From: Bdellovibrionota bacterium FG-1
GTDB lineage: Bacteria > Bdellovibrionota > UBA1018
DNA: 64,000 nucleotides
Assembly (NCBI GenBank): GCA_051382295.1
Contig: JBBCAW010000022.1
Coordinates: 1,074 to 65,073, forward strand
Direction: 5' to 3'
Shown: positions 1 through 64,000 of the stretch, piece after piece
How the letters are laid out: every line of letters begins with the position of its first letter
Position numbering within the stretch: the first letter of the stretch is position 1
Position numbers and translations under genes: made by a program
Notes under the pieces: model-generated
The model's database searches: none
What the model was told of the DNA's origin: nothing
Seen by the model: only the letters and a program-made list of their open reading frames with translations

Positions 1-1116
1 GCACCGGAACTCGAACCCGGACAAGACGATTCGTACCTCATGCCCAGGACCTCCTCCCAACTCGCGAGCATTTTTGAGCACTGCGCGCGCGCGCTGGACC
101 GAAGCCTCAAAACCGGAAGCCATGGGCTACCGCTCATGGGTTCCGGCGATTGGAATGACGGCATGAACCGCGTCGGACACCGGGGCCAGGGCGAGAGCGT
201 CTGGGTGGGCTGGTTTCTGCACCAAACACTGTCCCAGTTCATTCCCTTTTGCGAAAAAGCCGGACAAACCGAGCGCGCCACGATCTACCAAAAACACCTC
301 GAGGCACTCAAGACCGCAATCGAGGCCAATGCTTGGGATGGTGAATGGTACCGACGTGCCTTTTTTGATGACGGCTCTCCGCTGGGCTCCTCGACCAACG
401 ACGAATGCCAAATCGACTCCATTGCCCAATCCTGGGCGGTGCTCTCAAGAGCCGGCGATCCCGAGCGCGCCCGCCTCGCTATGAAGTCAGTCAACGAACG
501 TCTCGTTCACCGCGGGGATGGCCTCGTCAAACTCTTCGTGCCCCCATTTGACCAAGGCAACGCCGACCCTGGATATATCAAAGGCTACGTCCCCGGCGTT
601 CGTGAAAATGGGGGCCAATACACCCATGCCGCGATCTGGGCTTTGATGGCCTATGCCGCGCAAGGCGACGGCGATCGAGCGGCTGAACTCTTCTCGATGC
701 TCAATCCGATCAACCACGCCAATACCCGCGCAAAGGTCAATCGCTACAAAGTCGAGCCCTACGTCATGGCCGGCGACATTTACGGACTTTCTCCGCACAT
801 CGGTCGAGGCGGCTGGACCTGGTACACGGGTTCCGCAAGCTGGATGTACCGAGCCGCGCTGGAATCCATTCTCGGTTTTGAACTTCGCGGCAATGTCTTT
901 CGAATCCAGCCTTGCCTTCCGAAGCATTGGCCTGGGTTTGAGATGACCTATCGTCCAAAAGTGGGCAGCACCACTCAGTATCTCATCTCGGTCACCCAGA
1001 CGACTCCCTCGACTCCCTCAATACGCTCCATTCGGCTCGATGGAGTCCTTCTGGATTCAGCCGATATTCCTATTGCCGATGATGGAAAGATGCACACTGT
1101 TCAAATTCAGATCTGA
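1..1116 (+). CDS. GH94-type glucan/cellobiose phosphorylase-like catalytic C-terminal region (NdvB / glycosyltransferase-36 family); 5' end lies outside the window
   Basis: Frame is open from nt 1, so the ATG at 40 is internal. Motifs GSGDWNDGMNRVG, GESVWVGWF and ENGGQYTHAAIW are typical of the GH94 catalytic domain. Stop at 1114-1116. Confidence 0.75.
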   Translation, partial: APELEPGQDDSYLMPRTSSQLASIFEHCARALDRSLKTGSHGLPLMGSGDWNDGMNRVGHRGQGESVWVGWFLHQTLSQFIPFCEKAGQTERATIYQKHLEALKTAIEANAWDGEWYRRAFFDDGSPLGSSTNDECQIDSIAQSWAVLSRAGDPERARLAMKSVNERLVHRGDGLVKLFVPPFDQGNADPGYIKGYVPGVRENGGQYTHAAIWALMAYAAQGDGDRAAELFSMLNPINHANTRAKVNRYKVEPYVMAGDIYGLSPHIGRGGWTWYTGSASWMYRAALESILGFELRGNVFRIQPCLPKHWPGFEMTYRPKVGSTTQYLISVTQTTPSTPSIRSIRLDGVLLDSADIPIADDGKMHTVQIQI

Positions 1117-1121
1117 ATCGT

Positions 1122-2132
1122 TCAGACTTCGCAAACCACGATCTTGAGCGGTGGACGCCCATCAAATGACGGAAAATCGCTTTCCGGCGCCAGCGTTTGC
1201 AAAGCCCGAATGGGTCTTCCCGCTTTTTCAGCACACCGTTTGAGCCCAATGATCCAAGCGTCGAGTTCGATAGACGCGACGTGATTGGTCGCGATGATCC
1301 GTCCTCCATCGGGCCGGGTAGCCAAAACCGCAGGCTTAAATAAGCTCGAATAATCACCCGCGACATCCACGGCGCCAAAGGCCCCTTTGGACCACGCGGG
1401 AGGATCAAGAAAAACAATATCGAATTCACGCCGCGCGAATTTCGTCACCCGCTCACCGCGAGCGCCCCGCCCGCCGACGGGCAAGCCGGCGAGCTGCCGC
1501 ATCACCGGCAAGCAGTCCTCTTCGATCATGCGAACCCGGGCTTCCGGGAGCTCGTTGAGCAACGCATTTTTTCGGCCGACCTCGAGACTTGAGGTCGCGA
1601 AATCGACGTTCCAAACTTCAGAGGCACCCGCCGCTGCGGCGGTAATCCCCACACTGCAAGTGTACGAAAACAAATTCAGCACGCTTCGGTTCAAAGCGAC
1701 CTCGCGCAGATAGCGACGTCCAGCGCGCAAATCCAGAAAAAGCCAAGGATCAATGCCTTGATGGCGCGCACGAATCAGATAGCGAACCCCAAACTCCTGG
1801 CACTGGAATTCAACCAATGCCCCGGGGTGGGGACGATGCCACTCGTCAAAAGACTGAGTCGCGGATTTTCCCCGGTGATTATAGGCAAGTTCAAAGGCGT
1901 GAGAGAGTTTCTCGCGCAAAAAACCTTCGATCGTCCTGAGCTCATCCGAAGTCAGCGGTTCCCGAAAAGTCTGCACCAAGATGAGGGAACCGTATCGATC
2001 GATCGTCAGGCCTGGAATGCCCTCCGAGACGCCGTGAAAAAGCCGATAGCAATCGGTCCCTTCTGAAAGCAGAGCGGCCAAAAGTGCTTTTCTTCTGTTG
2101 AACGCTTGGTCGAATAACCCAGGACTGTCCAT
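1122..2132 (-). CDS. Class I SAM-dependent rRNA methyltransferase, RlmI/YwbD-like
   Basis: 336-aa ORF. CYRLFHGVSEGIPGLTIDRYGSLILVQ N-terminal module, SAM-binding LNLFSYTCSVG and catalytic-region FLDPPAWSK. Confidence 0.7.
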   Translation of the reverse strand: MDSPGLFDQAFNRRKALLAALLSEGTDCYRLFHGVSEGIPGLTIDRYGSLILVQTFREPLTSDELRTIEGFLREKLSHAFELAYNHRGKSATQSFDEWHRPHPGALVEFQCQEFGVRYLIRARHQGIDPWLFLDLRAGRRYLREVALNRSVLNLFSYTCSVGITAAAAGASEVWNVDFATSSLEVGRKNALLNELPEARVRMIEEDCLPVMRQLAGLPVGGRGARGERVTKFARREFDIVFLDPPAWSKGAFGAVDVAGDYSSLFKPAVLATRPDGGRIIATNHVASIELDAWIIGLKRCAEKAGRPIRALQTLAPESDFPSFDGRPPLKIVVCEV

Positions 2133-2133
2133 C

Positions 2134-3129
2134 TCACTTTACTTTCCCGAGTTCCTTCAGCCGCTTGAGCGCGACGGGTTGGTTATCTACCACCCACGGG
2201 TCAATCGAAAGTTCTTGGTAAGCAAGTCCGAAATAAGGCTGGGCCTCGTCCGAACGTTTCAGGGTTTGCAAACACTCCGCAAGTTCTTCAAAGAGGCGCC
2301 CATCCCGGGTGCCCCCCAGTCCTTGTTCCGAAAGCAAAGTATGTTGAATCACGAGCGCCTCGTCGAGGCGTCCCATCACTCTCAGGACCTTTCCAATCGA
2401 CCACTGCGCGACAAACACTTCGCGCTTGGATCCATGAATCTTGAGATGGCCCAGAGCTTTCTGAAAAACCGCTAAAGCGGCCTCATACTGGCGCAGGCCG
2501 AACTGCTTCCAGCCCAGAGCAGAATAAACACTGCCCAGCCACCGTTTTACCCGATTTTGCGACGAGTTTTCGACAAGCTGGATGGCTCGCATAATCCATT
2601 CTTGTTGCACTTTTTGAGGTTCAATCGCCGCCATCATGAGCGCGAGATCTACCGCGAGATAGTCCTCGCCTGAGTTGATGGCCAAGGTCCACGCCTGAAC
2701 AAAATGCGGCCGCGCCTGAGAAGGTGTTCTCTCAAGGACGTTGAGCCGCCCGGTCTCCAGGAGCCACCGGATCTTCACTGAAACGCGATAATCCGTCTCT
2801 TGCTCTTCCAGAAGATGTTGCGCCTTTTCGAGCGAAAAATGCGCCTCCAGGGCTTTGCCTTGGGCCGCTTCGGCCCTCGCGATCTGGGTGTAAAGATCGA
2901 CTAGATAGCCACGATCAGGCCCCGAAAGACTCTCAGCAGCGGCCAAAAGTCCCCGATACGAGGCCTCGGCCACCTGTGGCTCGGCAAGGTTCCACAGCTG
3001 ATCCAAATCCATCAGCTTGTCTTTTGTTTCATCAGGAAGCGCAGAAATCGGTAAAAACTCGTCGTCCATAAAAGAAAGAAGTATCACGTCTATCCGCGCC
3101 ACGTCGCTAGAATTGCACGAAAATTGCAC
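2134..3129 (-). CDS. TPR-repeat protein
   Basis: 331-aa ORF with repeated A/Y/L-rich helical-pair pattern. Start uncertain: GTG at 3129 or ATG at 3069 (MDDEFLPI). Confidence 0.55.
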   Translation of the reverse strand: MQFSCNSSDVARIDVILLSFMDDEFLPISALPDETKDKLMDLDQLWNLAEPQVAEASYRGLLAAAESLSGPDRGYLVDLYTQIARAEAAQGKALEAHFSLEKAQHLLEEQETDYRVSVKIRWLLETGRLNVLERTPSQARPHFVQAWTLAINSGEDYLAVDLALMMAAIEPQKVQQEWIMRAIQLVENSSQNRVKRWLGSVYSALGWKQFGLRQYEAALAVFQKALGHLKIHGSKREVFVAQWSIGKVLRVMGRLDEALVIQHTLLSEQGLGGTRDGRLFEELAECLQTLKRSDEAQPYFGLAYQELSIDPWVVDNQPVALKRLKELGKVK

Positions 3130-3293
3130 GAAAAATTACCAAACTCAGGCCGCCAGCCTGCCTGATCTCCGATTTACCTCGGTTTAGCCCACAAACCGTG
3201 TTAGCCTCATGTCGTTAGTTCGTTCGCTTCTTCAGAGTCTGCGGGCATAGTGCCCATATCCTCTTGAGCGGCTCCCAGCCTTAAGGAGGTTCT

Positions 3294-3608
3294 ATGGGTA
3301 AGAAGTTATATGTGGGCAATTTGCCTTTTTCCGCAACCGATCAAGTCCTGAGTGACATGTTCGCACAATCTGGAACGGTCGAATCCGCTAAGATCATCAT
3401 GGATCGTGATTCGGGTCGCAGCAAAGGTTTTGGCTTCGTGGAAATGTCCACCGAAACCGAAGCTGCCAATGCAATCACCAAGCTCAACGGCGCTGATTAC
3501 GAAGGCCGTGCAATGACCGTGAATGAAGCCAAGCCAATGGCTCCCCGCGAAAACCGCGGCGGTGGCGGTGGTGGTTATTCGGCCGGCGGCCGAGGAAACC
3601 GTTACTAA
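3294..3608 (+). CDS. RRM-type RNA-binding protein with Gly-rich tail
   Basis: RNP-2 KLYVGNL and RNP-1 KGFGFVEM motifs, C-terminal GGGGGGYSAGGRG, and SD AAGGAGG 6 nt upstream of the ATG. Confidence 0.9.
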   Translation: MGKKLYVGNLPFSATDQVLSDMFAQSGTVESAKIIMDRDSGRSKGFGFVEMSTETEAANAITKLNGADYEGRAMTVNEAKPMAPRENRGGGGGGYSAGGRGNRY

Positions 3609-3636
3609 CCTTTTCATTTAAAGGTTCGAATCGCAG

Positions 3637-3676
3637 GGGAAGGCCTCACCTCATCGTGAAGCCTTCCCTTTGCGTT
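3637..3676 (+). terminator. Rho-independent terminator candidate downstream of the RRM gene
   Basis: 8-bp GC-rich stem GGGAAGGC (3637-3644) / GCCTTCCC (3661-3668) followed by TTTGCGTT. Confidence 0.5.
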
Positions 3677-3902
3677 AAGAGCCAAAGGAGTTGACCCATC
3701 GCTAAACCAAACAAGGCGACTCAAACGAAAAGAAATCGTGAGCGCTCAAAACAAGAACAGCAGCAATTGAAACAAGAAAAGCGCGTTTTTCGCAATGAAT
3801 CCAAGAAGGAGCGCGAACGTCTTGTCGCCGATGGCGTCGATCCCGATCTCGCCGGCATCTTCCCTGGCCCCCAGCCCTTGCAGGACGACTAAGACTCGCT
3901 TA

Positions 3903-5294
3903 TTAATGCCCCGTACCCTTGACTGAATTCACCAGCTGCTCACAGGTGTGTTTGGCATCACCAAACACTAACGAGCAGTTCGGGTAATAGAAAAGCGCGT
4001 TATCCACGCCCGCATACCCTGGCTTCATCGAACGTTTACTGACAAAGATCTGCTTGGCTTTGTACGCGTCCAAGATCGGCATTCCGTAAAGGGGGCTCGA
4101 CTTGTCTGTCTTAGCAGCCGGATTGACCACGTCATTAGCGCCGATCACCAAACACACATCAGCCGTCGAAAATTCGCTATTGATCTCGTCCATTTCAAAG
4201 ACGCAATCATAAGGAATATCAGATTCCGCCAAGAGCACGTTCATATGGCCGGGCATACGACCTGCCACTGGATGAATCGCAAACTTAACCTCGACACCTT
4301 TTTCGGTGAGAACCTGGTAGAGTTCTTTGATCGCATGCTGAGCCTGAGCCACCGCCATCCCGTACCCTGGGACGATCAACACCTTGCTCGCGTTTTCAAG
4401 CATAAAGCCCACGTCCTCAGTCGAAGCCGACTGAACCCGCTTGCCACGGGCATCCGCCGCAGCCGCGACGGTCGCCTCGCCACCAAAACCCCCGAGCACC
4501 ACACGGATGATCGAGCGATTCATGGCTTTGCACATGATGTAGGAAAGGATCGCGCCGCTACTGCCCACGAGCGCGCCCGTGGTAATCAGCAGATTATTCC
4601 CCAAGGTAAAGCCCGTCGCCGAGGCCGCCCAGCCCGAATACGAATTGAGCATCGAAACGACCACCGGCATGTCAGCGCCACCAATCGGCAGCACCAACAA
4701 GAAGCCTAACAGGAATGCAATCCCGGTCATGATCAAGAAGGAGAAAAAATGATTATTGATAGCAAAGTCAGCACCAAAGCCGAACATCACAAAGGCGAGC
4801 GCCAAATTAACCCAGTGTTGCCCCTTGAAAACCAGGGGTTTTGAGGTCAAAAGCTCTTGCAATTTCCCGAAGGCGATAATCGAGCCAGAAAAAGTAATCG
4901 CCCCAATGAAGCAACCCACCCCGATTTCAACCATGAGTGTGCTATCCACTTCGCCACTATGAGAAAGGTAAGTCCCCGTGGCCACCAACACCGCCGAAAG
5001 GCCCACAAAGCTATGCAGCAAAGCCACCAACTGGGGCATCGCCGTCATACTGATCTTGAGCGCGGTGACTGTGCCAATCAAAGCTCCGATGCCTAGACCC
5101 GCGATAATCCAAGAGTACCCTCGAACCTCCGGATTCAACAGCGTAACGCCGACCGCGATGGCCATACCGAGCATCGCAAAGATATTGCCTCGAACCGCAG
5201 TTCGCGGGGACGCTAGCCCCTTGAGCCCCAAAATAAAAAGAACCGTCGCGACTAAGTAGAGCGCCGCAAAAACATCAGTGCCGAGTTGCATCAT
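3903..5294 (-). CDS. pntB: NAD(P) transhydrogenase subunit beta
   Basis: 463-aa polytopic N-terminal half plus C-terminal NADP(H) domain (GYGMAVAQAQH, HPVAGRMPGHMNVLLAE). Confidence 0.95.
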   Translation of the reverse strand: MMQLGTDVFAALYLVATVLFILGLKGLASPRTAVRGNIFAMLGMAIAVGVTLLNPEVRGYSWIIAGLGIGALIGTVTALKISMTAMPQLVALLHSFVGLSAVLVATGTYLSHSGEVDSTLMVEIGVGCFIGAITFSGSIIAFGKLQELLTSKPLVFKGQHWVNLALAFVMFGFGADFAINNHFFSFLIMTGIAFLLGFLLVLPIGGADMPVVVSMLNSYSGWAASATGFTLGNNLLITTGALVGSSGAILSYIMCKAMNRSIIRVVLGGFGGEATVAAAADARGKRVQSASTEDVGFMLENASKVLIVPGYGMAVAQAQHAIKELYQVLTEKGVEVKFAIHPVAGRMPGHMNVLLAESDIPYDCVFEMDEINSEFSTADVCLVIGANDVVNPAAKTDKSSPLYGMPILDAYKAKQIFVSKRSMKPGYAGVDNALFYYPNCSLVFGDAKHTCEQLVNSVKGTGH

Positions 5295-5297
5295 GGT

Positions 5298-5585
5298 TTA
5301 CTTTCCCTTTTTGAACATCGCAAGCATGCGTTTAGTCACTACAAAGCCGCCAAAAATATTGATGGACGCTAAGAGAACTGCAAAAAATCCGATCACGCCG
5401 GCCGCGCTGACTTCGCCACCCGCAGAACCCGCAACCAAGATCGCGCCAACCACCACGATCGCGCTGATCGCATTGGTCACCGCCATCAAAGGCGTATGAA
5501 GAGCCGGAGTCACGCCCCAGATGACGTGATAACCAATGACACAGGAAAGAACGAAAACATAAATTCCGATCATCGTAGGTGACAT
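5298..5585 (-). CDS. pntAB: NAD(P) transhydrogenase subunit alpha part 2 (membrane part)
   Basis: 95-aa, three hydrophobic helices, located between pntAA and pntB with 3-18 nt gaps. Confidence 0.9.
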
Positions 5586-5603
5586 ATTTTTTTACTCCCA
5601 ATC

Positions 5604-6722
5604 TTAACGCTTGGCCAGGCGGACAGTCCCGTTATGGGTCACCAATGCCGCGGCGATGATATCATCTTGGAGATCCAGCTTGAGACTGGTCTTGCCATCT
5701 TTGGTGTCGACCATGATGCCTAAAAGATGGCCCAAATTTCCTGCATAAAAACTGCTCGAATCCGCCGCAACCATTCCCGGATAATTAGTCCAACCGACAA
5801 TCGTGACGCCGTGTTTAACTACCACCCGATCGGCTTCCGTCAGTGGGCAATTACCCCCACTCGGTGCCGCCATATCGATGATGACGGAGCCCATGCGCAT
5901 GCCCTTGACCGCTTCTTCCGAAACCAAAGTCGGAGCGCGGCGTCCAGGAACATTGGCCGTCGTTATAATGATGTCGGCCTTTTTGAGCTTTTCGAGTAAA
6001 AGTTGTTGCTGCTTACGTTTGCCTTCCTCTGAAAGCTCTTTGGCATATCCGCCCGTTCCCGAGCCTTCTTCGCCCACATCGAGTTCGATAAATTTAGCGC
6101 CTAAGGACAAAATCTGTTCTTTGACTTCAGCACGCACATCGTAGGCCTCGACCAAAGCCCCTAAACGCCGAGCTGTTGCGATGGCCTGTAAACCCGCCAC
6201 GCCAGCCCCCAGAACAATCACCCGAGCCTGTTTTGCGGAGCCCGCGGAGGTCATCATGAGAGGCATGAACCGTCCATACCGCGCCGCAGCTTCAATCACC
6301 GCCCGATAACCCGCAATATTGCCCTGTGAAGAAAGGGCATCCATCGATTGGGCACGTGAAGTTCGGGGAATCAGCTCCATTCCCAGGCAATCGACCCCGG
6401 CCGCAGCGAGGTTTTCGATCGTACCCTCTTGAGAAAAAGGCTCGATAAACGAGACCAAGAGCCCGCCTTTTTTCATCATTTTGATTTCATCACCCGTAGG
6501 CTTATGAAATTTAGCAACGATGTCCGCACCAAAAATAACGTCCGCATCAGCCACTTGCGCGCCAACCGCAACGTAGTCCTCGTCCCTGAAACCAGCGCCA
6601 AGGCCAGCCGTTTTTTGGACGCAAACTTCTAAGCCTTTTTTGATTAATTTTTTAATTGAATCCGGAGTTGCCGCGACGCGAGTTTCCCCCGCACGCATTT
6701 CCTTAGGTATGCCGATCTTCAT
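5604..6722 (-). CDS. pntAA: NAD(P) transhydrogenase subunit alpha part 1 (alanine dehydrogenase-like dI)
   Basis: 372-aa with MKIGIPKE...ETRVA start and Rossmann motif VLGAGVAGLQAI. Confidence 0.95.
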   Translation of the reverse strand: MKIGIPKEMRAGETRVAATPDSIKKLIKKGLEVCVQKTAGLGAGFRDEDYVAVGAQVADADVIFGADIVAKFHKPTGDEIKMMKKGGLLVSFIEPFSQEGTIENLAAAGVDCLGMELIPRTSRAQSMDALSSQGNIAGYRAVIEAAARYGRFMPLMMTSAGSAKQARVIVLGAGVAGLQAIATARRLGALVEAYDVRAEVKEQILSLGAKFIELDVGEEGSGTGGYAKELSEEGKRKQQQLLLEKLKKADIIITTANVPGRRAPTLVSEEAVKGMRMGSVIIDMAAPSGGNCPLTEADRVVVKHGVTIVGWTNYPGMVAADSSSFYAGNLGHLLGIMVDTKDGKTSLKLDLQDDIIAAALVTHNGTVRLAKR

Positions 6723-6942
6723 AGTGCTCGCTTTTATATACGGGGTCAGACGAAAATCCTAAACCTTTTTAGCTCAACCTCCTCCAAGGATTCCTTTAAA
6801 AAAATGAAAACTGTCACTCTGTCAGTCACATGAGATAACTTCGACAGGATCAAAATGACTCCAACCGAGAGTGTGCTGAAATTTATTATTTAAAATCAAC
6901 AAGTTAACGTTCTGTGTTTTTAATCAGATTCATCACACTCTT

Positions 6943-6958
6943 TGGCATCGCACTTGCT
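6943..6958 (+). promoter_or_regulatory. Sigma-54 (-24/-12) promoter candidate
   Basis: TGGCATcgcacTTGCT has exact GG-N10-GC spacing. It lies 17 nt upstream of the ATG at 6975. Confidence 0.5.
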
Positions 6959-6974
6959 CTAGTGCCCCGTCGAT

Positions 6975-7280
6975 ATGAACAATGTCATCAGTTTAAAAGC
7001 AGCCCGTAGTATCAAAAACGCCGAATCAGATGATCAGGCCTACCATGCCCGAGTTTTAGGCATGGACAAGCTTGAACTTCTTGAGGAAATGGTTCGCTTC
7101 CAAGAGGAACGTTCCCGAGTCGGCCAACTCACTTTATCCATGATGGTTCGCGGCCGCCACCTCTTCAAAGCCCTCGAAGAAAACGCCGAAACCCAAGAAT
7201 TGAGATTGCTCACGCGATCTTATCGCCGCCATCTGGATTTCGAACTCGACGATTACCGAAAAAAGCAGCAGCAGAACTAG
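6975..7280 (+). CDS. Hypothetical small charged helical protein
   Basis: 101-aa ORF with no recognisable motif, preceded by the sigma-54-like promoter and no SD. Confidence 0.45.
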   Translation: MNNVISLKAARSIKNAESDDQAYHARVLGMDKLELLEEMVRFQEERSRVGQLTLSMMVRGRHLFKALEENAETQELRLLTRSYRRHLDFELDDYRKKQQQN

Positions 7281-7290
7281 CTGACCGCTT

Positions 7291-8607
7291 TTACAGCAAA
7301 TTGCTTGCGAGTTCCGACAACTTCGAGCGTTCGCCCTTGGTCATGGTAATGTGAGCGGAGATCGGCTCATCCTTAAATCGCTCGACCAAATAAACTAGGC
7401 CGTTATTAGCGGAGTCGACATAAGGGTTATCGATCTGAAAGCTATCGCCCGTCAGCACAATCTTGGTATTATCACCCGCGCGGGTCACGATCGTTTTGAT
7501 TTCATGTGGAGTCAGGTTTTGCGACTCATCCACAATCAGGTATTGCTGGGGAATCGATCGACCCCGAATATAGGTCAGCGGCTCGATTTGCAATAATCCC
7601 TGATTCATGAGTTCTTGACATCCTTTTCCAGCTCCGCGCCGCCCCTTGGCCCCGGTTTGGCCAAAAAGAAAATCAATATTATCATAGATGGGCTGCATCC
7701 AAGGATTCAGTTTTTCTTCAATATCCCCTGGCAAAAATCCAATATCTTTTCCGAGCGGGAAAACAGGTCGAGAAACCAAAAGACGATGATAAACACCTTC
7801 ATCAACTGTCTTAGCCAACCCGGCCGCTATGGCCAACAAGGTTTTCCCGGTACCGGCCTTGCCAACCAAGCTCACCACTTTAATATCGTCATTAAGAAGG
7901 GCATCGATCGCAAACGCTTGTTCCGAATTTTTCGGAAAAATCCCCCATAAACCCTCGACCGGCTTGAAAATCGGCACGAGGCAATCGAGTTCTTTGGAAT
8001 ACCTTCCCATCGCCGTATGGTTGGGATTAGCGGAGTCCTTGATGATGACATATTGATTGGGCCGTAGCGGGGCGTCCTTATAGGCCAAACGTTTATTGGC
8101 ATAAAATTCATCCACCAAATGGGCGTCCACACTTAGGGTCGTCGTCCCGGCGTAAAGCTCGTCTGGCTCAACGCTGTCGCGCTCATAATCCTCGGCCGTA
8201 ATACCCAAGGCATCGGCCTTGATTCGCAGATTGGTATCTTTGGTCACAAAGACCACTGGCCGCTTCGGATGCTCCTTTTTGATCGAAATCGCCAACGCGA
8301 GGATTCGATTATCGGCCTTATCCATTTGTAGCTCAACCGGCAGAGGGTGATCCCCGCCCAATTCCACCGTCAGGAGGCCCCCACTGGGCAGCTTCACTCC
8401 TTTGGAAAGCTCCCCATCTTTTCTCATCTCGTCGATCAAACGAGAAAACTGGCGCGCATTACGGCCATTTTCACTCATGTCTCGTTTGAAGCGATCGATT
8501 TCCTCGATCACCACGATCGGAATGATCAGGTCGTTGTTGCCGAACTTATAAAGCGCCTGCGGATCAAACAAGAGGACGTTCGTATCGAGAATAAACGCTT
8601 TACGCAT
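7291..8607 (-). CDS. PhoH-family ATPase with N-terminal PIN domain (YlaK/PhoH2-like)
   Basis: N-terminal FILDTNVLL PIN signature, Walker A GKAGTGKT, and IVDESQNLTPHE / TGDSFQIDNPY PhoH motifs. Confidence 0.9.
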   Translation of the reverse strand: MRKAFILDTNVLLFDPQALYKFGNNDLIIPIVVIEEIDRFKRDMSENGRNARQFSRLIDEMRKDGELSKGVKLPSGGLLTVELGGDHPLPVELQMDKADNRILALAISIKKEHPKRPVVFVTKDTNLRIKADALGITAEDYERDSVEPDELYAGTTTLSVDAHLVDEFYANKRLAYKDAPLRPNQYVIIKDSANPNHTAMGRYSKELDCLVPIFKPVEGLWGIFPKNSEQAFAIDALLNDDIKVVSLVGKAGTGKTLLAIAAGLAKTVDEGVYHRLLVSRPVFPLGKDIGFLPGDIEEKLNPWMQPIYDNIDFLFGQTGAKGRRGAGKGCQELMNQGLLQIEPLTYIRGRSIPQQYLIVDESQNLTPHEIKTIVTRAGDNTKIVLTGDSFQIDNPYVDSANNGLVYLVERFKDEPISAHITMTKGERSKLSELASNLL

Positions 8608-8666
8608 GTGACACTCTCCCTATTCAGAACTTTAGAACGAAATAGAGTCGAGTGGCAAGGCCGCAT

Positions 8667-9764
8667 TTAAAAACCGACTTTCAAAGCGATGCGAAGCGCG
8701 TAACGTCGCTCGGGATTTTGCGTGGCAAAGGTCCCCTGCTCTTCGGAGTACGAAGCGACCGTGACCTTAAAGAGCCAAAGGTCGACGGCCGCACCGTAAG
8801 AAAGAGCCATCTGATAAAGCCCCGCATAAACACTGATCAGCGGTACTGAAAACTCAAGTCCGAGATGACTCCGCTTTCTGAACTCAACGGTATCGGTCAG
8901 CCCCTTGAGATCATAGGCGAGATTCAACCGCGCCTTCGAGAGATGATAAGTGGCCGCCATCCCCCAGGTCAGGTCACTTTTTTGCGAATCCGCTTGGGGC
9001 GAATCAAACGTCGTGTTTCCGATGTCGGTCATGGCTAAGCCTGAACTCAAGGTCAGTTTTTTAGTGGCTTTAAACAAGTACTGCAACCCAACATCAGCGC
9101 CATAACCCCGCCCATAACTGCCCGTCAAATCATTGATATAGCCTTGGGCATTTTGACTGAGTCGCAAAACATCCAAAAAACTCAAGTCGTGGTAACCACC
9201 ACGACGCCACATCATCTTAGCCGCGGCCCCCACACGAAAATCACTCCGCGTCGCCCCTCTCCTTAAAACCGACGTGCCAAACGCGACTTGAATTCCGTTG
9301 GTGGACTGATATCCCAGATTGATTTGAGGATTCGCTTCGTTTTGTTCCTGAAGCGAAAACTGATGATCCGACAAAAAGGCAAGACCAAAATGAGGCATCA
9401 ACAGACTCGGTGCAATTTGGCCGTGCGCAAAAATGTTTTTACCCATAAAAGCGTTCAGGGTTGAAATACCCAAACTGCTAAAGGCTCCCGCCCCCGTCAT
9501 GCCCGTGGTGACCACATCCGTGGACATCTCCAGATCGACCGAAGCGTAATTGAACGTAATTTTTTTGACCGATGCCAGCCCGGCCGGGTTCAAAAAAATG
9601 GCGTTCTCATCATCCGCCAACGCCACGTAAGCGCCCCCCATCGCCGCGCTCCGAAGGCTGCGGTAGAGCGGATGAAACTCGGCTGCCTCACTCCTACCCA
9701 CCAGTGCACCGAAAACCAAAACAAAGTGGATCATCGACATTCCCAGTCGAAGCGACGGGACCAT
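8667..9764 (-). CDS. Outer-membrane beta-barrel protein (PorV/PorQ/TraF-like N-terminal motif)
   Basis: Signal peptide, AMGGAYVALADDENAIFLNPAGLA motif, alternating beta pattern and C-terminal LKVGF. Start uncertain: ORF is open to 9905, I prefer Met at 9764 or 9740. Confidence 0.55.
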   Translation of the reverse strand: MVPSLRLGMSMIHFVLVFGALVGRSEAAEFHPLYRSLRSAAMGGAYVALADDENAIFLNPAGLASVKKITFNYASVDLEMSTDVVTTGMTGAGAFSSLGISTLNAFMGKNIFAHGQIAPSLLMPHFGLAFLSDHQFSLQEQNEANPQINLGYQSTNGIQVAFGTSVLRRGATRSDFRVGAAAKMMWRRGGYHDLSFLDVLRLSQNAQGYINDLTGSYGRGYGADVGLQYLFKATKKLTLSSGLAMTDIGNTTFDSPQADSQKSDLTWGMAATYHLSKARLNLAYDLKGLTDTVEFRKRSHLGLEFSVPLISVYAGLYQMALSYGAAVDLWLFKVTVASYSEEQGTFATQNPERRYALRIALKVGF

Positions 9765-9886
9765 TGTCAAGATTGCCCGTAGACGAGGCCGCAGGGAGGC
9801 GAGTCGACCAAAGCGCACTTCTCGTGCGCTGCGGGAGCGAGCCGACCGAGAACGAAGGTTGCGGGCAATATCGACGATGGTCCGCC

Positions 9887-10891
9887 TCATGGGCCCGTTT
9901 CCCATCCCACGGCCGGCGTATTATTGATGAAGTTAATAATTCCAGCGGCGGCACAAGAATTGGGGTCGGTCGTGAGTCCCGTGCACGAACTCCGGTTACG
10001 CAAAGTCGTCGGGCATTCCAAGCAAGCCCCCACGCTACAAAGCGAAGTACATCCATCGTTACAGGCGGCAAATATCCCAGTTTTAAAGGTCGTTTGAAGC
10101 GTAGTAAAGGTATCCGAAAGCTTCGTGCCCGCAGTAGCGGTGGCCAACCCGCCCAACGAATCCACCAAATTAACCATCGCCGAGGCATAAGCACAACCAT
10201 CCGACTGCTGCTGACTACCATCGACGGCGTTAAAATCAGCCGGCGCTGCCATATGGGCCACCGTATCGCTGATCCAGGCTAAATCGCCGCCTTTTTTGCC
10301 ATTCGGATAAGGATTTCCATACCGATTTTCAAGCCCGCCGATAGACGCTAACACCACGAAAAACAAATACGAGTTCGCGTCATCCACCCGATCGCGCGGA
10401 CTCAAGGTGCCCGGATTATCGGTGGTCGCATTGAAAATATTGACGGGCAAAATGACCGCGCTCGGCGAAATAATCGACTGTACGGCGTCCTGCGCAAGCT
10501 GGGCCCCTTCAACGACGCGGTCCTTGGTCGTGGAGGGAAACTCGGTCGCCAAAAACTCCCAAAAACCGGAGCCGACGAACTTGCTCAGGTTGCTGGACAA
10601 ATCTCCCACGACGTTAAAAAGATTAATATGGGCGTTGCAACCGTAGGCGGCGGCCATCAACATCCGAATACGATTATCGGTATATTTTGAGGCATAAACG
10701 GGCTTAAGAAGCGCAACCGCCTGATCGCAATCCATCCGGCTCAGCGCGATGCTCGCCTGATCGACGATAGCCTGCTTACCCAGCCCGGTAGACGGGTCCA
10801 TCGCAGGACCACAGGCCGCAATACCCGCCGCCCCGACCCAAAACCCCGCGAATTGAATCATCCATCTTGATCTTTTAAAAGCGTCGAACAT
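9887..10891 (-). CDS. Cys-rich lipoprotein, unknown function
   Basis: Lipobox GIAAC near the N-terminus and a Cys-rich C-terminal region (CNDGCTSLCSVGACLECP). Confidence 0.5.
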   Translation of the reverse strand: MFDAFKRSRWMIQFAGFWVGAAGIAACGPAMDPSTGLGKQAIVDQASIALSRMDCDQAVALLKPVYASKYTDNRIRMLMAAAYGCNAHINLFNVVGDLSSNLSKFVGSGFWEFLATEFPSTTKDRVVEGAQLAQDAVQSIISPSAVILPVNIFNATTDNPGTLSPRDRVDDANSYLFFVVLASIGGLENRYGNPYPNGKKGGDLAWISDTVAHMAAPADFNAVDGSQQQSDGCAYASAMVNLVDSLGGLATATAGTKLSDTFTTLQTTFKTGIFAACNDGCTSLCSVGACLECPTTLRNRSSCTGLTTDPNSCAAAGIINFINNTPAVGWETGP

Positions 10892-10899
10892 CCTGTTCT

Positions 10900-12135
10900 T
10901 TAGCCCTCAAGAAATTTTACGATCCGCTCACAACCTTCTTGAATCGTTCGCTCGTCGGTGGCAAAACTCAGTCGAATAAAATCAGGTTCTCCAAAAGGGG
11001 TCCCTGGCACCGCGGCCACTTTAGCCCCCTCTAATAATCGCTCACAAAACCCCATCGAATCTTCAACTCCTTGAGACCCCGTCTTGAAGTATTGCTTCAC
11101 CCCGACGAACACGTAAAACGCGCCCTGCGGGATGGATAACTCTAGTTTGGCCGCTTTTTGCAAAATTTCCAAGACCAGATCGCGACGTTTACGAAAGCTT
11201 TCCACCTGCCATCTAAACTCGGATTCGGGCAAATTCAACGCGGCAACGCTTGCCCACTGAGCTAACGCATTGATTCCGGAAGTACTTTGCCCCTGCAAGG
11301 TATTCATTCCCTGGGTCACCAGGCTTGGAGCCACGCTCCAACCCACGCGCCAGCCGGTCATCGCCGCGCTTTTCGACATTCCATTGACGGTAATCACGCG
11401 ATCTCGCAGCGCCGGACAAGCCTCCAAAAAAGAAGTGAACGGCAAATCGCCTCGATCGTTAAAGCTGATTCGATCATAGATTTCGTCGCTGATCACCCAT
11501 ACGCCTTCGGCCCCCGGCATGGTCAACAACACCTCGCCTAAAGCCGCGAGTTCAGCGCGAGAATACATCGCTCCGGTCGGATTCGAGGGCGAGTTGATCA
11601 TTAAGATTTTGGTTTTATCCGAAAGCGCCGCGCGAAGCTGCGTGGGATTGATTTTAAACCCTTGGGCAAAAGAGGCCTGAATCAAGCGCGGCACGCCATT
11701 CGCCAACTTGGTCATCTCCGGATAACTCAGCCAAAATGGGGCGGGAATCAAGACCTCATCCCCTGGATCCAGCAACGCCAGGAACGCATTAAACAGCGCT
11801 TGTTTTCCGCCATTGGTGACGATCACGTCACTCGCTTTCCAGGGTTGTGTGGCCGCAACCGATGGTTGTTGTGCATTGGTTTTTAGGGCAATCGCCTCGC
11901 GCAGTTCTGGAATCCCCGCTGAAGGCGTATACTTGGACTTGTTGGCATCAACGGCGGCCTTGACCGCGTCCTTGGCAGCCTGAGGCACTGAAAAATCAGG
12001 CTCCCCGGCCGAAAAATTAATGACGTCAACCCCTTGGGCCTTCATTTGATTGACCAAGGCATTGAGTTTGAGCGTGGCACTTTCCGAAACACCATCGAGC
12101 CTTCGAGCTAATTTGAACGAACGGGACATGGTCAT
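10900..12135 (-). CDS. PLP-dependent class I aminotransferase (aspartate aminotransferase-like)
   Basis: 411-aa with NGMSKSAAMTGWRVGW PLP-lysine motif and SPSNPTG. Confidence 0.9.
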   Translation of the reverse strand: MTMSRSFKLARRLDGVSESATLKLNALVNQMKAQGVDVINFSAGEPDFSVPQAAKDAVKAAVDANKSKYTPSAGIPELREAIALKTNAQQPSVAATQPWKASDVIVTNGGKQALFNAFLALLDPGDEVLIPAPFWLSYPEMTKLANGVPRLIQASFAQGFKINPTQLRAALSDKTKILMINSPSNPTGAMYSRAELAALGEVLLTMPGAEGVWVISDEIYDRISFNDRGDLPFTSFLEACPALRDRVITVNGMSKSAAMTGWRVGWSVAPSLVTQGMNTLQGQSTSGINALAQWASVAALNLPESEFRWQVESFRKRRDLVLEILQKAAKLELSIPQGAFYVFVGVKQYFKTGSQGVEDSMGFCERLLEGAKVAAVPGTPFGEPDFIRLSFATDERTIQEGCERIVKFLEG

Positions 12136-12644
12136 CAGCCTTTCTTAAGAGGAATCTTCTGTTTCAAATGCTCTTGAACCGCGAGCGGGACATAAGGCGA
12201 AACATCCCCGCCATAATGAAACAGTTCTTTAATCATGGTCGAACTCACAAAATAAAGGTGCTGAGCCGTCATCATAAACATCGTTTCAACCGCAGAGTTG
12301 ATTTGCTTGTTCATGCTGGCCATCATGAATTCATATTCAAAATCGCTCGCAGCGCGCAGGCCACGAATCACGGCATGAAATCCATTGTTTCCCGCATAAT
12401 CCATGATCAGGCCTGGCCAGCGATCGACCAGAACATTTTTTCGATCTTTCACCACCTCCCGAATGAGCTCCACCCGTTCTTGGGGCGAGAAGAGCGGGCT
12501 TTTCGCGCCCGTCCCGGCGACCACGATCGTGACCTCGGAAAAAATATTCAAGGCGCGATCCAAAATATCCAAATGTCCATTGGTAATAGGATCGAAAGAC
12601 CCCGGATAAATAGCCCGTCGGTTTTTTGAGGGATTCGTCATCAA
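12135..12644 (-). CDS. coaD: Phosphopantetheine adenylyltransferase
   Basis: YPGSFDPITNGHLDI motif, 169 aa. Confidence 0.95.
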   Translation of the reverse strand: MMTNPSKNRRAIYPGSFDPITNGHLDILDRALNIFSEVTIVVAGTGAKSPLFSPQERVELIREVVKDRKNVLVDRWPGLIMDYAGNNGFHAVIRGLRAASDFEYEFMMASMNKQINSAVETMFMMTAQHLYFVSSTMIKELFHYGGDVSPYVPLAVQEHLKQKIPLKKG

Positions 12645-13234
12645 TGGCTGTCCTCTGGAGAAGTCCTCTGATAGGTCGTCAAAATGCTGTCGCTATATTT
12701 TTTTTCACGAACCTTGGTCAAAAAATCGGTTTTCTCGGGAAGCTCTTGAACCTGGGATTTTTGGGCGCCCCATTCCAGGCAAAAATACCCTTCAGGGACC
12801 AAAAGCTGCTCCCAACTCAACTGCTCGAGCAACTTCATCTCCCAACCTGCCGCATAGGGAGGATCCGCCAAAATCAAATCAAAGGGCTTGCGACCAGCCA
12901 TATGCTTGTTGGTCCGTTCGACGGAGTCGTCAATCACCTGAACCCGATCCAGCACGCCGAGCGAGACGGCATTTTTTTGGATGAGTTGAATCGCCGGCTT
13001 TGCATTTTCGATAAACACCGCAAAAGACGCCCCTCGCGAAAGAGCCTCAAAACCGAGCGCCCCCGACCCGCCAAAGAGATCCAAGACCCGCGCCTCAGGA
13101 ATCACGAATTGAAGCGAATTAAAAAGGGCCTGTCTCAGCCTCGCTTGGGTCGGACGAAGAAATGCGTGGCCCGCCCTCTCCGGAGGCGTTTGTATAGAGC
13201 GGCCGCGGAACTCACCACCGGTCAGGCGAATCAT
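12641..13234 (-). CDS. rsmD: 16S rRNA (guanine966-N2)-methyltransferase
   Basis: RPTQARLRQALFN, DLFGGSGALGFEALSRG and ADPPY motifs. 4-nt overlap with coaD. Confidence 0.9.
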   Translation of the reverse strand: MIRLTGGEFRGRSIQTPPERAGHAFLRPTQARLRQALFNSLQFVIPEARVLDLFGGSGALGFEALSRGASFAVFIENAKPAIQLIQKNAVSLGVLDRVQVIDDSVERTNKHMAGRKPFDLILADPPYAAGWEMKLLEQLSWEQLLVPEGYFCLEWGAQKSQVQELPEKTDFLTKVREKKYSDSILTTYQRTSPEDSH

Positions 13235-13252
13235 GACCGAAAGAGTATAATT

Positions 13253-13996
13253 TTATGCGGTTTTTCTCAAGGAATTGCGGCGAACGGGTATCTTAAATTC
13301 AGTCCCGTCTGAAAGCTCAACCCTGAGAGCGCCATCATTGAAGCTCACCGTCACTTCTTGACCCTCAAATTCATAACTGAGCTTGAGAGTCATCGTTCCA
13401 CTCAATTTGACTGAAATGGACGCATCAGAACTCGTGTTTTCTTTCATAGGAGTGGTCTCCTGAATGGGTGCCGACCTTGGCAAATGATGAACCGTCGCCT
13501 GCGGTTGGGCTGCGACCGGTTCTACCGGTTCGATGACCGCCTCAATGGCCTCATCAAAGACCTCGGGAGAAAACGAGCTCACCGGCTGGGCCTGAATGGC
13601 TTCAACCTGATCTTGCACAGCCTGGGCTTCAACCTCTGGCTGAGCTTCATCTGGCTGAGCTTCGATGGCTTGATCAATCAGGTTGGGTCCTGCGGACGGC
13701 TCTTCGTCCTTTAAACTACCCAAGGTTTCTTCAATCGAGGTCTCAGTTCGACCCTCTTGAATTTCAGCCATGGCTTCATCGGCAACTACCTCGGCAACTG
13801 CCTCCGTAGGAGCATGGGCTGCCATAATCGCGTCGATATCGTCAATGGCCGCTGGGGCCGTCGCCGGTACTGGCGGAGAGACTACTGCCGCTGGAGGCGC
13901 ACTTGGGGCTCCAGGAGGGTTCATGCTTTTTTGCAGTTCCTCGATTTCATTCATGATTTTATCGATCTCATCTAAAACTGGGGTGGCGGTCGTCAT
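13253..13996 (-). CDS. Hypothetical acidic Ala/Pro/Glu-rich protein
   Basis: ORF is open to 14101, but ATG at 13996 has a GAGGGAG SD. Low-complexity middle and a beta-rich C-terminal ~60 aa. Confidence 0.5.
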   Translation of the reverse strand: MTTATPVLDEIDKIMNEIEELQKSMNPPGAPSAPPAAVVSPPVPATAPAAIDDIDAIMAAHAPTEAVAEVVADEAMAEIQEGRTETSIEETLGSLKDEEPSAGPNLIDQAIEAQPDEAQPEVEAQAVQDQVEAIQAQPVSSFSPEVFDEAIEAVIEPVEPVAAQPQATVHHLPRSAPIQETTPMKENTSSDASISVKLSGTMTLKLSYEFEGQEVTVSFNDGALRVELSDGTEFKIPVRRNSLRKTA

Positions 13997-14170
13997 TCGT
14001 GGCTCCCTCATTTTCACATCGCAACTTCGCAACGCGCAATAAACTCGTCTAAGTAAAAAATCGGCAAAACGGTGGATTAAGTTAAGGAGTTTTTTGACCA
14101 CCCCAGCTAAATAAAAAATTCAATCTTTTTTCCTCGCCAAAAAATTTCCTTCACTGGTATCAATGGTCCC

Positions 14171-16993
14171 TTGCCAAAAATGGATCAAAACACACTGAGA
14201 TCGCTATTGCTCACTGCGGAGCTGCCGGACAAGTGCGTCCAGCGCTCCAATCGTGACGCACTACCCCACGCACCCCCTCCGCCAGATTTGGGCGAACTTC
14301 TGGGTTTCGAACCTCAGTCTCAGAGTGTGGGATTGTCAACGAACTTAAGCCTTCCCCCCTTACCCCCGCCTCATCCCAATACGGGGCTCGGCGGGGTTCC
14401 GGCCCATTTGGCCTCATTGATTCCAGCCTTGATGCGCATCAAAGGGCTCATTCTTCAAGAACTCGCAGCCAATCCCCTGAAACTTCGAACGCTCAATGTC
14501 AGCCGACGCGAGGCGCTCTCTCAGCATCTTGAAAAAATGGCGGGCCAAAGCGCGGCTCCAGCCACAAACTCATCCCACAAATCAAATCCGGATGGTTCAC
14601 ATCATTTGCGATGTTGGATCGAAGGCCCCCGTGGCCCTGCCCAAAATACGGCCCTTCAGGCGTATTTTGAAGAAATTGCCCTTTTGGTCCTCGGCCAGGC
14701 CATTTTACTCAAAGCCTGGTCTGATCGAGGACTTCGAACCTGGAGCAAGTTAGATCTGGGCCAACTCAATTGGGCGTTATCCAGCGCCTTGCGTCCCCAA
14801 GTCCCTCTGGATCGCGAAGGTTGGGCGATCACTCGGCAAAATATTTATTCTTGGTATAATCCAGGCCCGTCCCTTCAACAGGAACTCTGGACTGCACTCG
14901 AAGAATACCGAATCAAGGATGAAGGTCCCGGTATTCTGAGCTTTTTGATGGGCCCTTCTCGACAGGTGCGGCTTCCTGACGGATGCGCGACCACGGCGGG
15001 TTATGATGCACGTTTTTTCAAAGCAGTTTGGGATCACTCACCTCTCTTTGGCTTTCATCCTCAAGCCTCCACGGGACCGCTGAAGCGCACGAAAGTCGTT
15101 TTTTCGCCCACGCTTCGCGAAGGCTCGATGGTCCGGGTGGGGCCCGTAGCCTTGAGCTGGATTGGCCTAGAAGCATCGGCATTTTCTTTGATCAACGCCG
15201 AGCTGGTTCAACTCTGGTGGGGACCCGCGCCCCCTCCCCTTTGGGTGGTTGGCAATGGACTCGAAGTCCATGCGCGCGACCAGCTGTCGCTGGCGCTCGG
15301 TGCTCCCAAGCCGTCTCTGATGTCACGGATTACCGAAATGGAAGCCTGCGACGCGGCTTTTGTCTTAGAGGAGCGCGCGGTTCGCCCTCAAGGTCGAACC
15401 CTTGAAGCCCAGCGACTGAAAGAACAATTGGATGCGCTACCGTATTTCAAAAAGCTTCGCTCTCCGACGACCTGCTTGGGCGCCCTCCAAGCCTGCGTCG
15501 CCCTTTCGAAGCTTCGACCCGGTGGTCTACTTTGGTGGGCCCGCGAAGAGCCTCTGACCACGACGGAAGGGACCGACGTCCTGCATTTTTTGATGGAACG
15601 AGGCAAAATCGTTTGTGAATGGAATTTTTCAGACCTCGAACACACCCTGCCGGTTCAAATTCCACTTTTCCCAAAACATCTCTACTTGATCGCGCGTGAA
15701 TCGCGAGTAGAAGAACGCCTCAACCACCGCCCGGTACGAGTTTCGCTTCAAGGGCAGATTCGAAGCCACGTCGAAATTCCGCTGGTACTCGAAGATGCAT
15801 TGGGATCGCTCCATCGCCCCGTCACGCCTCATGGTCACTGGAAAGTTCATGTCCAGCCCAGCCCGACGACTCAGCGAGACTGGATGGACCACTGGCCTGA
15901 CCCGACTTCGCAAACTCAAATTCGCCTGCTCGAAAATCTGCGGAGCCAATCCCTCCCGCTCGCGAGCGTCACCAATATCAAAGTCACGCCAGACGGTGAC
16001 CCTGCCCACGAAGGCGCGTGGTCGGTTCACGCCTCGATGAAAGGCCTTTGGATTCGCGCCGAAAACGGAGGCGAAGGGCGCCATTTGGTGGCCGAACCCC
16101 TGCCGAAGGCTAACGCAGAAGCTAAAGGCTCGGGCTTTATGATTCTCGTACCTGATGAAAACTGGATCGCCCCGCTGCTCTGTTACTTTCGATCGCCCGA
16201 AATTCGCGCATGGCTGGAGCACAACTCGGAGCGCCGAGCAGATCGTTGGGCCCTCAAAGAACAAACCGTTCGCTTTATTCCGGTGCCAAAACTCCTGCTT
16301 CGTGCCCTCGGCGTTTCGGCAGCCATCGACGGAACCCCGACGATCGAGCGTGAGGCGGCCTCGTTTGCGCTGCCGCTTCCCGGCGAATGGGAAAAACTGG
16401 CGGCGGAAATTCCACGTCACCCTCGCGTAGTTTTGGAAGCTCTCGAGAAACTGCAAAACCAAATCAAAGAAGGTTCAGTTCACGAAGACGCGGCCAACTC
16501 GATTCGCGCTAACCTCTTTGTGCGCGCAGCCCGGGCACAAGAATCGCTCGCCACCGGCCAAAGTCGCCTTTTATCAGTCGTCACGTCTGATGGAAGAATT
16601 CGCTGGCGTGAACTTCTAGAAGTTCTCCCCAAAGCGGAGCTCACTCCCGTTACTTTCCATTCGCAAATTCGAATTGTGGGTCAAATTCCGCCGCATATTC
16701 CGATTGGACGATTTGATCGAATCAAGATGCCCGAAGCGGGGATTCTCCTTTCGACTGAGCTGGGGATGAATACGCAACTCTTTTCGGAGAGCGCGCTCCT
16801 GCTCGACATGCTTTGGGAACAACTCGATGGACTGATTCACCCAACCTGGAGTGAACTGGTCCAATACCTGAGACTCCCCCGTCGTCTCGAGATCGCCGAA
16901 ACGACGGCCTCGGATGTACTTCGTTCGCATGGCGAGCAAACCCGGCATCTTCGTGAGCTCGGCGAAATCATCAAAGCATGTCGCTTATTTTAG
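14171..16993 (+). CDS. Large protein colinear with Eco57I/PglX-type N6-adenine DNA methyltransferases but with degenerate motifs (putative pseudo-methyltransferase)
   Basis: 940-aa ORF. ILLKAWSDRGL, VVFSPTLREGSMV (motif I position), DAAFVLEER (NPPY position) and LRPGGLLWW. See the finding at 14171-16993. Confidence 0.55.
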   Translation: MPKMDQNTLRSLLLTAELPDKCVQRSNRDALPHAPPPPDLGELLGFEPQSQSVGLSTNLSLPPLPPPHPNTGLGGVPAHLASLIPALMRIKGLILQELAANPLKLRTLNVSRREALSQHLEKMAGQSAAPATNSSHKSNPDGSHHLRCWIEGPRGPAQNTALQAYFEEIALLVLGQAILLKAWSDRGLRTWSKLDLGQLNWALSSALRPQVPLDREGWAITRQNIYSWYNPGPSLQQELWTALEEYRIKDEGPGILSFLMGPSRQVRLPDGCATTAGYDARFFKAVWDHSPLFGFHPQASTGPLKRTKVVFSPTLREGSMVRVGPVALSWIGLEASAFSLINAELVQLWWGPAPPPLWVVGNGLEVHARDQLSLALGAPKPSLMSRITEMEACDAAFVLEERAVRPQGRTLEAQRLKEQLDALPYFKKLRSPTTCLGALQACVALSKLRPGGLLWWAREEPLTTTEGTDVLHFLMERGKIVCEWNFSDLEHTLPVQIPLFPKHLYLIARESRVEERLNHRPVRVSLQGQIRSHVEIPLVLEDALGSLHRPVTPHGHWKVHVQPSPTTQRDWMDHWPDPTSQTQIRLLENLRSQSLPLASVTNIKVTPDGDPAHEGAWSVHASMKGLWIRAENGGEGRHLVAEPLPKANAEAKGSGFMILVPDENWIAPLLCYFRSPEIRAWLEHNSERRADRWALKEQTVRFIPVPKLLLRALGVSAAIDGTPTIEREAASFALPLPGEWEKLAAEIPRHPRVVLEALEKLQNQIKEGSVHEDAANSIRANLFVRAARAQESLATGQSRLLSVVTSDGRIRWRELLEVLPKAELTPVTFHSQIRIVGQIPPHIPIGRFDRIKMPEAGILLSTELGMNTQLFSESALLLDMLWEQLDGLIHPTWSELVQYLRLPRRLEIAETTASDVLRSHGEQTRHLRELGEIIKACRLF

Positions 16994-17660
16994 CGCGCAG
17001 CTCCTCTTGTAAATCCGGTTGTAATTCTGGTTTTGCTTTGAAGACATACTTGGCCATGAGTCTACGCGTGGCGGGATTAGCCTGATTTTGGATCGCTGCC
17101 ACGATGCCCAATACGGCACCCGGATCGTCTCGCTTGCGGGTCAAATAGATTTCGACGGCGCCCATGGGAAATTGATACTTTTCAAAAACACTGGCGGACT
17201 CCGACCGATCCATGGAATGCAAAGTCCCATCGAGAAGTTGCAGGGCTATATTGGCGACTTGATCGTCCTGCCCCAAAAGTCCGGCGGCCAGTTCCAGAAG
17301 CTGAAGTTTTTCTTCCGCCTGGCCATCCTTGGGCATTTGTTCCAGCAGATGAGTAATCTCCCGCACGACGTCTTCGGGAGTCAAAAAAAGACGCCCTAAA
17401 TAAGCCGCGCGAATGGGAAGCGCGAGGCTCGGGTCCTTGCCTTTGACATCCGCCAAATAGTTTTTCAGCGTCGTAGGGAGGGATTCGGGTAATTCAGAAA
17501 TAATCGGCGTGATCACGAGCGGGGCGGGAACTTTCGTAGCGTGAAGGACGACGGGGCCAATCGATGCAGGAGCACGAGCGATGGGTTCTCGATCTGCCAC
17601 AGGATTGTGAATCATCCAATAAAACAGGGCTCCCATGAACAAGACCAAAGCGACGCGCAT
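16971..17660 (-). CDS. Hypothetical membrane-anchored protein
   Basis: 229-aa ORF with an N-terminal hydrophobic helix, helical repeat-like remainder and no recognised motif. Confidence 0.5.
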   Translation of the reverse strand: MRVALVLFMGALFYWMIHNPVADREPIARAPASIGPVVLHATKVPAPLVITPIISELPESLPTTLKNYLADVKGKDPSLALPIRAAYLGRLFLTPEDVVREITHLLEQMPKDGQAEEKLQLLELAAGLLGQDDQVANIALQLLDGTLHSMDRSESASVFEKYQFPMGAVEIYLTRKRDDPGAVLGIVAAIQNQANPATRRLMAKYVFKAKPELQPDLQEELRAKISDML

Positions 17661-17694
17661 TCTGGGGGACTCATCGGAAGAATGAAGTGGGGAC

Positions 17695-19416
17695 TTGAGC
17701 TGTCAAAATACGAACAGTCCTCTTAATAATTCTGCGTCCAAAGACGATGAGAGAAGGGTGAAACCTGGTTGTTTTCTATTCATGACCCTTTGCCTCTTTC
17801 GGAGCATGACCGCATGCGATGCCGCATGGGCTGGTGAGGGCACACCCCGCTGTCTTGCGGAACTTCTCGACATGCTCGAGAGGGTCGACAGAGACTTTAG
17901 TGTAAGAAAAACTGAAGTCGCGCGAACGGCTACCGACAGTCTCCTTTTGCCTGGAGCTGCTGAAAATTTAGCCCCCGGGCGAGTCCAGTGGGGCTTCAAG
18001 TTTCGGTATGGTTTCTCCCCAAGTTGTTCAAACTCTTGCGCGCCGAAGTGGCAAATTCAAAAAATCGAGATAACAGAGCATCAAATCTCCATTCAAGTCA
18101 CGGATGCGACAGGTGCAGCAAAGACCTTAGCGATAGTAGCAAATCCAATCACTCTGAGTCGGTTAAAAAGGTTCACCACCCCTGGTCCCTCTCTTTCCTT
18201 TCTTTCCCTGCGTGGGGCACAAAAGAGACAGGCGGCGGATGCCGTGGCGCTTGAATTGCATCGACTCGAATCAAAGGGTTTTAGTTCTGCCCTCATCGAC
18301 TACTTCATCGAGCATCCGGACGAAACCAAGAACAATTCTGACCAAACGCTGCAAATGCTCAGGGATCTCATTACGCTCAAACAAACGGGAGATTATCTGG
18401 ATGGCGCCGCCGCAACCGTGCCTCTTCAGGCCTTTATGGATAGCCCCATTAGCTACCGCTGGCCCGGCTATAAAGATTCAGTTCGGGGTGAAATTCGTCC
18501 CATTCATCAACAGGATTATTTTGGCCTCTCAACGCTGGTTGTGAATCAAGGTTATCTCCGTGCGGAGGACCTGATATCTCGAGACGGCGCATTTGAGCTG
18601 TTTCTGCGCAGGGTTGATTCTGAAATGCACGGTGGAAAACCAGAAAGCGAGAAAAGCTATGGACTTTCGGCCTCGTTCATCAATGGGCCTTCATCTAGCA
18701 ATCTTCACTACGTCAGCGGCAAATTGTTGCGAGACCGTCTCAAAAAGATGGGGGATACCGGCGGATTGAAACAGACCGGGGATGCCAATGTCGACCAGGC
18801 ACTCCGCGCTTTTGGTTTCGTTCCGCCTCAATACGCAAACCTCCCTAGTCAGGTGCGACGGTATATTAGAGATGCTTATCGAGAACGCCTGAATATTTCC
18901 GAAGGAGACCTCGATCAATTGGTAAAAATCAGTGAATCGCTAGAAGAACGAACGAACTATATCATTGGGACCAAGCAACCCTTTGCTGACCTTGAAATCG
19001 GCAGCGAAAACGATACGATCCGTTTAAAACCGCTCAAGAAGTTCGATATTCTTGGCGCGATCAGTATTGTCGAGTCCTCCTCTGCCCAGGAAAAGCTTCC
19101 TCTTGAACTATTTACAGACGTGGTGATCGAACGTCCAAAAAATGGCATGGTCATCGAAATTGGGCGGTTTTCGGTTGATCCCGAATACCGAAACTTTTTA
19201 TCGCGTCATCTCATGTCCGCAGCCTTTCTCACGGCAGCCCGTCGAAACGTTGCTAAGATCGTCGTGGAAGTAGAAAAATCCTACGGCGAAGAGCTTCGGG
19301 CAAAATTCGGTTTTCAGCTCGTTCGAGAGAGGCGGAACTTTGAAGGAAAAACGGAATATATTATGGAAGTGTCCCCCGAAGTTCTTTTTCGTCAGGCTTT
19401 TTTAGCGGCGCCATGA
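17695..19416 (+). CDS. Hypothetical protein with C-terminal GNAT-like (Acetyltransf_5 / N-acyl amino acid synthase-like) domain
   Basis: 573-aa ORF. The C-terminal ~130 aa carries VIEIGRFSVDPEYRN, reminiscent of OlsB/FeeM-type acyltransferases. Start uncertain: TTG at 17695 or ATG at 17782. Confidence 0.5.
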   Translation: MSCQNTNSPLNNSASKDDERRVKPGCFLFMTLCLFRSMTACDAAWAGEGTPRCLAELLDMLERVDRDFSVRKTEVARTATDSLLLPGAAENLAPGRVQWGFKFRYGFSPSCSNSCAPKWQIQKIEITEHQISIQVTDATGAAKTLAIVANPITLSRLKRFTTPGPSLSFLSLRGAQKRQAADAVALELHRLESKGFSSALIDYFIEHPDETKNNSDQTLQMLRDLITLKQTGDYLDGAAATVPLQAFMDSPISYRWPGYKDSVRGEIRPIHQQDYFGLSTLVVNQGYLRAEDLISRDGAFELFLRRVDSEMHGGKPESEKSYGLSASFINGPSSSNLHYVSGKLLRDRLKKMGDTGGLKQTGDANVDQALRAFGFVPPQYANLPSQVRRYIRDAYRERLNISEGDLDQLVKISESLEERTNYIIGTKQPFADLEIGSENDTIRLKPLKKFDILGAISIVESSSAQEKLPLELFTDVVIERPKNGMVIEIGRFSVDPEYRNFLSRHLMSAAFLTAARRNVAKIVVEVEKSYGEELRAKFGFQLVRERRNFEGKTEYIMEVSPEVLFRQAFLAAP

Positions 19417-20048
19417 TGGAGTTTAGGTAGCGCCTTGCGATCAATCGTATGTCCCGTGAGAAGCTGGATGAGGAGGAGCCATTTCGTTTCCAACTCCTGC
19501 ACCTGGTTTGGTTTTGCCTTGCAAGCGAGGATATTAATGATCGATCCGATGATATTTTCGTGGAGAATTTCGGCGATCAACTTGCTGTCGTGCTCGATTT
19601 TGAAAAGGCCCTCTCGCTGTCCCTGTAGAACGTAGCCGTAGTATTTTTGCCGCACTTGTTCCAGGAGGTGTTCATAAATCTTTTGAAAACGTGGATCATG
19701 GGTGGAGGTGTAGTAAAGGAAAATAATCAGGGCGGCTTCACTCTTGAATTGGGTAGCCCAGTGGTAATTGGCATAAAAATTTTTAACCAACACGTTCAGG
19801 GCGCTATCGGTCACGGTCAGGTCCGCCCGTACGATTTGCATCATATGATCCAAGATGTGCTCGACGCATGCATGAAGGAGTGCATACTTATCTTCAAAAT
19901 GATGAAAAATCGCCGTTTGGCCAATGCGGCAAGAGGTGGCGATCTTTTGAAACGAGGTCTGGGCGAAGCCAAATCGATAAAATAGCCCGATACTGGCTAC
20001 CACGATTTTTTCGCGAGTTCGGTCCCCTTTGGATGCCTTACGAATCAT
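19392..20048 (-). CDS. TetR/AcrR family transcriptional regulator
   Basis: N-terminal HTH TREKIVVASIGLFYRFGFAQTSFQKIATSCRIGQTAIFHHF, 218 aa. Confidence 0.9.
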   Translation of the reverse strand: MIRKASKGDRTREKIVVASIGLFYRFGFAQTSFQKIATSCRIGQTAIFHHFEDKYALLHACVEHILDHMMQIVRADLTVTDSALNVLVKNFYANYHWATQFKSEAALIIFLYYTSTHDPRFQKIYEHLLEQVRQKYYGYVLQGQREGLFKIEHDSKLIAEILHENIIGSIINILACKAKPNQVQELETKWLLLIQLLTGHTIDRKALPKLHHGAAKKA

Positions 20049-20063
20049 TCAATATTTTCCATT

Positions 20064-20115
20064 AACTTAGTATTACTCATTTTGATTTGACAGTAACTAA
20101 GTTTTATTTTACACT
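20064..20115 (+). promoter_or_regulatory. Sigma-70-like promoter overlapped by an inverted repeat (probable TetR operator)
   Basis: AACTTAGT (20064-20071) / ACTAAGTT (20096-20103) inverted repeat. TTGACA (20087-20092), 17-nt spacer, TACACT (20110-20115). Lies in the tetR-divergent intergenic region. Confidence 0.45.
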
Positions 20116-20176
20116 GCGCGTCATTCAGATCGTTCAAGGGCAATACCGCCCACGGCCCTGAGTGTTTGGAGTTCAA

Positions 20177-20527
20177 ATGTTTAAGAAAATCGCCTCGATG
20201 ATGGTTCTCGCCTCTTTCATCAACCTGTCTGCTGCACTTGCGCAGGAATGCTCTTTCGATACTGCCCAAGCGGTGGCTATTCAGAAAATTCAAAATCCGG
20301 TAGGGCCGCAAATGGACCCGGACCACCTGGTCAAGTCCGTCACTCAGATCGAAGGCTCCATCAGTGCGACCCCGGTAAACACCGGAGGTGGCTGGGATGA
20401 TTTCAAGGGCCCTAGGATCTATAACGTCCCCTTCTCGGCCATTCTGGATCCAGCAATGGTCACAAAAATCGAGTGGTCGGCAAAGTCACGGTTTCTTCAG
20501 ACTGCAAAAGCGCGACAATTGAAATGA
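20177..20527 (+). CDS. Small secreted hypothetical protein
   Basis: ATG at 20177 sits 6 nt after GGAG. Signal peptide MFKKIASMMVLASFINLSAALA. Confidence 0.5.
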   Translation: MFKKIASMMVLASFINLSAALAQECSFDTAQAVAIQKIQNPVGPQMDPDHLVKSVTQIEGSISATPVNTGGGWDDFKGPRIYNVPFSAILDPAMVTKIEWSAKSRFLQTAKARQLK

Positions 20528-20567
20528 GCGCGGTGATGCGTTGGACGGAATAAAAAGGAGACTGACC

Positions 20568-21068
20568 ATGCGATTGCACCATGTATTTCTGTTCTCTTCT
20601 CTCCTGGTCTCATCCGTGGGCTGGTCGAATGATGTTCAGCCCGCTACGACGTACGCTCAACTCGCTCAGCTTTTTCAGCTAAGTGGGGCCCCCGTCACGG
20701 AAGAAATGAGGCCTTTGCTCTCCGGGCGCTGCTACTGGAGCAATGACCCGGCCCACGCAGTTGCTGGTCTGATCGCTTATCGCAGGTGGCCGGAGGGAGT
20801 GGGCGTCAAGATGATCCCACTCCTGAGCGACTTCGATGAACCCGGCTTTTTTGACCGACTGAACTCGGGCCAAAGGGAAGTTCTCGAAAAAATACTGAAA
20901 GACCACGAAGTAGACATGACTCCCGTCAGAAAATTGGAGACCTCGTGGAACTTCAAGAATGCAAAAAACCTCGTCTCGTACGAAATCAGACGCAGTCCAG
21001 AAGGGCTTTTGCTGATCAAGGCAAAAACACTCCTGTGTTACTACTTTCGGGAACCAGGCACGCACTGA
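20568..21068 (+). CDS. Secreted hypothetical protein
   Basis: ATG at 20568 is preceded by AAAAGGAG. Signal peptide MRLHHVFLFSSLLVSSVGWS. Confidence 0.5.
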   Translation: MRLHHVFLFSSLLVSSVGWSNDVQPATTYAQLAQLFQLSGAPVTEEMRPLLSGRCYWSNDPAHAVAGLIAYRRWPEGVGVKMIPLLSDFDEPGFFDRLNSGQREVLEKILKDHEVDMTPVRKLETSWNFKNAKNLVSYEIRRSPEGLLLIKAKTLLCYYFREPGTH

Positions 21069-21089
21069 GAGCATTGACCGGCAATTCGA

Positions 21090-21121
21090 GCCTCCGGCGT
21101 TCAAACGCTGGGGGCTTTTTG
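21090..21121 (+). terminator. Rho-independent terminator
   Basis: GCCTCCGGCG-ttcaaa-CGCTGGGGGC hairpin (8 of 10 pairs) followed by TTTTT. Confidence 0.6.
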
Positions 21122-21171
21122 CTGGTGCTTGCCAGACTGGGCCCTGTTTCGGAACCAAATACTGGAGAATT

Positions 21172-21513
21172 TCAAATAGCCTTTTTGAGTCTCGACTCGA
21201 TCAACTTATTCAGACTCACTCCCTCAATGTTCGCTCTTGATGCCAGATCCCGATGCAACGTGGGTTCGATTCGAAGAGGAATCTTGCCAGAGAACTTGCT
21301 TTCAGCAAGAGGCTTGGGGACTGGAAGGCCGCGGCGCTTCAGGCTTTCGATGAATCCCTCAATAATTTCGTGAGCCATTTGCAATGCGTGCTCAGGTGTT
21401 TCTCCATGCGTGACACAGCCAGGAAGCTCTGGCACACGAACAAGATAGGCTTCGTCCTCCGGACTCCAATTAATCTCTATCTTGTATTTAAAATTAATCC
21501 TCATTTTTTTCAT
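21172..21513 (-). CDS. hicB: HicB-family antitoxin with C-terminal ribbon-helix-helix
   Basis: WSPEDEAYLVRVPELPGCVTHGETPEHAL (HicB RNase-H-like fold motif) plus RHH-like IPLRIEPTLHRDLASRANIEGVSLNKLI. Confidence 0.9.
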   Translation of the reverse strand: MKKMRINFKYKIEINWSPEDEAYLVRVPELPGCVTHGETPEHALQMAHEIIEGFIESLKRRGLPVPKPLAESKFSGKIPLRIEPTLHRDLASRANIEGVSLNKLIESRLKKAI

Positions 21514-21742
21514 CTAATTCCTCTTTCAGTAAAAGTACCGAGCATGCTTGTTTCACCTGATAAGGTTTCAAATCTTTGGAATGAGTAGCAAAAACGAAGG
21601 TGAGCAGTCCTTTCTCCCAAAACTCGTGACTGCCTTTTACACGGTCTAGCACCCACCCCTCGTGTTTGAGCAAAGTGCGAAGCTCTCGCCCATCGATACT
21701 TCCTGCCTCTAGTTTAGCTTTGAGTTTGGTAGCTTTGGTCAC
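21494..21742 (-). CDS. hicA: HicA-family mRNA interferase toxin
   Basis: RELRTLLKHEGWVLDRVKGSHEFW is the HicA signature. The ORF opens at TTG 21790, but in-frame GTG at 21742 gives the typical ~80 aa. Overlaps hicB by 20 nt. Confidence 0.8.
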   Translation of the reverse strand: MTKATKLKAKLEAGSIDGRELRTLLKHEGWVLDRVKGSHEFWEKGLLTFVFATHSKDLKPYQVKQACSVLLLKEELDEKNED

Positions 21743-21761
21743 ATTTTTTAACCCAAGATAG

Positions 21762-21785
21762 ATGATATCAACTATGATATCAACT
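21762..21785. promoter_or_regulatory. Tandem 12-bp repeat (ATGATATCAACT x2), probable HicB/RHH operator
   Basis: Exact tandem copies at 21762-21773 and 21774-21785, each containing the palindrome GATATC, immediately upstream of hicA. Confidence 0.4.
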
Positions 21786-21860
21786 TGCAAGAACGTTTTT
21801 TTCGGCGCAACGACAAAGAGGTGAGGGTTTTATAACGCAAGAAAGTAAACGATGCGGAAC

Positions 21861-21878
21861 AACACCGACGTCGGTGTT
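21861..21878. repeat. 18-bp perfect palindrome AACACCGACGTCGGTGTT, copy a
   Basis: Read directly from the sequence. Intergenic between hicA and the 22028 operon. Confidence 0.9.
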
Positions 21879-22027
21879 CATTCCCTGAGCCGCAACGAGT
21901 ATGGCCCGTAATGGCATCAGCAACAGCGGTTTTACAGGGGCTCTCGGTAAAAGAGTCAACGCCTTGACACGTTCCTGTTGCAAACCCTCAAGTACGACAA
22001 CTCCATAGACGATAAGTCCAGAGGACC

Positions 22028-23392
22028 ATGAGGATCGCACACCCCGGGCTAGCCCTTCTGAGGATATTTGCCATCACCAGTCTTTTGACTGGGGCGTTTG
22101 GGGGGCTAAGCTTTGCCGATCCACCGCCGCTGACCTATATTCCGTATCGTGAAGCCGCCAACGGCCTCTCCCAGAAAGAAGCCGAAGGCCTCAAAAGCGT
22201 CTACGATTCCTATCGCGTGATCGACCTCGATCACAGCAACTTCACCCAGGTCGAATCGTGGTTTGACAAGCTCAACGAGCGCCTCACTGCGGCAGTAGAG
22301 AAGCAAGGCACCGCGTTTCCGCGTTACAAGATTTCACTCATGGCATCCGCTGAACCCACGGGCTTTATCTACAAAAGTCAGGTACCGGGACAGAAGGTTT
22401 TTCGGGGTCACGTATTTGTAAGTGTCGGACTGATCGGGCAGATGCTCGACACGATGGGCGCGGACCCAAAGCATTTGAAGCCGGAGGAAGTGGATCAACT
22501 CCTCAATGGTCTTGAAGGCGTCATCTCGCATGAGTTCAGCCATCCCAAGCAGGACGAGCTTGTCAAATGGAGCTGGCGCGCCGAGCAGGGAGGTTCGCGA
22601 CAAAACCATGGACAAGTCGACGAAATGTCGACCGATATCATGAGCCTTCGCGTAGCCAAAGATGCCAAGATTGATCCTAAAAACGTGCTCAACGGCCTCG
22701 AATTGGTGATGGGTCAGCGGCCCGACAACCGCACATTGGGACAAAAGGCCGCTTCGGCGGCGGTGTCAACCCACCCTCAAGCCAACCTTCGACTCAACCT
22801 GGTGCGGGCCGGTTTGACCAAGATGCGGATGGATGAGGGCAGGGCGACGGTTGAACCTATTCCGTATAATCCAAGCGCGATGACTCATGAGCTTGAACAG
22901 GTTCTGGTGCTGAAACAAACAGACGCACGTCTGGAAATGGAACCTCGGAGAAAACCGGGAAGTCTTTTTTCGAATACACTGCATGCGCTGCAGGAGGAGC
23001 TTGCAAAACCAAGGGGATATTCCGAATCGTTTGATCCTATCGCAACTCTTCGAGAATATTATCGAGTGTTACAAAAGGCCGAGCGGGAGGCCGGTCGACT
23101 TTCAGACTCCGAGATCCATGATTTTGTCCAACACATCGAATTCATGTTACGTCGGGGACGTTTCGGGCTTGTTTCTAATTACAATGCTTGGCAGACCTCA
23201 TCAGGAGGTCAAAGCGGAAACGGTATACGTCCCTCTTTAGCCAATATTCGCAGTGTCCTAAGAGAAACGGGGCGAATCGAGGCGTTTAAAGATCCTCGAT
23301 TTCAGGCCTGGTTTGAAAGCATAAGACGATCAGGAGAGCTGCAGAAGCTCATTCTTTTAAAAACGGATCATCAGGCCGATGAAAAGTTTTAA
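22028..23392 (+). CDS. Secreted putative zinc metalloprotease (HExxH)
   Basis: Signal peptide and a single HEFSH motif (GVISHEFSHPKQDE). No firm family assignment; M48-like at best. Confidence 0.5.
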   Translation: MRIAHPGLALLRIFAITSLLTGAFGGLSFADPPPLTYIPYREAANGLSQKEAEGLKSVYDSYRVIDLDHSNFTQVESWFDKLNERLTAAVEKQGTAFPRYKISLMASAEPTGFIYKSQVPGQKVFRGHVFVSVGLIGQMLDTMGADPKHLKPEEVDQLLNGLEGVISHEFSHPKQDELVKWSWRAEQGGSRQNHGQVDEMSTDIMSLRVAKDAKIDPKNVLNGLELVMGQRPDNRTLGQKAASAAVSTHPQANLRLNLVRAGLTKMRMDEGRATVEPIPYNPSAMTHELEQVLVLKQTDARLEMEPRRKPGSLFSNTLHALQEELAKPRGYSESFDPIATLREYYRVLQKAEREAGRLSDSEIHDFVQHIEFMLRRGRFGLVSNYNAWQTSSGGQSGNGIRPSLANIRSVLRETGRIEAFKDPRFQAWFESIRRSGELQKLILLKTDHQADEKF

Positions 23393-25106
23393 CTTCAAGG
23401 CAATCGATACTCATACCATCAATCTACTTTCAATGACGAGCGTGTTGGTTGAGCACCTTCCGAATCGGGACAAGTTGCGGCTCTTACAATACATCATGGA
23501 ACCTAAAGGTGAACTGACCCAAGAAATCCCCTCCTTATCCAAGGCGAAGGATGCCATTCAGAAGGCCTATAATGAGGCTACCGGACAAAGAATGCTTGAG
23601 TCCGACTACCGGGACATGCTGGAGAAACTTGAGGGCTTCATACGCGACTCCAGCGAAAGTGAGAGACTCATTTTGAACGAGATGATTGTCGGCACTCGAG
23701 GGCGGGGTCTTTGGTATCAGGGCGACGAAATGGTTAAGGCGTTATATGGACTGGCGGGGATTGATGCAAAAAAACTTCCGCTTTTTAAGGCCTATATCGC
23801 GGCGTTACCGGTTCACGAACGCACAATGGCCATGTCGTATCTGCTTTCGACCCAAACCGGCGAACAGGCTAATGAACCAGGTGCGCAGCTGCTGCGGATG
23901 ATGGAACTTCACAAAACCCCAGGGATCAAATTCGCGCAGATGGCGTCCATTCTCGGGATCTTCGGTCCTGAAGAATCTCACACGCTCGCAAAAGCAAAGG
24001 ACCGCTCCTCACCCATTTCATTGGCCGAGACCTACGAACAGCTCCGCGAAGTCTATACGCCCGAGCAATTCGCCAGGGTTAAAAGAGTCAAAAAGCTCGC
24101 AGGATCAGGGGGCATTAAGCACGTGGTTTTTGTCGAATTTAACGACGGCACCACCGAAGCGGTCTACCTCAAGCGCAAGTTCCTCGAAGAGACCATTGAC
24201 GACACGCTGGGGATCGTCACCGAGTTCACAAAGCAGCTCCAAGCTTATCCTGAATACGCCACGGCCTACGAATACGATTACTACCTCGAAACCCTTCGCA
24301 AACAACTCACTGAAGAAGTGAAATTCAAGCGCGAGCTAAACCTCTCTCAAGAAATGCAGGCGCTTTACAAAAAAGTGCCAGCGGTCAACGGTTGGAAGTT
24401 TGAACCGGTACCAGCTTCGACCCTTCGTCCGCAAACGGAACAGGTTCTGCACTTCAAAGCGATCGATGGCGTTGTGCCTTTTGAGCAGCTTTCCGCCGCA
24501 GATCAACGGGCAGTCTCGGAACTACTCGTTCAGACAGAACTTGACCTCTTACTCAAAGAGGGGCGGTTCGATGCGGATAGGCATCTGGGAAATTATCTTT
24601 TTGATCCAAAAACCAAGCGTGTTTACGCGATCGATTTTTCACAGGTCTATGGACTCAAGCGCGGAAATCTGCTGGAGCCCGGGGACCGGGTCTATCTGGC
24701 TAGGATTTTGCGTGCCCTGAGTTCCGAGAACAAAGAGGCTGCCGCCCGCGAACTCAGTGAGGTATTTATTGCGGTGGCTGAAAATCGAAAACAACTCCCT
24801 GCTGAGGCTCAAGCTCAGCTGCAAGCCAAGTTACTGAAGATCCTCCAGGGGCCGAGTGAAATCCGAGGAAAGATTCTTGCTCTTTTGGGCGAGCTCACCC
24901 AACAAAAGGTACACCTGCCGCTGCGCTATAGCCTCGGCATATTCAAGGGCGTTCTGATTGTGACCAACGAAGAATACGCCAAGCTTGTGCCGGCCGGCAT
25001 GATCGAAGACCGGCTCAAGGCCTTCGCCAAGAAAGCGCTCGTCCTCGATGCCCTGAGTAACCCCGGGCGTTGTTTGAGGAATGTTTTGGGGTGGCTGGAA
25101 AGATAG
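23379..25106 (+). CDS. ABC1/UbiB-family atypical protein kinase
   Basis: IKFAQMASILGIFGPEE (the KxGQxxS motif region), catalytic-loop-like DADRHLGNYLF and AIDFSQV. Overlaps the upstream gene by 14 nt. Confidence 0.7.
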   Translation: MKSFNFKAIDTHTINLLSMTSVLVEHLPNRDKLRLLQYIMEPKGELTQEIPSLSKAKDAIQKAYNEATGQRMLESDYRDMLEKLEGFIRDSSESERLILNEMIVGTRGRGLWYQGDEMVKALYGLAGIDAKKLPLFKAYIAALPVHERTMAMSYLLSTQTGEQANEPGAQLLRMMELHKTPGIKFAQMASILGIFGPEESHTLAKAKDRSSPISLAETYEQLREVYTPEQFARVKRVKKLAGSGGIKHVVFVEFNDGTTEAVYLKRKFLEETIDDTLGIVTEFTKQLQAYPEYATAYEYDYYLETLRKQLTEEVKFKRELNLSQEMQALYKKVPAVNGWKFEPVPASTLRPQTEQVLHFKAIDGVVPFEQLSAADQRAVSELLVQTELDLLLKEGRFDADRHLGNYLFDPKTKRVYAIDFSQVYGLKRGNLLEPGDRVYLARILRALSSENKEAAARELSEVFIAVAENRKQLPAEAQAQLQAKLLKILQGPSEIRGKILALLGELTQQKVHLPLRYSLGIFKGVLIVTNEEYAKLVPAGMIEDRLKAFAKKALVLDALSNPGRCLRNVLGWLER

Positions 25107-25126
25107 ACATCACGTGTTAGTTAAAG

Positions 25127-25381
25127 ATGAAAAAGGTCACCGCAATTGAGGTTGTTTCCGGCTTCTGTCTCAAACTAACTTACGCAGATGGAAGATCGAT
25201 CCAAGTAGACTTTACGAGCAAAATTCAAAAAGGCACTGTCACGGCACCTCTTGCAGAGCCAGGGGTTTTCAAGCGGGTGAAAATCGCCTGCGAAGGCAGA
25301 GCACTTGAGTGGCCGGGTGAGGTAGATTTTTGTGCAGATGCCCTGTGGTTCGAGGGATCTGGGGAAGTGAATACAAAATGA
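25127..25381 (+). CDS. DUF2442-domain protein
   Basis: 84 aa. VTAIEVVSGFCLKLTYADGRSIQVDF...LEWPGEVDFCADALW matches the DUF2442 pattern. Lies 20 nt after the kinase stop. Confidence 0.8.
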   Translation: MKKVTAIEVVSGFCLKLTYADGRSIQVDFTSKIQKGTVTAPLAEPGVFKRVKIACEGRALEWPGEVDFCADALWFEGSGEVNTK

Positions 25382-25421
25382 CCGTGAATGTGCTTCGTGT
25401 CGCAACCTGCTCGCGCACCGC

Positions 25422-25439
25422 AACACCGACGTCGGCGCT
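25422..25439. repeat. 18-bp palindrome family, copy b (AACACCGACGTCGGCGCT, 2 mismatches)
   Basis: Read directly from the sequence, 41 nt after the DUF2442 stop. Shares the right flank CATTCnnnGAGCC with copy a. Confidence 0.85.
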
Positions 25440-25458
25440 CATTCTTCGAGCCAGCGGG

Positions 25459-25634
25459 ATTTACTGCCGCGAAACGGCAGCTCAGGCCTTTAGCCTCCTA
25501 CCCAACTCCGTTTACTGCCTCAGGTCGGCAGTAGAAGTCTTTGTCCCCCCACTGAAACCAATCTACTGCCGCTAGACGGCAGAAAATCCTGTTCACTACC
25601 CCCTCAAACCGATTTACTGCCTCGCTCCGGCAGT
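25459..25634. repeat. Phased tandem array: four ACTGCC-N7-GGCAG dyads with an exact 51-bp period
   Basis: ACTGCC starts at 25463, 25514, 25565 and 25616. Spacers are always 7 nt and differ in sequence. The 51-bp units are about 60% identical overall (31 of 51 counted for units 2 vs 3). Confidence 0.9.
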
Positions 25635-25802
25635 TGAGGCAACTCATCGCCGGGAACCCCAGGAGTCTTCGCACCGGGAACCTTTTTTTCGTCTACCCTT
25701 TTGACACCCGCCCACTCTTCGATACAAATTCCAAACCCCCGCTACTCGGGCTCGATCAATTTACTTCATCCATTTCATACACTTAGTTTGGGTATGTCAC
25801 GC

Positions 25803-25818
25803 TGGCACCACCCCTGCA
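25803..25818 (+). promoter_or_regulatory. Sigma-54 (-24/-12) promoter candidate
   Basis: TGGCACcacccCTGCA with correct GG-N10-GC spacing, 45 nt upstream of the ATG at 25863. Confidence 0.6.
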
Positions 25819-25862
25819 ATGTTCGGCATTAAGAACAAGTTACTTTTAAGTGGAGTACCCTT

Positions 25863-26522
25863 ATGAGTCGTATTAGAAAAATGAACTTTGTCGGATTTAC
25901 CGCGACCGGCGTGGCGATTTTGGCCTCGACCCTTTTTCTGGTCGGATGCGGCCAACCTCCCCAGGCCTCCGTCACTGTCGCTGCTCCGGCGCCAAAAGCC
26001 GTGGTCAGTACCGATACCACCACCCCTGCTCCGGCACCGGCCCCCGTGGTACCCATTGCCCCCCCAAAAAATCCGGGCGACATCAACGACCTTTCGTTTT
26101 TTCCCCAGGAGGAGCTTGCCGCGATCATGGGAAATTACGGCGGCACCCTAAAATTTACCGATGCCAATGGGCAAGATTTCGAACAACCCTACACCGTTTC
26201 GATCTCCCAAGTGACCTTGGCCGATCAGCCTGGAAAGAAATTTGCCCAAATTTCATTTTCCTCCGGAAATTTACGCTTCCAATCCGTTTCAATGGTTCGA
26301 TACTTTCCGGGGTATTTTAATGGCATAGGGTCAACCTATAGCGTTGAGTCCTTTTCGCAAAAATCGCAAGGACTGGACTCCAACGGCGCCGTGAATCTCA
26401 TTTTCCAGGTCTCCTTAGGATATAATAAAGTGTTTGATCCGAATGGGTCCACGATAGACATTGTGGATGCATGGTCTCTCCAATCCGTCGTGGACTTCTA
26501 CGACGATTTGGAGAAACGCTAA
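25863..26522 (+). CDS. Lipoprotein, unknown function
   Basis: Lipobox LFLVGC, a Pro/Ala/Thr-rich linker and a ~140-aa C-terminal domain. Confidence 0.6.
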   Translation: MSRIRKMNFVGFTATGVAILASTLFLVGCGQPPQASVTVAAPAPKAVVSTDTTTPAPAPAPVVPIAPPKNPGDINDLSFFPQEELAAIMGNYGGTLKFTDANGQDFEQPYTVSISQVTLADQPGKKFAQISFSSGNLRFQSVSMVRYFPGYFNGIGSTYSVESFSQKSQGLDSNGAVNLIFQVSLGYNKVFDPNGSTIDIVDAWSLQSVVDFYDDLEKR

Positions 26523-26649
26523 ACCTCCCCCCCTCAAACTCCCTCCGGGGCCCGCCCAGCGCTCGAAAGGTGTTGGAACTCGGATCAGCGGGCCCCGCCC
26601 CCCCCTTTCACCCTTTCCAGACCCCCTCATTCCGGGGTAAACTGCTCCT

Positions 26650-27285
26650 ATGCGCGAGCACCCGTGGAATCAGCGTCGAGTCACCCACCGACATTTGCAC
26701 GATGAGCAAAATCTCCGCGATCTTCATGCCCTGACGGAGTCCTGGATCAATGCGATACCCCAGGGCGCTGCCTCGAACTCCCCTCACCCTTTCGATCAAA
26801 ATCCTTCTCTCGAAGATGATACCACGCCCGAGGATGTGCTCGTTCGGTTGGAATTAGCCGTTCACTCCGCCCAGGCGGAGATCCTTCGTGTCCGCCTACC
26901 GGACCGAGAACTTTTGAAAGACCTGTCCTGGAATGCCGGCAAATTTTGCGCCTCCCACCGCTGGGCGGATACCCTCACCCGACGAAATTCCTCATTAGCA
27001 CCGGCCGACAAACGAGCGCTTCTACTCGCATTATGCCATAGTCCGCTCAGCTATCGCCTCGGGGCCGATGCCTTTTTAGTTCGCCGCGCTTTAACTTCAG
27101 AAGTTTGCATCGAACTCCTTCAATGCCCCCATAGGTGGTCTGAAACAGTTCAAATGGATCAAGCTACCCGCGATGAACTTTGCCAACAACAATTTCATTG
27201 GCTGTGCGGTTACTTCACCCCTCTCGCTCCGTCGGTAACGCCCCAAATCTCTCGATCAGGGAGCAGGTGTATCCTCCAGTGGTAA
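26650..27285 (+). CDS. Hypothetical protein
   Basis: 211-aa ORF with no motif recognised. Its stop overlaps the proposed GTG start of the next gene (GTGGTAA). Confidence 0.45.
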   Translation: MREHPWNQRRVTHRHLHDEQNLRDLHALTESWINAIPQGAASNSPHPFDQNPSLEDDTTPEDVLVRLELAVHSAQAEILRVRLPDRELLKDLSWNAGKFCASHRWADTLTRRNSSLAPADKRALLLALCHSPLSYRLGADAFLVRRALTSEVCIELLQCPHRWSETVQMDQATRDELCQQQFHWLCGYFTPLAPSVTPQISRSGSRCILQW

Positions 27286-29027
27286 CCTCGGCCCATGCCC
27301 GGTTGGTTCAACTTCAACATCGCATTTATCGGGCACTTCAGCGCGAAGCGATGTTGGTTTTTGGACGAACCCCCTCGGCCATTCGCCGGTATGAGGTCGA
27401 ATGCCATCCCGATTTCAGCGGCCGATCCCCCCGCGTTTCAACCAAAGCCGAGCTCGTCTCCGTCATTCGAAATGCGGACGTCAGCTTTATCGCGGACTAC
27501 CATCCCTACGCCCAGGCTCAAAGAACCGCTCTGAGGCTTTTGCGGGAGGCGGTTTTACCCGGCGAAAAATGGCTCCTCGGTCTTGAACTGATCCCCAGTC
27601 AATATCAACCTATTTTGGATAACTATCAGGCCGGAAAAATCAGCGTCGAAAAATTTCACGCCTTGATCCGCTATCACGAAGACTGGGGGTTTCCATGGCA
27701 ACACTACGAACCCTTGTTCTCCTGGGCTCGAAAGAATGGCGTTCGCCTCATTGCGCTCAACCGCCCCAAAGAGCTGATTTATCGCAGCTACGGTCAACCC
27801 TCTGAGCGGAGCATCAAAGACTTGCACGCCCGTGATCAGTGGGCGGCCGGCATTATTGCGGATTGCTTTCATGAAAACCAGGAAAACCCTAAAAGTCATA
27901 CCCCCATGCGCATGCTAGTGCTTTATGGCGGTTATCATGTGGGCCGAGTCCATCTTCCTGAAAAATTAACCAAAATTTCTCGGGCTTTTCTCGGTAAAGC
28001 CCTTCGCTCGGTATCGGTTTACCAAAACGTCGATGCCATTTACTGGCGACTCGCCCTTCAAGAGCGTGAACTTCATGCCCAAGTCCTTAAATTCACCAAA
28101 GATGTTTTTTGCGTGTTTTCAGGTACCCCTTGGGCCCAGTTGCAATCCTTAATGGGCATGACCGAAGGCGAATCACTGACCACGCCCGATGAAGATGACG
28201 ATGATGACTCGGATCGTGAATGGGACAGTTCTAGCCGTCTCAAGGAAGAATACCTTTCGCTGATGAATCGATTTTCAAATGTGCTGGCCGAATTTTTTGG
28301 CCTCGAAAGCCCCTCTTTTGAGACTCTCTCCCTTCATACGATCGAGGAGGCCGATTTTGTGGATTCGCTTGCGGATGTCTTCATGCCAGGCGAACTTCGA
28401 CTCATTCGGGCGCTCGTCAGTGAAAATCATCGCCTCTATTTATCGCGTGCGCAAGTCGCTTACCTCGCCTCGCCCTCCCATAATGTCGCCGCTGAATACG
28501 CGGCCATTCATCTTTTGAGATCTTGTACCAGCTCCTCCGTGTTTTTTGAGGGAGGGACGGAGTGCTTTTTTAGATTGGCAATCGAGGCCACTTTTGGATT
28601 TTTGGGGAGCCTCATTCTCAACCCCAGGCGCAAATGCGACCTACCGCCAGATCATCGCCGAAGACTCAAAGCACTCAAGCAAGGTAAACGAGCGGCGTTC
28701 GCCAATGAACGAAAAGCTCGCACCCTCGCGCTCGCCGCACTCACTCCCGGACGAGGTCGGAAGTTAGAACTCGCCAAGGTCCCGGCGCACGCTTCCTCGG
28801 CCGCCCTGTATGTCGTCATTGCGGCCAGATATGCAGGGCAAATGCTCGCCAAAGCGATTTATCCGGTCATTCTGGATGCCGAACACGGCAGCGCGCAATT
28901 TACCCAAGTGGTTCAGCTCTTCACACGACGAAGAGGCTTCAAAGTTTTTGAAGAAACCTTCGTGGAACTCTACGCCCTTGCGCTTCGTTCGGAGCGAGTG
29001 CTCGCGAGCAAGACCGAAGAGATTTAA
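27279..29027 (+). CDS. ChaN/Tiki-superfamily-like protein (tentative)
   Basis: ADVSFIADYHPYAQAQRTALRLL...LGLELIP...GVRLIALN resembles the ChaN (PF04187-like) N-terminal pattern. The ORF opens at 27180; I prefer GTG at 27279. Confidence 0.45.
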   Translation: MVTSAHARLVQLQHRIYRALQREAMLVFGRTPSAIRRYEVECHPDFSGRSPRVSTKAELVSVIRNADVSFIADYHPYAQAQRTALRLLREAVLPGEKWLLGLELIPSQYQPILDNYQAGKISVEKFHALIRYHEDWGFPWQHYEPLFSWARKNGVRLIALNRPKELIYRSYGQPSERSIKDLHARDQWAAGIIADCFHENQENPKSHTPMRMLVLYGGYHVGRVHLPEKLTKISRAFLGKALRSVSVYQNVDAIYWRLALQERELHAQVLKFTKDVFCVFSGTPWAQLQSLMGMTEGESLTTPDEDDDDDSDREWDSSSRLKEEYLSLMNRFSNVLAEFFGLESPSFETLSLHTIEEADFVDSLADVFMPGELRLIRALVSENHRLYLSRAQVAYLASPSHNVAAEYAAIHLLRSCTSSSVFFEGGTECFFRLAIEATFGFLGSLILNPRRKCDLPPDHRRRLKALKQGKRAAFANERKARTLALAALTPGRGRKLELAKVPAHASSAALYVVIAARYAGQMLAKAIYPVILDAEHGSAQFTQVVQLFTRRRGFKVFEETFVELYALALRSERVLASKTEEI

Positions 29028-30445
29028 TCGGTAGTTTCTTCTTCTCGCATATCGATCAATTTTCGATAAATCGTACGCGAATTAATGCCAAGAAGCTTGG
29101 CGGTCATGTTTTTGTCGCCCTCCGTGGCTTCGAGAGTCTTGCGAATCAAGAGCTCTTCGACGTCTTTGAGCGAAGTCCCGAGAGGCACCGAAATGGAGAC
29201 GGCGGAGGTGGCCGCATGAACTTTGGTCATTTTGCTCGGGTCAAGACTGGAAATATGAGGGGGAAGATCCTCGGGGAGCACCTCCGGTCCTCGTACAAAA
29301 ACCACGGCCCGTTCGATCACATTGGAGAGTTCACGCACATTTCCCGGCCACGGATGGGCCAAAAGTCGCTCCATCGCCGCACTCGAAATCACCGCTAACG
29401 ACTTATCATGCCGCGCAGAGGCGCTCTTCAAAAAGAACCGAGCCAAATCCGGAATATCCTCGATGCGTTGCCGGAGCGGAGGAACCTCCACACCGATCAC
29501 CTCTAAACGATAAAGTAAATCCTGTCGGAACGTCCCAATCCTCACTGATTCTTTGAGGTCCCGATGGGTCGCGGCGATGACCCGGACGTCAATCTTACGC
29601 GACTGGGTCGCCCCCAGGCGTCTCACTTCGCTTTCTTGAAGCGTCCGCAACAGTTTAGCCTGCAGGGAAAAAGGCATGTCGCCAATTTCATCCAGCAAAA
29701 GAGTGCCCCCGTTTGCGGCCTCAAACAAGCCTTCTTTGATACCCGTCGCACCCGTAAAAGCGCCCTTTTCGAAGCCAAAAAGCTCGCTCTCAATCAACTG
29801 TTCCGGTACGGCAGCACAGTTCAAGGCCACAAAGCGTCCACCGGCCCGCGCACTCGTTTCATGAATCGCGCGTGCCACCATCTCCTTGCCAGTTCCACTT
29901 TCGCCGGTCAAAAGCACCGTCGCCGAAGTCGACGAAATTTGAAGAATGGTGGTCCTCAGATGCTCCATCACTTTCGAGCGACCCACCAAACGCGCAGTCC
30001 CGGTCGCTTCGGCGCCCGCAGGCCCAACGGAGGCACTGGAGTTTCGAGCTCGTGACCGTTTGAGCGCCACCTCAACCGACGAAAGCAACACCTGACGTTT
30101 GAAGGGCTTGGTCAAAAAATCCACCGCCCCGAGCTTCATCGCCCAAACCGCGTCTTCGACTCGGCCAAAAGCCGTCATCAAGATCACGGGCACATCTGCC
30201 CCACACAAAGAGAGCGCGCGCAAGAACTCAAGCCCGCCGAGCCTCGGCATGCGAACATCGGTCACAACCAGGTCAAAAGGCACGGTATTTTTGGCTGAAA
30301 CTTCGATCGGTGTGCGAATGTGATCTAAGGCCGCTTGGCCGTCCACCGCCGTCGCAACATCGTACCCCGCAAGTTCTAAAATTTTTCGGGTGGACTCGAG
30401 CGCCTGCGGATCATCGTCCACTAAAAGAACTCGATGATGGTTCAT
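29024..30445 (-). CDS. Sigma-54-dependent response regulator (NtrC family: REC + AAA+ + Fis HTH)
   Basis: Receiver LVVTDVRMP, Walker [15 protein letters not shown] loop and C-terminal [21 protein letters not shown]. Confidence 0.95.
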
Positions 30446-32487
30446 AGGACCGCCCCCTCCAGCTGGACACGCCCCGAATGAGCATGATGAGCTTGGATCT
30501 CCAGATACGGTGGAAAGGTCATTTCAAAACAGGCACCTTGCCCCGGTTCACGCTCTTGCGCCAAAATTTCGCCGCCATGATCTTCAACCACCTGTTTAAT
30601 AAATGACAGGCCGAGCCCCGTTCCTTGCGCCCGGGTCGTCATAAACGGCGTAAAAAGCCGATTTCGAATGTCATTTGGAATGCCAGGACCGTTGTCCTCC
30701 ACCTTCACCCAAAGACGTCCGCTCTCCGCACTCCCCATCGCAAAAACAATGCAGGGCCGGCTTCCGTCTTGAGGTCCTCGCCCCTCGAGCGCCTGAAGCG
30801 AGTTTCGGAGCAAATTGCCAAACACCTGTTCCAGCAAATCCCGATCCCCATAAACGGCCAACGAATGCCCCCCCTCACGCCGCCAGTCCACGGACACCCC
30901 TTGCGACTCGCAGGTATTAGCATAGGTGGCGAGCACGCTTTCGAGGACTTCGCTCAGATCGACCCTGACTTTCTTTCCGGCTGAAAGCTTCGACAGCTTC
31001 AAATAGTTTTCGGTAATTTTATCCAGACGATCAACCGCCCCCAAAATCGACTGAAGCGACTGTTTGAGCGGCAAATGCCCGATTTTTGAGGCAAGCTCCG
31101 CAGCCATTTCAGCCTCAAGGCCGATCGAATGCAGGGGATTTCGGACCTCATGGGCCACCTGCGCCGACATTCTGCCGACGGCTGCCAGATTTTCGGCCCG
31201 CCGGAGTCGCTCTTGAAGATCGATGTCCGCCGTCAGATCTTGAAGCACAATAATCGCGCCCCCCACCCCTTCCCGTTTGTGAAGAGGTACGTGATAGCCT
31301 CCAAAAATTTTTCCACCCGAGTCCTCAATCAAGCGCGGATCGAGCTTCCCGCTTTCCAGCAGCTTGGTTCCGTCATGCCCCCCCGGAAAAAAGCCTTTGA
31401 GACGTTCCCATCCCAAAAAGTCAGTACCGATCACCTGCTCCGCCTGATCTGGGAGCCCCTTTAACCATTGCGAAGCCTGCGGATTGCATTGCGTGATTCG
31501 CCCTTGCAGGTCCGTGACGATCACCACGGACTCAATGCTTTCTAAAATATTTTCGTTCAGCTCGCCCATTTCCTTGAGTAAACGATTATTTTCGACGAGG
31601 CGATTTTTTTGCGCTTCCACAGTCTTTTCACGTTCCAAAAGCGCCGTGGCCATTCGATGAAATTCCCGCGCCAGCTGACTGACTTCGTCGTCACGGCTGA
31701 TCGGAATTTCCGGAAGCAACGACTTGTCCTCTTTTCGCAAACCGCGCCGGGTGATGTCGCGAGCCAAGTGCGTTAACTCAGCCAAAGGCCGCAAAGCCCG
31801 TTCGCCCAACCACAACAGCAGAAGCGAAAAAAGGATGACCACCACCAAAACAATTTCCAACCCCATCCGAAGGTCAGCCACGCGTGTTTCCGCGAGCGAG
31901 AAGCTCTGGCGCAAGGCACGCTCATATTCAGCCGAGCCGAACTTCACCTGGCGCCGCCATTCTTCCATTTCGGCGGTCCATTTGGGGTAGAGTTCTCCGG
32001 CCCGTGTCAAATCATGTTTTTCAAGCGCCGCAAAAAGCAAAGTAGCATCGCCACGCAGGTTACGTAAGCCCGCGCCGACCGACATCGCCCACGCAGCCCA
32101 ATGGGCACGCGCTTCGGGAGTGGCCCAGTTCGATTCACGTCGAATCATTTCGCTGAGCCGCGTAACTTCATCCTCAAGAACATCTTCGATCCAGCGCGGC
32201 GTGGCGCGCGGACGCCAATGAGGATCAGTCCAATGCGCAAAACCGAGTCCGCGATCCAACTCCCGCGCAAACACCTCGGCATCCGATTGCATTTGGGTAA
32301 AAAGACGACCTAAGGGCACCGAAATCCGATTAATCGTATCGAGCAACTGATTCACCTCAGTAATTCGATAGAGACTGCTCGTGGAACCCAAAATAGAAAG
32401 CAGCACCAGCCCCACGACAAACGTAAGGATCCGTGCCCGAAGGGTCACTTTTTTGCGTGTCTGAAGACCAATCTCTGAAGCTGACAT
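30442..32487 (-). CDS. Sensor histidine kinase (TM-HAMP-PAS-HisKA-HATPase)
   Basis: H-box AHEVRNPL, N-box LLRNSLQA, G-boxes DNGPGI and GTGLGL. 4-nt overlap with the regulator gene. Confidence 0.9.
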   Translation of the reverse strand: MSASEIGLQTRKKVTLRARILTFVVGLVLLSILGSTSSLYRITEVNQLLDTINRISVPLGRLFTQMQSDAEVFARELDRGLGFAHWTDPHWRPRATPRWIEDVLEDEVTRLSEMIRRESNWATPEARAHWAAWAMSVGAGLRNLRGDATLLFAALEKHDLTRAGELYPKWTAEMEEWRRQVKFGSAEYERALRQSFSLAETRVADLRMGLEIVLVVVILFSLLLLWLGERALRPLAELTHLARDITRRGLRKEDKSLLPEIPISRDDEVSQLAREFHRMATALLEREKTVEAQKNRLVENNRLLKEMGELNENILESIESVVIVTDLQGRITQCNPQASQWLKGLPDQAEQVIGTDFLGWERLKGFFPGGHDGTKLLESGKLDPRLIEDSGGKIFGGYHVPLHKREGVGGAIIVLQDLTADIDLQERLRRAENLAAVGRMSAQVAHEVRNPLHSIGLEAEMAAELASKIGHLPLKQSLQSILGAVDRLDKITENYLKLSKLSAGKKVRVDLSEVLESVLATYANTCESQGVSVDWRREGGHSLAVYGDRDLLEQVFGNLLRNSLQALEGRGPQDGSRPCIVFAMGSAESGRLWVKVEDNGPGIPNDIRNRLFTPFMTTRAQGTGLGLSFIKQVVEDHGGEILAQEREPGQGACFEMTFPPYLEIQAHHAHSGRVQLEGAVL

Positions 32488-32531
32488 TCCCTATTCAGCA
32501 TAACTCAGTTCCTAAACCAACTCAATCACCG

Positions 32532-34124
32532 TCATGAAACCGGTAATTCCAAGCGTGGATAAAGCGGCTTAGGTTCGCCCGGACGATACTGCATTTGCCC
32601 CCACTTAAGCGAGGCAAGGGCGCCCTTTTCAGGGGGTTGGGGAATTTCTAGCTGCTCAAAAACCTTGGGCATCCCAAAGGGCAAAACTGGCATGAGACCC
32701 GTCGCAATCCAACGAATTCCCTCAAGTAAAGTGTAAAGCACCTCTTGAAGCTGCACCAGGGCTTCACGCGACGTCTCAGTAGGAGTCGCGCCCGCTTGCG
32801 TAATCACCTTCGCCAGGCCCCAAGGTTTCATTCGATCGATGTAAAGATTCAACACACGTGAGCGATCGGTACATGCTTTGGAGTAAGCCGAAGGATCGAC
32901 CGCTGCGATCGCCGCGTCCAGCTCAGCCGGGAGTTTCTCGAAGGATTCACGCACCTCTTTTGAACTCGTGAACGCGGCCGGAACCGAAAGCACTTCGTTC
33001 GGAAAATACTTACGAGTCATACTGATGGAACGATTGACAAGATTTCCCCAGTCATTGGAGAGATCGGCATTGTTTTTAAGAATCAGCAATTCGGGCGCAA
33101 AATTACCGTCTTGCGAAAACTGATTTTCCGCGAGCAAATAGTAACGGAAAGCATCGGGCCCGCTCCAAGCCATGACTTCGTCGGGTGTGACGACGTTCCC
33201 CGAGCTCTTGGACATCCGACTGCCGCGAATGGTAATATAGCCGTGCGCAAATACTTTTTTAGGAAGCGGCAAATCGAGCGCCATGAGCATCGCTGGCCAA
33301 TACACACAATGAAAACGTGAAATATCCTTGCCAATCACGTGCAGCATGGCTGGCCAGCGTGCATCAAATTCCCGAGCTTTTTCTGAGGTCGGCTCTTTGA
33401 GTTTGAACTCCATGCCCGCTGCGGTGAGATAATTAATCAAGGCGTCAAACCACACATACACGACATGCTGAGGATCCCAAGGGAGCGAAATCCCCCAAGT
33501 AAAAGTGGAGCGAGAAATCGAGAAATCCTTTAAGCCGGATTGAATAAAGTTAACGACTTCGGCGCGACGGTATTCAGGCTGCAAAAAATCCGGCCGCTCT
33601 TGGAAAAGCTTCAGCAGTGCGTCTTGATACTTGGAAAGTTTGAAAAAATAATTCTCTTCCGAGATCCATTTGGGCTTGGTTTTATGGGTCGGACAAAGGC
33701 CATCGACCAAATCTTTTTCAGTATAAAAAGCCTCGCACCCTTCGCAATAATGCCCTTCGTACTTAGCCTTATAAATATCGCCTTGATCAAAAGCCTTTTT
33801 GACGAGTTGTTGAACGACCCACTCATGATCGGGGTCAGAGGTCCGAATAAAGCGATCATAGCTCATGCCCATTTGACGCAAAACTTTTTCGATGTCGGCG
33901 GCCATCTGATCGCAATACGCCTTGGGCGAAAGCTCTTTGCTCTCGGCCGCGCGCTGCACATTGATGGAGTGCTCATCCATACCGGTGGCAAAAAAGGTTT
34001 CTTTGCCTTGCAGTCTCATTGCGCGAACCAACCAGTCCGCACCGAGGCACTCCCAGGCCCAGCCGACATGAATGCGCGAATTGGGATATACGATAGCCGT
34101 AGTGACGTATTGGACTTGTGACAT
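32532..34124 (-). CDS. metG: Methionine--tRNA ligase
   Basis: 530 aa with N-terminal class I signature region, Cys knuckle CEGCEAFY...CPTHK and KMSKS variant RMSKSSGN. Confidence 0.95.
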   Translation of the reverse strand: MSQVQYVTTAIVYPNSRIHVGWAWECLGADWLVRAMRLQGKETFFATGMDEHSINVQRAAESKELSPKAYCDQMAADIEKVLRQMGMSYDRFIRTSDPDHEWVVQQLVKKAFDQGDIYKAKYEGHYCEGCEAFYTEKDLVDGLCPTHKTKPKWISEENYFFKLSKYQDALLKLFQERPDFLQPEYRRAEVVNFIQSGLKDFSISRSTFTWGISLPWDPQHVVYVWFDALINYLTAAGMEFKLKEPTSEKAREFDARWPAMLHVIGKDISRFHCVYWPAMLMALDLPLPKKVFAHGYITIRGSRMSKSSGNVVTPDEVMAWSGPDAFRYYLLAENQFSQDGNFAPELLILKNNADLSNDWGNLVNRSISMTRKYFPNEVLSVPAAFTSSKEVRESFEKLPAELDAAIAAVDPSAYSKACTDRSRVLNLYIDRMKPWGLAKVITQAGATPTETSREALVQLQEVLYTLLEGIRWIATGLMPVLPFGMPKVFEQLEIPQPPEKGALASLKWGQMQYRPGEPKPLYPRLELPVS

Positions 34125-34129
34125 GTAAA

Positions 34130-34489
34130 TTACTCTGATTTTTGAGGAGAAGACCCGACTTCGGATCGTTCGGACTGAATTTCGGATCCTTCTTTCGGCT
34201 CGGGTTTATGCTTGCCGTTCTTGGATTTTCCGAAACGAAGCCGAACCCCCGCGCCCATAGAGGATTGACCGCCAGGCCCCATTTGGGCTGAAGAAGCTCC
34301 TGGCACCGCCTCTGGTGCGGCTTGTCCCACCGGTGCGGGTTCGACTTCGGGAGCCTCCGGCTCGATCTCAGTGGTCACGCTCTTGCCACCAGTCGGCTTG
34401 CCGCTGGGCTCGGCCCAACTCGACTGGGTCAGCGTCACGAGTGAAATCGATAATAAAATCGGCAATGAGATTCGAAATAGACTCAACAT
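34130..34489 (-). CDS. Secreted low-complexity protein
   Basis: Signal peptide followed by Pro/Glu/Ala/Gly-rich sequence, 119 aa. Confidence 0.45.
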   Translation of the reverse strand: MLSLFRISLPILLSISLVTLTQSSWAEPSGKPTGGKSVTTEIEPEAPEVEPAPVGQAAPEAVPGASSAQMGPGGQSSMGAGVRLRFGKSKNGKHKPEPKEGSEIQSERSEVGSSPQKSE

Positions 34490-34565
34490 GGCCGCATCTT
34501 AGCTTGAAAACGGGTTTTCTGCGATACTTGAATTGAGATTTAAATCTCGCCAAATAGCGCACAGC

Positions 34566-34583
34566 AACACCGACGTCGGTGTT
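34566..34583. repeat. 18-bp perfect palindrome AACACCGACGTCGGTGTT, copy c
   Basis: Read directly from the sequence, 20 nt beyond the stop of the DUF4143 ATPase gene. Left flank GCGCACaGC matches copy b (GCGCACcGC). Confidence 0.9.
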
Positions 34584-34603
34584 TCAGCGACGCATCGGTC
34601 CCC

Positions 34604-35785
34604 CTAACTCCACACCGTCCATGGAAGAATGGAGATGCCCGTTTCTTGAACGTGAGCCCGGTCCACTGGCGCGAGTAAGATGCCTCGTTTGGACTTCAAT
34701 TTCTTCATCGCGCCTAAAACCGATTTCTCGTGCCAACCCCAAGGACCACGGCCAACATCAGCAAGAGGAACCACCCGAATTGGGGTATTATCCAAAATCA
34801 TATCAACGGGAGTGCCCTTGGCACTTTTAAAGTACCGGACAAAAAACCGGGCTCCAGAATTTTCGTGATGTGAGAAAAGCTCATTCAACAGGGTCAGCCT
34901 TGAGAGTGAAAGCGTCGCCCCCTCGCTCTGAACCTCTTTCATTAAATAACTGGCCAGGCCAGAGTCTGTAGGCAGCCAAATTTCCTTTCCCGTCCCAAGT
35001 TCATGGCAGGAAATTCTTCGAATTATAAAAATACTCTCTAAACCCAGGAGATAGCGATTGAGTCTTCGTGATGATGAAGCCTGAAAGTGTGCCGTCGTCG
35101 GAAGCTCTCCTTCTCGCAAAGCCTTTCCCATTTGCTCCAAAAGGGAGAAGGCAAAATCGGCTTCAAAGCCTTTTCCCATCAGTCGGGCAAGGTCCCGTAA
35201 AATACTGGTATTCAACCAACCATTCCAAAAAAGCTCAATCTGAGAGGGATCTCGGAGAAACATCGGTATGGGCACCCCTCCTCGGACCATCGCCTTAGAG
35301 AAATCCTGCAACGAAATACGAGGAACCCATCCATCTTTGATTTTTAAGGTAGGCAATTCAGGAGGTTCCATTTCTAAGGCTTCGGAAATATTTAAAGGAA
35401 ATAGATGAAGAACGCCCATTCTTCCTGTGAGCGATTCTCTGATCCCACTTCCTTCTGAGAAAGAAGCTGACCCGGTTACAAAGAATTGCCCGGGCTTTCG
35501 GTTCTTGTGCACGAGAAGCTTCAAGGCATCAAAAAGTTTGGGCACCTTTTGAATTTCATCGACTAACGCCGGAGTCTCGAGCTTGGAAAGAAAAGATACC
35601 GCCGAGTTTTCGGCGTCACCTCGAGTGGAATCATGGTCCAAGGATGCGCTCGAATGAAAACGCACCTGCTTTTCCAAAAACGTCGTTTTTCCCACCTGTC
35701 GCAAGCCCACCACACCGATAGCAGGCCAAAAAGAGGCAAGTTTTTTGAGACGACTTGCGGCTTGTCTGGGTCTAAAATGGGGCAT
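34604..35785 (-). CDS. AAA+ ATPase with DUF4143-type C-terminal domain
   Basis: Walker A GLRQVGKTT, Walker B-like ALVDEIQKVP, and the 393-aa architecture typical of the ATPase/DUF4143 family. Confidence 0.8.
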   Translation of the reverse strand: MPHFRPRQAASRLKKLASFWPAIGVVGLRQVGKTTFLEKQVRFHSSASLDHDSTRGDAENSAVSFLSKLETPALVDEIQKVPKLFDALKLLVHKNRKPGQFFVTGSASFSEGSGIRESLTGRMGVLHLFPLNISEALEMEPPELPTLKIKDGWVPRISLQDFSKAMVRGGVPIPMFLRDPSQIELFWNGWLNTSILRDLARLMGKGFEADFAFSLLEQMGKALREGELPTTAHFQASSSRRLNRYLLGLESIFIIRRISCHELGTGKEIWLPTDSGLASYLMKEVQSEGATLSLSRLTLLNELFSHHENSGARFFVRYFKSAKGTPVDMILDNTPIRVVPLADVGRGPWGWHEKSVLGAMKKLKSKRGILLAPVDRAHVQETGISILPWTVWS

Positions 35786-36010
35786 TTTATAAAAATACTA
35801 CCAATAATATGCTATCACAAGTAGTAAAATGGTAGTATTTACATTTATTGAGAGCGCTTGCTCGTTTAGCTCTACCTGTGCCAGAAAAGGAAACCACCCA
35901 AAAGATACCCGTCACCCAGGAAACCGAGAGCTTCGTGCAACGCATCTGGCAGTAATAGAGTGAACCTTACCCAACTAAATCAGTTGCCTGCGGCGCAATA
36001 AGCGCAACAT

Positions 36011-36709
36011 TTAAGTCGGGTTTAGCCCAACCTCAAACGCATGTTGCAAGACTTTGGCGCCGGCAAGCGGCCCGGTAAACTCCGCCGAAACATCACAAGC
36101 CTCCAGATGCTTCACCTGAAAGGGAGCCCCATAAAGTCGAGCCACCTCTTCTGGAGTCACCGAAAACGGAGGCCCCGCAAAACGATCTTGAGGATATTCG
36201 AGCGTGCTCAGGAGCATTTTAAAATTCAAAAACACGGGCTTCGACTGACTCAAACTCGCCACCAACGCTTTCAAATGCGCGGCGTATTTCTGGCGAAGCT
36301 CCGGAGGAAGTGCAATCAGCGCTGCTCGATCGTAAATGCCTGTCACGTCCTCTAAATCGCTTGGGGTGAGGTTAAAAAAATCTCCCTCATCAAGAGTGAA
36401 AGGCCCACCCTGATAAATTCGAAAGGGACCGTGAGGGCGTTTTTGAATGATCTCGCTGGGAAAATTTTCCGCAAAAAAAGCCTCACAAGCGACGGGACTC
36501 AACTCAACGCCCAACACCGGGGTCGTTGAAGAACCCTCGACCGCATTTTGAGAAAGCCACAAAAGGTCTCGACTCTTCCCGGAAAACGGCACAAAAACCC
36601 GTCCTCCGCTCCGCTTCGGCCAATGCTTCAAAAGCATGGGCTCGAATTCATCCTGATGAAATCCAATTTTACCCACTGCCCATCTTTCCAACCAAAACTG
36701 AGGCTCCAT
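36011..36709 (-). CDS. Thiopurine S-methyltransferase (TPMT) family methyltransferase
   Basis: FWLERWAVGKIGFHQDE...RVFVPFSGKSRDLLWL pattern. ATG at 36709 is preceded by AGGAA. The longer ORF to 36853 overlaps the CYTH gene. Confidence 0.8.
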   Translation of the reverse strand: MEPQFWLERWAVGKIGFHQDEFEPMLLKHWPKRSGGRVFVPFSGKSRDLLWLSQNAVEGSSTTPVLGVELSPVACEAFFAENFPSEIIQKRPHGPFRIYQGGPFTLDEGDFFNLTPSDLEDVTGIYDRAALIALPPELRQKYAAHLKALVASLSQSKPVFLNFKMLLSTLEYPQDRFAGPPFSVTPEEVARLYGAPFQVKHLEACDVSAEFTGPLAGAKVLQHAFEVGLNPT

Positions 36710-36739
36710 AAGGAAATTCCTAGCAGAATTAGGTGAGGG

Positions 36740-36770
36740 AGTCCGTACCTTTTGGTAGAGAGCTGCGTCA
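36740..36770. repeat. 31-bp repeat, copy Y (AGTCCGTACCTTTTGGTAGAGAGCTGCGTCA)
   Basis: 28 of 31 identical, including a 17-nt exact run, to 53327-53357. Lies between the CYTH stop and the TPMT start. Confidence 0.85.
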
Positions 36771-36776
36771 AGTGGG

Positions 36777-37307
36777 CTAATTGGACCGCCGAGATTCAGG
36801 GGCGAGATAATCGACGTAAGAAAGATCCAGGAGGTCGTCACCCCGAATCCCAAAAGCTTGCATCAATTCATTAACCTTCGCGGTTTGGATTGAGTGCTCC
36901 TCGACTGAGTCATTCTTGCAAACAGCTTCAAATTCAACAAAAGTTCCTAGCCCCTTCACCTCATCCAGGTGAACGCGCACGTTCTCAATCAAAAAGACCT
37001 CTCTTCGTTTATCGACGACAAACTCGATACCTAAGAGATGCCCTAGAAGAGCCTTCAAATGATTCGGATCCTCAACCGGGAGAAGTGCGTAATCGCTTCG
37101 CATTGGACCGGTTTGATAGTCCTTTAAATACGGAATCAACTGCGCGGTCGTGCCATTTATTTCCCGTAATTTGAGTCGACCCGCTTGAGTGATAAAATAC
37201 GTATCTACCTGGTGCAATACGCCCAGATTGTCCGTTTTGAATTTGAGAGCCACGCTTCGCGCTTTTTTTAGATCAGAACACCGGGCCTTGATTTCGATGT
37301 TGGGCAT
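36777..37307 (-). CDS. CYTH-domain protein / class IV adenylate cyclase (CyaB)-like
   Basis: N-terminal NIEIKAR and C-terminal VHLDEVKGLGTFVEFEAV pattern of CYTH triphosphate-tunnel enzymes. Confidence 0.8.
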   Translation of the reverse strand: MPNIEIKARCSDLKKARSVALKFKTDNLGVLHQVDTYFITQAGRLKLREINGTTAQLIPYLKDYQTGPMRSDYALLPVEDPNHLKALLGHLLGIEFVVDKRREVFLIENVRVHLDEVKGLGTFVEFEAVCKNDSVEEHSIQTAKVNELMQAFGIRGDDLLDLSYVDYLAPESRRSN

Positions 37308-37347
37308 GAAGAATCGTTAACCCAAAAAGCAGACCTTTCCAAGAATT

Positions 37348-38337
37348 TTAGAGACCTTCGCCCCGGCCCGACTTTACGGCACTCCTTACTTTTTTCAGCT
37401 CTCCCTGGAGCAACTCCGCCTCACTCCCTCGTCCACTCTCGGTGAGAACCTCGATCAGTCTTTCCAAAAGACTGTCTCGATCCTCCACTTCTGGAATGAG
37501 CAGCGCCCGGCGCAAAATGGACTCAGACCGATCCAATTGAGGGGTGATGGAACGTCCGCCCTCCTGATAACAATCGGACCAGTGAATCCAACCCCATCCC
37601 CATTTTGGGTGAGTCGAAACGACCCGCTCGAAAAGTTCGTCGGCCTTCTCTTTTTTTCCTAATTTGAAATAGGATTCTGCCATGGCCGCAGTAAAGCGCT
37701 CACTAAAATAGGGGTCATTAAACTGTTTGAGAAAATTTTCAGTAAAATGAATTCGCTCCTCAAAAAACCGAGGGTCATCGATCGCCGCGTTCAATAGCTC
37801 AAGTTCAAAATCCTGTGACCAATTAAACAAACTTTGAGTTCCGCAAAACAAATCATCCCATTGAGAGACCGTGGAAATCATTTTCCCCCGTGCAATCTTT
37901 AAAACTTGATTCCAAGTTTTGAGCCAAGCTTCGCAGGCACGAACCGAATCATTCTGCTCGAGCAACTCATAGCCCTGTTGCATGTGGTCGTCGATGGATT
38001 CAAAACTCGGCTGTTCAGGAAGCCACCGCTCCCAAAGGATGGTCAGGGCAATCCAGACCCAATCGACCTCCCGGGCTTCGGATTCGATTGAATATTGTTC
38101 CCAAAGCGATTCGGCCCAATCTTGGGCCGAAATAAACTCAGATGCCGCTTGAATGAAGGTTTCGCGGTTAAAGGAAATGCCCCAGTCTTTCAATTTTTCA
38201 AGAAGCTGCTCATCACTCAGTGCCCTTCCTTTCGAACGGGTCGGGCGGGTGCCTTGCCCAAGCTTCCCTTTTGGGTGTTTCTTGGATTCCTCTTCTATCA
38301 TCCGATCTATGGCCACAAATGAGAGATTCATCTTCAT
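37348..38337 (-). CDS. Hypothetical helical protein
   Basis: 329-aa ORF, Trp/Glu-rich helical repeats with a TPR-like tail. No motif recognised. Confidence 0.5.
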   Translation of the reverse strand: MKMNLSFVAIDRMIEEESKKHPKGKLGQGTRPTRSKGRALSDEQLLEKLKDWGISFNRETFIQAASEFISAQDWAESLWEQYSIESEAREVDWVWIALTILWERWLPEQPSFESIDDHMQQGYELLEQNDSVRACEAWLKTWNQVLKIARGKMISTVSQWDDLFCGTQSLFNWSQDFELELLNAAIDDPRFFEERIHFTENFLKQFNDPYFSERFTAAMAESYFKLGKKEKADELFERVVSTHPKWGWGWIHWSDCYQEGGRSITPQLDRSESILRRALLIPEVEDRDSLLERLIEVLTESGRGSEAELLQGELKKVRSAVKSGRGEGL

Positions 38338-38445
38338 CTCCTAGAAAAAGCAAGGTTACCATCTGGATCTCACTCCTTCAACAAGCGCATGGACTGAATC
38401 CGACGAACGGCACTCAGAGTAACCCAGGCCCTTCACCGCAAATTC

Positions 38446-38463
38446 AACACCGACGTCGGTGTC
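38446..38463. repeat. 18-bp palindrome family, copy d (AACACCGACGTCGGTGTC, 1 mismatch)
   Basis: Read directly from the sequence, 109 nt upstream of the start at 38337. Confidence 0.9.
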
Positions 38464-38573
38464 CTCAAGCGCCGCTCTGGGGCCCCAATTCATTGTCAAA
38501 AACATGACACCCCAACACCCCCTCAAATCCTCACGCCACCTACCGATAAGGTACTGGAAGGAGTTTATTCGTT

Positions 38574-39992
38574 TTGCAAAAACTCGGCAAAATCGCATTT
38601 GTGATCGACGAACGGCTCTCGCGCGACCGTCGTGGAATCCTCACGCGCCTCATCGCCTCCGTGCGCCACTTTGCCACAATTCAAATCCTCCATGGCGAGG
38701 TCGACGAAACTACCCTCTTACAAAAAATTCAGGCCGAACCCTTTCAGCTCGTACTGGCCCCCTGGTACCACTATCTGAGCTGGAGCAAAACCGAAGCCCA
38801 TTATGGCCGTACGCGCACCAGCGGGCCCACGTTTGCTGGCTATTTTTGCGAACCCATCCCCCCCCTGCAACTCGGGTCGCAAGCCGATCATCTTCGGGCC
38901 ATTCTTTTAGACTTTACCCATCTTCAGCCGTCCGAGTCCTGCAAACTGATTCGAAGCTTGCTCCATGATTCTCTTCGCACCGGAATCACGCCACTACTGG
39001 ATTCCAACGCCTCCGTCTATTGCGAAAACTGGATGAACCATCAAGGGCAAGGTCTACGTGTCGACCAAATACTGAAACTTCCCGAGATCAGCCAATTCGA
39101 ATGGACGGCCCGCGCTCCGGCGATTCGCGTGGTTTTAAGCGCGCTTTGGGGGCTCATTTACGAAGAAGGCCCCGGAAAAAGCGAATTCGCCCAAGCCATT
39201 TCGGGAGGTACTCGCCCACGGGCTTATTTTGAAATCGGATGCGATGCCCACACTCTGGTTTTTCGACTTTGGTATAGCATGCCGGGCTGGGGCCCAAAAA
39301 ACGCGCTGACTCAGTTTTGGCCTAACCCCGAAAAACCCACGGCCGCCCCTCAGTTTTTGCTCAAATTTGCCGACTTTTTACGGGTCCACACGATTGAGGG
39401 TACCGGGGATGTTGAAGTCGTTGTCGGTCTTTTCGCATCCCGCCCCTCCGAAAAAGCGCACTCGCAAATTCACAGTTTATGGATCGAGCCGATTGCCAGC
39501 CATCTGATTTCTGAAATCCCCTTTGAAGGTCCCAATCCCCGACAACCGTGGCTTAAAGCCCTGCCAGGAATCCCAGCAGGAGCCCAACAAGCAGGAAGCA
39601 AAAAGGAACAGGGGCAAGACCTTCTCCAGGCTAAAGACCGATTTATTGCGGAGGCCACTCAAAAAATTCGCAAGCTGCAACGCGAAATTGAGCAGCGTGA
39701 CGAACTCATTCGTGACCTCAAAACTGGAGGCGTAGGAACCGCAAAGGTGCTCCCCATACCGGATCCCGAGAGTCTTTTAGAAGCCTTTCAAGAAAGGTAT
39801 TTTGAGGCCGAAATGCAGCTCAAACAGTTTGAAATGCGGATTGCCGAAATCGAACAAAAAGGAGCGAGTGCCACTGAGATTCAAGCGCTGCAAGAAAAAA
39901 TGGCAACGCTTAGCGCGCGTCAGCAAGGTTGGATCAGACAACTCGCCAGCACGCTCCACATCCCGCGTAAAATTCGAAAGACGGGTGGGTGA
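38574..39992 (+). CDS. Hypothetical signalling protein: receiver-like N-terminus lacking the phospho-acceptor Asp, C-terminal coiled coil
   Basis: TTG start 10 nt after GGAAGGAG. IAFVIDE...FQLVLAPW resembles a REC domain with Ala at the Asp position. The C-terminal ~110 aa are heptad-like. Confidence 0.55.
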   Translation: MQKLGKIAFVIDERLSRDRRGILTRLIASVRHFATIQILHGEVDETTLLQKIQAEPFQLVLAPWYHYLSWSKTEAHYGRTRTSGPTFAGYFCEPIPPLQLGSQADHLRAILLDFTHLQPSESCKLIRSLLHDSLRTGITPLLDSNASVYCENWMNHQGQGLRVDQILKLPEISQFEWTARAPAIRVVLSALWGLIYEEGPGKSEFAQAISGGTRPRAYFEIGCDAHTLVFRLWYSMPGWGPKNALTQFWPNPEKPTAAPQFLLKFADFLRVHTIEGTGDVEVVVGLFASRPSEKAHSQIHSLWIEPIASHLISEIPFEGPNPRQPWLKALPGIPAGAQQAGSKKEQGQDLLQAKDRFIAEATQKIRKLQREIEQRDELIRDLKTGGVGTAKVLPIPDPESLLEAFQERYFEAEMQLKQFEMRIAEIEQKGASATEIQALQEKMATLSARQQGWIRQLASTLHIPRKIRKTGG

Positions 39993-39995
39993 CCC

Positions 39996-41120
39996 ATGCT
40001 TCGCTCCAAGCGCATTGAAGATTACATCGAGGCCCCCTTGGACACCTTCAAGCCGGACCAAAGCATTCCCGTGGATATTCACCTTTTTTTTGCGAGAAAT
40101 CGCTCAATTTTAATTTGGTGTAAAACTGGCGAAACCATTTCGTCGGACCAACTCGCTCAACAACATACGCGAGGAATTCATCGCGCCTGGATCCATCGCG
40201 ACGATATCATTGCCTGGCACCGGTATTTAGGGGCCGAATCCCATCCAGCGCGAGTACCCCCTACCCTCCGCACCGAGGAGGCAATCGCTCTTCAGGAGGT
40301 CTTGAGTCACCCCACACTCGAGGACCGCACCAAAAACGCACTGACTGCCTCTGCAGCCCGAGACGTACTGAACAGCTCCGCGACAGCAGAAACCGATCAG
40401 GGGGTCCTTTATGCGCGACTTTTCGTGCGCGACATTCTCGACATCGTACTCGACTCCGCCACCGAGCAAACTCGAAGTTTAACCAATGAGCTTTGGACTC
40501 TGGGGACAGCCCACCCCAAAATGGACCACGCGCTCAATGTCGCGACCTTTGCCGTCCTCTTTGCGATGGCCTCCGGCCGGAGCGACGAGCCCCTGCTCGT
40601 CGATGTCGCCCTCGCCTCGCTTCTGCATGACATTGGCTTGACTCAACTTTCGACCCAAATCACCACTCAACCTCAAACTCATCATCTTTACCAACATCGA
40701 CAAAAATACGCACTCCACGTCGATGAAGGGATCAGGCTCATCAACACCCATGTTCGAGGAATGCCGCCTCGAGTTAAATCTCTCATTTCTCAGCATCACG
40801 AAAAAGTGGATGGAACCGGCTACCCCCGATCCCTGGTCGATCGCCAGATCGATGAGACCGCACAATACTTAATCTTAGCGGATCTGCTCGAATCCGTGGC
40901 TTCAGGCCGATGGGATGGCACCATTCGCTCGCTGAAAGAAGCCCTGACCGCGATTGAGACGCTTCAAAGTGAACGCGCCGCACCCGAATATGTTCGCCCG
41001 GGATTGCTTTATGCCGTGACTCGCTGGATTCGTGATGGCCTCGGCGCAAAAAGCCCCCATGAAACCGCCCAACGACTCCGGAACCAGGCGGATGCTCTTT
41101 TGGCCAGACACGCTTCTTAA
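39996..41120 (+). CDS. HD-GYP domain phosphodiesterase-like protein
   Basis: LLHDIGL and HHEKVDGTGYP motifs. Starts 3 nt after the upstream gene. Confidence 0.9.
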   Translation: MLRSKRIEDYIEAPLDTFKPDQSIPVDIHLFFARNRSILIWCKTGETISSDQLAQQHTRGIHRAWIHRDDIIAWHRYLGAESHPARVPPTLRTEEAIALQEVLSHPTLEDRTKNALTASAARDVLNSSATAETDQGVLYARLFVRDILDIVLDSATEQTRSLTNELWTLGTAHPKMDHALNVATFAVLFAMASGRSDEPLLVDVALASLLHDIGLTQLSTQITTQPQTHHLYQHRQKYALHVDEGIRLINTHVRGMPPRVKSLISQHHEKVDGTGYPRSLVDRQIDETAQYLILADLLESVASGRWDGTIRSLKEALTAIETLQSERAAPEYVRPGLLYAVTRWIRDGLGAKSPHETAQRLRNQADALLARHAS

Positions 41121-41183
41121 CAAATTTGGATAAAGCGGGGTAAGTGTGGCGCTGGCCGCAAACTCGGGTTATGAACTCAATAT

Positions 41184-42791
41184 ATGAGCCAAATCAAAGG
41201 GCCTTTGTTGGGTGATGAAGCCGTTGCTCAAGCCGCCATTGACGCGGGGATTACCGCCGCGTACGCGTATCCGGGCACGCCTTCGACTGAAATTCTAGAA
41301 ACCTTGATTCATCACTTCGAAAAAACGGGCGCGCCCCGTGCCACTTGGTGTGCGAATGAGAAAACCGCCTACGAACAGGCGTTAGGAGTTTCGTTAGTCG
41401 GACGACGGGCCCTCGTTGCCATGAAACATGTTGGCTTGAATGTCGCGGCCGATGCGTTTGTGAACTCCGCTTTGGTCGATATCAATGGCGGCCTGGTCTT
41501 GGTGGTCGCCGACGATCCGGGGATGCACAGTTCGCAAAATGAACAGGACAGCCGCTATTTGGCGGATTTTGCCCATACTCTTTGTTTAGAACCGGCCGAT
41601 CAGCAACAAGCTTACGACATGACCCGCGAGGCCTTTGAGCTTTCCGAAAAATATCAAATCCCCGTGATGATTCGCCTCGTGACTCGCTTGGCGCACAGTC
41701 GCACGGACATTACGACTCAAGCTGAAAAGCCTCAAAATCCGCTCAAAAAGGTGCAAAATCCGGCTTCTTGGATTTTGGTACCCGCCAATGCCAAAAAACA
41801 ATGGCATAAGCTCGTCGAACTTCAACCCGAACTGCAAAACTACTCAGAGCAATGTCCTTATCAGCAGCTTAAACTGAGCGAGCAAGCCGGCGGCTTAGGC
41901 GTCATCACCACCGGAATGGCGCGAGGTTACTTTCTGGAAAATGCCCCTGAATTGGGAAGTTCTGTTTCCCATCTGCATATTGGCGCCTATCCCATGCCCG
42001 TGGGGCTGATTCGCAAGCTCGTACAGCATGTTTCCCGGGTCATTGTCTTAGAGGATGGCTTTCCTTATGTCGAAAGGCTCCTGCGAGGGATCATTCCACC
42101 CGCCATCGAAATTCACGGAAAGCTCTCGGGCCATGTGCCACTCGAGGGCGAACTCTCGCCCGATTCCATTCGTCCCGCCTTGGGCCTGAGACCTAGAACA
42201 GGACTCTCGCTCGAAGGTTTCAAGCTTTCCTCGCGCCCCCCGCAACTATGCGCTGGCTGTCCTCACGCAGACAGCTTTAATGGCCTCACGGAAGCCCTTC
42301 GGGAGTTCGGTGCCCATCGTTTAATCACTTCAGATATCGGCTGTTATGCCTTGGGTTCGACCCCGCCCCATTATACCGGCGAAACCTGTGTTTGCATGGG
42401 GGCCTCAGTGGGATTGGCCAAGGGAGCTGCGGATGCTGGGTTTTATCCGGTCGTTTCGTTGATTGGCGATAGCACATTTTTGCATTCGGGAATGACGCCG
42501 CTACTGGATGCAGTCGCGGCCAACAGCGACATGACCTTGATCATTTTAGACAATATGGCAATCGCCATGACCGGAGGACAGCCAGAGCTGGTTCCCTCTT
42601 CGCGCCTCAGAGAAATCGTGCTGGGCATTGGGGTGCCACCCGACCATGTTCACGTCGTCGATGCTAGCCGAAAAAACACGGCAGCCAATGCGGCCCTCGT
42701 CAAAAAGGAAGTCGCCCACCGAGGTCTATCCGTGATCATCGCCGTTCGAGAATGCATCGAAACGGCAAAACGCCATAAGGGAATATCATGA
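41184..42791 (+). CDS. iorA: Indolepyruvate:ferredoxin oxidoreductase subunit alpha (TPP-dependent)
   Basis: LLGDEAVAQAAIDAGITAAYAYPGTPSTEILE N-terminus, LCAGCPH motif and GDSTFLHSG TPP-binding motif. Confidence 0.9.
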   Translation: MSQIKGPLLGDEAVAQAAIDAGITAAYAYPGTPSTEILETLIHHFEKTGAPRATWCANEKTAYEQALGVSLVGRRALVAMKHVGLNVAADAFVNSALVDINGGLVLVVADDPGMHSSQNEQDSRYLADFAHTLCLEPADQQQAYDMTREAFELSEKYQIPVMIRLVTRLAHSRTDITTQAEKPQNPLKKVQNPASWILVPANAKKQWHKLVELQPELQNYSEQCPYQQLKLSEQAGGLGVITTGMARGYFLENAPELGSSVSHLHIGAYPMPVGLIRKLVQHVSRVIVLEDGFPYVERLLRGIIPPAIEIHGKLSGHVPLEGELSPDSIRPALGLRPRTGLSLEGFKLSSRPPQLCAGCPHADSFNGLTEALREFGAHRLITSDIGCYALGSTPPHYTGETCVCMGASVGLAKGAADAGFYPVVSLIGDSTFLHSGMTPLLDAVAANSDMTLIILDNMAIAMTGGQPELVPSSRLREIVLGIGVPPDHVHVVDASRKNTAANAALVKKEVAHRGLSVIIAVRECIETAKRHKGIS

Positions 42792-43369
42792 AACTCGACA
42801 TGATCTTTGCAGGAGTGGGGGGCCAAGGCGGCTTGTCCGCGTCGGCGATTATTGCGAATGCGGCCAAAGCAGAAGGATTTTTTGTCAAACAAACCGAAGT
42901 CCACGGAATGTCTCAAAGAGGAGGCGCGGTTCAGGCCAGTCTCCGAATTTCTGATCGTCCGGTCGAGAGCCCCATTATTCCACGAGGGACCGCCTCTTTG
43001 CTCATGAGCATGGAGCCCCTCGAAAGTCTGAGATACCTCGAATTTTTAGCCCCTAACGCCCGGATCTTTACCGCCACTTCGCCTGTCCGCAACATTTCAG
43101 ACTATCCCGATCTCGACCTACTTTTGGGCAAAATTCGCGAGATTCCAGGGTCAGTATTAATTGATGCGGACGGCCTGGCACGTGAAGCGGGTTCACTCCG
43201 CTCGGCCAATATCGCCGTTCTGGGCGCCCTCTCAACCGCGTTGCCTTTTCAGGCAAAGACCCTTGAACACGCCATCGAAACCCTGTTTACGCGAAAAGGG
43301 AAAGCGGTCGTCGAAACGAACCTCAAGGCTTTTCAGTTGGGCCGCTCTCTCGGAAGCGACCCGCAATGA
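42788..43369 (+). CDS. iorB: Indolepyruvate:ferredoxin oxidoreductase subunit beta
   Basis: MIFAGVGGQGGLSASAIIA...EVHGMSQRGGAV gamma-type domain. 4-nt overlaps on both sides. Confidence 0.9.
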   Translation: MKLDMIFAGVGGQGGLSASAIIANAAKAEGFFVKQTEVHGMSQRGGAVQASLRISDRPVESPIIPRGTASLLMSMEPLESLRYLEFLAPNARIFTATSPVRNISDYPDLDLLLGKIREIPGSVLIDADGLAREAGSLRSANIAVLGALSTALPFQAKTLEHAIETLFTRKGKAVVETNLKAFQLGRSLGSDPQ

Positions 43370-45582
43370 AGCCACACGAAGAAATCCTGCAAATCATTCA
43401 GAAGGCCCGAAACAGCGGGAGACAGGTCCTGCTCGAATCCGAAGGATTAAAACTTCTGGAGCTCATGGGGATTTCCATACCACCCCATCTTTTCGTTCAA
43501 AACAGCGCCGAATTTTCCAAAAAATCACGGCGTTTATCTAGCAACCGCGTCGTCCTCAAGGTCGTCGCTGAAAAAATTCTGCATAAGAGCGATGTGGGGG
43601 GCGTGGTCATTGTCGACAACGACGATGAGAACATCCTTGCAGCCCTCAGAGAAATGGAAAAAAAGTTTTCGGGCCAAGCCATCACCGGCTATTCGCTTCA
43701 CGAATTTGTCTCGCATGACGCCGAAATCGGGCATGAGCTCTTGGTCGGAATGCGCTGGACCCCAGATTTTGGCGCTCTGATCACCCTGAGCGCTGGGGGC
43801 ATTTACGCTGAATTTTTAGCAAAAAATTTTAGAGCCGGAAGCGAGGTCGCTGTTTTTACAGCGGACGGCAACGCGTCCGTGAACTCCAGCGCCGTTGCTC
43901 AGGCCCTATCGCCGTTAGCCATTACGCCGCTGCTTTTTGAAGGCTTTCGCGGGAAGAAAGCCATCACTACGCCAGCGGCGCTCAGCGAAATCATCGAAAA
44001 ACTTCAAAAACAGGCGAGCTTGCTTTTTCCTGACCATTTGGATGAGTTCGAGATCAATCCCTTAGTGATCAGCAAAACGGGGCAATGGACCGCCCTGGAT
44101 ATTTTGGTCAAACTTGCCGCCCAACCCCCGCGCCCGCTCAATGCCCCCCGCCCCATTCACAAGCTCAAAAACCTGCTTGAACCCCAATCCATCGCACTGA
44201 TCGGGGTCTCTGAAAAATCCATGAATCCGGGGCGCATCATTCTGAAAAATATTTTGCGAGCTGGTTTTGATCCAGCTCACATTCATCTCGTCAAACCCGG
44301 ACCCACGAGCCAAATTGAAAATTGCAGAACAGTGGCAAACCTCGACGCCCTACCTGGGCGGGTAGACCTTCTGGTCCTCGCTATTTCTGCCGAACAGGCC
44401 CCGCAACTGATTGCCGAAGCCGTCGAGAAACGAAAGGCCGAGAGCATCATTTTAATTCCAGGTGGCCTGGAAGAAAAAACGGGATCAGAAGTATTGGTGG
44501 CCCGCATGCGTGAATCCATTCAAATCGCTCGCAACAGCGACTGGCAGGGGCCTGTGATCAATGGCGGAAACTGTCTCGGGGTTCGATCGGCCCCCGGGCG
44601 TTTCAACACCCTTTTTATTCCTGAAGCAAAACTCCCCACGCCTACTTCGGCCGTGGCCCCGGTCGCCATTCTTTCGCAAAGCGGCGCCTTTGCGATCTCT
44701 CGCCTCAACTCACTAGCGACACTCAACCCCAAATACCTCATCACCGTCGGCAACCAAACAGACCTGACGCTCGGTGATTATTTAGAGTACCTTGAAAAGG
44801 ATTCTGAAATTCGAGTGTTTAGTGTCTACGCCGAAGGGTTTCAGCCTCTGGATGGAGCCCGCTTTTTAAACGCGGCTCGAAAGATCGTCCAAAGTGGTCG
44901 CACTGTTATTTTATACCGCGCCGGCCGCACACCGGCGGGAGCATCAGCCTCGGCCAGTCACACCGCTGCGATCGCAAGCGATTATGCCTTGACTCGAAGT
45001 TTATGCCATTCCACGGGCGTGATTTTGGCGGATACCTTAGCGGACTTTGAAGACCTCACGCGACTTCACTACCTCCTAGGCCAAAAACGTTTTTTAACAA
45101 AAAAAATCGCGGTCCTTTCAAACGCGGGTTTTGAATGCGTGGCCGCCGCTGATCGTCTCGGCCATTTTGAGCTTTCGCCCTTTGCGGCTCAAACTACGGA
45201 AAAACTACAAGGCCTTTTAAAAAAAGCGGGAATTAATCGAATCGTCGATGTTCACAACCCCCTCGACCTCACACCCATGTGCGCCGATGAGGCGTTTGAA
45301 CAGGCAATCCACATAGTGCTAGACGATCCGGGCGTGGCCGCCGCCGTCATCGGCTGTGTGCCGCTGACCCCCGCCCTAAAAACGCTTTTCCCCGAGGTTC
45401 AAGAGCTGGATTCTTTCGCCCAGCGTTTAGTCGGATTAGCCACCAGATCCCCTAAACCCTTCATCGCTGTCGTTGAAGGCGGCCACCTTTATGAGCCCAT
45501 GATCAAGATCTTGGATCAGGGAGGGGTTCTGGTCACGCGAACCATGGACCGCGCTCTTTTTCTCCTCAATCAACTCGTCTGA
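43366..45582 (+). CDS. ADP-forming acyl-CoA synthetase (acetate--CoA ligase family; ATP-grasp N-terminal, CoA-binding/ligase C-terminal)
   Basis: 738 aa. ATP-grasp-like VLKVVAEKILHKSDVGGV, then SIALIGVSEK, GGNCLG and ASHTAA phospho-His-loop-like motif. Confidence 0.8.
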   Translation: MKPHEEILQIIQKARNSGRQVLLESEGLKLLELMGISIPPHLFVQNSAEFSKKSRRLSSNRVVLKVVAEKILHKSDVGGVVIVDNDDENILAALREMEKKFSGQAITGYSLHEFVSHDAEIGHELLVGMRWTPDFGALITLSAGGIYAEFLAKNFRAGSEVAVFTADGNASVNSSAVAQALSPLAITPLLFEGFRGKKAITTPAALSEIIEKLQKQASLLFPDHLDEFEINPLVISKTGQWTALDILVKLAAQPPRPLNAPRPIHKLKNLLEPQSIALIGVSEKSMNPGRIILKNILRAGFDPAHIHLVKPGPTSQIENCRTVANLDALPGRVDLLVLAISAEQAPQLIAEAVEKRKAESIILIPGGLEEKTGSEVLVARMRESIQIARNSDWQGPVINGGNCLGVRSAPGRFNTLFIPEAKLPTPTSAVAPVAILSQSGAFAISRLNSLATLNPKYLITVGNQTDLTLGDYLEYLEKDSEIRVFSVYAEGFQPLDGARFLNAARKIVQSGRTVILYRAGRTPAGASASASHTAAIASDYALTRSLCHSTGVILADTLADFEDLTRLHYLLGQKRFLTKKIAVLSNAGFECVAAADRLGHFELSPFAAQTTEKLQGLLKKAGINRIVDVHNPLDLTPMCADEAFEQAIHIVLDDPGVAAAVIGCVPLTPALKTLFPEVQELDSFAQRLVGLATRSPKPFIAVVEGGHLYEPMIKILDQGGVLVTRTMDRALFLLNQLV

Positions 45583-45604
45583 GTATTATTAGGAAATAGG
45601 ATCT

Positions 45605-46738
45605 ATGACCCAAACCAAAAATCCCCGTCCCTGGATGCCCCAAGTTGCACCCCATATTGCGTCGCTCACCCCCTATTCTCCAGGCAAACCCATTGAGGAA
45701 ACGGAGCGAGAATATGGAATCTCTGGTGTGGTTAAACTCGCCAGCAACGAAAACCCGCTCGGCCCCTCTCCCAAAGCGGTGGCGGCCCTTCGCGCATTGG
45801 AGCCTTCCCTTCATCTTTATCCGGACGGCAGTCACTTCCATCTCAAAAAAGTCCTTTCAGAACGCCTCGATTGCTTGCCTTCTGAGCTCGCGATAGGGTG
45901 CGGCTCGAACGAATTGATTGATTTACTGACTCGCGTTTTTGTTCCAATCGGAAAACAACTCGTTACCCACAAAACTGCTTTTGTGGTCTACCGGCTTTGT
46001 GGCCACCTCAATGGTGCTGAAGTGATCGAGGTGCCCATCGATTCAAATCTCAACGTCAGTGTGCAAAGTCTTTTGGATGCCGTCACGCCCAACACCCAAG
46101 TCGTCATGATTGCCAACCCAAACAATCCCACCGGTACCTTTTTAAATGCGGAGCAAATCGACCATTTAGCCCGCGAGCTCAACCGCAAAGAAGTATTATT
46201 AGTCTTGGATTATGCCTACTGGGAATATGTAACCGATCGCTCGATTCCCGACCCCATGACCGTTTTCAAGAGACATCGGAATGTTTTAATTTTACGCACT
46301 TTCTCCAAGGTCTACGGAATCGCAGGCGTTCGAGTCGGTTATCTCGTAGGGGATGCCCCTCTCATTGAACTGATCGAGCGCGCCCGCCAGCCGTTTAATG
46401 TCACCGCGAGTGGGCTGGTGGCAGCTCAGGCGGCCCTCGATGATGACGAATTCGTACATCGCTCGATCGCTCTCAACGAAGCGAGCAAAACGCAGCTCAC
46501 GACCGAACTCGCTCATTATGACGTCCGTGTCTACCCCAGTCAGGGTAATTTTTTGCTGGTCGACTTTAAGCGCTCCAGCCAGCAGCTCTATCCTGAGTTT
46601 CTTAAACGTGGTGTGATCATCCGACCCGTAGCCATCTATGGACTTCCCACTCATTTGCGAATTACCGCGGGACTTCCCGCAGAAAATGCGAAGCTCTTCC
46701 AAGCCTTGAGCGAAATTCTAACTCGCCACCCCGGCTAA
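45605..46738 (+). CDS. hisC: Histidinol-phosphate/aromatic aminotransferase (class II PLP aminotransferase)
   Basis: LASNENPLGPSP, NPNNPTG and RTFSKVYGIAGVRVGY motifs. Confidence 0.85.
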   Translation: MTQTKNPRPWMPQVAPHIASLTPYSPGKPIEETEREYGISGVVKLASNENPLGPSPKAVAALRALEPSLHLYPDGSHFHLKKVLSERLDCLPSELAIGCGSNELIDLLTRVFVPIGKQLVTHKTAFVVYRLCGHLNGAEVIEVPIDSNLNVSVQSLLDAVTPNTQVVMIANPNNPTGTFLNAEQIDHLARELNRKEVLLVLDYAYWEYVTDRSIPDPMTVFKRHRNVLILRTFSKVYGIAGVRVGYLVGDAPLIELIERARQPFNVTASGLVAAQAALDDDEFVHRSIALNEASKTQLTTELAHYDVRVYPSQGNFLLVDFKRSSQQLYPEFLKRGVIIRPVAIYGLPTHLRITAGLPAENAKLFQALSEILTRHPG

Positions 46739-48592
46739 AATTCCCACGGCCATCTGTGCGGCGGCCTCGGTATAGGAGGTATTCATAGTATCAGCCCCCG
46801 CTCCCGCCAACACTAAAACCCCGAGTGAATCCGCTCGTTCGGTTTTCACAGGAATGGTCCGAGCCGGCAACCCCTTAAAGCAGCCCAATCCCGACTCCAA
46901 GCGCGCCAAATCACCCAACACACCGGGACCCCGGTCCCAGCTTCCGGCACAACGCCATTCAGCGCCCTTTTGACTACAAAACCACAATTCAGCACGCAAG
47001 CCCGCACAGGCCTCACTCACAAAACTACAATATTTTGCCGCAATTTCACCCAAATCCATTCCCGCGCGCCCCATGACTTCAGACACCAACAACGCCAATC
47101 CCAAGGGACTGATGGAGGGCTCAAGAGGCCGTTTTGCATCCACTGCATCCACTGAACTCGCTTCATTCGTCGCGTCGTCGATTGGGGCCGAGGGCGGCGC
47201 AACCGGGGCCGAAACAGATGCCTGAGCTGCCGCCCCAAAATGTCGTAAAGCATTTTTCAACATCGCTGCTTTAGCTCGCACCGAATCACGAGCCAACACC
47301 AACGCCCCATCCTCACGGAGCTCTACCTTGGTCCCCAAAGTATCGCCCTGATTTTCAAACACGAGCAATGGCGCTTGACCAGCAAAACACCAAACACCTT
47401 CCAAAAAGGCAGGCCTAAGTCCAAAATAGGCCCAACGCCCCGATTCTTTGACAAATGTCTTTTCGTGCCCCGGCAACGGCTGCCAAACCCATACTCGTTC
47501 GGCCCCCCGCGATTCATTCGGCCCCAAAGAATCGCGAGACACCCAATGCCCAAACACAGGGCGGGGGCCTTCCATTCTCACTAACCATCGCCCCGAAATT
47601 CGCTGAGGTTTATTTTTCTGGATTGCCCAACAGTCACTCTCTAAGTCGAGCGGGGCCACCCAAACCACCCGAACCTGGGAGAGAGAGGTCGCATTGTCTG
47701 CGAGGTCTTTGGGCAAAACCGGCAATTCTTCGATCACCTTGACGGTTTTTTCGCCATCTGCCGCGACGACCAGACAGCCTCTTTCGGTTAGTCCGAGTTT
47801 CATCGCCAGGATTTGATCTGAATCCATAAAGCTCAGCGCTGGCCTTTCAGAGACAAAATTCCACAACCCCGCTCGATATTCGGGCTTGGAGCCCGAAAAA
47901 ATCCACTCCCCTTGCCCTAAATTCACTTCAGTTTTCCACGCCCATCGATCAGGACTTTGCTGAATCTGACTCCAGCGCCCATTTTCTGGCGCCGGCCCTC
48001 GTAACCGAATACGCCAAACCTTGGACCGCCTGACGGCGCCGCCCCCTGCCAAGGCAAAACAATCCTGCGCGGGCTCCAGCGCATTCAAACGAGGCCCCAG
48101 TCGAATACCCGCCTCGCTATCCCCAAAATCCCCACGCGGCCGCGCAGGCGCCGCCTGCGAGGTAGGCTTGGGCGCTTGCGGCAGCGCCAGAATATGTCGT
48201 TCCACTTTCAGCAGCAAAGCCTTAAACCCGATAGACTCAGCAAGGACCTCAGTCATGCCGGCTCCCGCCAAACGATTCGCTGCTTTTTGAACCTCGGGCG
48301 CAAGGGTCAAAATAAGGCGCGCTTCTTTGCTTTTTATTTTGGTTCCTAATGTCTTTAATAACGTCAAATGTTGTGAAACATCCGCCATATTTCGGGCATA
48401 AAGCACCACGACGCAACCGCGCAACTGGCGCGCAATCGCAAGCGCGTCCATCGCCGAAACGCACTCAATCACCTGATTAAGCGGATTCTCCCGCAATTTT
48501 ATACAAAGCGCCGGAAAGCTTCCGGCGAACGGTTCGACCACCAGGATCGCATTCAAGGCAGGATTAAGGATAATGTCTGCTGACTTCGGCAT
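46718..48592 (-). CDS. Hypothetical signalling-type protein: receiver-like N-terminus, internally duplicated ~110-aa domain, GAF-like C-terminus
   Basis: 624-aa ORF. The duplication at aa ~169-280 vs ~312-436 is seen by eye (DC[FW]A..., W.[IV]R[LM].GP.P..G.W, G.W...G..P....G.W.F). Confidence 0.55.
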   Translation of the reverse strand: MPKSADIILNPALNAILVVEPFAGSFPALCIKLRENPLNQVIECVSAMDALAIARQLRGCVVVLYARNMADVSQHLTLLKTLGTKIKSKEARLILTLAPEVQKAANRLAGAGMTEVLAESIGFKALLLKVERHILALPQAPKPTSQAAPARPRGDFGDSEAGIRLGPRLNALEPAQDCFALAGGGAVRRSKVWRIRLRGPAPENGRWSQIQQSPDRWAWKTEVNLGQGEWIFSGSKPEYRAGLWNFVSERPALSFMDSDQILAMKLGLTERGCLVVAADGEKTVKVIEELPVLPKDLADNATSLSQVRVVWVAPLDLESDCWAIQKNKPQRISGRWLVRMEGPRPVFGHWVSRDSLGPNESRGAERVWVWQPLPGHEKTFVKESGRWAYFGLRPAFLEGVWCFAGQAPLLVFENQGDTLGTKVELREDGALVLARDSVRAKAAMLKNALRHFGAAAQASVSAPVAPPSAPIDDATNEASSVDAVDAKRPLEPSISPLGLALLVSEVMGRAGMDLGEIAAKYCSFVSEACAGLRAELWFCSQKGAEWRCAGSWDRGPGVLGDLARLESGLGCFKGLPARTIPVKTERADSLGVLVLAGAGADTMNTSYTEAAAQMAVGILAGVAS

Positions 48593-48634
48593 ATGTCAGC
48601 TTACTTTTCGGAGGTTTTGCAGGATGCCTTTAAG

Positions 48635-50071
48635 TTAATTCAGATCCCTTTTCCAAACATTCTGAAAGGCTTCGATCAGTTTTTCGCCATTCAGACCGAA
48701 ATCAGCGTAACTTTTGAAGTTTTCGTATTCATAGCCAATCCGTCCGCCAATTCCAGAGGTTTGCACCTCTTGAGTAATATCGCCGGCGTTCATTTTAGCG
48801 CGAACAAAAGCCACGCCTCCCGCTTTCTTATCCTCAAAACCAAGCCGTTGAGGAGGAGAGAGCTCAAGGGATTGAAAAATTGTATTCGAATTAAAATAGG
48901 CATTTCCGACGCCCAGCTCTTGAGGAATCGCGGACATTTCATGAAGCTCTAAACTGGTTTTTCCGTTTCGCGCCACGAGAAAAGGACTGCCCCCTTTGTA
49001 TCCCGGTTTTTCTGGCACGACAATCACACTGACAGGAGTTTTGGCCTGAGTATGCGCGCCCATCCCGATCGCTAAATCCGTATTGACCTCAATGTTCTCA
49101 AAAACCCAGGTTTTTTTGCCCATCTGCTGGAGTTGCGCCGTACGGCCCGAACGATCCAAATAAGCCTTCGCCATTCCCGCGCCCTCGCCAATCAGCGGGG
49201 TCTTGAGTAAAGGTTGGCCGGTAACCGGATCAAAAGCATGAAAACCGGCTTGATAACCAAACAGGTGAGTCTCGCCTTTGGCTTCAGATTGCTCGAAATA
49301 GGCGCGAATAGCGGCCTTGATCTTTTGATCCACCCCAGGATCGGGAGCAAATTTCTTTTTCTGATAACCCGCCTTGAATTCGGCCAAATACTCGCGAATG
49401 GGCCCATGGGTTTGCTCGCTGGTCCAAATATCAAAAGGAATGTAGGTATGGGCCTTTTGCGATTGGGTGGCGACCGTCGCGAACTTGAGATCAAGTGGAT
49501 TTAAGGCCCGAGGATCGGCCATTGCTTTCTTGAGCAAGACTCGCAAATTTTCACGACTTGCCGCTAAATCAGCCGCCACCGTGGATGTATTGAGTAAATC
49601 CACACTCCGACTGACGAGATCGAACTCTGCGGACGAAAGCAGCGCCTTGAGGTTGTAAGGAATTAACGCTTTAACTTGGCCCCCACCCCGCGTCCAAAGC
49701 CCGGCCCCACTCGTAAAATAGGCAAGCTCCGACAAATGTTTTTGCCCCAGCGCCACTAACCGCCCCAGCTCAGCTTCACTCAGGGTGTTCATGTCCACCG
49801 CGAGGTCTTTGAAAGTGACTCTAGAAATTTTACCTTGAATGGCCTTCACTTGCCCGTGAGTGCGATAAGCTTCAACAATCGCCTTGAATTGCTCTGGCTC
49901 AGCCTCGACAAAATGACCCGTCTGACCATAGGCGACTGAAGGCTGGTGGAGGCTTGTGACCAACTCAGCCAAGCAGGGCTTGTTTTGCGCGTAACTATTG
50001 ACGGTCTGACACAGCCCCGCCAGAATCGATAACGCAACAATCTGCGACCGAAACCGAAGATAAAAGAGCAT
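48635..50071 (-). CDS. UDPGP-family (UTP--glucose-1-phosphate uridylyltransferase-like) nucleotidyltransferase with N-terminal signal peptide
   Basis: VFENIEVNTDLAIG, KGGSPFLVARNGKTSLELHEMSAIPQE and YFNSNTIF are colinear with the PF01704 motifs NIDNLGA, KGGTL..DGK..LLE..QVP.E and FNTNNLW. Preferred start is ATG at 50071. Confidence 0.55.
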   Translation of the reverse strand: MLFYLRFRSQIVALSILAGLCQTVNSYAQNKPCLAELVTSLHQPSVAYGQTGHFVEAEPEQFKAIVEAYRTHGQVKAIQGKISRVTFKDLAVDMNTLSEAELGRLVALGQKHLSELAYFTSGAGLWTRGGGQVKALIPYNLKALLSSAEFDLVSRSVDLLNTSTVAADLAASRENLRVLLKKAMADPRALNPLDLKFATVATQSQKAHTYIPFDIWTSEQTHGPIREYLAEFKAGYQKKKFAPDPGVDQKIKAAIRAYFEQSEAKGETHLFGYQAGFHAFDPVTGQPLLKTPLIGEGAGMAKAYLDRSGRTAQLQQMGKKTWVFENIEVNTDLAIGMGAHTQAKTPVSVIVVPEKPGYKGGSPFLVARNGKTSLELHEMSAIPQELGVGNAYFNSNTIFQSLELSPPQRLGFEDKKAGGVAFVRAKMNAGDITQEVQTSGIGGRIGYEYENFKSYADFGLNGEKLIEAFQNVWKRDLN

Positions 50072-50201
50072 CGCTTGACCTATCGTCGCGGGGACGGCCA
50101 AGCTTGAGGCCTCATGTCACAGCCGTTCTTCACGGCCGTCTTAGATTCCCCCACCCAAACCTATTGTTTTTCCCCCCTCCGACGACTAATCTCATTTTCT
50201 T

Positions 50202-51146
50202 ATGATGGGATCCCTCCCGGTATTGCCGGTGGAGCTGCCAACAGAAATAACCACTCCCCGTTGGCGTCATTGGATTGCCGCCGCCATTTTGGCGCTGCTC
50301 TTCCACGTCGCGCTATTGGGGTGGCACCTTCCGGATTTTCTGATCCCCCCCGCAACCCATCCCCGCGTTGACATTAAAACAGTCGATCCCCGCAAGCTGG
50401 AGGCGATTCGCCGCCAGTGGAAAGAGCGTGAAAAACAGCTTCTGATCAATAAAAACCCCGCCACCCCTTCGGCCGCCGAACCCCCAGCCGACGCGCGATA
50501 CATGTCAGATCGAAATATTCGCGTCGAAAAAGAACAGCGGGCCCGCCAGACCACTATCATTCCAAAGTCAGGAATCCCGGGCGAATCCTCACCCCCTCAA
50601 CCCGCGCCGCAACCCAAAACCGCGAATCACCCTCTCCCCGCACTGGGCAATCTGGGCATCCCACTCCCTCGCGCCATGAGACAAGCGCCACCCACCCAGC
50701 CCCCAACCCACTCAGGTCAAGAGGGCGGCGACCAGGCCATCAGTGATCGCGATCTTCCAGAGGGCAGTGAAAATCTCCTCAATGCGCAGGAGTCGGTTTA
50801 TTACTCATTTTACTCCCGTCTTTACGAGGCAATCGGACCCATTTGGCAAAGAGCGGTGAGACAAGCCTCAAGAACACGAAGACTCCAGCAGGGCGAATAC
50901 AGCACCCAACTCGATGTGGTTTTTGATCGAGAGGGCAATCTGGTCGCCATTCACCAGCTTCGAAGCTCGGGGGTCGCGGACTTTGATAAATCGGCATCGA
51001 CGTCATGGCATGCCGTGGGAAGGTTTCCGAATCCCCCGACTGGCCTGCTCAACGAAAACGGTGAAGTCCACACCGGCTGGACCTTCACGGTACAAGTCAA
51101 TCAGGGCCTCAACCTGGATTACCTACCGCCCGAACGAGTGTACTAG
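50202..51146 (+). CDS. TonB-like energy-transducer family protein
   Basis: N-terminal TM helix, Pro-rich spacer and a C-terminal ~90-aa domain with a TonB-C-like pattern (VVFDREGNLV...GWTFTVQV). Confidence 0.55.
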   Translation: MMGSLPVLPVELPTEITTPRWRHWIAAAILALLFHVALLGWHLPDFLIPPATHPRVDIKTVDPRKLEAIRRQWKEREKQLLINKNPATPSAAEPPADARYMSDRNIRVEKEQRARQTTIIPKSGIPGESSPPQPAPQPKTANHPLPALGNLGIPLPRAMRQAPPTQPPTHSGQEGGDQAISDRDLPEGSENLLNAQESVYYSFYSRLYEAIGPIWQRAVRQASRTRRLQQGEYSTQLDVVFDREGNLVAIHQLRSSGVADFDKSASTSWHAVGRFPNPPTGLLNENGEVHTGWTFTVQVNQGLNLDYLPPERVY

Positions 51147-51908
51147 CGCCCCGATCACCATGAGAGCCAGCAAGAACATGGCCCAGCGGATATTTCTTCT
51201 TTGACCAAAGACCGCCAGGGATTCTGAAAAACTGCGCTCCGCCGGAGTCTTGAGCCAAACACCATTTTGGCAAATTTTTTCAAGCTGCGTCAACACCGCA
51301 TCCCCATCCGTCGACGAACTCAGATGAGGCAACTTACTTTCAATCGCGTAATAAACTTCCCGACATCGCCCCAAGGCCTGACGACAGGAGTCACAAGCCA
51401 TGAGATGGTTCTGCAAAAACACTCGCTCACGGCCGGATTCCATCTCTTCGTCTAAAAAACGTTGAGTCCAGGGATGCCGAGTTTCGTATTCAGGACATCG
51501 CGTTCCACGCGCGGGAGCCCCTGATGGATAACTCAGACTCGAATCCGAGGTCACCCAATTCATCCGGGCCTTCCAAGCCATTTCTTCAATTTGCTCACGG
51601 CTCCTATTGAAAATACGACCCAGGCGCGCATACGACCAACACCCCAGATGAAGCGCAACGAGCAAAAAACGATCCTCCGCACCGAGTCGAAAAAAAGATT
51701 GCCCCACCCCGGCAAATGACGCCGAATTTCCCTGCTGAGCGACGCGGATCAATAGCGCCGAGGCGGCGCGCTCCAGCGCCCGATCTGGAGTTAAATCCAG
51801 TAATGACACGGCACTCAAGGTTTCAATAGCGGCCACTTGAGATTCATGAGGATCAGCCCAAAGAGCCTGACTCACTTCAGCAAAAATTTTGAGATCATGA
51901 AGGTTCAT
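51123..51908 (-). CDS. Sigma-70 region-4-like domain fused to a zinc-binding anti-sigma (HxxxCxxC) motif and a C-terminal TM helix
   Basis: LGAEDRFLLVALHLGCWSYARLGRIFNRSREQIEEMAWKAR (region-4-like HTH), HLMACDSC (ZAS motif) and C-terminal WAMFLLALMVIGALV. Confidence 0.5.
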   Translation of the reverse strand: MNLHDLKIFAEVSQALWADPHESQVAAIETLSAVSLLDLTPDRALERAASALLIRVAQQGNSASFAGVGQSFFRLGAEDRFLLVALHLGCWSYARLGRIFNRSREQIEEMAWKARMNWVTSDSSLSYPSGAPARGTRCPEYETRHPWTQRFLDEEMESGRERVFLQNHLMACDSCRQALGRCREVYYAIESKLPHLSSSTDGDAVLTQLEKICQNGVWLKTPAERSFSESLAVFGQRRNIRWAMFLLALMVIGALVHSFGR

Positions 51909-52005
51909 ACTGACAGATCCTTGACAGGTTCCTAAAAATCCGAGAGCTTAACGTCTCGGATGTAGTTCAGTTTAACATACGAACTGCTTTTGGGGGGAAT
52001 TCATC

Positions 52006-53328
52006 ATGATCGGACTACGGGCTCGCCGCGAGCTGCGGCTCGGCTGTGCTATTGTCGTCAATTTTTTAACTCTTTTGTTTATTTCTTTCCCGTTTGACCC
52101 CGCCCAGGCTCAAACCCCTTTTGCCAATCCGAACCAATGGGCCGCAGAGATGCGCTCGAAGGCTAGTCTCATTCTGGAACCCACTCGCGAAAGCGCCAAA
52201 ACGCAGGACGGCTTAGAGCTTGCCTTCAAGCATTTTCCAAGGCCCGGTGCGCAACCGGTTTTACTGATTCATGGCCTCGCTCAAAACGATCGTTGCTGGG
52301 ACTCAACTCTCCGACAATACAGCTTTGCTCGCTTTCTCCACGCTCAAGGATTTGATGTTTGGCTAGGTAACCTTCGCGGAGCGGGCACCCCTGGGTTTCG
52401 AAGTCAGACCCCGGATGGCCCCCATCATTGGACCATCGACGACTACGCCATTTACGATCTTCCCGCGCTCGTCGATACGGTTCGCGCTAAAACTGGCCAA
52501 GCCCCGTTTGTGATTGGCCATAGCCTTGCGGCCTGGGCCATCGAAGGCTACTTGGCGGGAATCACCTACGACCGCACCGACGATGGCGCGAGAAGAGTCA
52601 TTCCGCATCCCCAAGCAGGGCTGGATCGTCAACACTCGCTACGAGGCGTGGCAACGATCGCAGGTGTCTACAACATGAGGTGGGAGCATTCGATCGCTCA
52701 AGCAACGACAGACCCCATCCGCAATGCTTTGGATTATTACCATTCAGATTATGAGCTTGAGCTATTAGCCAAAATTAAACCCTTGTTTCGGATTATCCCC
52801 AGCCTTTGGGCCCTCCCGCTGAACTGGGTTAATACGGCAATCAATTTGCCACTGGGTCAAATCCCCTGGATTGGTTCGCGATTGACCGAGCTTTATCTCG
52901 GCCTTCAAATGGAACTCATTCAAACTCCGATTTTAAACCTGTTTTATTTTTCGCCTGAGGTTGATCCTGAGCTCGTTCGACTTCACGCCAAAGATGGTCT
53001 CGAAGACTTAGGACCTCACGTCATCGAACAATTGGCTAACGCCATTAAAGATCAAAAGATCTTGAGTTATTACCATCTTCAACCCACCGAAGAGACCTAC
53101 GACTATAACCAAATTCAAAAGCATATCGATTTGCCCATGCTTTTTGTCGGGGGTGGCCGAGATCGACTGGCCAGCGCTCTTGAAGTTTACGAGGATGGTT
53201 ACCTCAAGACTAACGCTCGCGATAAACAATATATCTACGCCGACACTTTCGGGCACATGGACATCCTGAGCGGAATTCACGCCCCGCAAGAAGTGATGAT
53301 GCCGGTGGCGGAGTGGCTGAAAAAGTAG
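52006..53328 (+). CDS. Secreted alpha/beta-hydrolase (lipase/esterase-like)
   Basis: Signal peptide, HGLAQN oxyanion region, nucleophile elbow GHSLA and C-terminal GHMD. Confidence 0.75.
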   Translation: MIGLRARRELRLGCAIVVNFLTLLFISFPFDPAQAQTPFANPNQWAAEMRSKASLILEPTRESAKTQDGLELAFKHFPRPGAQPVLLIHGLAQNDRCWDSTLRQYSFARFLHAQGFDVWLGNLRGAGTPGFRSQTPDGPHHWTIDDYAIYDLPALVDTVRAKTGQAPFVIGHSLAAWAIEGYLAGITYDRTDDGARRVIPHPQAGLDRQHSLRGVATIAGVYNMRWEHSIAQATTDPIRNALDYYHSDYELELLAKIKPLFRIIPSLWALPLNWVNTAINLPLGQIPWIGSRLTELYLGLQMELIQTPILNLFYFSPEVDPELVRLHAKDGLEDLGPHVIEQLANAIKDQKILSYYHLQPTEETYDYNQIQKHIDLPMLFVGGGRDRLASALEVYEDGYLKTNARDKQYIYADTFGHMDILSGIHAPQEVMMPVAEWLKK

Positions 53329-53357
53329 TCCGTACCTTTTGGTTCAGACCTGCGTCA
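53327..53357. repeat. 31-bp repeat, copy X (AGTCCGTACCTTTTGGTTCAGACCTGCGTCA)
   Basis: 28 of 31 identical to 36740-36770. Spans both convergent stop codons (TAG 53326-53328 and TGA, complement of 53355-53357). Confidence 0.85.
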
Positions 53358-53726
53358 TTCACCCTTCTGAAAGGTTCTGATTCCAGCGATCAGATGAACG
53401 AGTAAAAAGAGTTGCTGGTTAAACGAAGAATCCAGTCCTTCCATCATATTGATCGAAGTCCCCCACCCCTGGAGTAAGGATGCACGAGGATGCAGCGTCA
53501 AAAGATCCAAATTAAGAGAAGACCCATGGGCATCGCGCACCACAATTTCGGCATCAGGCTCGGCCTCCAAAATCCCCTCGATGACGGCATTTGTATCGTG
53601 AGTCATATAGGTCTGGCCCAGAGAATAACTCTTCGCCCCGCGTGAGGCATGGCTATCGCAACTCACGCCGGTAATTCCTTCAATATCCACTGAGATAAAA
53701 TACCGATTTTTGCCTGAATTTTTCAT
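53355..53726 (-). pseudogene. Truncated M55 (DppA-type D-aminopeptidase) gene fragment
   Basis: RYFISVDIEGITGV...VVRDAHGSSLNL matches only the N-terminal ~110 aa of M55 peptidases, which are normally ~270 aa. The reading frame ends inside repeat X. Confidence 0.55.
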
Positions 53727-53883
53727 AGTCCGAGCACGATCCCACATTGGAGACGCTTGTTCAACTTCTTGACTCAGAAGCCCCCCCATGATTCATCATT
53801 TTCATGCAAAAAATGACACTCCTCTGGATTTGCCTGGCTACCTGGGCCATCTCGACCGCCGCACCTGCTGCCACCGGCTCAAC

Positions 53884-54630
53884 ATGAAGAGCGTCATCAT
53901 TACTGGCGCAAGCGATGGAATTGGCCGAGGCATGGCACTGGCATTCGCCAAACGCGGCTACAAACTGGGGCTCATCGCGCGAAGAGAATCGCGGCTCAAG
54001 GAAGTTGCTGAACTCTGCCTAAAAGCGGGCGCCCCACAGGCTGAATACTCGGCGGTGGACATTACGCAATCTGATCCCTTTCGTGCCGCACTTGAAGCAC
54101 TGGATAAACGGCTCAGCGGCACGGACATCTTTATCGCCAATGCTGGATTTGGAGATTCCGCAGCACCCTCCGAAGACGGCGGCCCCCTCGCGCGCCGAAT
54201 GGTAGACCTCAACGTCGCCGCGGCTTTTGATGGCATCGAATGGATGAAGGCAAAAATGGTTACCCAAAAGCATGGCCAAATCGTGGGCATTTCAAGCGTT
54301 GCCGGAATCCGGGGTCTTCCAGGTTCAGCGATTTACAGCGCAACCAAAGCGGCGTTGCGAATTTACCTCGAAGCCCTGCGAATCGAGACCGCCAGCTCTG
54401 GCCTCCTGATCACCACGATCGAACCCGGGTTTATTGCAACTGCGGCAAATCTCAAAAGCGGCCAAACCATGCCGTTTTTAATGAGCGTGGATCGGGCTTC
54501 GGAGATCTTCGTGCGAGGGATTCTGGCCTCCAAAAGAAGAATCATCGCCCCCTGGCCCTACAAAGGAGTGGTCTGGCTCTTGAGCTATCTTCCTTCGAGG
54601 GTTTACGCGCTGGCCCGGTTTTTTATCTGA
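53884..54630 (+). CDS. Short-chain dehydrogenase/reductase (SDR)
   Basis: TGASDGIGRG cofactor motif, NAG and catalytic YSATKAAL. ATG at 53884 is preferred over the longer ORF from 53788. Confidence 0.9.
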   Translation: MKSVIITGASDGIGRGMALAFAKRGYKLGLIARRESRLKEVAELCLKAGAPQAEYSAVDITQSDPFRAALEALDKRLSGTDIFIANAGFGDSAAPSEDGGPLARRMVDLNVAAAFDGIEWMKAKMVTQKHGQIVGISSVAGIRGLPGSAIYSATKAALRIYLEALRIETASSGLLITTIEPGFIATAANLKSGQTMPFLMSVDRASEIFVRGILASKRRIIAPWPYKGVVWLLSYLPSRVYALARFFI

Positions 54631-54812
54631 GCCTTTGAAGCAAAGATCCTCCCCCTACACCTGAAACCCTTCCCGCTGAACTGTCTACCCATTAGACACC
54701 TGCCTCCCCTCTCACCATCCTCGACACCGACAAACCCACAAGTCCACCTCAAACTACCGCAATAACCCGATGTTTTCAAACACATATCACGACTTAACTC
54801 ATAGTGTCATTA

Positions 54813-54828
54813 TGGCCCCATCCTTGCA
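54813..54828 (+). promoter_or_regulatory. Sigma-54 (-24/-12) promoter candidate
   Basis: TGGCCCcatccTTGCA with exact spacing. The -12 GC lies only 14 nt before the ATG at 54841. Confidence 0.55.
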
Positions 54829-54840
54829 TTATCTCTCCGT

Positions 54841-55491
54841 ATGCGCCCCTACATTCGGCACCTAAAACCCGCCCTCTTCTTAGCCCTCTGTTGGGCGACC
54901 CTAGGCTGTGGCACTTATTCCAACACCAAGGCCGCCTCAGCGATCACCTCATCAGGAGGTGCAGGAGTCGCCACCGGTACCGACACCACGACCTCGTCCC
55001 CAACTACAACCGGTGCGACCACCACGGCAGTCCGAAATACCGGTGTTCCCCCTTATTCATTTCCGATCTCCGGCACGGGCTACGATTCGCACACCATTAG
55101 CGTCAGCGCTGGCAAAATTTTGAAAGTCACGTTTAGCCCTGGCACGCAAGATCGCAACCAATCGGGCACGGGCTACACCTGGAATTACACCGTTTTGGGC
55201 GTTTTTATCAGCGTTGGCAGCTCCACCAAGCCCACGCCCCCACTGGCCAATGGTTATACGGCAGGCCAAGCGCAACGGTCTGACCCGATGGATTTTTCAG
55301 GCTCCATTCACTCCACTTGCACCAACTCCGACACCAAATGCCGCCAGCAAGTGACGATCACTATTCAAAAGCCCAATAACGACGACCAATGCTTCAACTT
55401 TGGTGTGGGCTGCCCCTATAACCATGTACCCGATGGACATCCCTGGAACGGCACCCTCTTAGTGGAAACCGATGACACCAATTCTCTATGA
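54841..55491 (+). CDS. Lipoprotein, unknown family (paralog of 55621..56325)
   Basis: Lipobox ATLGC, a Thr-rich linker, and shared motifs with the next gene (LKV..T.G, GTGYT, DFSG, QVTI, GCP). Confidence 0.6.
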   Translation: MRPYIRHLKPALFLALCWATLGCGTYSNTKAASAITSSGGAGVATGTDTTTSSPTTTGATTTAVRNTGVPPYSFPISGTGYDSHTISVSAGKILKVTFSPGTQDRNQSGTGYTWNYTVLGVFISVGSSTKPTPPLANGYTAGQAQRSDPMDFSGSIHSTCTNSDTKCRQQVTITIQKPNNDDQCFNFGVGCPYNHVPDGHPWNGTLLVETDDTNSL

Positions 55492-55578
55492 ATAAACTTT
55501 AGACAGTTGACTAGCTCAATGGACCCGATCCAAGCCGATGAAACGAAGAATACACTGAAATTATTGAAGAAAGCAAAA

Positions 55579-55594
55579 TGGCCCCAGCGTTGCA
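55579..55594 (+). promoter_or_regulatory. Sigma-54 (-24/-12) promoter candidate
   Basis: TGGCCCcagcgTTGCA with exact spacing, 27-39 nt upstream of the candidate starts. Confidence 0.6.
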
Positions 55595-55620
55595 AAGATA
55601 AAGAATAAGAGAAAGAGGAA

Positions 55621-56325
55621 GTGAGAAATTTTATGACTAACCGACAAGTTCAAAGAAAACAAAAAATCGCCACCCTACTGACCCTCCTGGGTCTGGCCAC
55701 CCTTCTTTCGGCTTGCGGCTCCTCGGCCTACCCAGAAGGTTCGGGCACCGGCAGCGCCCCTGGAAACCAAACCACCAGCCCCACGCCCGATACTCCAGTA
55801 TACACGAGCGCAACTCCGACCCCCACGCCTGCAGCAACTTCGGCCGTGCAAGTCGGAACCTCCGATCAAACCTTTAGCTTCGTGATCGATGGCACCACCC
55901 CCTATACCTCGCCCAAAGTATCCACCGACTCTGTTCTTAAGGTCGTCGTCACCGCCGGAGACGAGCAAACCTTGGCAGGCACAGGTTATACGGTTGGATT
56001 TAATTGTGAAAAATTCACCATCACCGTTCTTGGACAATCGACCACCGCCTTTGTAAAACGTCCTAATTATACTGACGCCTGGCTCAACTATTGGGGCAGC
56101 GATCCGTGCGCGTCGGCCCAAGAGTCAGTGACTTTGGATTTTTCTGGCCGCTTAGCTCAAGGGCACAATCAAGTCACGATTCAGGTCTCCAACCCTATGT
56201 ATGATAATTGCCGCACCTCATACGATGTTTCACGAGGAGGCTGCCCTTTATCGAGTCTTTACACCTCTGGAATTCACCACACCGTAGGCGGCAACATCGA
56301 CGTACAAGTCAATTCGCTCAACTAA
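55621..56325 (+). CDS. Lipoprotein, unknown family (paralog of 54841..55491)
   Basis: Lipobox LLSAC and a Thr/Pro-rich linker. Start is GTG at 55621 or ATG at 55633. Confidence 0.6.
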   Translation: MRNFMTNRQVQRKQKIATLLTLLGLATLLSACGSSAYPEGSGTGSAPGNQTTSPTPDTPVYTSATPTPTPAATSAVQVGTSDQTFSFVIDGTTPYTSPKVSTDSVLKVVVTAGDEQTLAGTGYTVGFNCEKFTITVLGQSTTAFVKRPNYTDAWLNYWGSDPCASAQESVTLDFSGRLAQGHNQVTIQVSNPMYDNCRTSYDVSRGGCPLSSLYTSGIHHTVGGNIDVQVNSLN

Positions 56326-57403
56326 ATCGCCCGGCAACCACTCTGAACCAGCGGCGTGAGCACCGACTCCAGATTTTCTTGCTGGGGCTTTTGAAAACTC
56401 TTATCGGTGAGAGTCGCAATGGCCTTCATAAAGCGTTGACTATCGTCGCCGCACGCCTTCCACAGGGCCTCAAACTCCACGCCCCCCGTGCTGTAGGTCT
56501 TGAACTGAATTAAAGTCGCATTATTGATGTCGCGCCTAAAACCGAGTTCCTCTTTCGCTGCCGCCAGGATCCGTCCCTTTTCTTCGGTCTTATCAGACAC
56601 CGACTTGGACGAAGCATACAACGTCGCCAAGCTTTCATAAATTTCATGCAACCGCTTCTCGCGACGATGCCCTTCTTCAAGGCCCTTCAAGTAAGGTTCA
56701 CGTTCTTGCACGAGGCGCTGCCCCAGAAACTCAGCCGTCAACCGATCCGCCACGAAGCTTGCCACACTTTCATTAAAATAAGCCTGCCCATTCAGATACA
56801 CCGTCGCATGAACCGACTCGTGCAAAACCACGTTGACGAGATCTCCCAAAGCTTGTGCACCGTCCGGAATCATCGACGACAAAATCGCGTCCCGAAACCA
56901 ACCCAAAGTGGAATAAGCCCCGGCGCCGCGCAGATCCACATCCCAGTCCTCGGCCTTCAGTTCCGTAGCAAACCGCTTGGCGTCCTCCAAGTCAAACCAG
57001 CCCAAATACGGAAAGCGCCCCACAATCGGGAACGCCCACTCTTTGGATTTGAAATTCAATTTTTCGCAGGCACCCACCACCCACACCGCCGCCGGCCGAT
57101 CAAGCTGAACATACTCAGTGTAATTACTGGTGGGCTTTAGGCCCTTTTGCTCCCCAAAAGCTTTGATCGGAGCGACTTCCGCTAAAAGTTTCCGAATTCG
57201 AGGGGAAATTCGCTCGTTTTTGAGCACCTTTTCAATCGGCGTGGCGTGATTCAAAAGAGATAGCTGCCCCCGCGTCGCTTGCGTGAGATACCGTGCGGTC
57301 GTACAGCCGCTGAGGGAGACCAAAAAAAACAGGGCCAAACTAAAAGAAGCCCAACTAGAAGAAGAAAGAAAAGCCCGCGTTGAACCCGATATTATCTTTC
57401 CAA
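56322..57403 (-). CDS. Putative aminopeptidase lipoprotein (PF10023/DUF2265-like zinc peptidase)
   Basis: LHESVHATVYLNGQAYFNESVASFVADRL (HExxH plus FNES motif) and lipobox LVSLSGC. The ORF is open to 57797, but that would overlap the upstream OMP gene. Start unresolved, and the 5' coordinate given is approximate. Confidence 0.65.
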
Positions 57404-57939
57404 GTCGAAATATTTCCGCCCGTAAGATCGGCGTCCAACTCCCCTCGGAGGGCAAAACTTCGCGAAAGATTGATCCTAAGACCCGCCCCCAAAATAACCG
57501 TAATGGCATCCACTTCTGAAGCCGGGGCACCCGCACTTCCGTAATTGCCGCTCGCCTCTCGATTAAGCTGACCTGCACCAATCTTGAAATACGGATCCAC
57601 AGTGTAGGCTTTTCCCAAAAGCGATTGGACCCAATTGACCGAGTAAACTTGATCATGAAACGTTGTATCCTCATAACTCGTAATCGCGGTCCGTTGTACC
57701 ACGTCTTGAAAGGAGAATTCAAACTCGGATCTCTCACTAAAATGATAACCGAATGAGGCACCCCACCGTCGGGTCCAACTGAAATTGCCGCTACCATAAT
57801 CGGTACGACTGTACGAAAATCCGTTCGAGAGCTCGAATTTCCCGGCTAAGGCCTCCTGAGGTGCCGCGATCATCGCTAACCCCAATAAGATTCCAAATAG
57901 AGCCACGGTTACCACACTTAAAGATCTTTGATTTTCCAT
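57355..57939 (-). CDS. Small outer-membrane beta-barrel protein (OmpA-barrel/OMP_b-brl-like)
   Basis: ATG at 57939 is preceded by AAGGAG. Signal peptide ends ..APQEALA, with alternating beta pattern and C-terminal GFNAGFSFFF. Confidence 0.7.
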   Translation of the reverse strand: MENQRSLSVVTVALFGILLGLAMIAAPQEALAGKFELSNGFSYSRTDYGSGNFSWTRRWGASFGYHFSERSEFEFSFQDVVQRTAITSYEDTTFHDQVYSVNWVQSLLGKAYTVDPYFKIGAGQLNREASGNYGSAGAPASEVDAITVILGAGLRINLSRSFALRGELDADLTGGNISTWKDNIGFNAGFSFFF

Positions 57940-57967
57940 ACCCTCTCCTTGGGCGCTATTGTCACGC

Positions 57968-59170
57968 TTAGTCCTCCCGGATTCGCGAAAGCTCATCGAT
58001 GAGCCTGTGCTTTTCGCGATCTGGCGAATTTCTATCCATATCTTTGACATCGACTCCAAACCTTTTGCCTTTGCCAAATTTCTTCTTGGGAAACAGAATT
58101 TTTTCTCCGGCCGGCGCTCCCGCCACCATGCGATTAACCCAATGATCCCGCAGCGTCGTGCCGGCGCTCTTGGTCTCGGTACGATCGACTTCCTCCGCCG
58201 GATCCGTCCAGCCCGCATCATCACGGGAGTATTCCTTGGCCTTCACTTTGCGCGCTTTGGCCTGAATTTCCTCGCGGATCGTCGGGGCCATCGAGGCCGG
58301 ATTGCGTCCTCCCGGCTTGGAAGCGCCAGGCAGTTTACGATTAGCCGCAAGCCGGGCGGCGACTTCTTCTTCGGTTTCATCGATCACAAGTTCAGCGGCA
58401 AAGGTGCGCTCTTGCCGATCCGTGACATTTTGTTTGGCCGTCTCTCGTTCGTAGGTAGGCACCCGAAGTTCGGCTAATTTAGGCCGAAGCGCCGCTACTC
58501 CCAATGCATGCGGAATACTCGGCACCACTCGTTGAAGCTTAAGATTCAGGGAAGTCGACTCCCCCGCATGAACCACGACTTCACGAGAGGTCTCAAAACG
58601 GTTCTGAAATTTCGAGGTCCCCCTGAGGGTGATGACCTGGGTTTCGTCATCCTCGCGGCTATAAACCACGATCATCGATCCGCCATCGCCCACCGAGGCA
58701 CGAGCGTTGGTCGTAATGATCCGAAATTCTGGCGTACCTTTGGGAGCATGGACATACGCCTCGCCCCGATACAAAACAACGTGGTCCCCTGACGCCTGGC
58801 CATCCGGATTGTTCTCAGTAAACTGGGCAAACGCGCCCTGCCCCAAATGAATACGCTGGCCATCGCGATGATGGAGTTCAATGGCGCCGCTCTTCAGGGA
58901 CACCCACCCCCCGCAAGGAACGGGCGCCTGTTTCGCCGTCGGCAGCAAATGGGTTCTCGACGAATCCAAGATATCCGCCTCTCCCGTAATGTTTTGAATG
59001 ATGGCGCAAGGCACGGCCACGGATTGCTGGGTATCTACTTCACGGGCATGCAAGACCGGCCCCCCTTGGGTCAACCAAAGGCTGCAGACCGCAACCATCA
59101 ACAGTGGAGGTGATATTTTATTTTTCTGACGCCACTCCACGATGAACCTCCGTGCGCCTAGATTGAGCAT
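57968..59170 (-). CDS. FecR-domain protein with long charged C-terminal extension
   Basis: GGWVSLKSGAIELHHRDGQRIHLGQGAFAQF...VVLYRGEAYVHAP matches the FecR (PF04773-like) pattern. Start is 59170 or 59098. Confidence 0.55.
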   Translation of the reverse strand: MLNLGARRFIVEWRQKNKISPPLLMVAVCSLWLTQGGPVLHAREVDTQQSVAVPCAIIQNITGEADILDSSRTHLLPTAKQAPVPCGGWVSLKSGAIELHHRDGQRIHLGQGAFAQFTENNPDGQASGDHVVLYRGEAYVHAPKGTPEFRIITTNARASVGDGGSMIVVYSREDDETQVITLRGTSKFQNRFETSREVVVHAGESTSLNLKLQRVVPSIPHALGVAALRPKLAELRVPTYERETAKQNVTDRQERTFAAELVIDETEEEVAARLAANRKLPGASKPGGRNPASMAPTIREEIQAKARKVKAKEYSRDDAGWTDPAEEVDRTETKSAGTTLRDHWVNRMVAGAPAGEKILFPKKKFGKGKRFGVDVKDMDRNSPDREKHRLIDELSRIRED

Positions 59171-59993
59171 TGACCCAGCCCGCCTCAGTGGAGCGAGGAT
59201 GATGATCTATCAACTCTGTCAACCAAAACTGGGCTTTCGAATGTTTGCCGGTACGATTGGCCGCCAAGGCCTTCCACAACCGTGCATGAGCTTGAAACGG
59301 AACCGTTTCTTCAGACTCCGCGGCCTTGAGCACCTGGTCGAAATACCGCTCCGCCATGGTATAATTGTCGAGGCGATACCAACTCACACCCGTCATCAGA
59401 TAATTTTTGGGGGTTTTAAAAGCGTCATCATTATCCATCCCCGTTAAAAAAGTCAGGATAACGGCCGCTTTTTCGTCTTCGCGCGCCTTGAAGTAAGAAA
59501 CCCCTAAAGTATAAAGCTGGCTAGGCATCAAATTAGTGGGAACTTGGTACTGAATACTGACCAAATCACGCCCAACCGCACTTCCGGTTTCGGCGTCCAA
59601 TTTGTGCTCCAAAGCTCTGGTCCGGCTCGAAGCATCTTGGCCTCGGCAACTAAACTGCTTATTTTCAAGTTCCAACCTGAGATGAGCATTTTCGAGCTTC
59701 AGACGATCGTTTTCGACATCGATTTTACGAAAAGACTCGATTTTTTCCTGAGCACTTTCAAAGGCTTCTGAATAAGTACCCAAAACCCACTTCAGCACCC
59801 CGGGCGAGTTCGAGACTGGCTTGGCCTGAGTGTGCACGCCCGAAGTATGCTTAGAAAGGCCGACCTTGCCACTCACGACAAGTAGCCCCCCCGTCACAGA
59901 AATGACAGCCAGGCCGGTCATTCCCACGACGAATGTGCGGCGCTTAGCGGTCCAAAAAGTCTTAATTTTCTCTACGAGTTCTTTACGGTCCAT
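59118..59993 (-). CDS. Membrane-anchored coiled-coil/TPR protein
   Basis: N-terminal TM helix, a coiled-coil segment (NDRLKLENAHLRLELENK) and TPR-like C-terminus. Confidence 0.55.
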   Translation of the reverse strand: MDRKELVEKIKTFWTAKRRTFVVGMTGLAVISVTGGLLVVSGKVGLSKHTSGVHTQAKPVSNSPGVLKWVLGTYSEAFESAQEKIESFRKIDVENDRLKLENAHLRLELENKQFSCRGQDASSRTRALEHKLDAETGSAVGRDLVSIQYQVPTNLMPSQLYTLGVSYFKAREDEKAAVILTFLTGMDNDDAFKTPKNYLMTGVSWYRLDNYTMAERYFDQVLKAAESEETVPFQAHARLWKALAANRTGKHSKAQFWLTELIDHHPRSTEAGWVNAQSRRTEVHRGVASEK

Positions 59994-60085
59994 CTCAAGA
60001 CCCTAATCGGATAACGAGAGGATGAACTTAAGAGATTTGTGGACTTCCCCTCCAGTTATGCGAAATAGAGGGGGAGAAAAAAGCC

Positions 60086-61861
60086 ATGGAAAGATTTGCG
60101 AAACTAGCTGCCCAAGCCCTCAATCAGGTTCTAGAAAACCCAATCGGCCCAGCCGACCTGGAAATGCCCCCTGACCCAAAACTGGGAGACTTTGCCTTTC
60201 CCTGCTTTAAGCTGGCTAAACTCTTTCGAAAAAGCCCCCCTCAGGTCTCCGCCCAAATCGCAGCCGAGATCCAGACCCAAGCCTCCCTACCCGCGCACCT
60301 ATCGGTGGCGGCGGTTGGACCCTATGTCAATTTTACAGTCACGCCCGACCAAGTTCTCAAATCTTTGCTCAACGATCTATTGCAAGGCCCGCAACAGGGA
60401 TCCTATGGCTCCTTACCCGCCAAAAGCCGCGGAACCTGGGTTTTGGAGTATAGCTCCCCTAACGTGGCTAAACCCCTCAATATTTACCATCTACGGCCGA
60501 CGGCCCTCGGAGCCGCGCTTGATCGAATTGGCCGATTTCGTGGCTACCACGTGGTCTCAATCAATCACCTGGGTGATTGGGGCAAACAATACGGCATGCT
60601 CACCGTAGCCTTCCGACTTTTTGGCAAAACGCTCAAAGACGAGCTCGGAATGATGGAACTGGTCGATCTCTACGTCAAAATCAACCAGGCCGCTGAAAAA
60701 GACCCCTCCATTGAAGAAGAAGCCCGCAACGCTTTTCTGAAGCTCGAACAGGGAGACCCTGCAGTCACCGCGCTTTGGCAAAAATGCGTGGATATCTCCA
60801 TCCTCGAATTTAATCGAATCTATGCGCGCTTGGGTGTGAACTTTGATCACATCTGGGGCGAAAGCTTTTATAAAACCCAGCTTCAACCTTTGCTCAGCGA
60901 CCTCAAAACCCGCGGTCTACTCATTGAAAGCGAAGGTGCCCAGGTCGTCCCTGTCACGGATGAAAGTGGCAAGGAACTTCCGCCCTGCATTCTGCAAAAA
61001 AGCGATGGCGCTACGATTTACGCCACGCGGGATGTGGCGGCCGCTATTTATCGGTTTCAGCAATTCAACTTTGACCGGATGACCTACATTGTGGGTGGCG
61101 AGCAAAAGCTCCATTTCCAGCAAGTTTTTTCAGTCCTGCGGCAAATGGGCCAAGAATGGGTCTCCCGCTGCGAACACGTCCCGACCGGCCTCTATCGCTT
61201 CAAAGACGCAAAAATGTCGACTCGAAAAGGCAATTTTGTAACGCTCGAAGAAGTTCTGGAACTCGCCAAACAACGAGTCGCGCAACTCATTCAGGAAAGA
61301 GCACAAGGCAACGACGCCGCCGCATCTCACGCCGCTCAGGCTCATGCCACCGCCGCACAGTCCGCAACAGATATCACCGAAGCGGTTGCGATCGGTGCCG
61401 TCGTATTTCACGACCTTTCGACCGATCCCGCCCGGGATGTGGAATTCGACGTCGAACGCGTGGTGGACTTCGAAGGCGAGACCGGCCCCTACCTCCAATA
61501 TGCCCATACCCGTTGCCTCAGCATTTTGCGCAAGGCGCGTGAAACGGGGGTTTTTCCGACAACCTTGTTTTCAGAGCGGGCGGTTGAGCGCCTGCAAAAG
61601 CCTGAAGAAATCGCGCTCGTGAAAATCCTAGGACAATTCCCCCTTCATTTAGAACGATCCCTCACGCTCGCCAAGGCCAGCCAGCTCGCGCACTACCTGA
61701 TCGATGTCACCAAAGCCTTTGGCGCGTTTTATCGCGAATGCCATGTCCTCGGCGAAGAACTCGAACTCACGCAAGCCCGGCTCATGCTGGTCGAAGCCAC
61801 GCGACGGATTTTGGCGCAAGGGCTGACGTTGATGCTGATTCCATTGCCGGAGCGCATGTAG
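60086..61861 (+). CDS. argS: Arginine--tRNA ligase
   Basis: 591 aa. SSPNVAKPLNIYHLR (HIGH region), DGATIYATRD and C-terminal DALR anticodon-binding pattern ending ...PERM. Confidence 0.95.
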   Translation: MERFAKLAAQALNQVLENPIGPADLEMPPDPKLGDFAFPCFKLAKLFRKSPPQVSAQIAAEIQTQASLPAHLSVAAVGPYVNFTVTPDQVLKSLLNDLLQGPQQGSYGSLPAKSRGTWVLEYSSPNVAKPLNIYHLRPTALGAALDRIGRFRGYHVVSINHLGDWGKQYGMLTVAFRLFGKTLKDELGMMELVDLYVKINQAAEKDPSIEEEARNAFLKLEQGDPAVTALWQKCVDISILEFNRIYARLGVNFDHIWGESFYKTQLQPLLSDLKTRGLLIESEGAQVVPVTDESGKELPPCILQKSDGATIYATRDVAAAIYRFQQFNFDRMTYIVGGEQKLHFQQVFSVLRQMGQEWVSRCEHVPTGLYRFKDAKMSTRKGNFVTLEEVLELAKQRVAQLIQERAQGNDAAASHAAQAHATAAQSATDITEAVAIGAVVFHDLSTDPARDVEFDVERVVDFEGETGPYLQYAHTRCLSILRKARETGVFPTTLFSERAVERLQKPEEIALVKILGQFPLHLERSLTLAKASQLAHYLIDVTKAFGAFYRECHVLGEELELTQARLMLVEATRRILAQGLTLMLIPLPERM

Positions 61862-61865
61862 GGGC

Positions 61866-61965
61866 GAAATTTTCGGTAAGGGGCTCGGGGTCGTCCTTCC
61901 TTGGACTCCGCGCGAAAACGCGCTTCCTGCGCGCGCGGATCCCCTCACCCTTACCGAAAAATTTC
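61866..61965. repeat. ~100-bp MITE-like palindromic element, copy 1
   Basis: Terminal inverted repeats GAAATTTTCGGTAAGGG / CCCTTACCGAAAAATTTC and a central GCGCG-aaaa-CGCGC hairpin. Confidence 0.75.
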
Positions 61966-62111
61966 TAACGTGGGAACCGAGGGGCCGGGGGAGGACCGCC
62001 TCCGCCCGCAAGTCCGCCCTGGCCATAAAAATCGCCCAAAGCGGCCCGCCCCTTTAAATCGAAGGCGACGCACTATTGCCGCAAGGGCTCCTTCGCCGTA
62101 GGCGTCTACAG

Positions 62112-62210
62112 GGAATTCTCGGGGAGGGTGAGGGAATCTGCGCGCGCATGGATGCGCGCTTGCGCAGAGGTCAGGAAGACCGGCTCCCGACACCCCTCAC
62201 CGAGAATTCC
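62112..62210. repeat. ~100-bp MITE-like palindromic element, copy 2 (inverted relative to copy 1)
   Basis: GGAATTCTCGG...CCGAGAATTCC termini. Aligns along its full length with the reverse complement of copy 1 (shared TCGG..AGGGTGAGGG..TC.GCGCGCGCA..GGA.GCGCG..GCGC). Confidence 0.75.
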
Positions 62211-62215
62211 TGACC

Positions 62216-64000
62216 TCACTCATACCTCAGCGCATCAATAGGATGCAGCGCCGAAGCTTTTTTCGCGGGATAACTCCCGAACACCACGCCAATCGTAGCC
62301 GAAAACCCAAAGGCCATCAGAACGGTCCAAGGCGAAACCGATGCCGGCCAACCTGCAAAAATCGTCAACAGCACGGTAATCAGCCAACCTAAAAATATTC
62401 CACAAACGCCGCCCACGGCGCTGACAACGACGGATTCCATCAAAAACTGAGAGAGGATATCCCAACGTCGTGCGCCCACGGCTTTTCGAAGACCAATTTC
62501 ACGAGTCCGCTCAGTGACCGAAACGAGCATGATGTTCATGATGCCGATTCCGCCCACCAAAAGAGAAATCGCCGCGATACACGCGAGCAAAAGCGACATC
62601 GTCTTACTACTCTCGGACAGCGCAGCCTGAATGTCCGCCATATTCCGTATTTGAAAAGCGTCTTGGCGCTGCGAGACTGAAAGCTTATGCCGCGACGCCA
62701 TGAGTTCCAAAATCGCCTTTTGGGCCGACTCGATATTCAGCGAACTCCCCACCTCGATGTCGATGTAATCCACATAATTTTTGCCAAACAGACGCTTCAT
62801 CGCAGTATTGACCGGAATCAAAATAATATCATCCTGATCCCGAAAGCCATTAGCCCCCTTCTCAGGCAAAATCCCGATGACCTGAAAACCCACCCGATTG
62901 ATCTTGATCGTCGCACCGACTGGATCCTCGGTGCCAAAGAGCTCTCGCACCACGGTCGCGCCAATCACGGCGACTCGGCTGCGCTTGAGATTCTCTTCAG
63001 GAAGAAAAAACCGACCCACCTCTGGCTCAGACGCATGCATCCGCGCATAAGAGCCACTCGCTCCTAAAACCTGCGTGCTCCAGTTTTTATCCCGATAAGC
63101 CACTTGCCCTCGACCATTCACGTTAGACGAAACTTCGCGAATCGTCGAAATCTGATCCTTAATTGTCGCGGTGTCTTCCGCCGTCAAACGAGTGGTTGAT
63201 CCCGCCTCCTGCGCGACCCCTCCCACTCGCACCGCCCCAGGACGCAACACCAGAAGATTCGAACCCAAAGAAGCCAACTGATTTTCGATTGCGGTTTGCG
63301 CACCCTTGCCAATTGCGAGCATCGCCACCACGGCCGCGACGCCAATTAAAATCCCCAACATCGAAAGCGCGGTGCGAACTTTATTAGCCGCCAACGTCTT
63401 AAATCCTTGCCGTAAATGCTCAAAGAACTCGGCCATCCAGCCGCCACCGATTGCATTTACCGCTAAGAGCTGCCCTGACCCCGCATCATTTCCAGCAAAG
63501 TTCGCCATCGGAACCAACCGCTCATCCGACTGCACGACACCATCGCGCATTCGAATCCGCCGCTTGGCCTGCGCTCCGATTTCTTCTTCATGGGTCACAA
63601 TCACAATGGTGATACCCTGCGAGTTCAGCGTTTTAAGAATTCCCATGATTTCTTTTTCGCTGATCGAATCTAAATTTCCCGTCGGCTCGTCCGCCAAAAT
63701 AATCTTAGGCTGGTTCACCAAAGACCGCGCGATCGCCACCCGCTGTTGTTGACCGCCCGAAAGTTCATTAGTTTTGTGAAAAAGGCGATCCCCCAGCCCT
63801 ACCTTTCCCAATAAATCTTTCGCTTTATCGAGATCCGGACGTTTTTCTGAATAAAGTAGCGGTAACGCGACATTTTCGACCGCGGTCATCCGCGGCAATA
63901 AATTAAACTGCTGAAAGATAAACCCGATCTTCCCTCGCCTGAAAATGGCCAACTCATCTTCCGTGAGTCGAGAAACCTCTTTGCCATCGATGCGATAAGA
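62216..64000 (-). CDS. MacB-type ABC exporter (fused ATPase + FtsX-like permease); N-terminus lies beyond the window end
   Basis: Frame stays open through nt 64000. ABC signature LSGGQQQR, Walker B ILADEPTGNLD, followed by a 4-TM FtsX-type permease with a large periplasmic loop. Confidence 0.9.
   Translation of the reverse strand, partial: SYRIDGKEVSRLTEDELAIFRRGKIGFIFQQFNLLPRMTAVENVALPLLYSEKRPDLDKAKDLLGKVGLGDRLFHKTNELSGGQQQRVAIARSLVNQPKIILADEPTGNLDSISEKEIMGILKTLNSQGITIVIVTHEEEIGAQAKRRIRMRDGVVQSDERLVPMANFAGNDAGSGQLLAVNAIGGGWMAEFFEHLRQGFKTLAANKVRTALSMLGILIGVAAVVAMLAIGKGAQTAIENQLASLGSNLLVLRPGAVRVGGVAQEAGSTTRLTAEDTATIKDQISTIREVSSNVNGRGQVAYRDKNWSTQVLGASGSYARMHASEPEVGRFFLPEENLKRSRVAVIGATVVRELFGTEDPVGATIKINRVGFQVIGILPEKGANGFRDQDDIILIPVNTAMKRLFGKNYVDYIDIEVGSSLNIESAQKAILELMASRHKLSVSQRQDAFQIRNMADIQAALSESSKTMSLLLACIAAISLLVGGIGIMNIMLVSVTERTREIGLRKAVGARRWDILSQFLMESVVVSAVGGVCGIFLGWLITVLLTIFAGWPASVSPWTVLMAFGFSATIGVVFGSYPAKKASALHPIDALRYE

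Follow-up and report, generated by a model that had tools for sequence, protein, structure and literature searches.

The pdif modules of Acinetobacter plasmids and chromosomes are small units of one to a few genes that have their own promoters, are bounded by XerC/XerD sites and often carry toxin-antitoxin or adaptive cargo. The recombinase is encoded outside the module and acts in trans, and the short bracketing sites consist of a conserved inner-arm palindrome, a 6-bp centre and variable outer arms (PMC6449649). REP and BIME elements, served by RAYT (Y1) transposases, are short, extragenic, palindromic repeats that are directional, have degenerate flanks and are specific to a lineage, and their enzyme need not adjoin most copies. 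In integrons, and in the attC clusters without an integrase known as CALINs, cargo likewise lies between palindromic sites and the recombinase is elsewhere. A different arrangement is that of KorB, a ParB-family protein of plasmid RK2, whose operators carry a 13-bp palindrome at both promoter-proximal and promoter-distal positions.

Here we describe a palindrome from the uncultured, magnetotactic Bdellovibrionota bacterium FG-1 ("Bdellonasus magneticus") that has something in common with each of these systems. It forms the conserved core of a short repeat that is directional and lineage-specific, and within the 64-kb window (the whole stretch of DNA analysed) this repeat would stand at either end of two modules, of 3.6 and 3.9 kb, acquired by horizontal transfer. 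The modules resemble pdif modules in gene number, own promoters, type of cargo, the lack of an internal recombinase, which would act in trans, and the build of the bracketing sites, but the core is unrelated in sequence to dif and lacks the ATAA/TTAT inner arms, its conserved part is 18-19 bp long with an invariant and palindromic centre, and the sites apparently stand in direct rather than inverse orientation. They are also chromosomal and belong to an uncultured Bdellovibrionota, and any role of Xer is putative.

The copies share with REP/BIME elements the traits listed, yet they have no GTAG-type tetranucleotide and no tandem clusters, their palindrome is perfect and loopless, and two of the four lie between divergent genes. 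The preliminary description had suggested a REP/BIME-like family; in the strict RAYT sense membership fails, both on the flanking tetranucleotide and because the window encodes no Y1 transposase. As in attC, the core starts with AAC and ends with GTT, but the RYYYAAC and GTTRRRY boxes are missing, the site measures 18-40 nt against 57-141 nt, and what is conserved lies at the hairpin apex instead of the base; unlike integron cassettes, the modules are multi-gene, have their own promoter regions, lie on opposite strands and form no array. By sequence, the site fails as a REP, as an attC and as a dif. KorB operators resemble the FG-1 copies in that a perfect palindrome recurs nearly identically in several spacers, some near promoters and some not, but the window holds no ParB/KorB-like gene, the common flanks indicate copied DNA, and the FG-1 copies are associated with insertion junctions.

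The palindrome and its flanks

The 18-bp palindrome AACACCGACGTCGGTGTT occurs four times at the places first reported (Table 1), and with up to three mismatches allowed exactly four matches were found in the window. This is beyond chance, as had been claimed: dinucleotide-preserving shuffles gave a mean of 0.01 matches and none of 100 shuffles reached four. All four copies are confined to 17 kb, and neither a profile search nor a half-site count revealed a fifth, even a degenerate one, in the 64 kb.

Table 1. Palindrome copies, accessory regions and genes of the two bracketed blocks
Feature	Positions	Strand	Description
Copy a	21861-21878	+	perfect; extended repeat about 21851-21892, right flank CATTCCCTGAGCC
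Copy b	25422-25439	+	2 mismatches, both T>C, right arm
Copy c	34566-34583	+	perfect; left flank GCGCACAGC
Copy d	38446-38463	+	1 mismatch, T>C, last base
Accessory Region I	16994-25862		conserved 937-aa gene to conserved 219-aa gene
M48-like peptidase	22028-23392	+	block 1
ABC1/UbiB-like kinase	23379-25106	+	block 1
DUF2442 protein	25127-25381	+	block 1; resembles N-terminus of DhiA antitoxin
Accessory Region II	34490-38573		copy c, block 2 and copy d
AAA_14 ATPase	34604-35785	-	block 2; matches PADLOC defence candidate PDC-S01
TPMT (thiopurine S-methyltransferase)	36011-36709	-	block 2
CYTH/CyaB-like protein	36777-37307	-	block 2
TPR protein	37348-38337	-	block 2

Copy a lies in a 285-nt divergent spacer between hicA (start 21742, minus strand) and the M48-like gene (start 22028, plus strand), 149 nt before the latter, and copy b follows the DUF2442 stop codon by 40 nt at the right edge of Region I. 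Copy c, the left edge of Region II, is 20 nt past the stop of the minus-strand AAA_14 gene and 76 nt upstream of a small 119-aa gene, while copy d, its right edge, is 108 nt upstream of the start of the minus-strand TPR gene and about 80 nt upstream of the conserved CCGATAAG box of a 472-aa backbone gene. These spacings bear out the preliminary description, and so in the main does its statement that all copies are intergenic: each is in a spacer between genes, except that a dubious 59-aa ORF (25378-25554), called by one gene caller, spans copy b.

The copies are alike beyond the core. The right flanks of a and b match at 10 of 15 positions, as do the left flanks of b and c, both as first noted, and none of the remaining 22 flank comparisons exceeds 7 of 15. 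The reported match of the left flank of a to the reverse complement of the right flank of c did not hold up, being 3 nt out of register and not above background. A C precedes the core in all four copies, and only copy b has both extended flanks (GCGCACCGC-core-CATTCTTCGAGCC, about 25412-25453); the full form of the repeat, of about 40 nt, is GCGCACMGC-AACACCGACGTCGGTGTT-CATTCnnnGAGCC. Since flanks are shared beyond the palindrome, the copies are related by descent, and since they match only in the +/+ comparison the element has a direction, its palindromic core notwithstanding. What the four copies preserve is thus the remains of a directional, roughly 40-nt repeat, not a set of independent binding sites; the common flanks speak for a repeat or a recombination site rather than for independent operators.

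The evidence consists of four copies in one MDA-derived MAG, assembled from about 100 amplified cells (MDA and Nextera XT libraries, SPAdes --sc). Such an origin invites the suspicion of an artefact of MDA, library construction or single-cell assembly, through chimeric joints or adapter dimers; head-to-head ligation would yield a perfect spacer-less palindrome, and copy c is the exact end of one independent contig. We consider an artefact extremely improbable, however, as an independent Logan assembly of the same reads reproduced all four copies, independent k=31 contigs cross a, b and d without interruption, two of the four copies carry substitutions, flanks are partly common between copies, and every copy is in a sensible spacer with complete genes or operons adjoining. 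The palindrome is also not known to match any Nextera or MDA oligonucleotide, and neither library step is known to make use of it, which we count against an artefact.

Nor is it at all likely that the palindrome works in RNA, where a stem of 7 bp closed by a 4-nt loop would terminate or stabilise the module transcripts. Copies b and c would be well placed for this, shortly past the last stops of the blocks on the transcribed strand side, and all three substitutions, T>C on the plus strand, keep G-U pairing in a minus-strand transcript. Yet this wobble favours the minus strand and block 1 is transcribed from the plus strand, copies a and d are between divergent genes where no transcript ends, the fold energies of the 58-nt contexts are unexceptional (z -2.5 to +0.3), and sequence identity, beyond structure alone, is conserved among the copies. 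There is no U-tract: the earlier observation that no T-tract follows any copy was confirmed at all four, which are thus not classical terminators.

The bracketed blocks and their absence from relatives

Copies a and b enclose the three plus-strand genes of block 1 (22028-25381), as described. For its kinase, a word-index search of 5.8 billion proteins found no homologue except the protein itself. Copies c and d enclose the four minus-strand genes of block 2 (34604-38337), again as described, but because of an internal 225-nt spacer (35786-36010) these may form two transcription units and not one operon. Block 2 has a GC content of 0.486 against about 0.535 for the backbone, and its tetranucleotide correlation, 0.815, falls under the 5th percentile of random 3.6-kb segments; that of block 1 is 0.838. 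Composition deviates in both blocks, and we count this in favour of acquired modules.

We compared relatives with 47-86% protein identity to FG-1, a distance at which absence gives the direction of change by parsimony only and is silent on recent mobility. The collinear backbone is present in full in contigs L023/L019, L026 and L031 and in part in L020, L021 and L025, in the order aminotransferase, coaD, rsmD, a 9xx-aa gene, the 219-aa gene, a 211-aa gene, ChaN, sigma-54 response regulator, histidine kinase, MetRS, the divergent 472-aa gene and HD-GYP. In every relative examined the syntenic loci lack both bracketed blocks as units, none of the 14 accessory genes of Regions I and II has a match there, and the palindrome is absent from all of these relatives. 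The gene pair flanking Region I is separated there by 250 nt (L023), about 185 nt (L031) or about 880 nt (L026), the last spacer holding one unrelated 157-aa ORF, and block genes are absent from all three. Region II, flanked by the 119-aa gene adjoining MetRS and by the conserved 472-aa gene, is bounded exactly by copies c and d, and its spacer is empty in two contigs, at 190 nt (L019/L023) and 253 nt (L031).

The relatives also bear on the possibility that the palindrome is an operator, at which a dimer of an FG-1-specific protein binds two 9-bp half-sites, whether this protein regulates or silences acquired genes or is of the KorB/ParB-like kind whose sites are dispersed. A perfect 18-bp dyad suits this, as do the clustering of sites within 17 kb, the place of copies a and d in spacers between divergent promoters, 108-149 nt ahead of start codons, and the nearby TetR gene, hicB and antitoxin-like DUF2442 gene. 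In all relatives, however, the palindrome is missing upstream of the orthologous 472-aa, MetRS-side and 219-aa genes, and its distance to promoter motifs is not fixed, with no sigma-54 promoter adjoining a, c or d; on these two grounds the paired operators proposed earlier gain no support. Two copies directly follow stop codons, the spacer upstream of the TetR gene itself (20049-20200) is copy-free, and two identical 19-mers with common flanks point to copying of DNA and not to convergent evolution of operators. We regard an operator as unlikely.

Region I contains a 229-aa ORF, a FeeM-like gene, TetR, two small ORFs, hicBA, copy a, block 1, copy b and a hairpin array. Because the relatives lack the whole of 16994-25862, more than block 1, copy a, between the hicBA toxin-antitoxin pair and block 1, is an internal boundary within a larger accessory region. 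The earlier idea of mobile-cassette termini or insertion scars holds in part: the blocks are accessory, and copies b, c and d are exactly at backbone/accessory junctions, but copy a is inside. No copy is present at the other Region I junctions (17660-17806, 20048-20201 and 21068-21172), so the repeat is tied to the two modules and not to accessory DNA generally. The syntenic stretch has 11 spacers of at least 50 nt, and the copies fill all three backbone/accessory junctions and one module/module junction; a simple combinatorial count on the gene map gives p = 8/330 = 0.024 for such occupancy under random placement.

The main rival to reading the copies as module joints is a genome-wide REP-like extragenic palindrome, selfish or structural, spread by a transposase in trans or by gene conversion, which we think possible but doubtful. 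Its copies would occupy long, weakly constrained spacers near recent acquisitions, and bracketing would be a by-product of operon structure, since any element that prefers long spacers will bracket operons. The copies do lie in four of the five longest spacers within 16.9-38.6 kb, they are extragenic and directional with a palindromic core and degenerate flanks, as REPs are, and a local enzyme is unnecessary. Against this, the other 47 kb, in which six or more spacers exceed 140 nt, is copy-free, as are three further Region I spacers of 100-150 nt and the 225-nt spacer of block 2. The missing tetranucleotide and BIME-like arrays, and a loopless core where REPs typically form stem-loops, count against it too, as does the position of half the copies between divergent promoters, where REPs are rare.

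Proposed recombination at the palindrome core

We favour, tentatively and at rather less than even confidence, the reading that the copies are the joints of modules integrated at the palindrome by a recombinase encoded elsewhere. The likeliest mechanism would be site-specific recombination at the core: the enzyme would splice each module into the chromosome there, leaving one palindrome copy at each joint, and might even now be able to excise modules or exchange them. We infer from the arrangement of the locus that the palindrome serves as a recombination site, that this is how the modules entered and that a cognate enzyme exists; no domain of a recombinase, transposase or integrase was found in any gene of the 64-kb window.

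Viewed in a 28-bp frame, the site is built around an invariant 6-bp centre, GACGTC, with 6-bp inverted inner arms that are invariant or nearly so and outer 5 nt that are variable and non-symmetrical. The same layout is described for dif/pdif sites (PMC6449649) and, by analogy, it resembles the core site of a tyrosine recombinase. For such a site, inner arms of 6 bp are short and a palindromic centre that gives no direction is unusual, and both count against module joints. So do the flanks of block 2, which misfit a simple attP x attB scheme built on the full-length site of block 1. The cores of a and c are identical and the changes are in b and d, so that cores within pairs are no more alike than between pairs and there is no sign of recent duplication at insertion. 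A homologous module in another context was not found.

The cargo, with its defence candidate, antitoxin-like genes and neighbouring hicBA, is typical of mobile islets. Repeated exchange at a shared core would produce just such a mosaic of flanks, common to a and b on the right and to b and c on the left. When block 2 is removed from Region II and one core is kept, 76 + 18 + 110 = 204 nt are left, against 190 and 253 nt at the empty sites of L023 and L031.

The palindromic repeat and its flanks

The palindrome AACACCGACGTCGGTGTT, searched for with up to 3 mismatches, occurs exactly four times in the window, as copies a, b, c and d (Table), and the preliminary description was right that four near-identical copies are not there by chance, since the mean in shuffled sequence was 0.01 matches and none of 100 shuffles reached four. 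No further 9-bp half-site was found elsewhere in the window, and a profile of the four copies with their flanks detected no degenerate copies in the window or in 286 kb of other loci. Restriction-site avoidance of GACGTC gave no signal, with 16 sites against about 16 expected.

FG-1 is a metagenome-assembled genome of a magnetotactic member of the class UBA1018, with the proposed name "Bdellonasus magneticus", for which about 100 cells were sorted and subjected to multiple displacement amplification (MDA), sequenced from Nextera XT libraries and assembled by SPAdes with the --sc option (PMC13200544). All four copies are reproduced in the independent Logan assembly of the same reads, whose contigs, compared within the window or up to 400 nt beyond its edges, run through a, b and d, and the palindrome sequence is used by none of the library chemistries; it is therefore very unlikely that the copies originated as an assembly or library artefact, and we give that explanation almost no credence. 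One Logan contig (k=31), SRR34512804_1005, runs from MetRS and terminates at 34595, in the surroundings of copy c, its last 31-mer (34565-34595) comprising a single base of the left flank, the 18-bp core and 12 nt of block 2. This end points to a branch of the de Bruijn graph in the left context of copy c, as would be expected if some reads linked the core and the block 2 flank to another left context. The mundane explanation is MDA fold-back chimeras at a perfect palindrome, and the interesting one is real structural heterogeneity; the unbroken contigs across a, b and d argue against widespread inversion.

The base before the core is C in all four copies, and the core substitutions number three, each a T>C on the plus strand in the distal right arm, a pattern weakly consistent with directional flanks given only three events. 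Such changes would preserve G-U pairs only if the minus strand were the one transcribed or single-stranded. The flanks had been described as shared in pairs, and two of these pairs stood: the right flank CATTCnnnGAGCC is common to a and b and the left flank GCGCACMGC to b and c, at 10 of 15 positions each, against at most 7 of 15 in the remaining 22 comparisons, reverse-orientation ones included. The third, proposed between the left flank of a and the reverse-complemented right flank of c, does not line up in register and is at background level. In copy d, the CACCG motif lies 6 nt further out in the MAFFT alignment, and copies a, c and d consist of the core with one flank or none. Because the shared flanks extend beyond the core and form a partial mosaic, the unit is a directional repeat of about 40 nt, complete only in b, and the copies are related by descent. 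Such a mosaic fits a decaying repeat family or repeated exchange at the common core, and argues against independently evolved operators. A larger imperfect palindrome, with outer stems around the core, was rejected: the flank duplex energies fall between the 4th and 56th percentiles of background, and the combined significance in a Fisher calculation on the flank data is marginal (about 0.05).

Accessory modules and the position of the copies

The closest relatives available share only 47-86% protein identity over the backbone genes (24-35% for the weakly conserved 219-aa gene), and gene order is conserved despite this distance. The full order is present in two relatives, L023/L019 (a 440-kb ENA contig) and L026, while locus L031 follows it beginning with the homologue of the 219-aa gene, and only parts are covered in L020, L021 and L025. 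The window keeps the same backbone order with two extra stretches, Regions I and II (Table). The equivalent of Region I measures 250 nt in L023, about 185 nt in L031 and about 880 nt, with an unrelated 157-aa ORF, in L026; that of Region II measures 190 nt in L023 and 253 nt in L031. A tblastn search of all 14 accessory proteins against the relatives' loci gave no match, and the check that had been proposed, whether the bracketed gene blocks come and go as units, found both absent from the syntenic loci examined. The plus-strand block between a and b (block 1) and the minus-strand block between c and d (block 2) are thus accessory.

Table. Features of the window discussed in the text (copies of the palindrome by first position; backbone genes with the sizes seen in L023/L019 and L026)
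Feature	Position	Strand	Remarks
Backbone part 1		-	aminotransferase, coaD, rsmD, 2xx-aa gene
Backbone part 2		+	914-941-aa gene, 220-aa gene, 187-211-aa gene, ChaN
Backbone part 3		-	sigma-54 response regulator, histidine kinase, MetRS
Backbone part 4			divergent 453-528-aa gene with HD-GYP gene
Region I	16994-25862		229-aa ORF, FeeM-like gene, TetR, two small ORFs, hicBA, copy a, block 1, copy b, hairpin array
hicBA pair	21172-21742		
TGATATCAAC-TA-TGATATCAAC	21763-21784		candidate HicB operator
Copy a	21861		0 mismatches
CGATAAG	22010-22016		block 1
M48-like peptidase	22028-23392	+	block 1
ABC1/UbiB-like kinase	23379-25106	+	block 1; weak Pfam ABC1 match, E = 3e-10
DUF2442 protein, DhiA-like	25127-25381	+	block 1
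Copy b	25422		2 mismatches
TACTGCC-N7-GGCAG array	25458-25640		4 inverted repeats
Sigma-54-type promoter TGGCACcacccCTGCA	25803-25818		
NtrC-type activator gene	29024-30445		
Region II	34490-38573		copy c, block 2, copy d
Copy c	34566		0 mismatches
AAA_14 ATPase	34604-35785	-	block 2; PADLOC single-gene defence candidate PDC-S01, E = 1e-46
Thiopurine methyltransferase		-	block 2
CYTH protein		-	block 2
TPR protein	37348-38337	-	block 2
Copy d	38446		1 mismatch
Box CCGATAAG	38543-38550		
33-nt inverted repeat	61928-61960 / 62116-62148		85% complementary

If block 2 were removed and one core kept, 76+18+110 = 204 nt would remain, near the lengths of the relatives' empty sites. The conserved box CCGATAAG, promoter-proximal to the 472-aa gene, lies immediately beyond copy d, so the backbone resumes at that point; the box stands upstream of this gene in the window, L021 and L023, with the variants CCGATAGG and CCGATGAG in L020 and L026 and no clear match upstream of the homologue in L031. 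This CCGATAAG/CGATAAG element may be a promoter or leader motif, and CGATAAG is also seen ahead of the M48-like gene start in block 1. The spacer upstream of the 472-aa gene family varies across the class: L019/L023 and L031 have nothing in it, L021 has an HTH_31 gene, L020 an M9 peptidase, L025 M23 to ParBc_2 genes and L026 a 336-aa gene, so that it is a recurrent insertion hot spot. The HTH_31 gene in L021 is framed by a 30-nt inverted repeat (90%; 4030-4059 and 4518-4547), the only bracketing repeat found around the relatives' variable genes. Over about 122 kb of relatives (L019-L021, L023, L025, L026 and L031), the syntenic spacers contain no 9-bp half-site and no good copy of the palindrome; the single match with up to 5 mismatches in such a spacer (L021) is at chance level, and a 4-mismatch match at L031 874 falls within a coding gene region.

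Copies b, c and d fill all three spacers that join backbone and accessory DNA, the fourth junction, at 16993, being a gene overlap without a spacer; copy a has hicBA on one side and block 1 on the other. Among the 11 spacers of 50 nt or more in the syntenic stretch, four random elements would, by combinatorics on the gene map, cover all three junction spacers in 8 of 330 arrangements (0.024). Since the three other module boundaries inside Region I, the internal spacer of block 2 and the remainder of the window are all without a copy, the repeat is tied to these two modules and not to spacers generally.

Inside the copies the genes are laid out as first described, three on the plus strand and four on the minus strand, and the two blocks lie 9 kb apart with 108-149 nt of upstream sequence. 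All four copies are intergenic, as had been claimed, with the qualification that one doubtful 59-aa ORF call crosses copy b. Block 2 may be more than one operon, since it has an internal spacer of 225 nt; its GC content is 0.486 versus about 0.535 and its tetranucleotide profile falls below the 5th percentile of random segments, and block 1 deviates less in composition. A word-indexed search of 5.8 billion proteins returned only the block 1 kinase itself, an orphan apart from its weak Pfam match, and the blocks have no match in plasmids, phages or viral contigs that would place them in a second context. From the PDC-S01 match, hicBA and the DhiA-like DUF2442 protein, the accessory regions look like small defence and toxin-antitoxin islets. 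The TGATATCAAC repeat sits immediately ahead of hicA, where sigma-70-like promoter matches overlap it, and is a candidate operator for HicB.

Comparison with known families of sites

The main rival to an origin by integration is a REP-like repeat that would be spread through the whole genome with a preference for long spacers. The preliminary description had proposed a REP/BIME-like family, and the copies do share with it a short palindromic unit confined to extragenic space, the doubtful ORF over b aside. REP/RAYT repeats number tens to hundreds per genome, flank their cognate Y1 transposase gene and carry a conserved GTAG-like tetranucleotide at the foot of the hairpin. No such tetranucleotide adjoins the core (GAAC, CCGC, CAGC and ATTC on the left; CATT, CATT, TCAG and CTCA on the right), and no gene within the 64 kb has a Y1 (IS200/IS605-like) or other transposase domain, so strict REP/RAYT membership is rejected on the tetranucleotide, in a window that lacks a Y1 transposase. 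We found no publication on REP elements in Bdellovibrio, nor the 16-mer string in the literature. The exact 18-mer has 8 matches in genome_contigs, 9 in metagenome_contigs and 0 in viral_contigs, each single and in unrelated taxa; these are chance matches, mostly in high-GC genomes, and most read in frame as NTDVGV and look coding when judged by eye. BLAST of the 40-nt consensus against plasmids and phages returned only E >= 2. On balance we consider a REP-like repeat somewhat unlikely; if it were the answer, the palindrome would be an ordinary lineage-specific repeat, of use mainly as a marker of recent insertions.

Membership of the attC sites is likewise rejected. An attC site is a bulged hairpin, 57-141 nt long, whose base is formed by the R'' (RYYYAAC) and R' (GTTRRRY) boxes; the 7-mers that end in AAC (such as CCGCAAC) or start with GTT (GTTCATT, GTTTCAG) do not fit these boxes, the conserved part of the unit is the 18-19 nt at the hairpin apex, and the blocks are not an array of promoterless, co-oriented single-ORF cassettes beside intI/attI, no integrase being present in the window.

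The dif consensus has inner arms ...CATAA / TTATG..., and the arms AACACC / GGTGTT are unlike it, so that dif identity is rejected against this consensus, a general one and perhaps not FG-1's own. The layout is another matter: dif/pdif sites are 28 bp long, with a 6-bp centre, conserved inverted inner arms and variable outer arms, and they frame Acinetobacter gene modules without an internal recombinase (PMC6449649). All four copies can be laid out in this way, as GGAAC, ACCGC, ACAGC or AATTC, then AACACC, GACGTC and GGTGTT (or GGCGCT, GGTGTC), then CATTC, CATTC, TCAGC or CTCAA. The outer arms of 5 nt are non-symmetrical and more variable, and in the best copies they read ACMGC (left) and CATTC (right). 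[quoted passage not shown]

Paired operator sites, another of the early proposals, fared poorly. Among the relatives' sequences no operator of this kind is conserved upstream of orthologues, and the copies keep no fixed distance to a sigma-54 or sigma-70 consensus, two lying in divergent spacers and two 20-40 nt behind stops; together with the flank mosaic, this leaves an operator decidedly unlikely. A role as an RNA hairpin is highly improbable. Two of the four copies do lie at 3' ends of transcription units; the other two lie between divergent genes and no T-tract follows any of the four, which bears out the view that they are not classical terminators. Signs of a MITE or insertion sequence are absent too, with no direct repeat abutting the unit and a unit of only about 20-40 nt. 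The window has no Rfam families and no tRNA genes, hence no tRNA-type integration site.

Possible integration at the palindrome, and other repeats in the window

We tentatively prefer, as a possible reading, that both modules would have been integrated at the palindromic core by a trans-acting enzyme, on a 28-bp site with GACGTC as its invariant centre, AACACC / GGTGTT as inverted inner arms and 5 nt as each outer arm. The preference comes from the dif/pdif-like layout, the copies' location at junctions, the flank mosaic and a cargo that is accessory; layout and synteny are observed directly, and recombination is inferred. Against integration, two cores of one pair resemble each other no more than cores of different pairs do, the inner arms are short and the centre symmetric, the flanks of block 2 misfit a simple integration scheme, and neither a recombinase in the 64 kb nor a second module context was found. 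The early suggestion of mobile cassette termini or scars thus holds as far as the accessory blocks and the junction copies go, and is weakened by the lack of any recombinase, integrase or transposase domain in the genes of the window. On present sequence evidence the element is a lineage-specific palindromic repeat framing acquired modules, like known module-framing sites in layout and a member of none of the families tested.

A bolder version, which we regard as unlikely, is a chromosomal gene-module capture system not described before, with the palindrome as its recombination site. Multi-gene modules with their own promoters would be inserted, excised or swapped at the symmetric 18-bp core by a dedicated recombinase whose gene would lie elsewhere in the genome, in analogy to integron cassettes and dif modules, although the site sequence is unrelated to both. 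Integrons and the dif modules of Acinetobacter mobilise adaptive genes by means of short palindromic sites that frame modules, and both were first recognised from exactly such a sequence pattern. Here the pattern is on the chromosome of an uncultured Bdellovibrionota class, with a site that fits no known family and a cargo that includes a defence candidate and toxin-antitoxin-like genes. If the site is recombinogenic, it would reveal a new system of module exchange whose recombination target is compact, symmetric and 18 bp long, and a true capture system would be operating in a deep-branching predatory, magnetotactic lineage.

Two further repeats were seen. Four inverted repeats TACTGCC-N7-GGCAG follow each other at an exact 51-nt period (0.07 expected), 170-340 nt upstream of the sigma-54-type promoter TGGCACcacccCTGCA that precedes the 219-aa gene. 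Relatives conserve this promoter as TGGCACcgagtCTGCA, with a different palindrome upstream, GTGTCYAA-N3-TTRGACAC, in L026 and L031 and only the half-site TTTAGACAC in L023. The TACTGCC array is probably an enhancer array for an NtrC-type activator, and a gene for such a protein is found in the window. It is separate from the 18-bp family, although copy b is only 19 nt away, and the 18-bp palindrome was itself rejected as a sigma-54 enhancer: the sole good promoter (25803) has its own array, and none is near a, c or d. The other is a 33-nt inverted repeat with arms 155 nt apart, between the ArgRS and MacB-like ABC transporter genes; a Logan contig breaks off shortly ahead of it, at 61914, and the repeat may represent a small MITE-like element.

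Follow-up and report, generated by a model that had tools for sequence, protein, structure and literature searches.

A selected, lineage-specific hairpin/dyad minisatellite of four 51-bp units upstream of a sigma-54 operon in Bdellovibrionota bacterium FG-1

REP/BIME elements of enterobacteria and pseudomonads and BOX elements of pneumococci are short GC-rich imperfect palindromes of intergenic DNA, often located at gene 3′ ends and often clustered; their stem is conserved together with a short flank beside it, the loop varies freely, and their proposed roles are protection of mRNA 3′ ends and attenuation of read-through. In BOX elements, a module of ~45 nt (boxB) is repeated in tandem. The repeats of type I-F CRISPR arrays carry the hairpin CUGCC...GGCAG. 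Dyads also serve as upstream activating sequences (UAS) of sigma-54 promoters, where bEBPs bind dyads of the size considered here and can work from several hundred bp away (e.g., the GlrR/QseF-type TGTC-N10-GACA). In Neisseria, the 20-bp dRS3 repeat has inverted repeats of 6 bp at its ends and a centre that varies, ATTCCC(N8)GGGAAT; it occurs in intergenic arrays with partly conserved units of 30-160 bp between copies and is tied to inserted genes (PMC3898611). The sopC site of F consists of 12 tandem direct repeats of 43 bp, each with a 16-bp inverted repeat, the only part of the unit that the dimeric protein SopB binds (PMC3177203).

We investigated an array of four dyads of the form ACTGCC-N7-GGCAG within a 64-kb stretch of the FG-1 genome (hereafter the window). 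FG-1 is a MAG obtained from the amplified DNA of ~100 magnetically sorted cells and is the sole representative of its genus (PMC13200544). It belongs to an uncultured, magnetotactic, deep-branching lineage. The array is a real, selected, lineage-specific and non-coding hairpin/dyad minisatellite of four units. The initial annotation of this stretch recognized no known element with such architecture, which was too strong a statement, as F sopC, the dRS3/NIME repeats of Neisseria and REP/BOX-type repeats share much with it.

The dyad array and its conserved core

Exact dyads start at 25463, 25514, 25565 and 25616, spaced by 51 bp in all three intervals as originally described, and these four sites are the only exact copies in the window. 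With at most one mismatch allowed, a pattern scan of the 64 kb returned eight matches (the four array sites on both strands) vs. 1.12 expected, and none of 100 shuffles reached eight. A covariance model built from the four units found no fifth copy in the window, the best other match having E = 0.13. Unit 2 is the only fully symmetric copy of the dyad, and the array ends at unit 4, the tail of which is degenerate (Table 1). The array sequence was reproduced exactly in an independent Logan assembly (run SRR34512804); there, however, unit 2 is split between contigs that overlap by 29 nt (25527-25555), and unit number or sequence may vary within the sorted-cell population.

Table 1. Features of the FG-1 locus, with the corresponding dyads of relatives. 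Bit scores are from a covariance model built from the same four units; distances for relatives are to the -24 element of the promoter, as ranges over the loci named.
Feature	Position	Strand	Detail
FG-1-only block	16994..25689		~8.7 kb, boundaries approximate; absent from syntenic relatives
DUF2442 gene	25127..25381	+	last gene of the M48-like/ABC1/DUF2442 block
Dispersed palindrome ACACCGACGTCGGTGT, degenerate copy	25423..25438		2 mismatches; ~20 nt upstream of unit 1
Unit 1	25458..25508	+	dyad TACTGCC-gcgaaac-GGCAG at 25462-25480; 55.4 bits
Unit 2	25509..25559	+	dyad TACTGCC-tcaggtc-GGCAGTA at 25513-25533; 53.5 bits
Unit 3	25560..25610	+	dyad TACTGCC-gctagac-GGCAG at 25564-25582; 52.2 bits
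Unit 4	25611..25661	+	dyad TACTGCC-tcgctcc-GGCAG at 25615-25633; 47.9 bits
T7 run	25683..25689	+	22 nt after unit 4; preceding stem weak, -6.1 kcal/mol
TGTC-N9-GACA, FG-1: CGTCTACCCTTTTGACA	25690..25706		between array and promoter; outside array
Sigma-54 promoter TGGCACCACCCCTGCA	25803..25818	+	drives downstream operon; conserved in relatives
Lipoprotein-like protein gene WDW37_08320	25863..26522	+	first gene of the sigma-54 operon
NtrC/HydG-type response regulator (bEBP)	29024..30445	-	only bEBP found in the window
Near-identical FG-1 dyad TGTCTACCCATTAGACA	54682..54698		113 nt upstream of second sigma-54 promoter
Second sigma-54 promoter TGGCCCCATCCTTGCA	54812..54827		
TGTC-N9-GACA, L130: TGTCCATTCTTTAGACA			43-54 nt (L130 and L131)
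TGTC-N9-GACA, L131: TGTCTAAAGCTTAGACA			43-54 nt (L130 and L131)
TGTC-N9-GACA, L133: TGTCCACCCCTTAGACA			~115-127 nt (L133 and L139)
TGTC-N9-GACA, L139: TGTCTAAAAATTCGACA			~115-127 nt (L133 and L139)
TGTC-N9-GACA variant, L138: GTCCAGCCCTTAGGCA			one mismatch; ~60 nt upstream

Aligned from 25458, the units share 19 invariant columns, 15 of which fall in a single block (T3, T5, A6, C7-C11 as CTGCC, C13, C18, and G19-G23 as GGCAG). The conserved core is therefore a polar sequence of 23 nt, TnTA-CTGCC-KCNNNNC-GGCAG, and not quite the symmetric site, (T)ACTGCC...GGCAG(TA), that had been proposed: the left TA is the same in all units, whereas the mirror positions vary, GGCAGTA occurring in unit 2 only and GGCAGT in units 2 and 4 only, with the outer A-T pair of the stem present in two of the four units. 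Similarly, the spacers do differ in every copy, but only their central 4-5 bases are free, positions 2 and 7 being C in all four units. Between pairs of units, dyads are 100% identical, spacers 29-71% and the remaining columns 31-53%, this last figure being lower than the ~60% first estimated. The recurrent C-rich tail (...AAACC) is recognizable in units 1-3 but not in unit 4. Given a background column invariance of 18%, the 12 named invariant dyad columns have P ~1e-9, and the dyad is clearly under selection, as the initial annotation had suspected.

The dyads are separated by partly conserved linkers of 33 bp, which on the + strand are C-rich and G-poor (8 G vs. 37 C in the three full tails); unit 1 includes CCUCCU, an anti-Shine-Dalgarno sequence, and the C-rich motifs are among the least conserved columns of the array. 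The skew is not specific to the array, and we rejected GC skew as an indicator of the strand of action. With a helical repeat of 10.5 bp per turn, 51 bp corresponds to 4.86 turns, so that neighbouring sites do lie on about the same face, as had been claimed for the whole array, but sites 1 and 4 are ~150° out of phase.

A coding repeat of 17 residues was rejected. Frame 0, from an ATG at 25378 (ATGA overlap with the DUF2442 stop), is near-open with a single stop, in unit 3, and a 17-codon period, and changes in its PLKPIYC motif are confined to third codon positions. In the full count, however, the three codon positions of the best frame differ 43/47/44 times, and it is because substitutions are evenly distributed over codon positions in all six frames that we regard the array as non-coding. 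An Rfam scan of 24800-26200 with E up to 10 returned nothing relevant, which removes a known RNA family. A mimic of the tRNA anticodon arm (5-bp stem, 7-nt loop; compare the tandem tRNA match L035) was also rejected, as none of the loops has U at position 33. The same applies to type III toxin-antitoxin RNA repeats (ToxI-like), the downstream gene being lipoprotein-like and behind its own sigma-54 promoter and the upstream gene being DUF2442.

Genomic setting and syntenic relatives

The array starts 77 nt past the stop of the DUF2442 gene, which follows an M48-like and an ABC1 kinase-like gene in a co-directional run, and it lies on the same strand as these genes. A search for a sigma-70-like promoter between this stop and the array found none. 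The reported palindrome copy b ahead of the array is real, ACACCGACGTCGGCGC at 25423-25438 being one of four copies in the window; this palindrome, ACACCGACGTCGGTGT, is a repeat family separate from the array. A duplicated promoter driving the array was rejected, as the flanks of palindrome copies a and b resemble each other no more than shuffles do. Downstream of the array there is no canonical terminator, the hairpin before the T7 run being weak; this run could be a weak end point for transcripts of the upstream operon.

The sigma-54 promoter lies ~170 bp downstream of the array, and its operon comprises the lipoprotein-like gene, a 211-aa gene and a ChaN-like gene. WDW37_08320 has weak tblastx similarity in relatives (39-42%), and in a database search its protein matched only itself (hypothetical protein, Bdellovibrionota bacterium FG-1). 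The response regulator and its histidine kinase are convergent with this operon. The remaining genes of the window are ordinary chromosomal genes (PntAB, MetRS, ArgRS, aminotransferases, etc.). No RAYT (Y1 transposase) domain was found in window ORFs of at least 150 aa, and the window genes include no recombinase, integrase, transposase, ParA/ParB/SopB, Cas or second bEBP. The locus is chromosomal, its flanks being syntenic with chromosomal contigs of 440 and 574 kb. A plasmid or phage origin was rejected: blastn against plasmid and phage collections gave no match to the array, and four pattern matches in viral contigs are unrelated repeats.

Orthologues of the response regulator are numerous (68-73% identity), and in the five loci that we retrieved (L130, L131, L133, L138 and L139) the kinase/regulator pair and the operon are arranged as in FG-1 (HK-RR / ~220-aa / ~211-aa / ChaN-like, with one gene of ~200-246 aa and a further gene of ~204-262 aa in the relatives), with a sigma-54 promoter preceding the first operon gene in all five. 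By tblastx, these loci are collinear with FG-1 as far as the stop of a 940-aa gene (16,993) and again from ~25,860 onward; the gap between these collinear segments is 250-400 bp in the relatives vs. ~8.7 kb in FG-1, where it contains a 229-aa ORF, a FeeM-like gene, a TetR gene (19392-20048), HicAB, and the M48-like, ABC1 and DUF2442 genes, with the array at the right edge. The relatives are distant, and the 8.7-kb "insertion" may be the sum of many events.

The loci of the five relatives have neither a CTGCC-N7-GGCAG dyad nor any match to the unit model, and no orthologous array emerged when public genomes and metagenomes were scanned for pairs of adjacent dyads. Judged by these sequence comparisons, the array is lineage-specific and the last feature of a block present in FG-1 only. 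The relatives without the array keep the promoter, the regulator and the operon. An orthologous copy was also sought through the flanks and rejected, the lipoprotein-like and ABC1 proteins matching only themselves (no other homologue of the ABC1 protein was detected) and the relatives having none of the block. Pairing of DUF2442 or other block genes with hairpin arrays elsewhere was likewise rejected, as tblastn of these genes against every fetched locus gave no matches.

The sigma-54 promoter and competing readings of the array

The promoter at 25803-25818 is, as annotated, a good match to a sigma-54 promoter (TGGCACCACCCCTGCA), and the four dyads had been read as its enhancer, i.e., as UAS from which the local NtrC/HydG-type regulator (29024-30445) would activate it. 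A good sigma-54 promoter does follow the array, a bEBP gene is ~3.4 kb away, and the size of its dyads and its distance are within what bEBPs can use. However, the five loci with orthologues of this regulator, the same operon and the same promoter are without CTGCC-N7-GGCAG and have a different dyad upstream, TGTC-N9-GACA (with one mismatch in L138). FG-1 itself has this second dyad both here (CGTCTACCCTTTTGACA, 96 nt upstream of the promoter, with its centre near -131) and upstream of the promoter at 54812. The centres of the array sites, at about -204, -255, -306 and -357, are beyond the usual UAS range of ~80-200 bp, although within enhancer-capable distance, and the position at -131 is held by the other dyad. 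Furthermore, the array is part of the FG-1-specific insertion, and no ACTGCC dyad is present at the other two sigma-54 promoter regions of the window. Because the array sites are unconserved, farther out and absent at other sigma-54 promoters, we consider the enhancer reading very improbable, with a slight chance that the array is an add-on peculiar to FG-1; by comparison with the relatives, the array is not a conserved enhancer of the adjacent operon. The occurrence of CTGAAACC upstream of all three sigma-54 promoters was dismissed as coincidence, the occurrence at 6586 lying inside a coding region.

TGTC-N9-GACA at 25690-25706 is likely the enhancer site of the sigma-54 promoter, and the regulator is a candidate binder of such dyads rather than of the array, being predicted to bind GTCTACCCTTTTGACA and not the array unit. 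As a by-product of this comparison, the conserved TGTC-N9-GACA emerges as the probable binding site of a HydG-type regulator widespread in Bdellovibrionota.

Our preferred explanation, tentative and with less than even confidence, is a hairpin minisatellite that is specific to this lineage and that acts, downstream of the inserted operon, on single-stranded nucleic acid. A 51-bp unit would have been duplicated in tandem to four units, which then diverged, with selection retaining only the polar 23-nt core, predicted to fold into a GC-rich hairpin with a stem of 5-7 bp. The likeliest substrate would be the 3′ untranslated RNA of the inserted M48-like/ABC1/DUF2442 operon reading into the array, and we infer that the array is transcribed, that its hairpins form and that they have a role: four stable stem-loops with C-rich, G-poor linkers, followed by the T7 run, might act as a barrier to 3′ exonucleases, keep transcription from running on into the next operon's enhancer and sigma-54 promoter, or both. 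This proposed action is modelled, by analogy, on REP/BIME and BOX-type intergenic hairpin repeats.

Several observations are consistent with hairpins in RNA or ssDNA, which had been the second reading of the initial annotation. The dyad columns are identical in all units where spacers and the remainder vary, single units fold stably (+ strand, -8.5 to -10.3 kcal/mol; - strand, -9.9 to -12.9 kcal/mol), and the predicted fold of the entire region is more stable than those of shuffles (+ strand, z = -2.0; - strand, z = -1.5). Conservation is polar, with the left TnTA and loop positions C13 and C18 fixed and their mirror positions free, which favours a hairpin because a symmetric dimer on duplex DNA would not predict polarity and hairpin-recognizing systems show it. 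The array also points the same way as the upstream operon and follows closely behind its stop, with no promoter intervening and with the T7 run after the array. The conserved enhancer-type dyad is a different sequence downstream of the array, and tandem units of 48-60 nt with the same stem form multi-locus intergenic families in unrelated organisms. Against the hairpin explanation, no stem in any unit has a G-U pair or a compensatory change despite ~50% divergence elsewhere, so that there is no covariation signal, the stems never varying; by a rough estimate, 2-3 wobbles would be expected if only pairing mattered, and the sequence itself therefore seems to be read. The exact 51-bp period kept despite heavy substitution also suggests a constraint on spacing that independent RNA hairpins would not need, and soil arrays, unlike that of FG-1, vary from 47 to 51 within one array. 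The T7 run and the weak hairpin ahead of it do not make a canonical terminator, the C-rich skew is shared with other DNA, and a single locus in 64 kb is unlike REP-type families.

The invariant sequence and exact register suggest that both are read as such, as in a serious and only somewhat less probable alternative in which the four sites are bound in duplex DNA by a sequence-specific protein in a fixed 51-bp register, as a sopC-like nucleoprotein structure (auxiliary regulatory, silencing or insulating) at the junction of the block and the sigma-54 operon. Folding z-scores and GC skew do not discriminate between this and hairpins on a single strand. Binding to duplex DNA would fit the invariant half-sites with constant 7-bp spacing and a free centre, the three intervals without an indel despite ~50% substitution, and the lack of wobble or compensatory change in the stems; arms of 5-6 bp with centres 12-13 bp apart, as here, have the geometry for helix-turn-helix dimers. 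There is also the precedent of sopC, with its dyad inside tandem 43-bp units (PMC3177203). What argues against it is the asymmetry of conservation (left TA fixed, right mirror free), a period that is unusual for transcription-factor arrays and leaves sites 1 and 4 far out of phase, and the lack of an evident binder, the window having no ParB/SopB and no second bEBP; moreover, the array is missing from relatives that keep the neighbouring operon and regulator, and the locus is chromosomal, neither plasmid nor phage. The strict register and wobble-free stems leave a small minority chance that the array represents a new kind of phased element dedicated to protein binding: a cis-element whose polar 23-nt module is read, in a strict five-turn register, by a dedicated FG-1 factor, which may be the adjacent DUF2442 protein or a hairpin-binding nuclease or recombinase, and which would build a higher-order complex to insulate or tune communication between the sigma-54 enhancer and promoter. 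If a dedicated binding protein does exist, this deep-branching, uncultured magnetotactic lineage would offer a compact natural example of several phased sites assembled into one nucleoprotein element.

The position of the array exactly at the right border of the lineage-specific insertion, together with a dyad design like that of dRS3, a phage-integrase target linked to gene insertion (PMC3898611), would suit a NIME/dRS3-like recombination target that marks the insertion of the ~8.7-kb block, with the recombinase or transposase encoded elsewhere. We consider this improbable, as neither the left border (16,990) nor any other part of the 64 kb has a matching dyad, genes for an integrase, a transposase or a RAYT are missing from the window, and, the relatives being distant, the insertion may be many events summed. 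In addition, the central 7 bp differ from copy to copy, and for tyrosine recombinases such differences would block recombination between copies. More doubtful still is a stand-alone small RNA of four modules, each a hairpin followed by unpaired C-rich sequence (CCUCCU, CCCCCC, ACCCCC) with the potential to base-pair with G-rich targets resembling Shine-Dalgarno sites. C-rich regulatory RNAs exist in other bacteria, and the C-rich, G-poor + strand linkers and the anti-Shine-Dalgarno sequence of unit 1 are in keeping with one; however, there is no promoter-like site upstream, no canonical terminator downstream and no Rfam match, a C-rich skew is common in the intergenic DNA of the window and stronger at 54.6 kb, and the C-rich motifs are poorly conserved. 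Finally, the array might be a functionless, decaying minisatellite whose conserved dyad is a by-product of gene conversion or mutational bias and not of selection. Its occurrence at a single locus among orphan genes, its absence from relatives and the degenerate tail of unit 4 would agree with decay. This is nonetheless highly improbable given the significance of the 12 invariant columns, with spacer and flanks near substitution saturation, and since conversion tracts would have to be limited to two blocks of 5-7 nt and skip the 7 nt between them, which is implausible.

Comparison with similar arrays and known systems

The scan of public genomes and metagenomes for two adjacent dyads recovered many tandem arrays with the same stem in unrelated organisms. 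A family from tropical-soil metagenomes has units of 48-51 nt in many unrelated gene contexts, often at contig ends; termite-gut samples have an array with a 57-nt unit, Anaerotignum neopropionicum has a 60-nt unit on four contigs, other MAGs have units of 56 and 65 nt, and Catenulispora has three near-identical 51-bp units. Further tandem arrays on the same stem (L021, L026 and L077) are among the families with 48-60-nt units. The scan also returned a few true CRISPR arrays with this stem (L016 and L020) and some coding repeats. When the unit covariance model was run against these arrays, the best match was L021 (24 bits), and soil L105 and L119, termite L088, L034 and L077 gave E of at least 0.35 or no match. 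Homology to the soil, termite-gut, Anaerotignum and Catenulispora arrays was rejected for want of a convincing match, and we consider them analogues and not relatives because the unit model does not link them to the FG-1 array. Tandem units of ~50 nt, each with a single GC-rich hairpin, recur in bacteria as a class of intergenic repeat. The presence of same-stem units in unrelated organisms indicates that this architecture arises commonly as a repeat class and not as a promoter device.

With CRISPR arrays, the FG-1 array shares regularly spaced hairpin-forming repeats and a stem resembling the type I-F repeat. A CRISPR remnant was rejected, however, because the segments between repeats are homologous in register (31-53%), the loops vary, a period of 51 bp is too short and cas genes are absent from the window. 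Like bEBP UAS, the array consists of dyads upstream of a sigma-54 promoter, but that role is filled here by the conserved TGTC-N9-GACA, and the ACTGCC array is unconserved and farther upstream.

Within 64 kb, the array lacks the copy number and companion genes of REP/BIME, BOX, dRS3/NIME and sopC, and by the tests run within the window it belongs to no named family. The four 51-bp direct repeats with one dyad each parallel sopC, but sopC units are nearly identical, adjoin sopAB and are plasmid-borne, whereas the FG-1 array lies in chromosomal DNA whose flanks keep their synteny and which has no ParA/ParB genes close by. The pattern ACTGCC-N7-GGCAG(T), the partly conserved 33-bp linkers and the location at the edge of an insertion are as in dRS3/NIME, whereas dRS3 has ~700 copies per genome and a known integrase, compared with four copies in one array in FG-1, where the left border has no copy and the window no recombinase. 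REP and BOX elements have tens to hundreds of dispersed copies vs. one locus in 64 kb here, BIME clusters alternate in orientation whereas all FG-1 units are direct, the window has no RAYT gene, and the array has no sequence similarity to REP or BOX. The likeness to REP/BIME and BOX lies in the GC-rich intergenic palindromes clustered behind a gene, with an array stem that is invariant, a loop centre that is free and a TnTA flank that is invariant on one side only. If the array is a generic minisatellite, its value is mainly cautionary, in that a phased dyad array near a sigma-54 promoter need not be an enhancer. By analogy with these systems, the FG-1 array fits a familiar class, that of intergenic hairpin-bearing tandem repeats.

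Sigma-54 promoters and the TGTC-N9-GACA dyad

Sigma-54 promoters are preceded by a conserved dyad, (T/C)GTC-N9-GACA, at two promoters in FG-1 (consensus GTCTACCCwTTwGACACC) and at those of four relatives (see table), with a variant carrying one mismatch in a further relative, L138. The HydG/NtrC-type regulator (29024-30445, minus strand) probably binds at this dyad. The second promoter lies only about 14 nt upstream of the ATG at which a low-complexity protein of 216 aa starts (54841-55491), and the 54640-54790 spacer is extremely C-rich and G-poor, with skew down to -0.66. A third sigma-54 promoter match is followed by a small ORF (about 6976-7281); the region upstream of it differs, and contains neither the TGTC-N9-GACA nor the ACTGCC dyad.

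Coordinates of dyads, promoters, palindromes and repeat units (FG-1 positions refer to the window)
Feature	Source	Positions	Sequence
(T/C)GTC-N9-GACA dyad	FG-1	25690-25706; 54682-54698
(T/C)GTC-N9-GACA dyad	Relative L130	16322-16338
(T/C)GTC-N9-GACA dyad	Relative L131	16376-16392
(T/C)GTC-N9-GACA dyad	Relative L133	14756-14772
(T/C)GTC-N9-GACA dyad	Relative L139	14612-14628
Second sigma-54 promoter	FG-1	54812-54827	TGGCCCCATCCTTGCA
Third sigma-54 promoter match	FG-1	6943-6958	TGGCATCGCACTTGCT
Dispersed palindrome	FG-1	21862-21877; 25423-25438; 34567-34582; 38447-38462	(A)ACACCGACGTCGGTGT(T)
Soil-family units	L119	1005-1396
Soil-family units	L127	285-380; 2283-2431
60-nt hairpin unit	L007, L018, L034, L076 (Anaerotignum neopropionicum), L085
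51-bp units	Catenulispora pinistramenti L077	4056-4210

Sequence surrounding and running through the ACTGCC array

About 8.7 kb of FG-1 sequence (approximately 16994-25689) is missing from syntenic relatives. This block encodes TetR, HicAB, a FeeM-like N-acyl amino acid synthase homologue, M48-like and orphan ABC1 kinase-like proteins and DUF2442, and no integrase or transposase was found within it. An ATG at 25378, in ATGA overlap with the DUF2442 stop codon, starts a frame that runs through the array and meets one stop up to 25700, a TAG in the loop of unit 3. The frame (25378-25575) is probably not a gene, because it has no codon-position signal.

Two independently assembled Logan contigs (L128 and L129, SRR34512804) both stop within unit 2 of the array, overlapping by 29 nt (25527-25555), yet the units share no repeated 31-mer. 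The break may reflect array heterogeneity among the sorted cells, or low coverage.

The perfect palindrome (16-18 bp) occurs four times in the 64 kb, against 0.2 expected. All four copies are intergenic, two of them in divergent promoter regions, and the copy just upstream of the array (copy b) has two mismatches. It was not found in the loci of relatives that were compared. The palindrome could form a second repeat family, or it could serve a global regulator as operator.

Hairpin-bearing tandem repeats in other genomes and metagenomes

Tropical-soil metagenomes hold a large family of 48-51-nt tandem units in many gene contexts (loci L087-L127, JGI metagenome contigs, of which the table gives L119 and L127 as examples), each unit consisting of CTACAAACATACTGCCCCGCTGGGGCAG plus a segment of about 18-21 nt that is alike within one array and different between arrays. 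The same set of loci includes a family of 57-nt units from termite-gut samples, and the JGI contigs frequently terminate inside arrays of either family. Anaerotignum neopropionicum carries a 60-nt hairpin-bearing unit, repeated two to three times, at no fewer than four loci of one genome, and Catenulispora pinistramenti has three near-identical 51-bp units, CACTGCC-N7-GGCAGTG with a AGCCTCCCC tail. The repeat architecture of both is like that of the FG-1 array.
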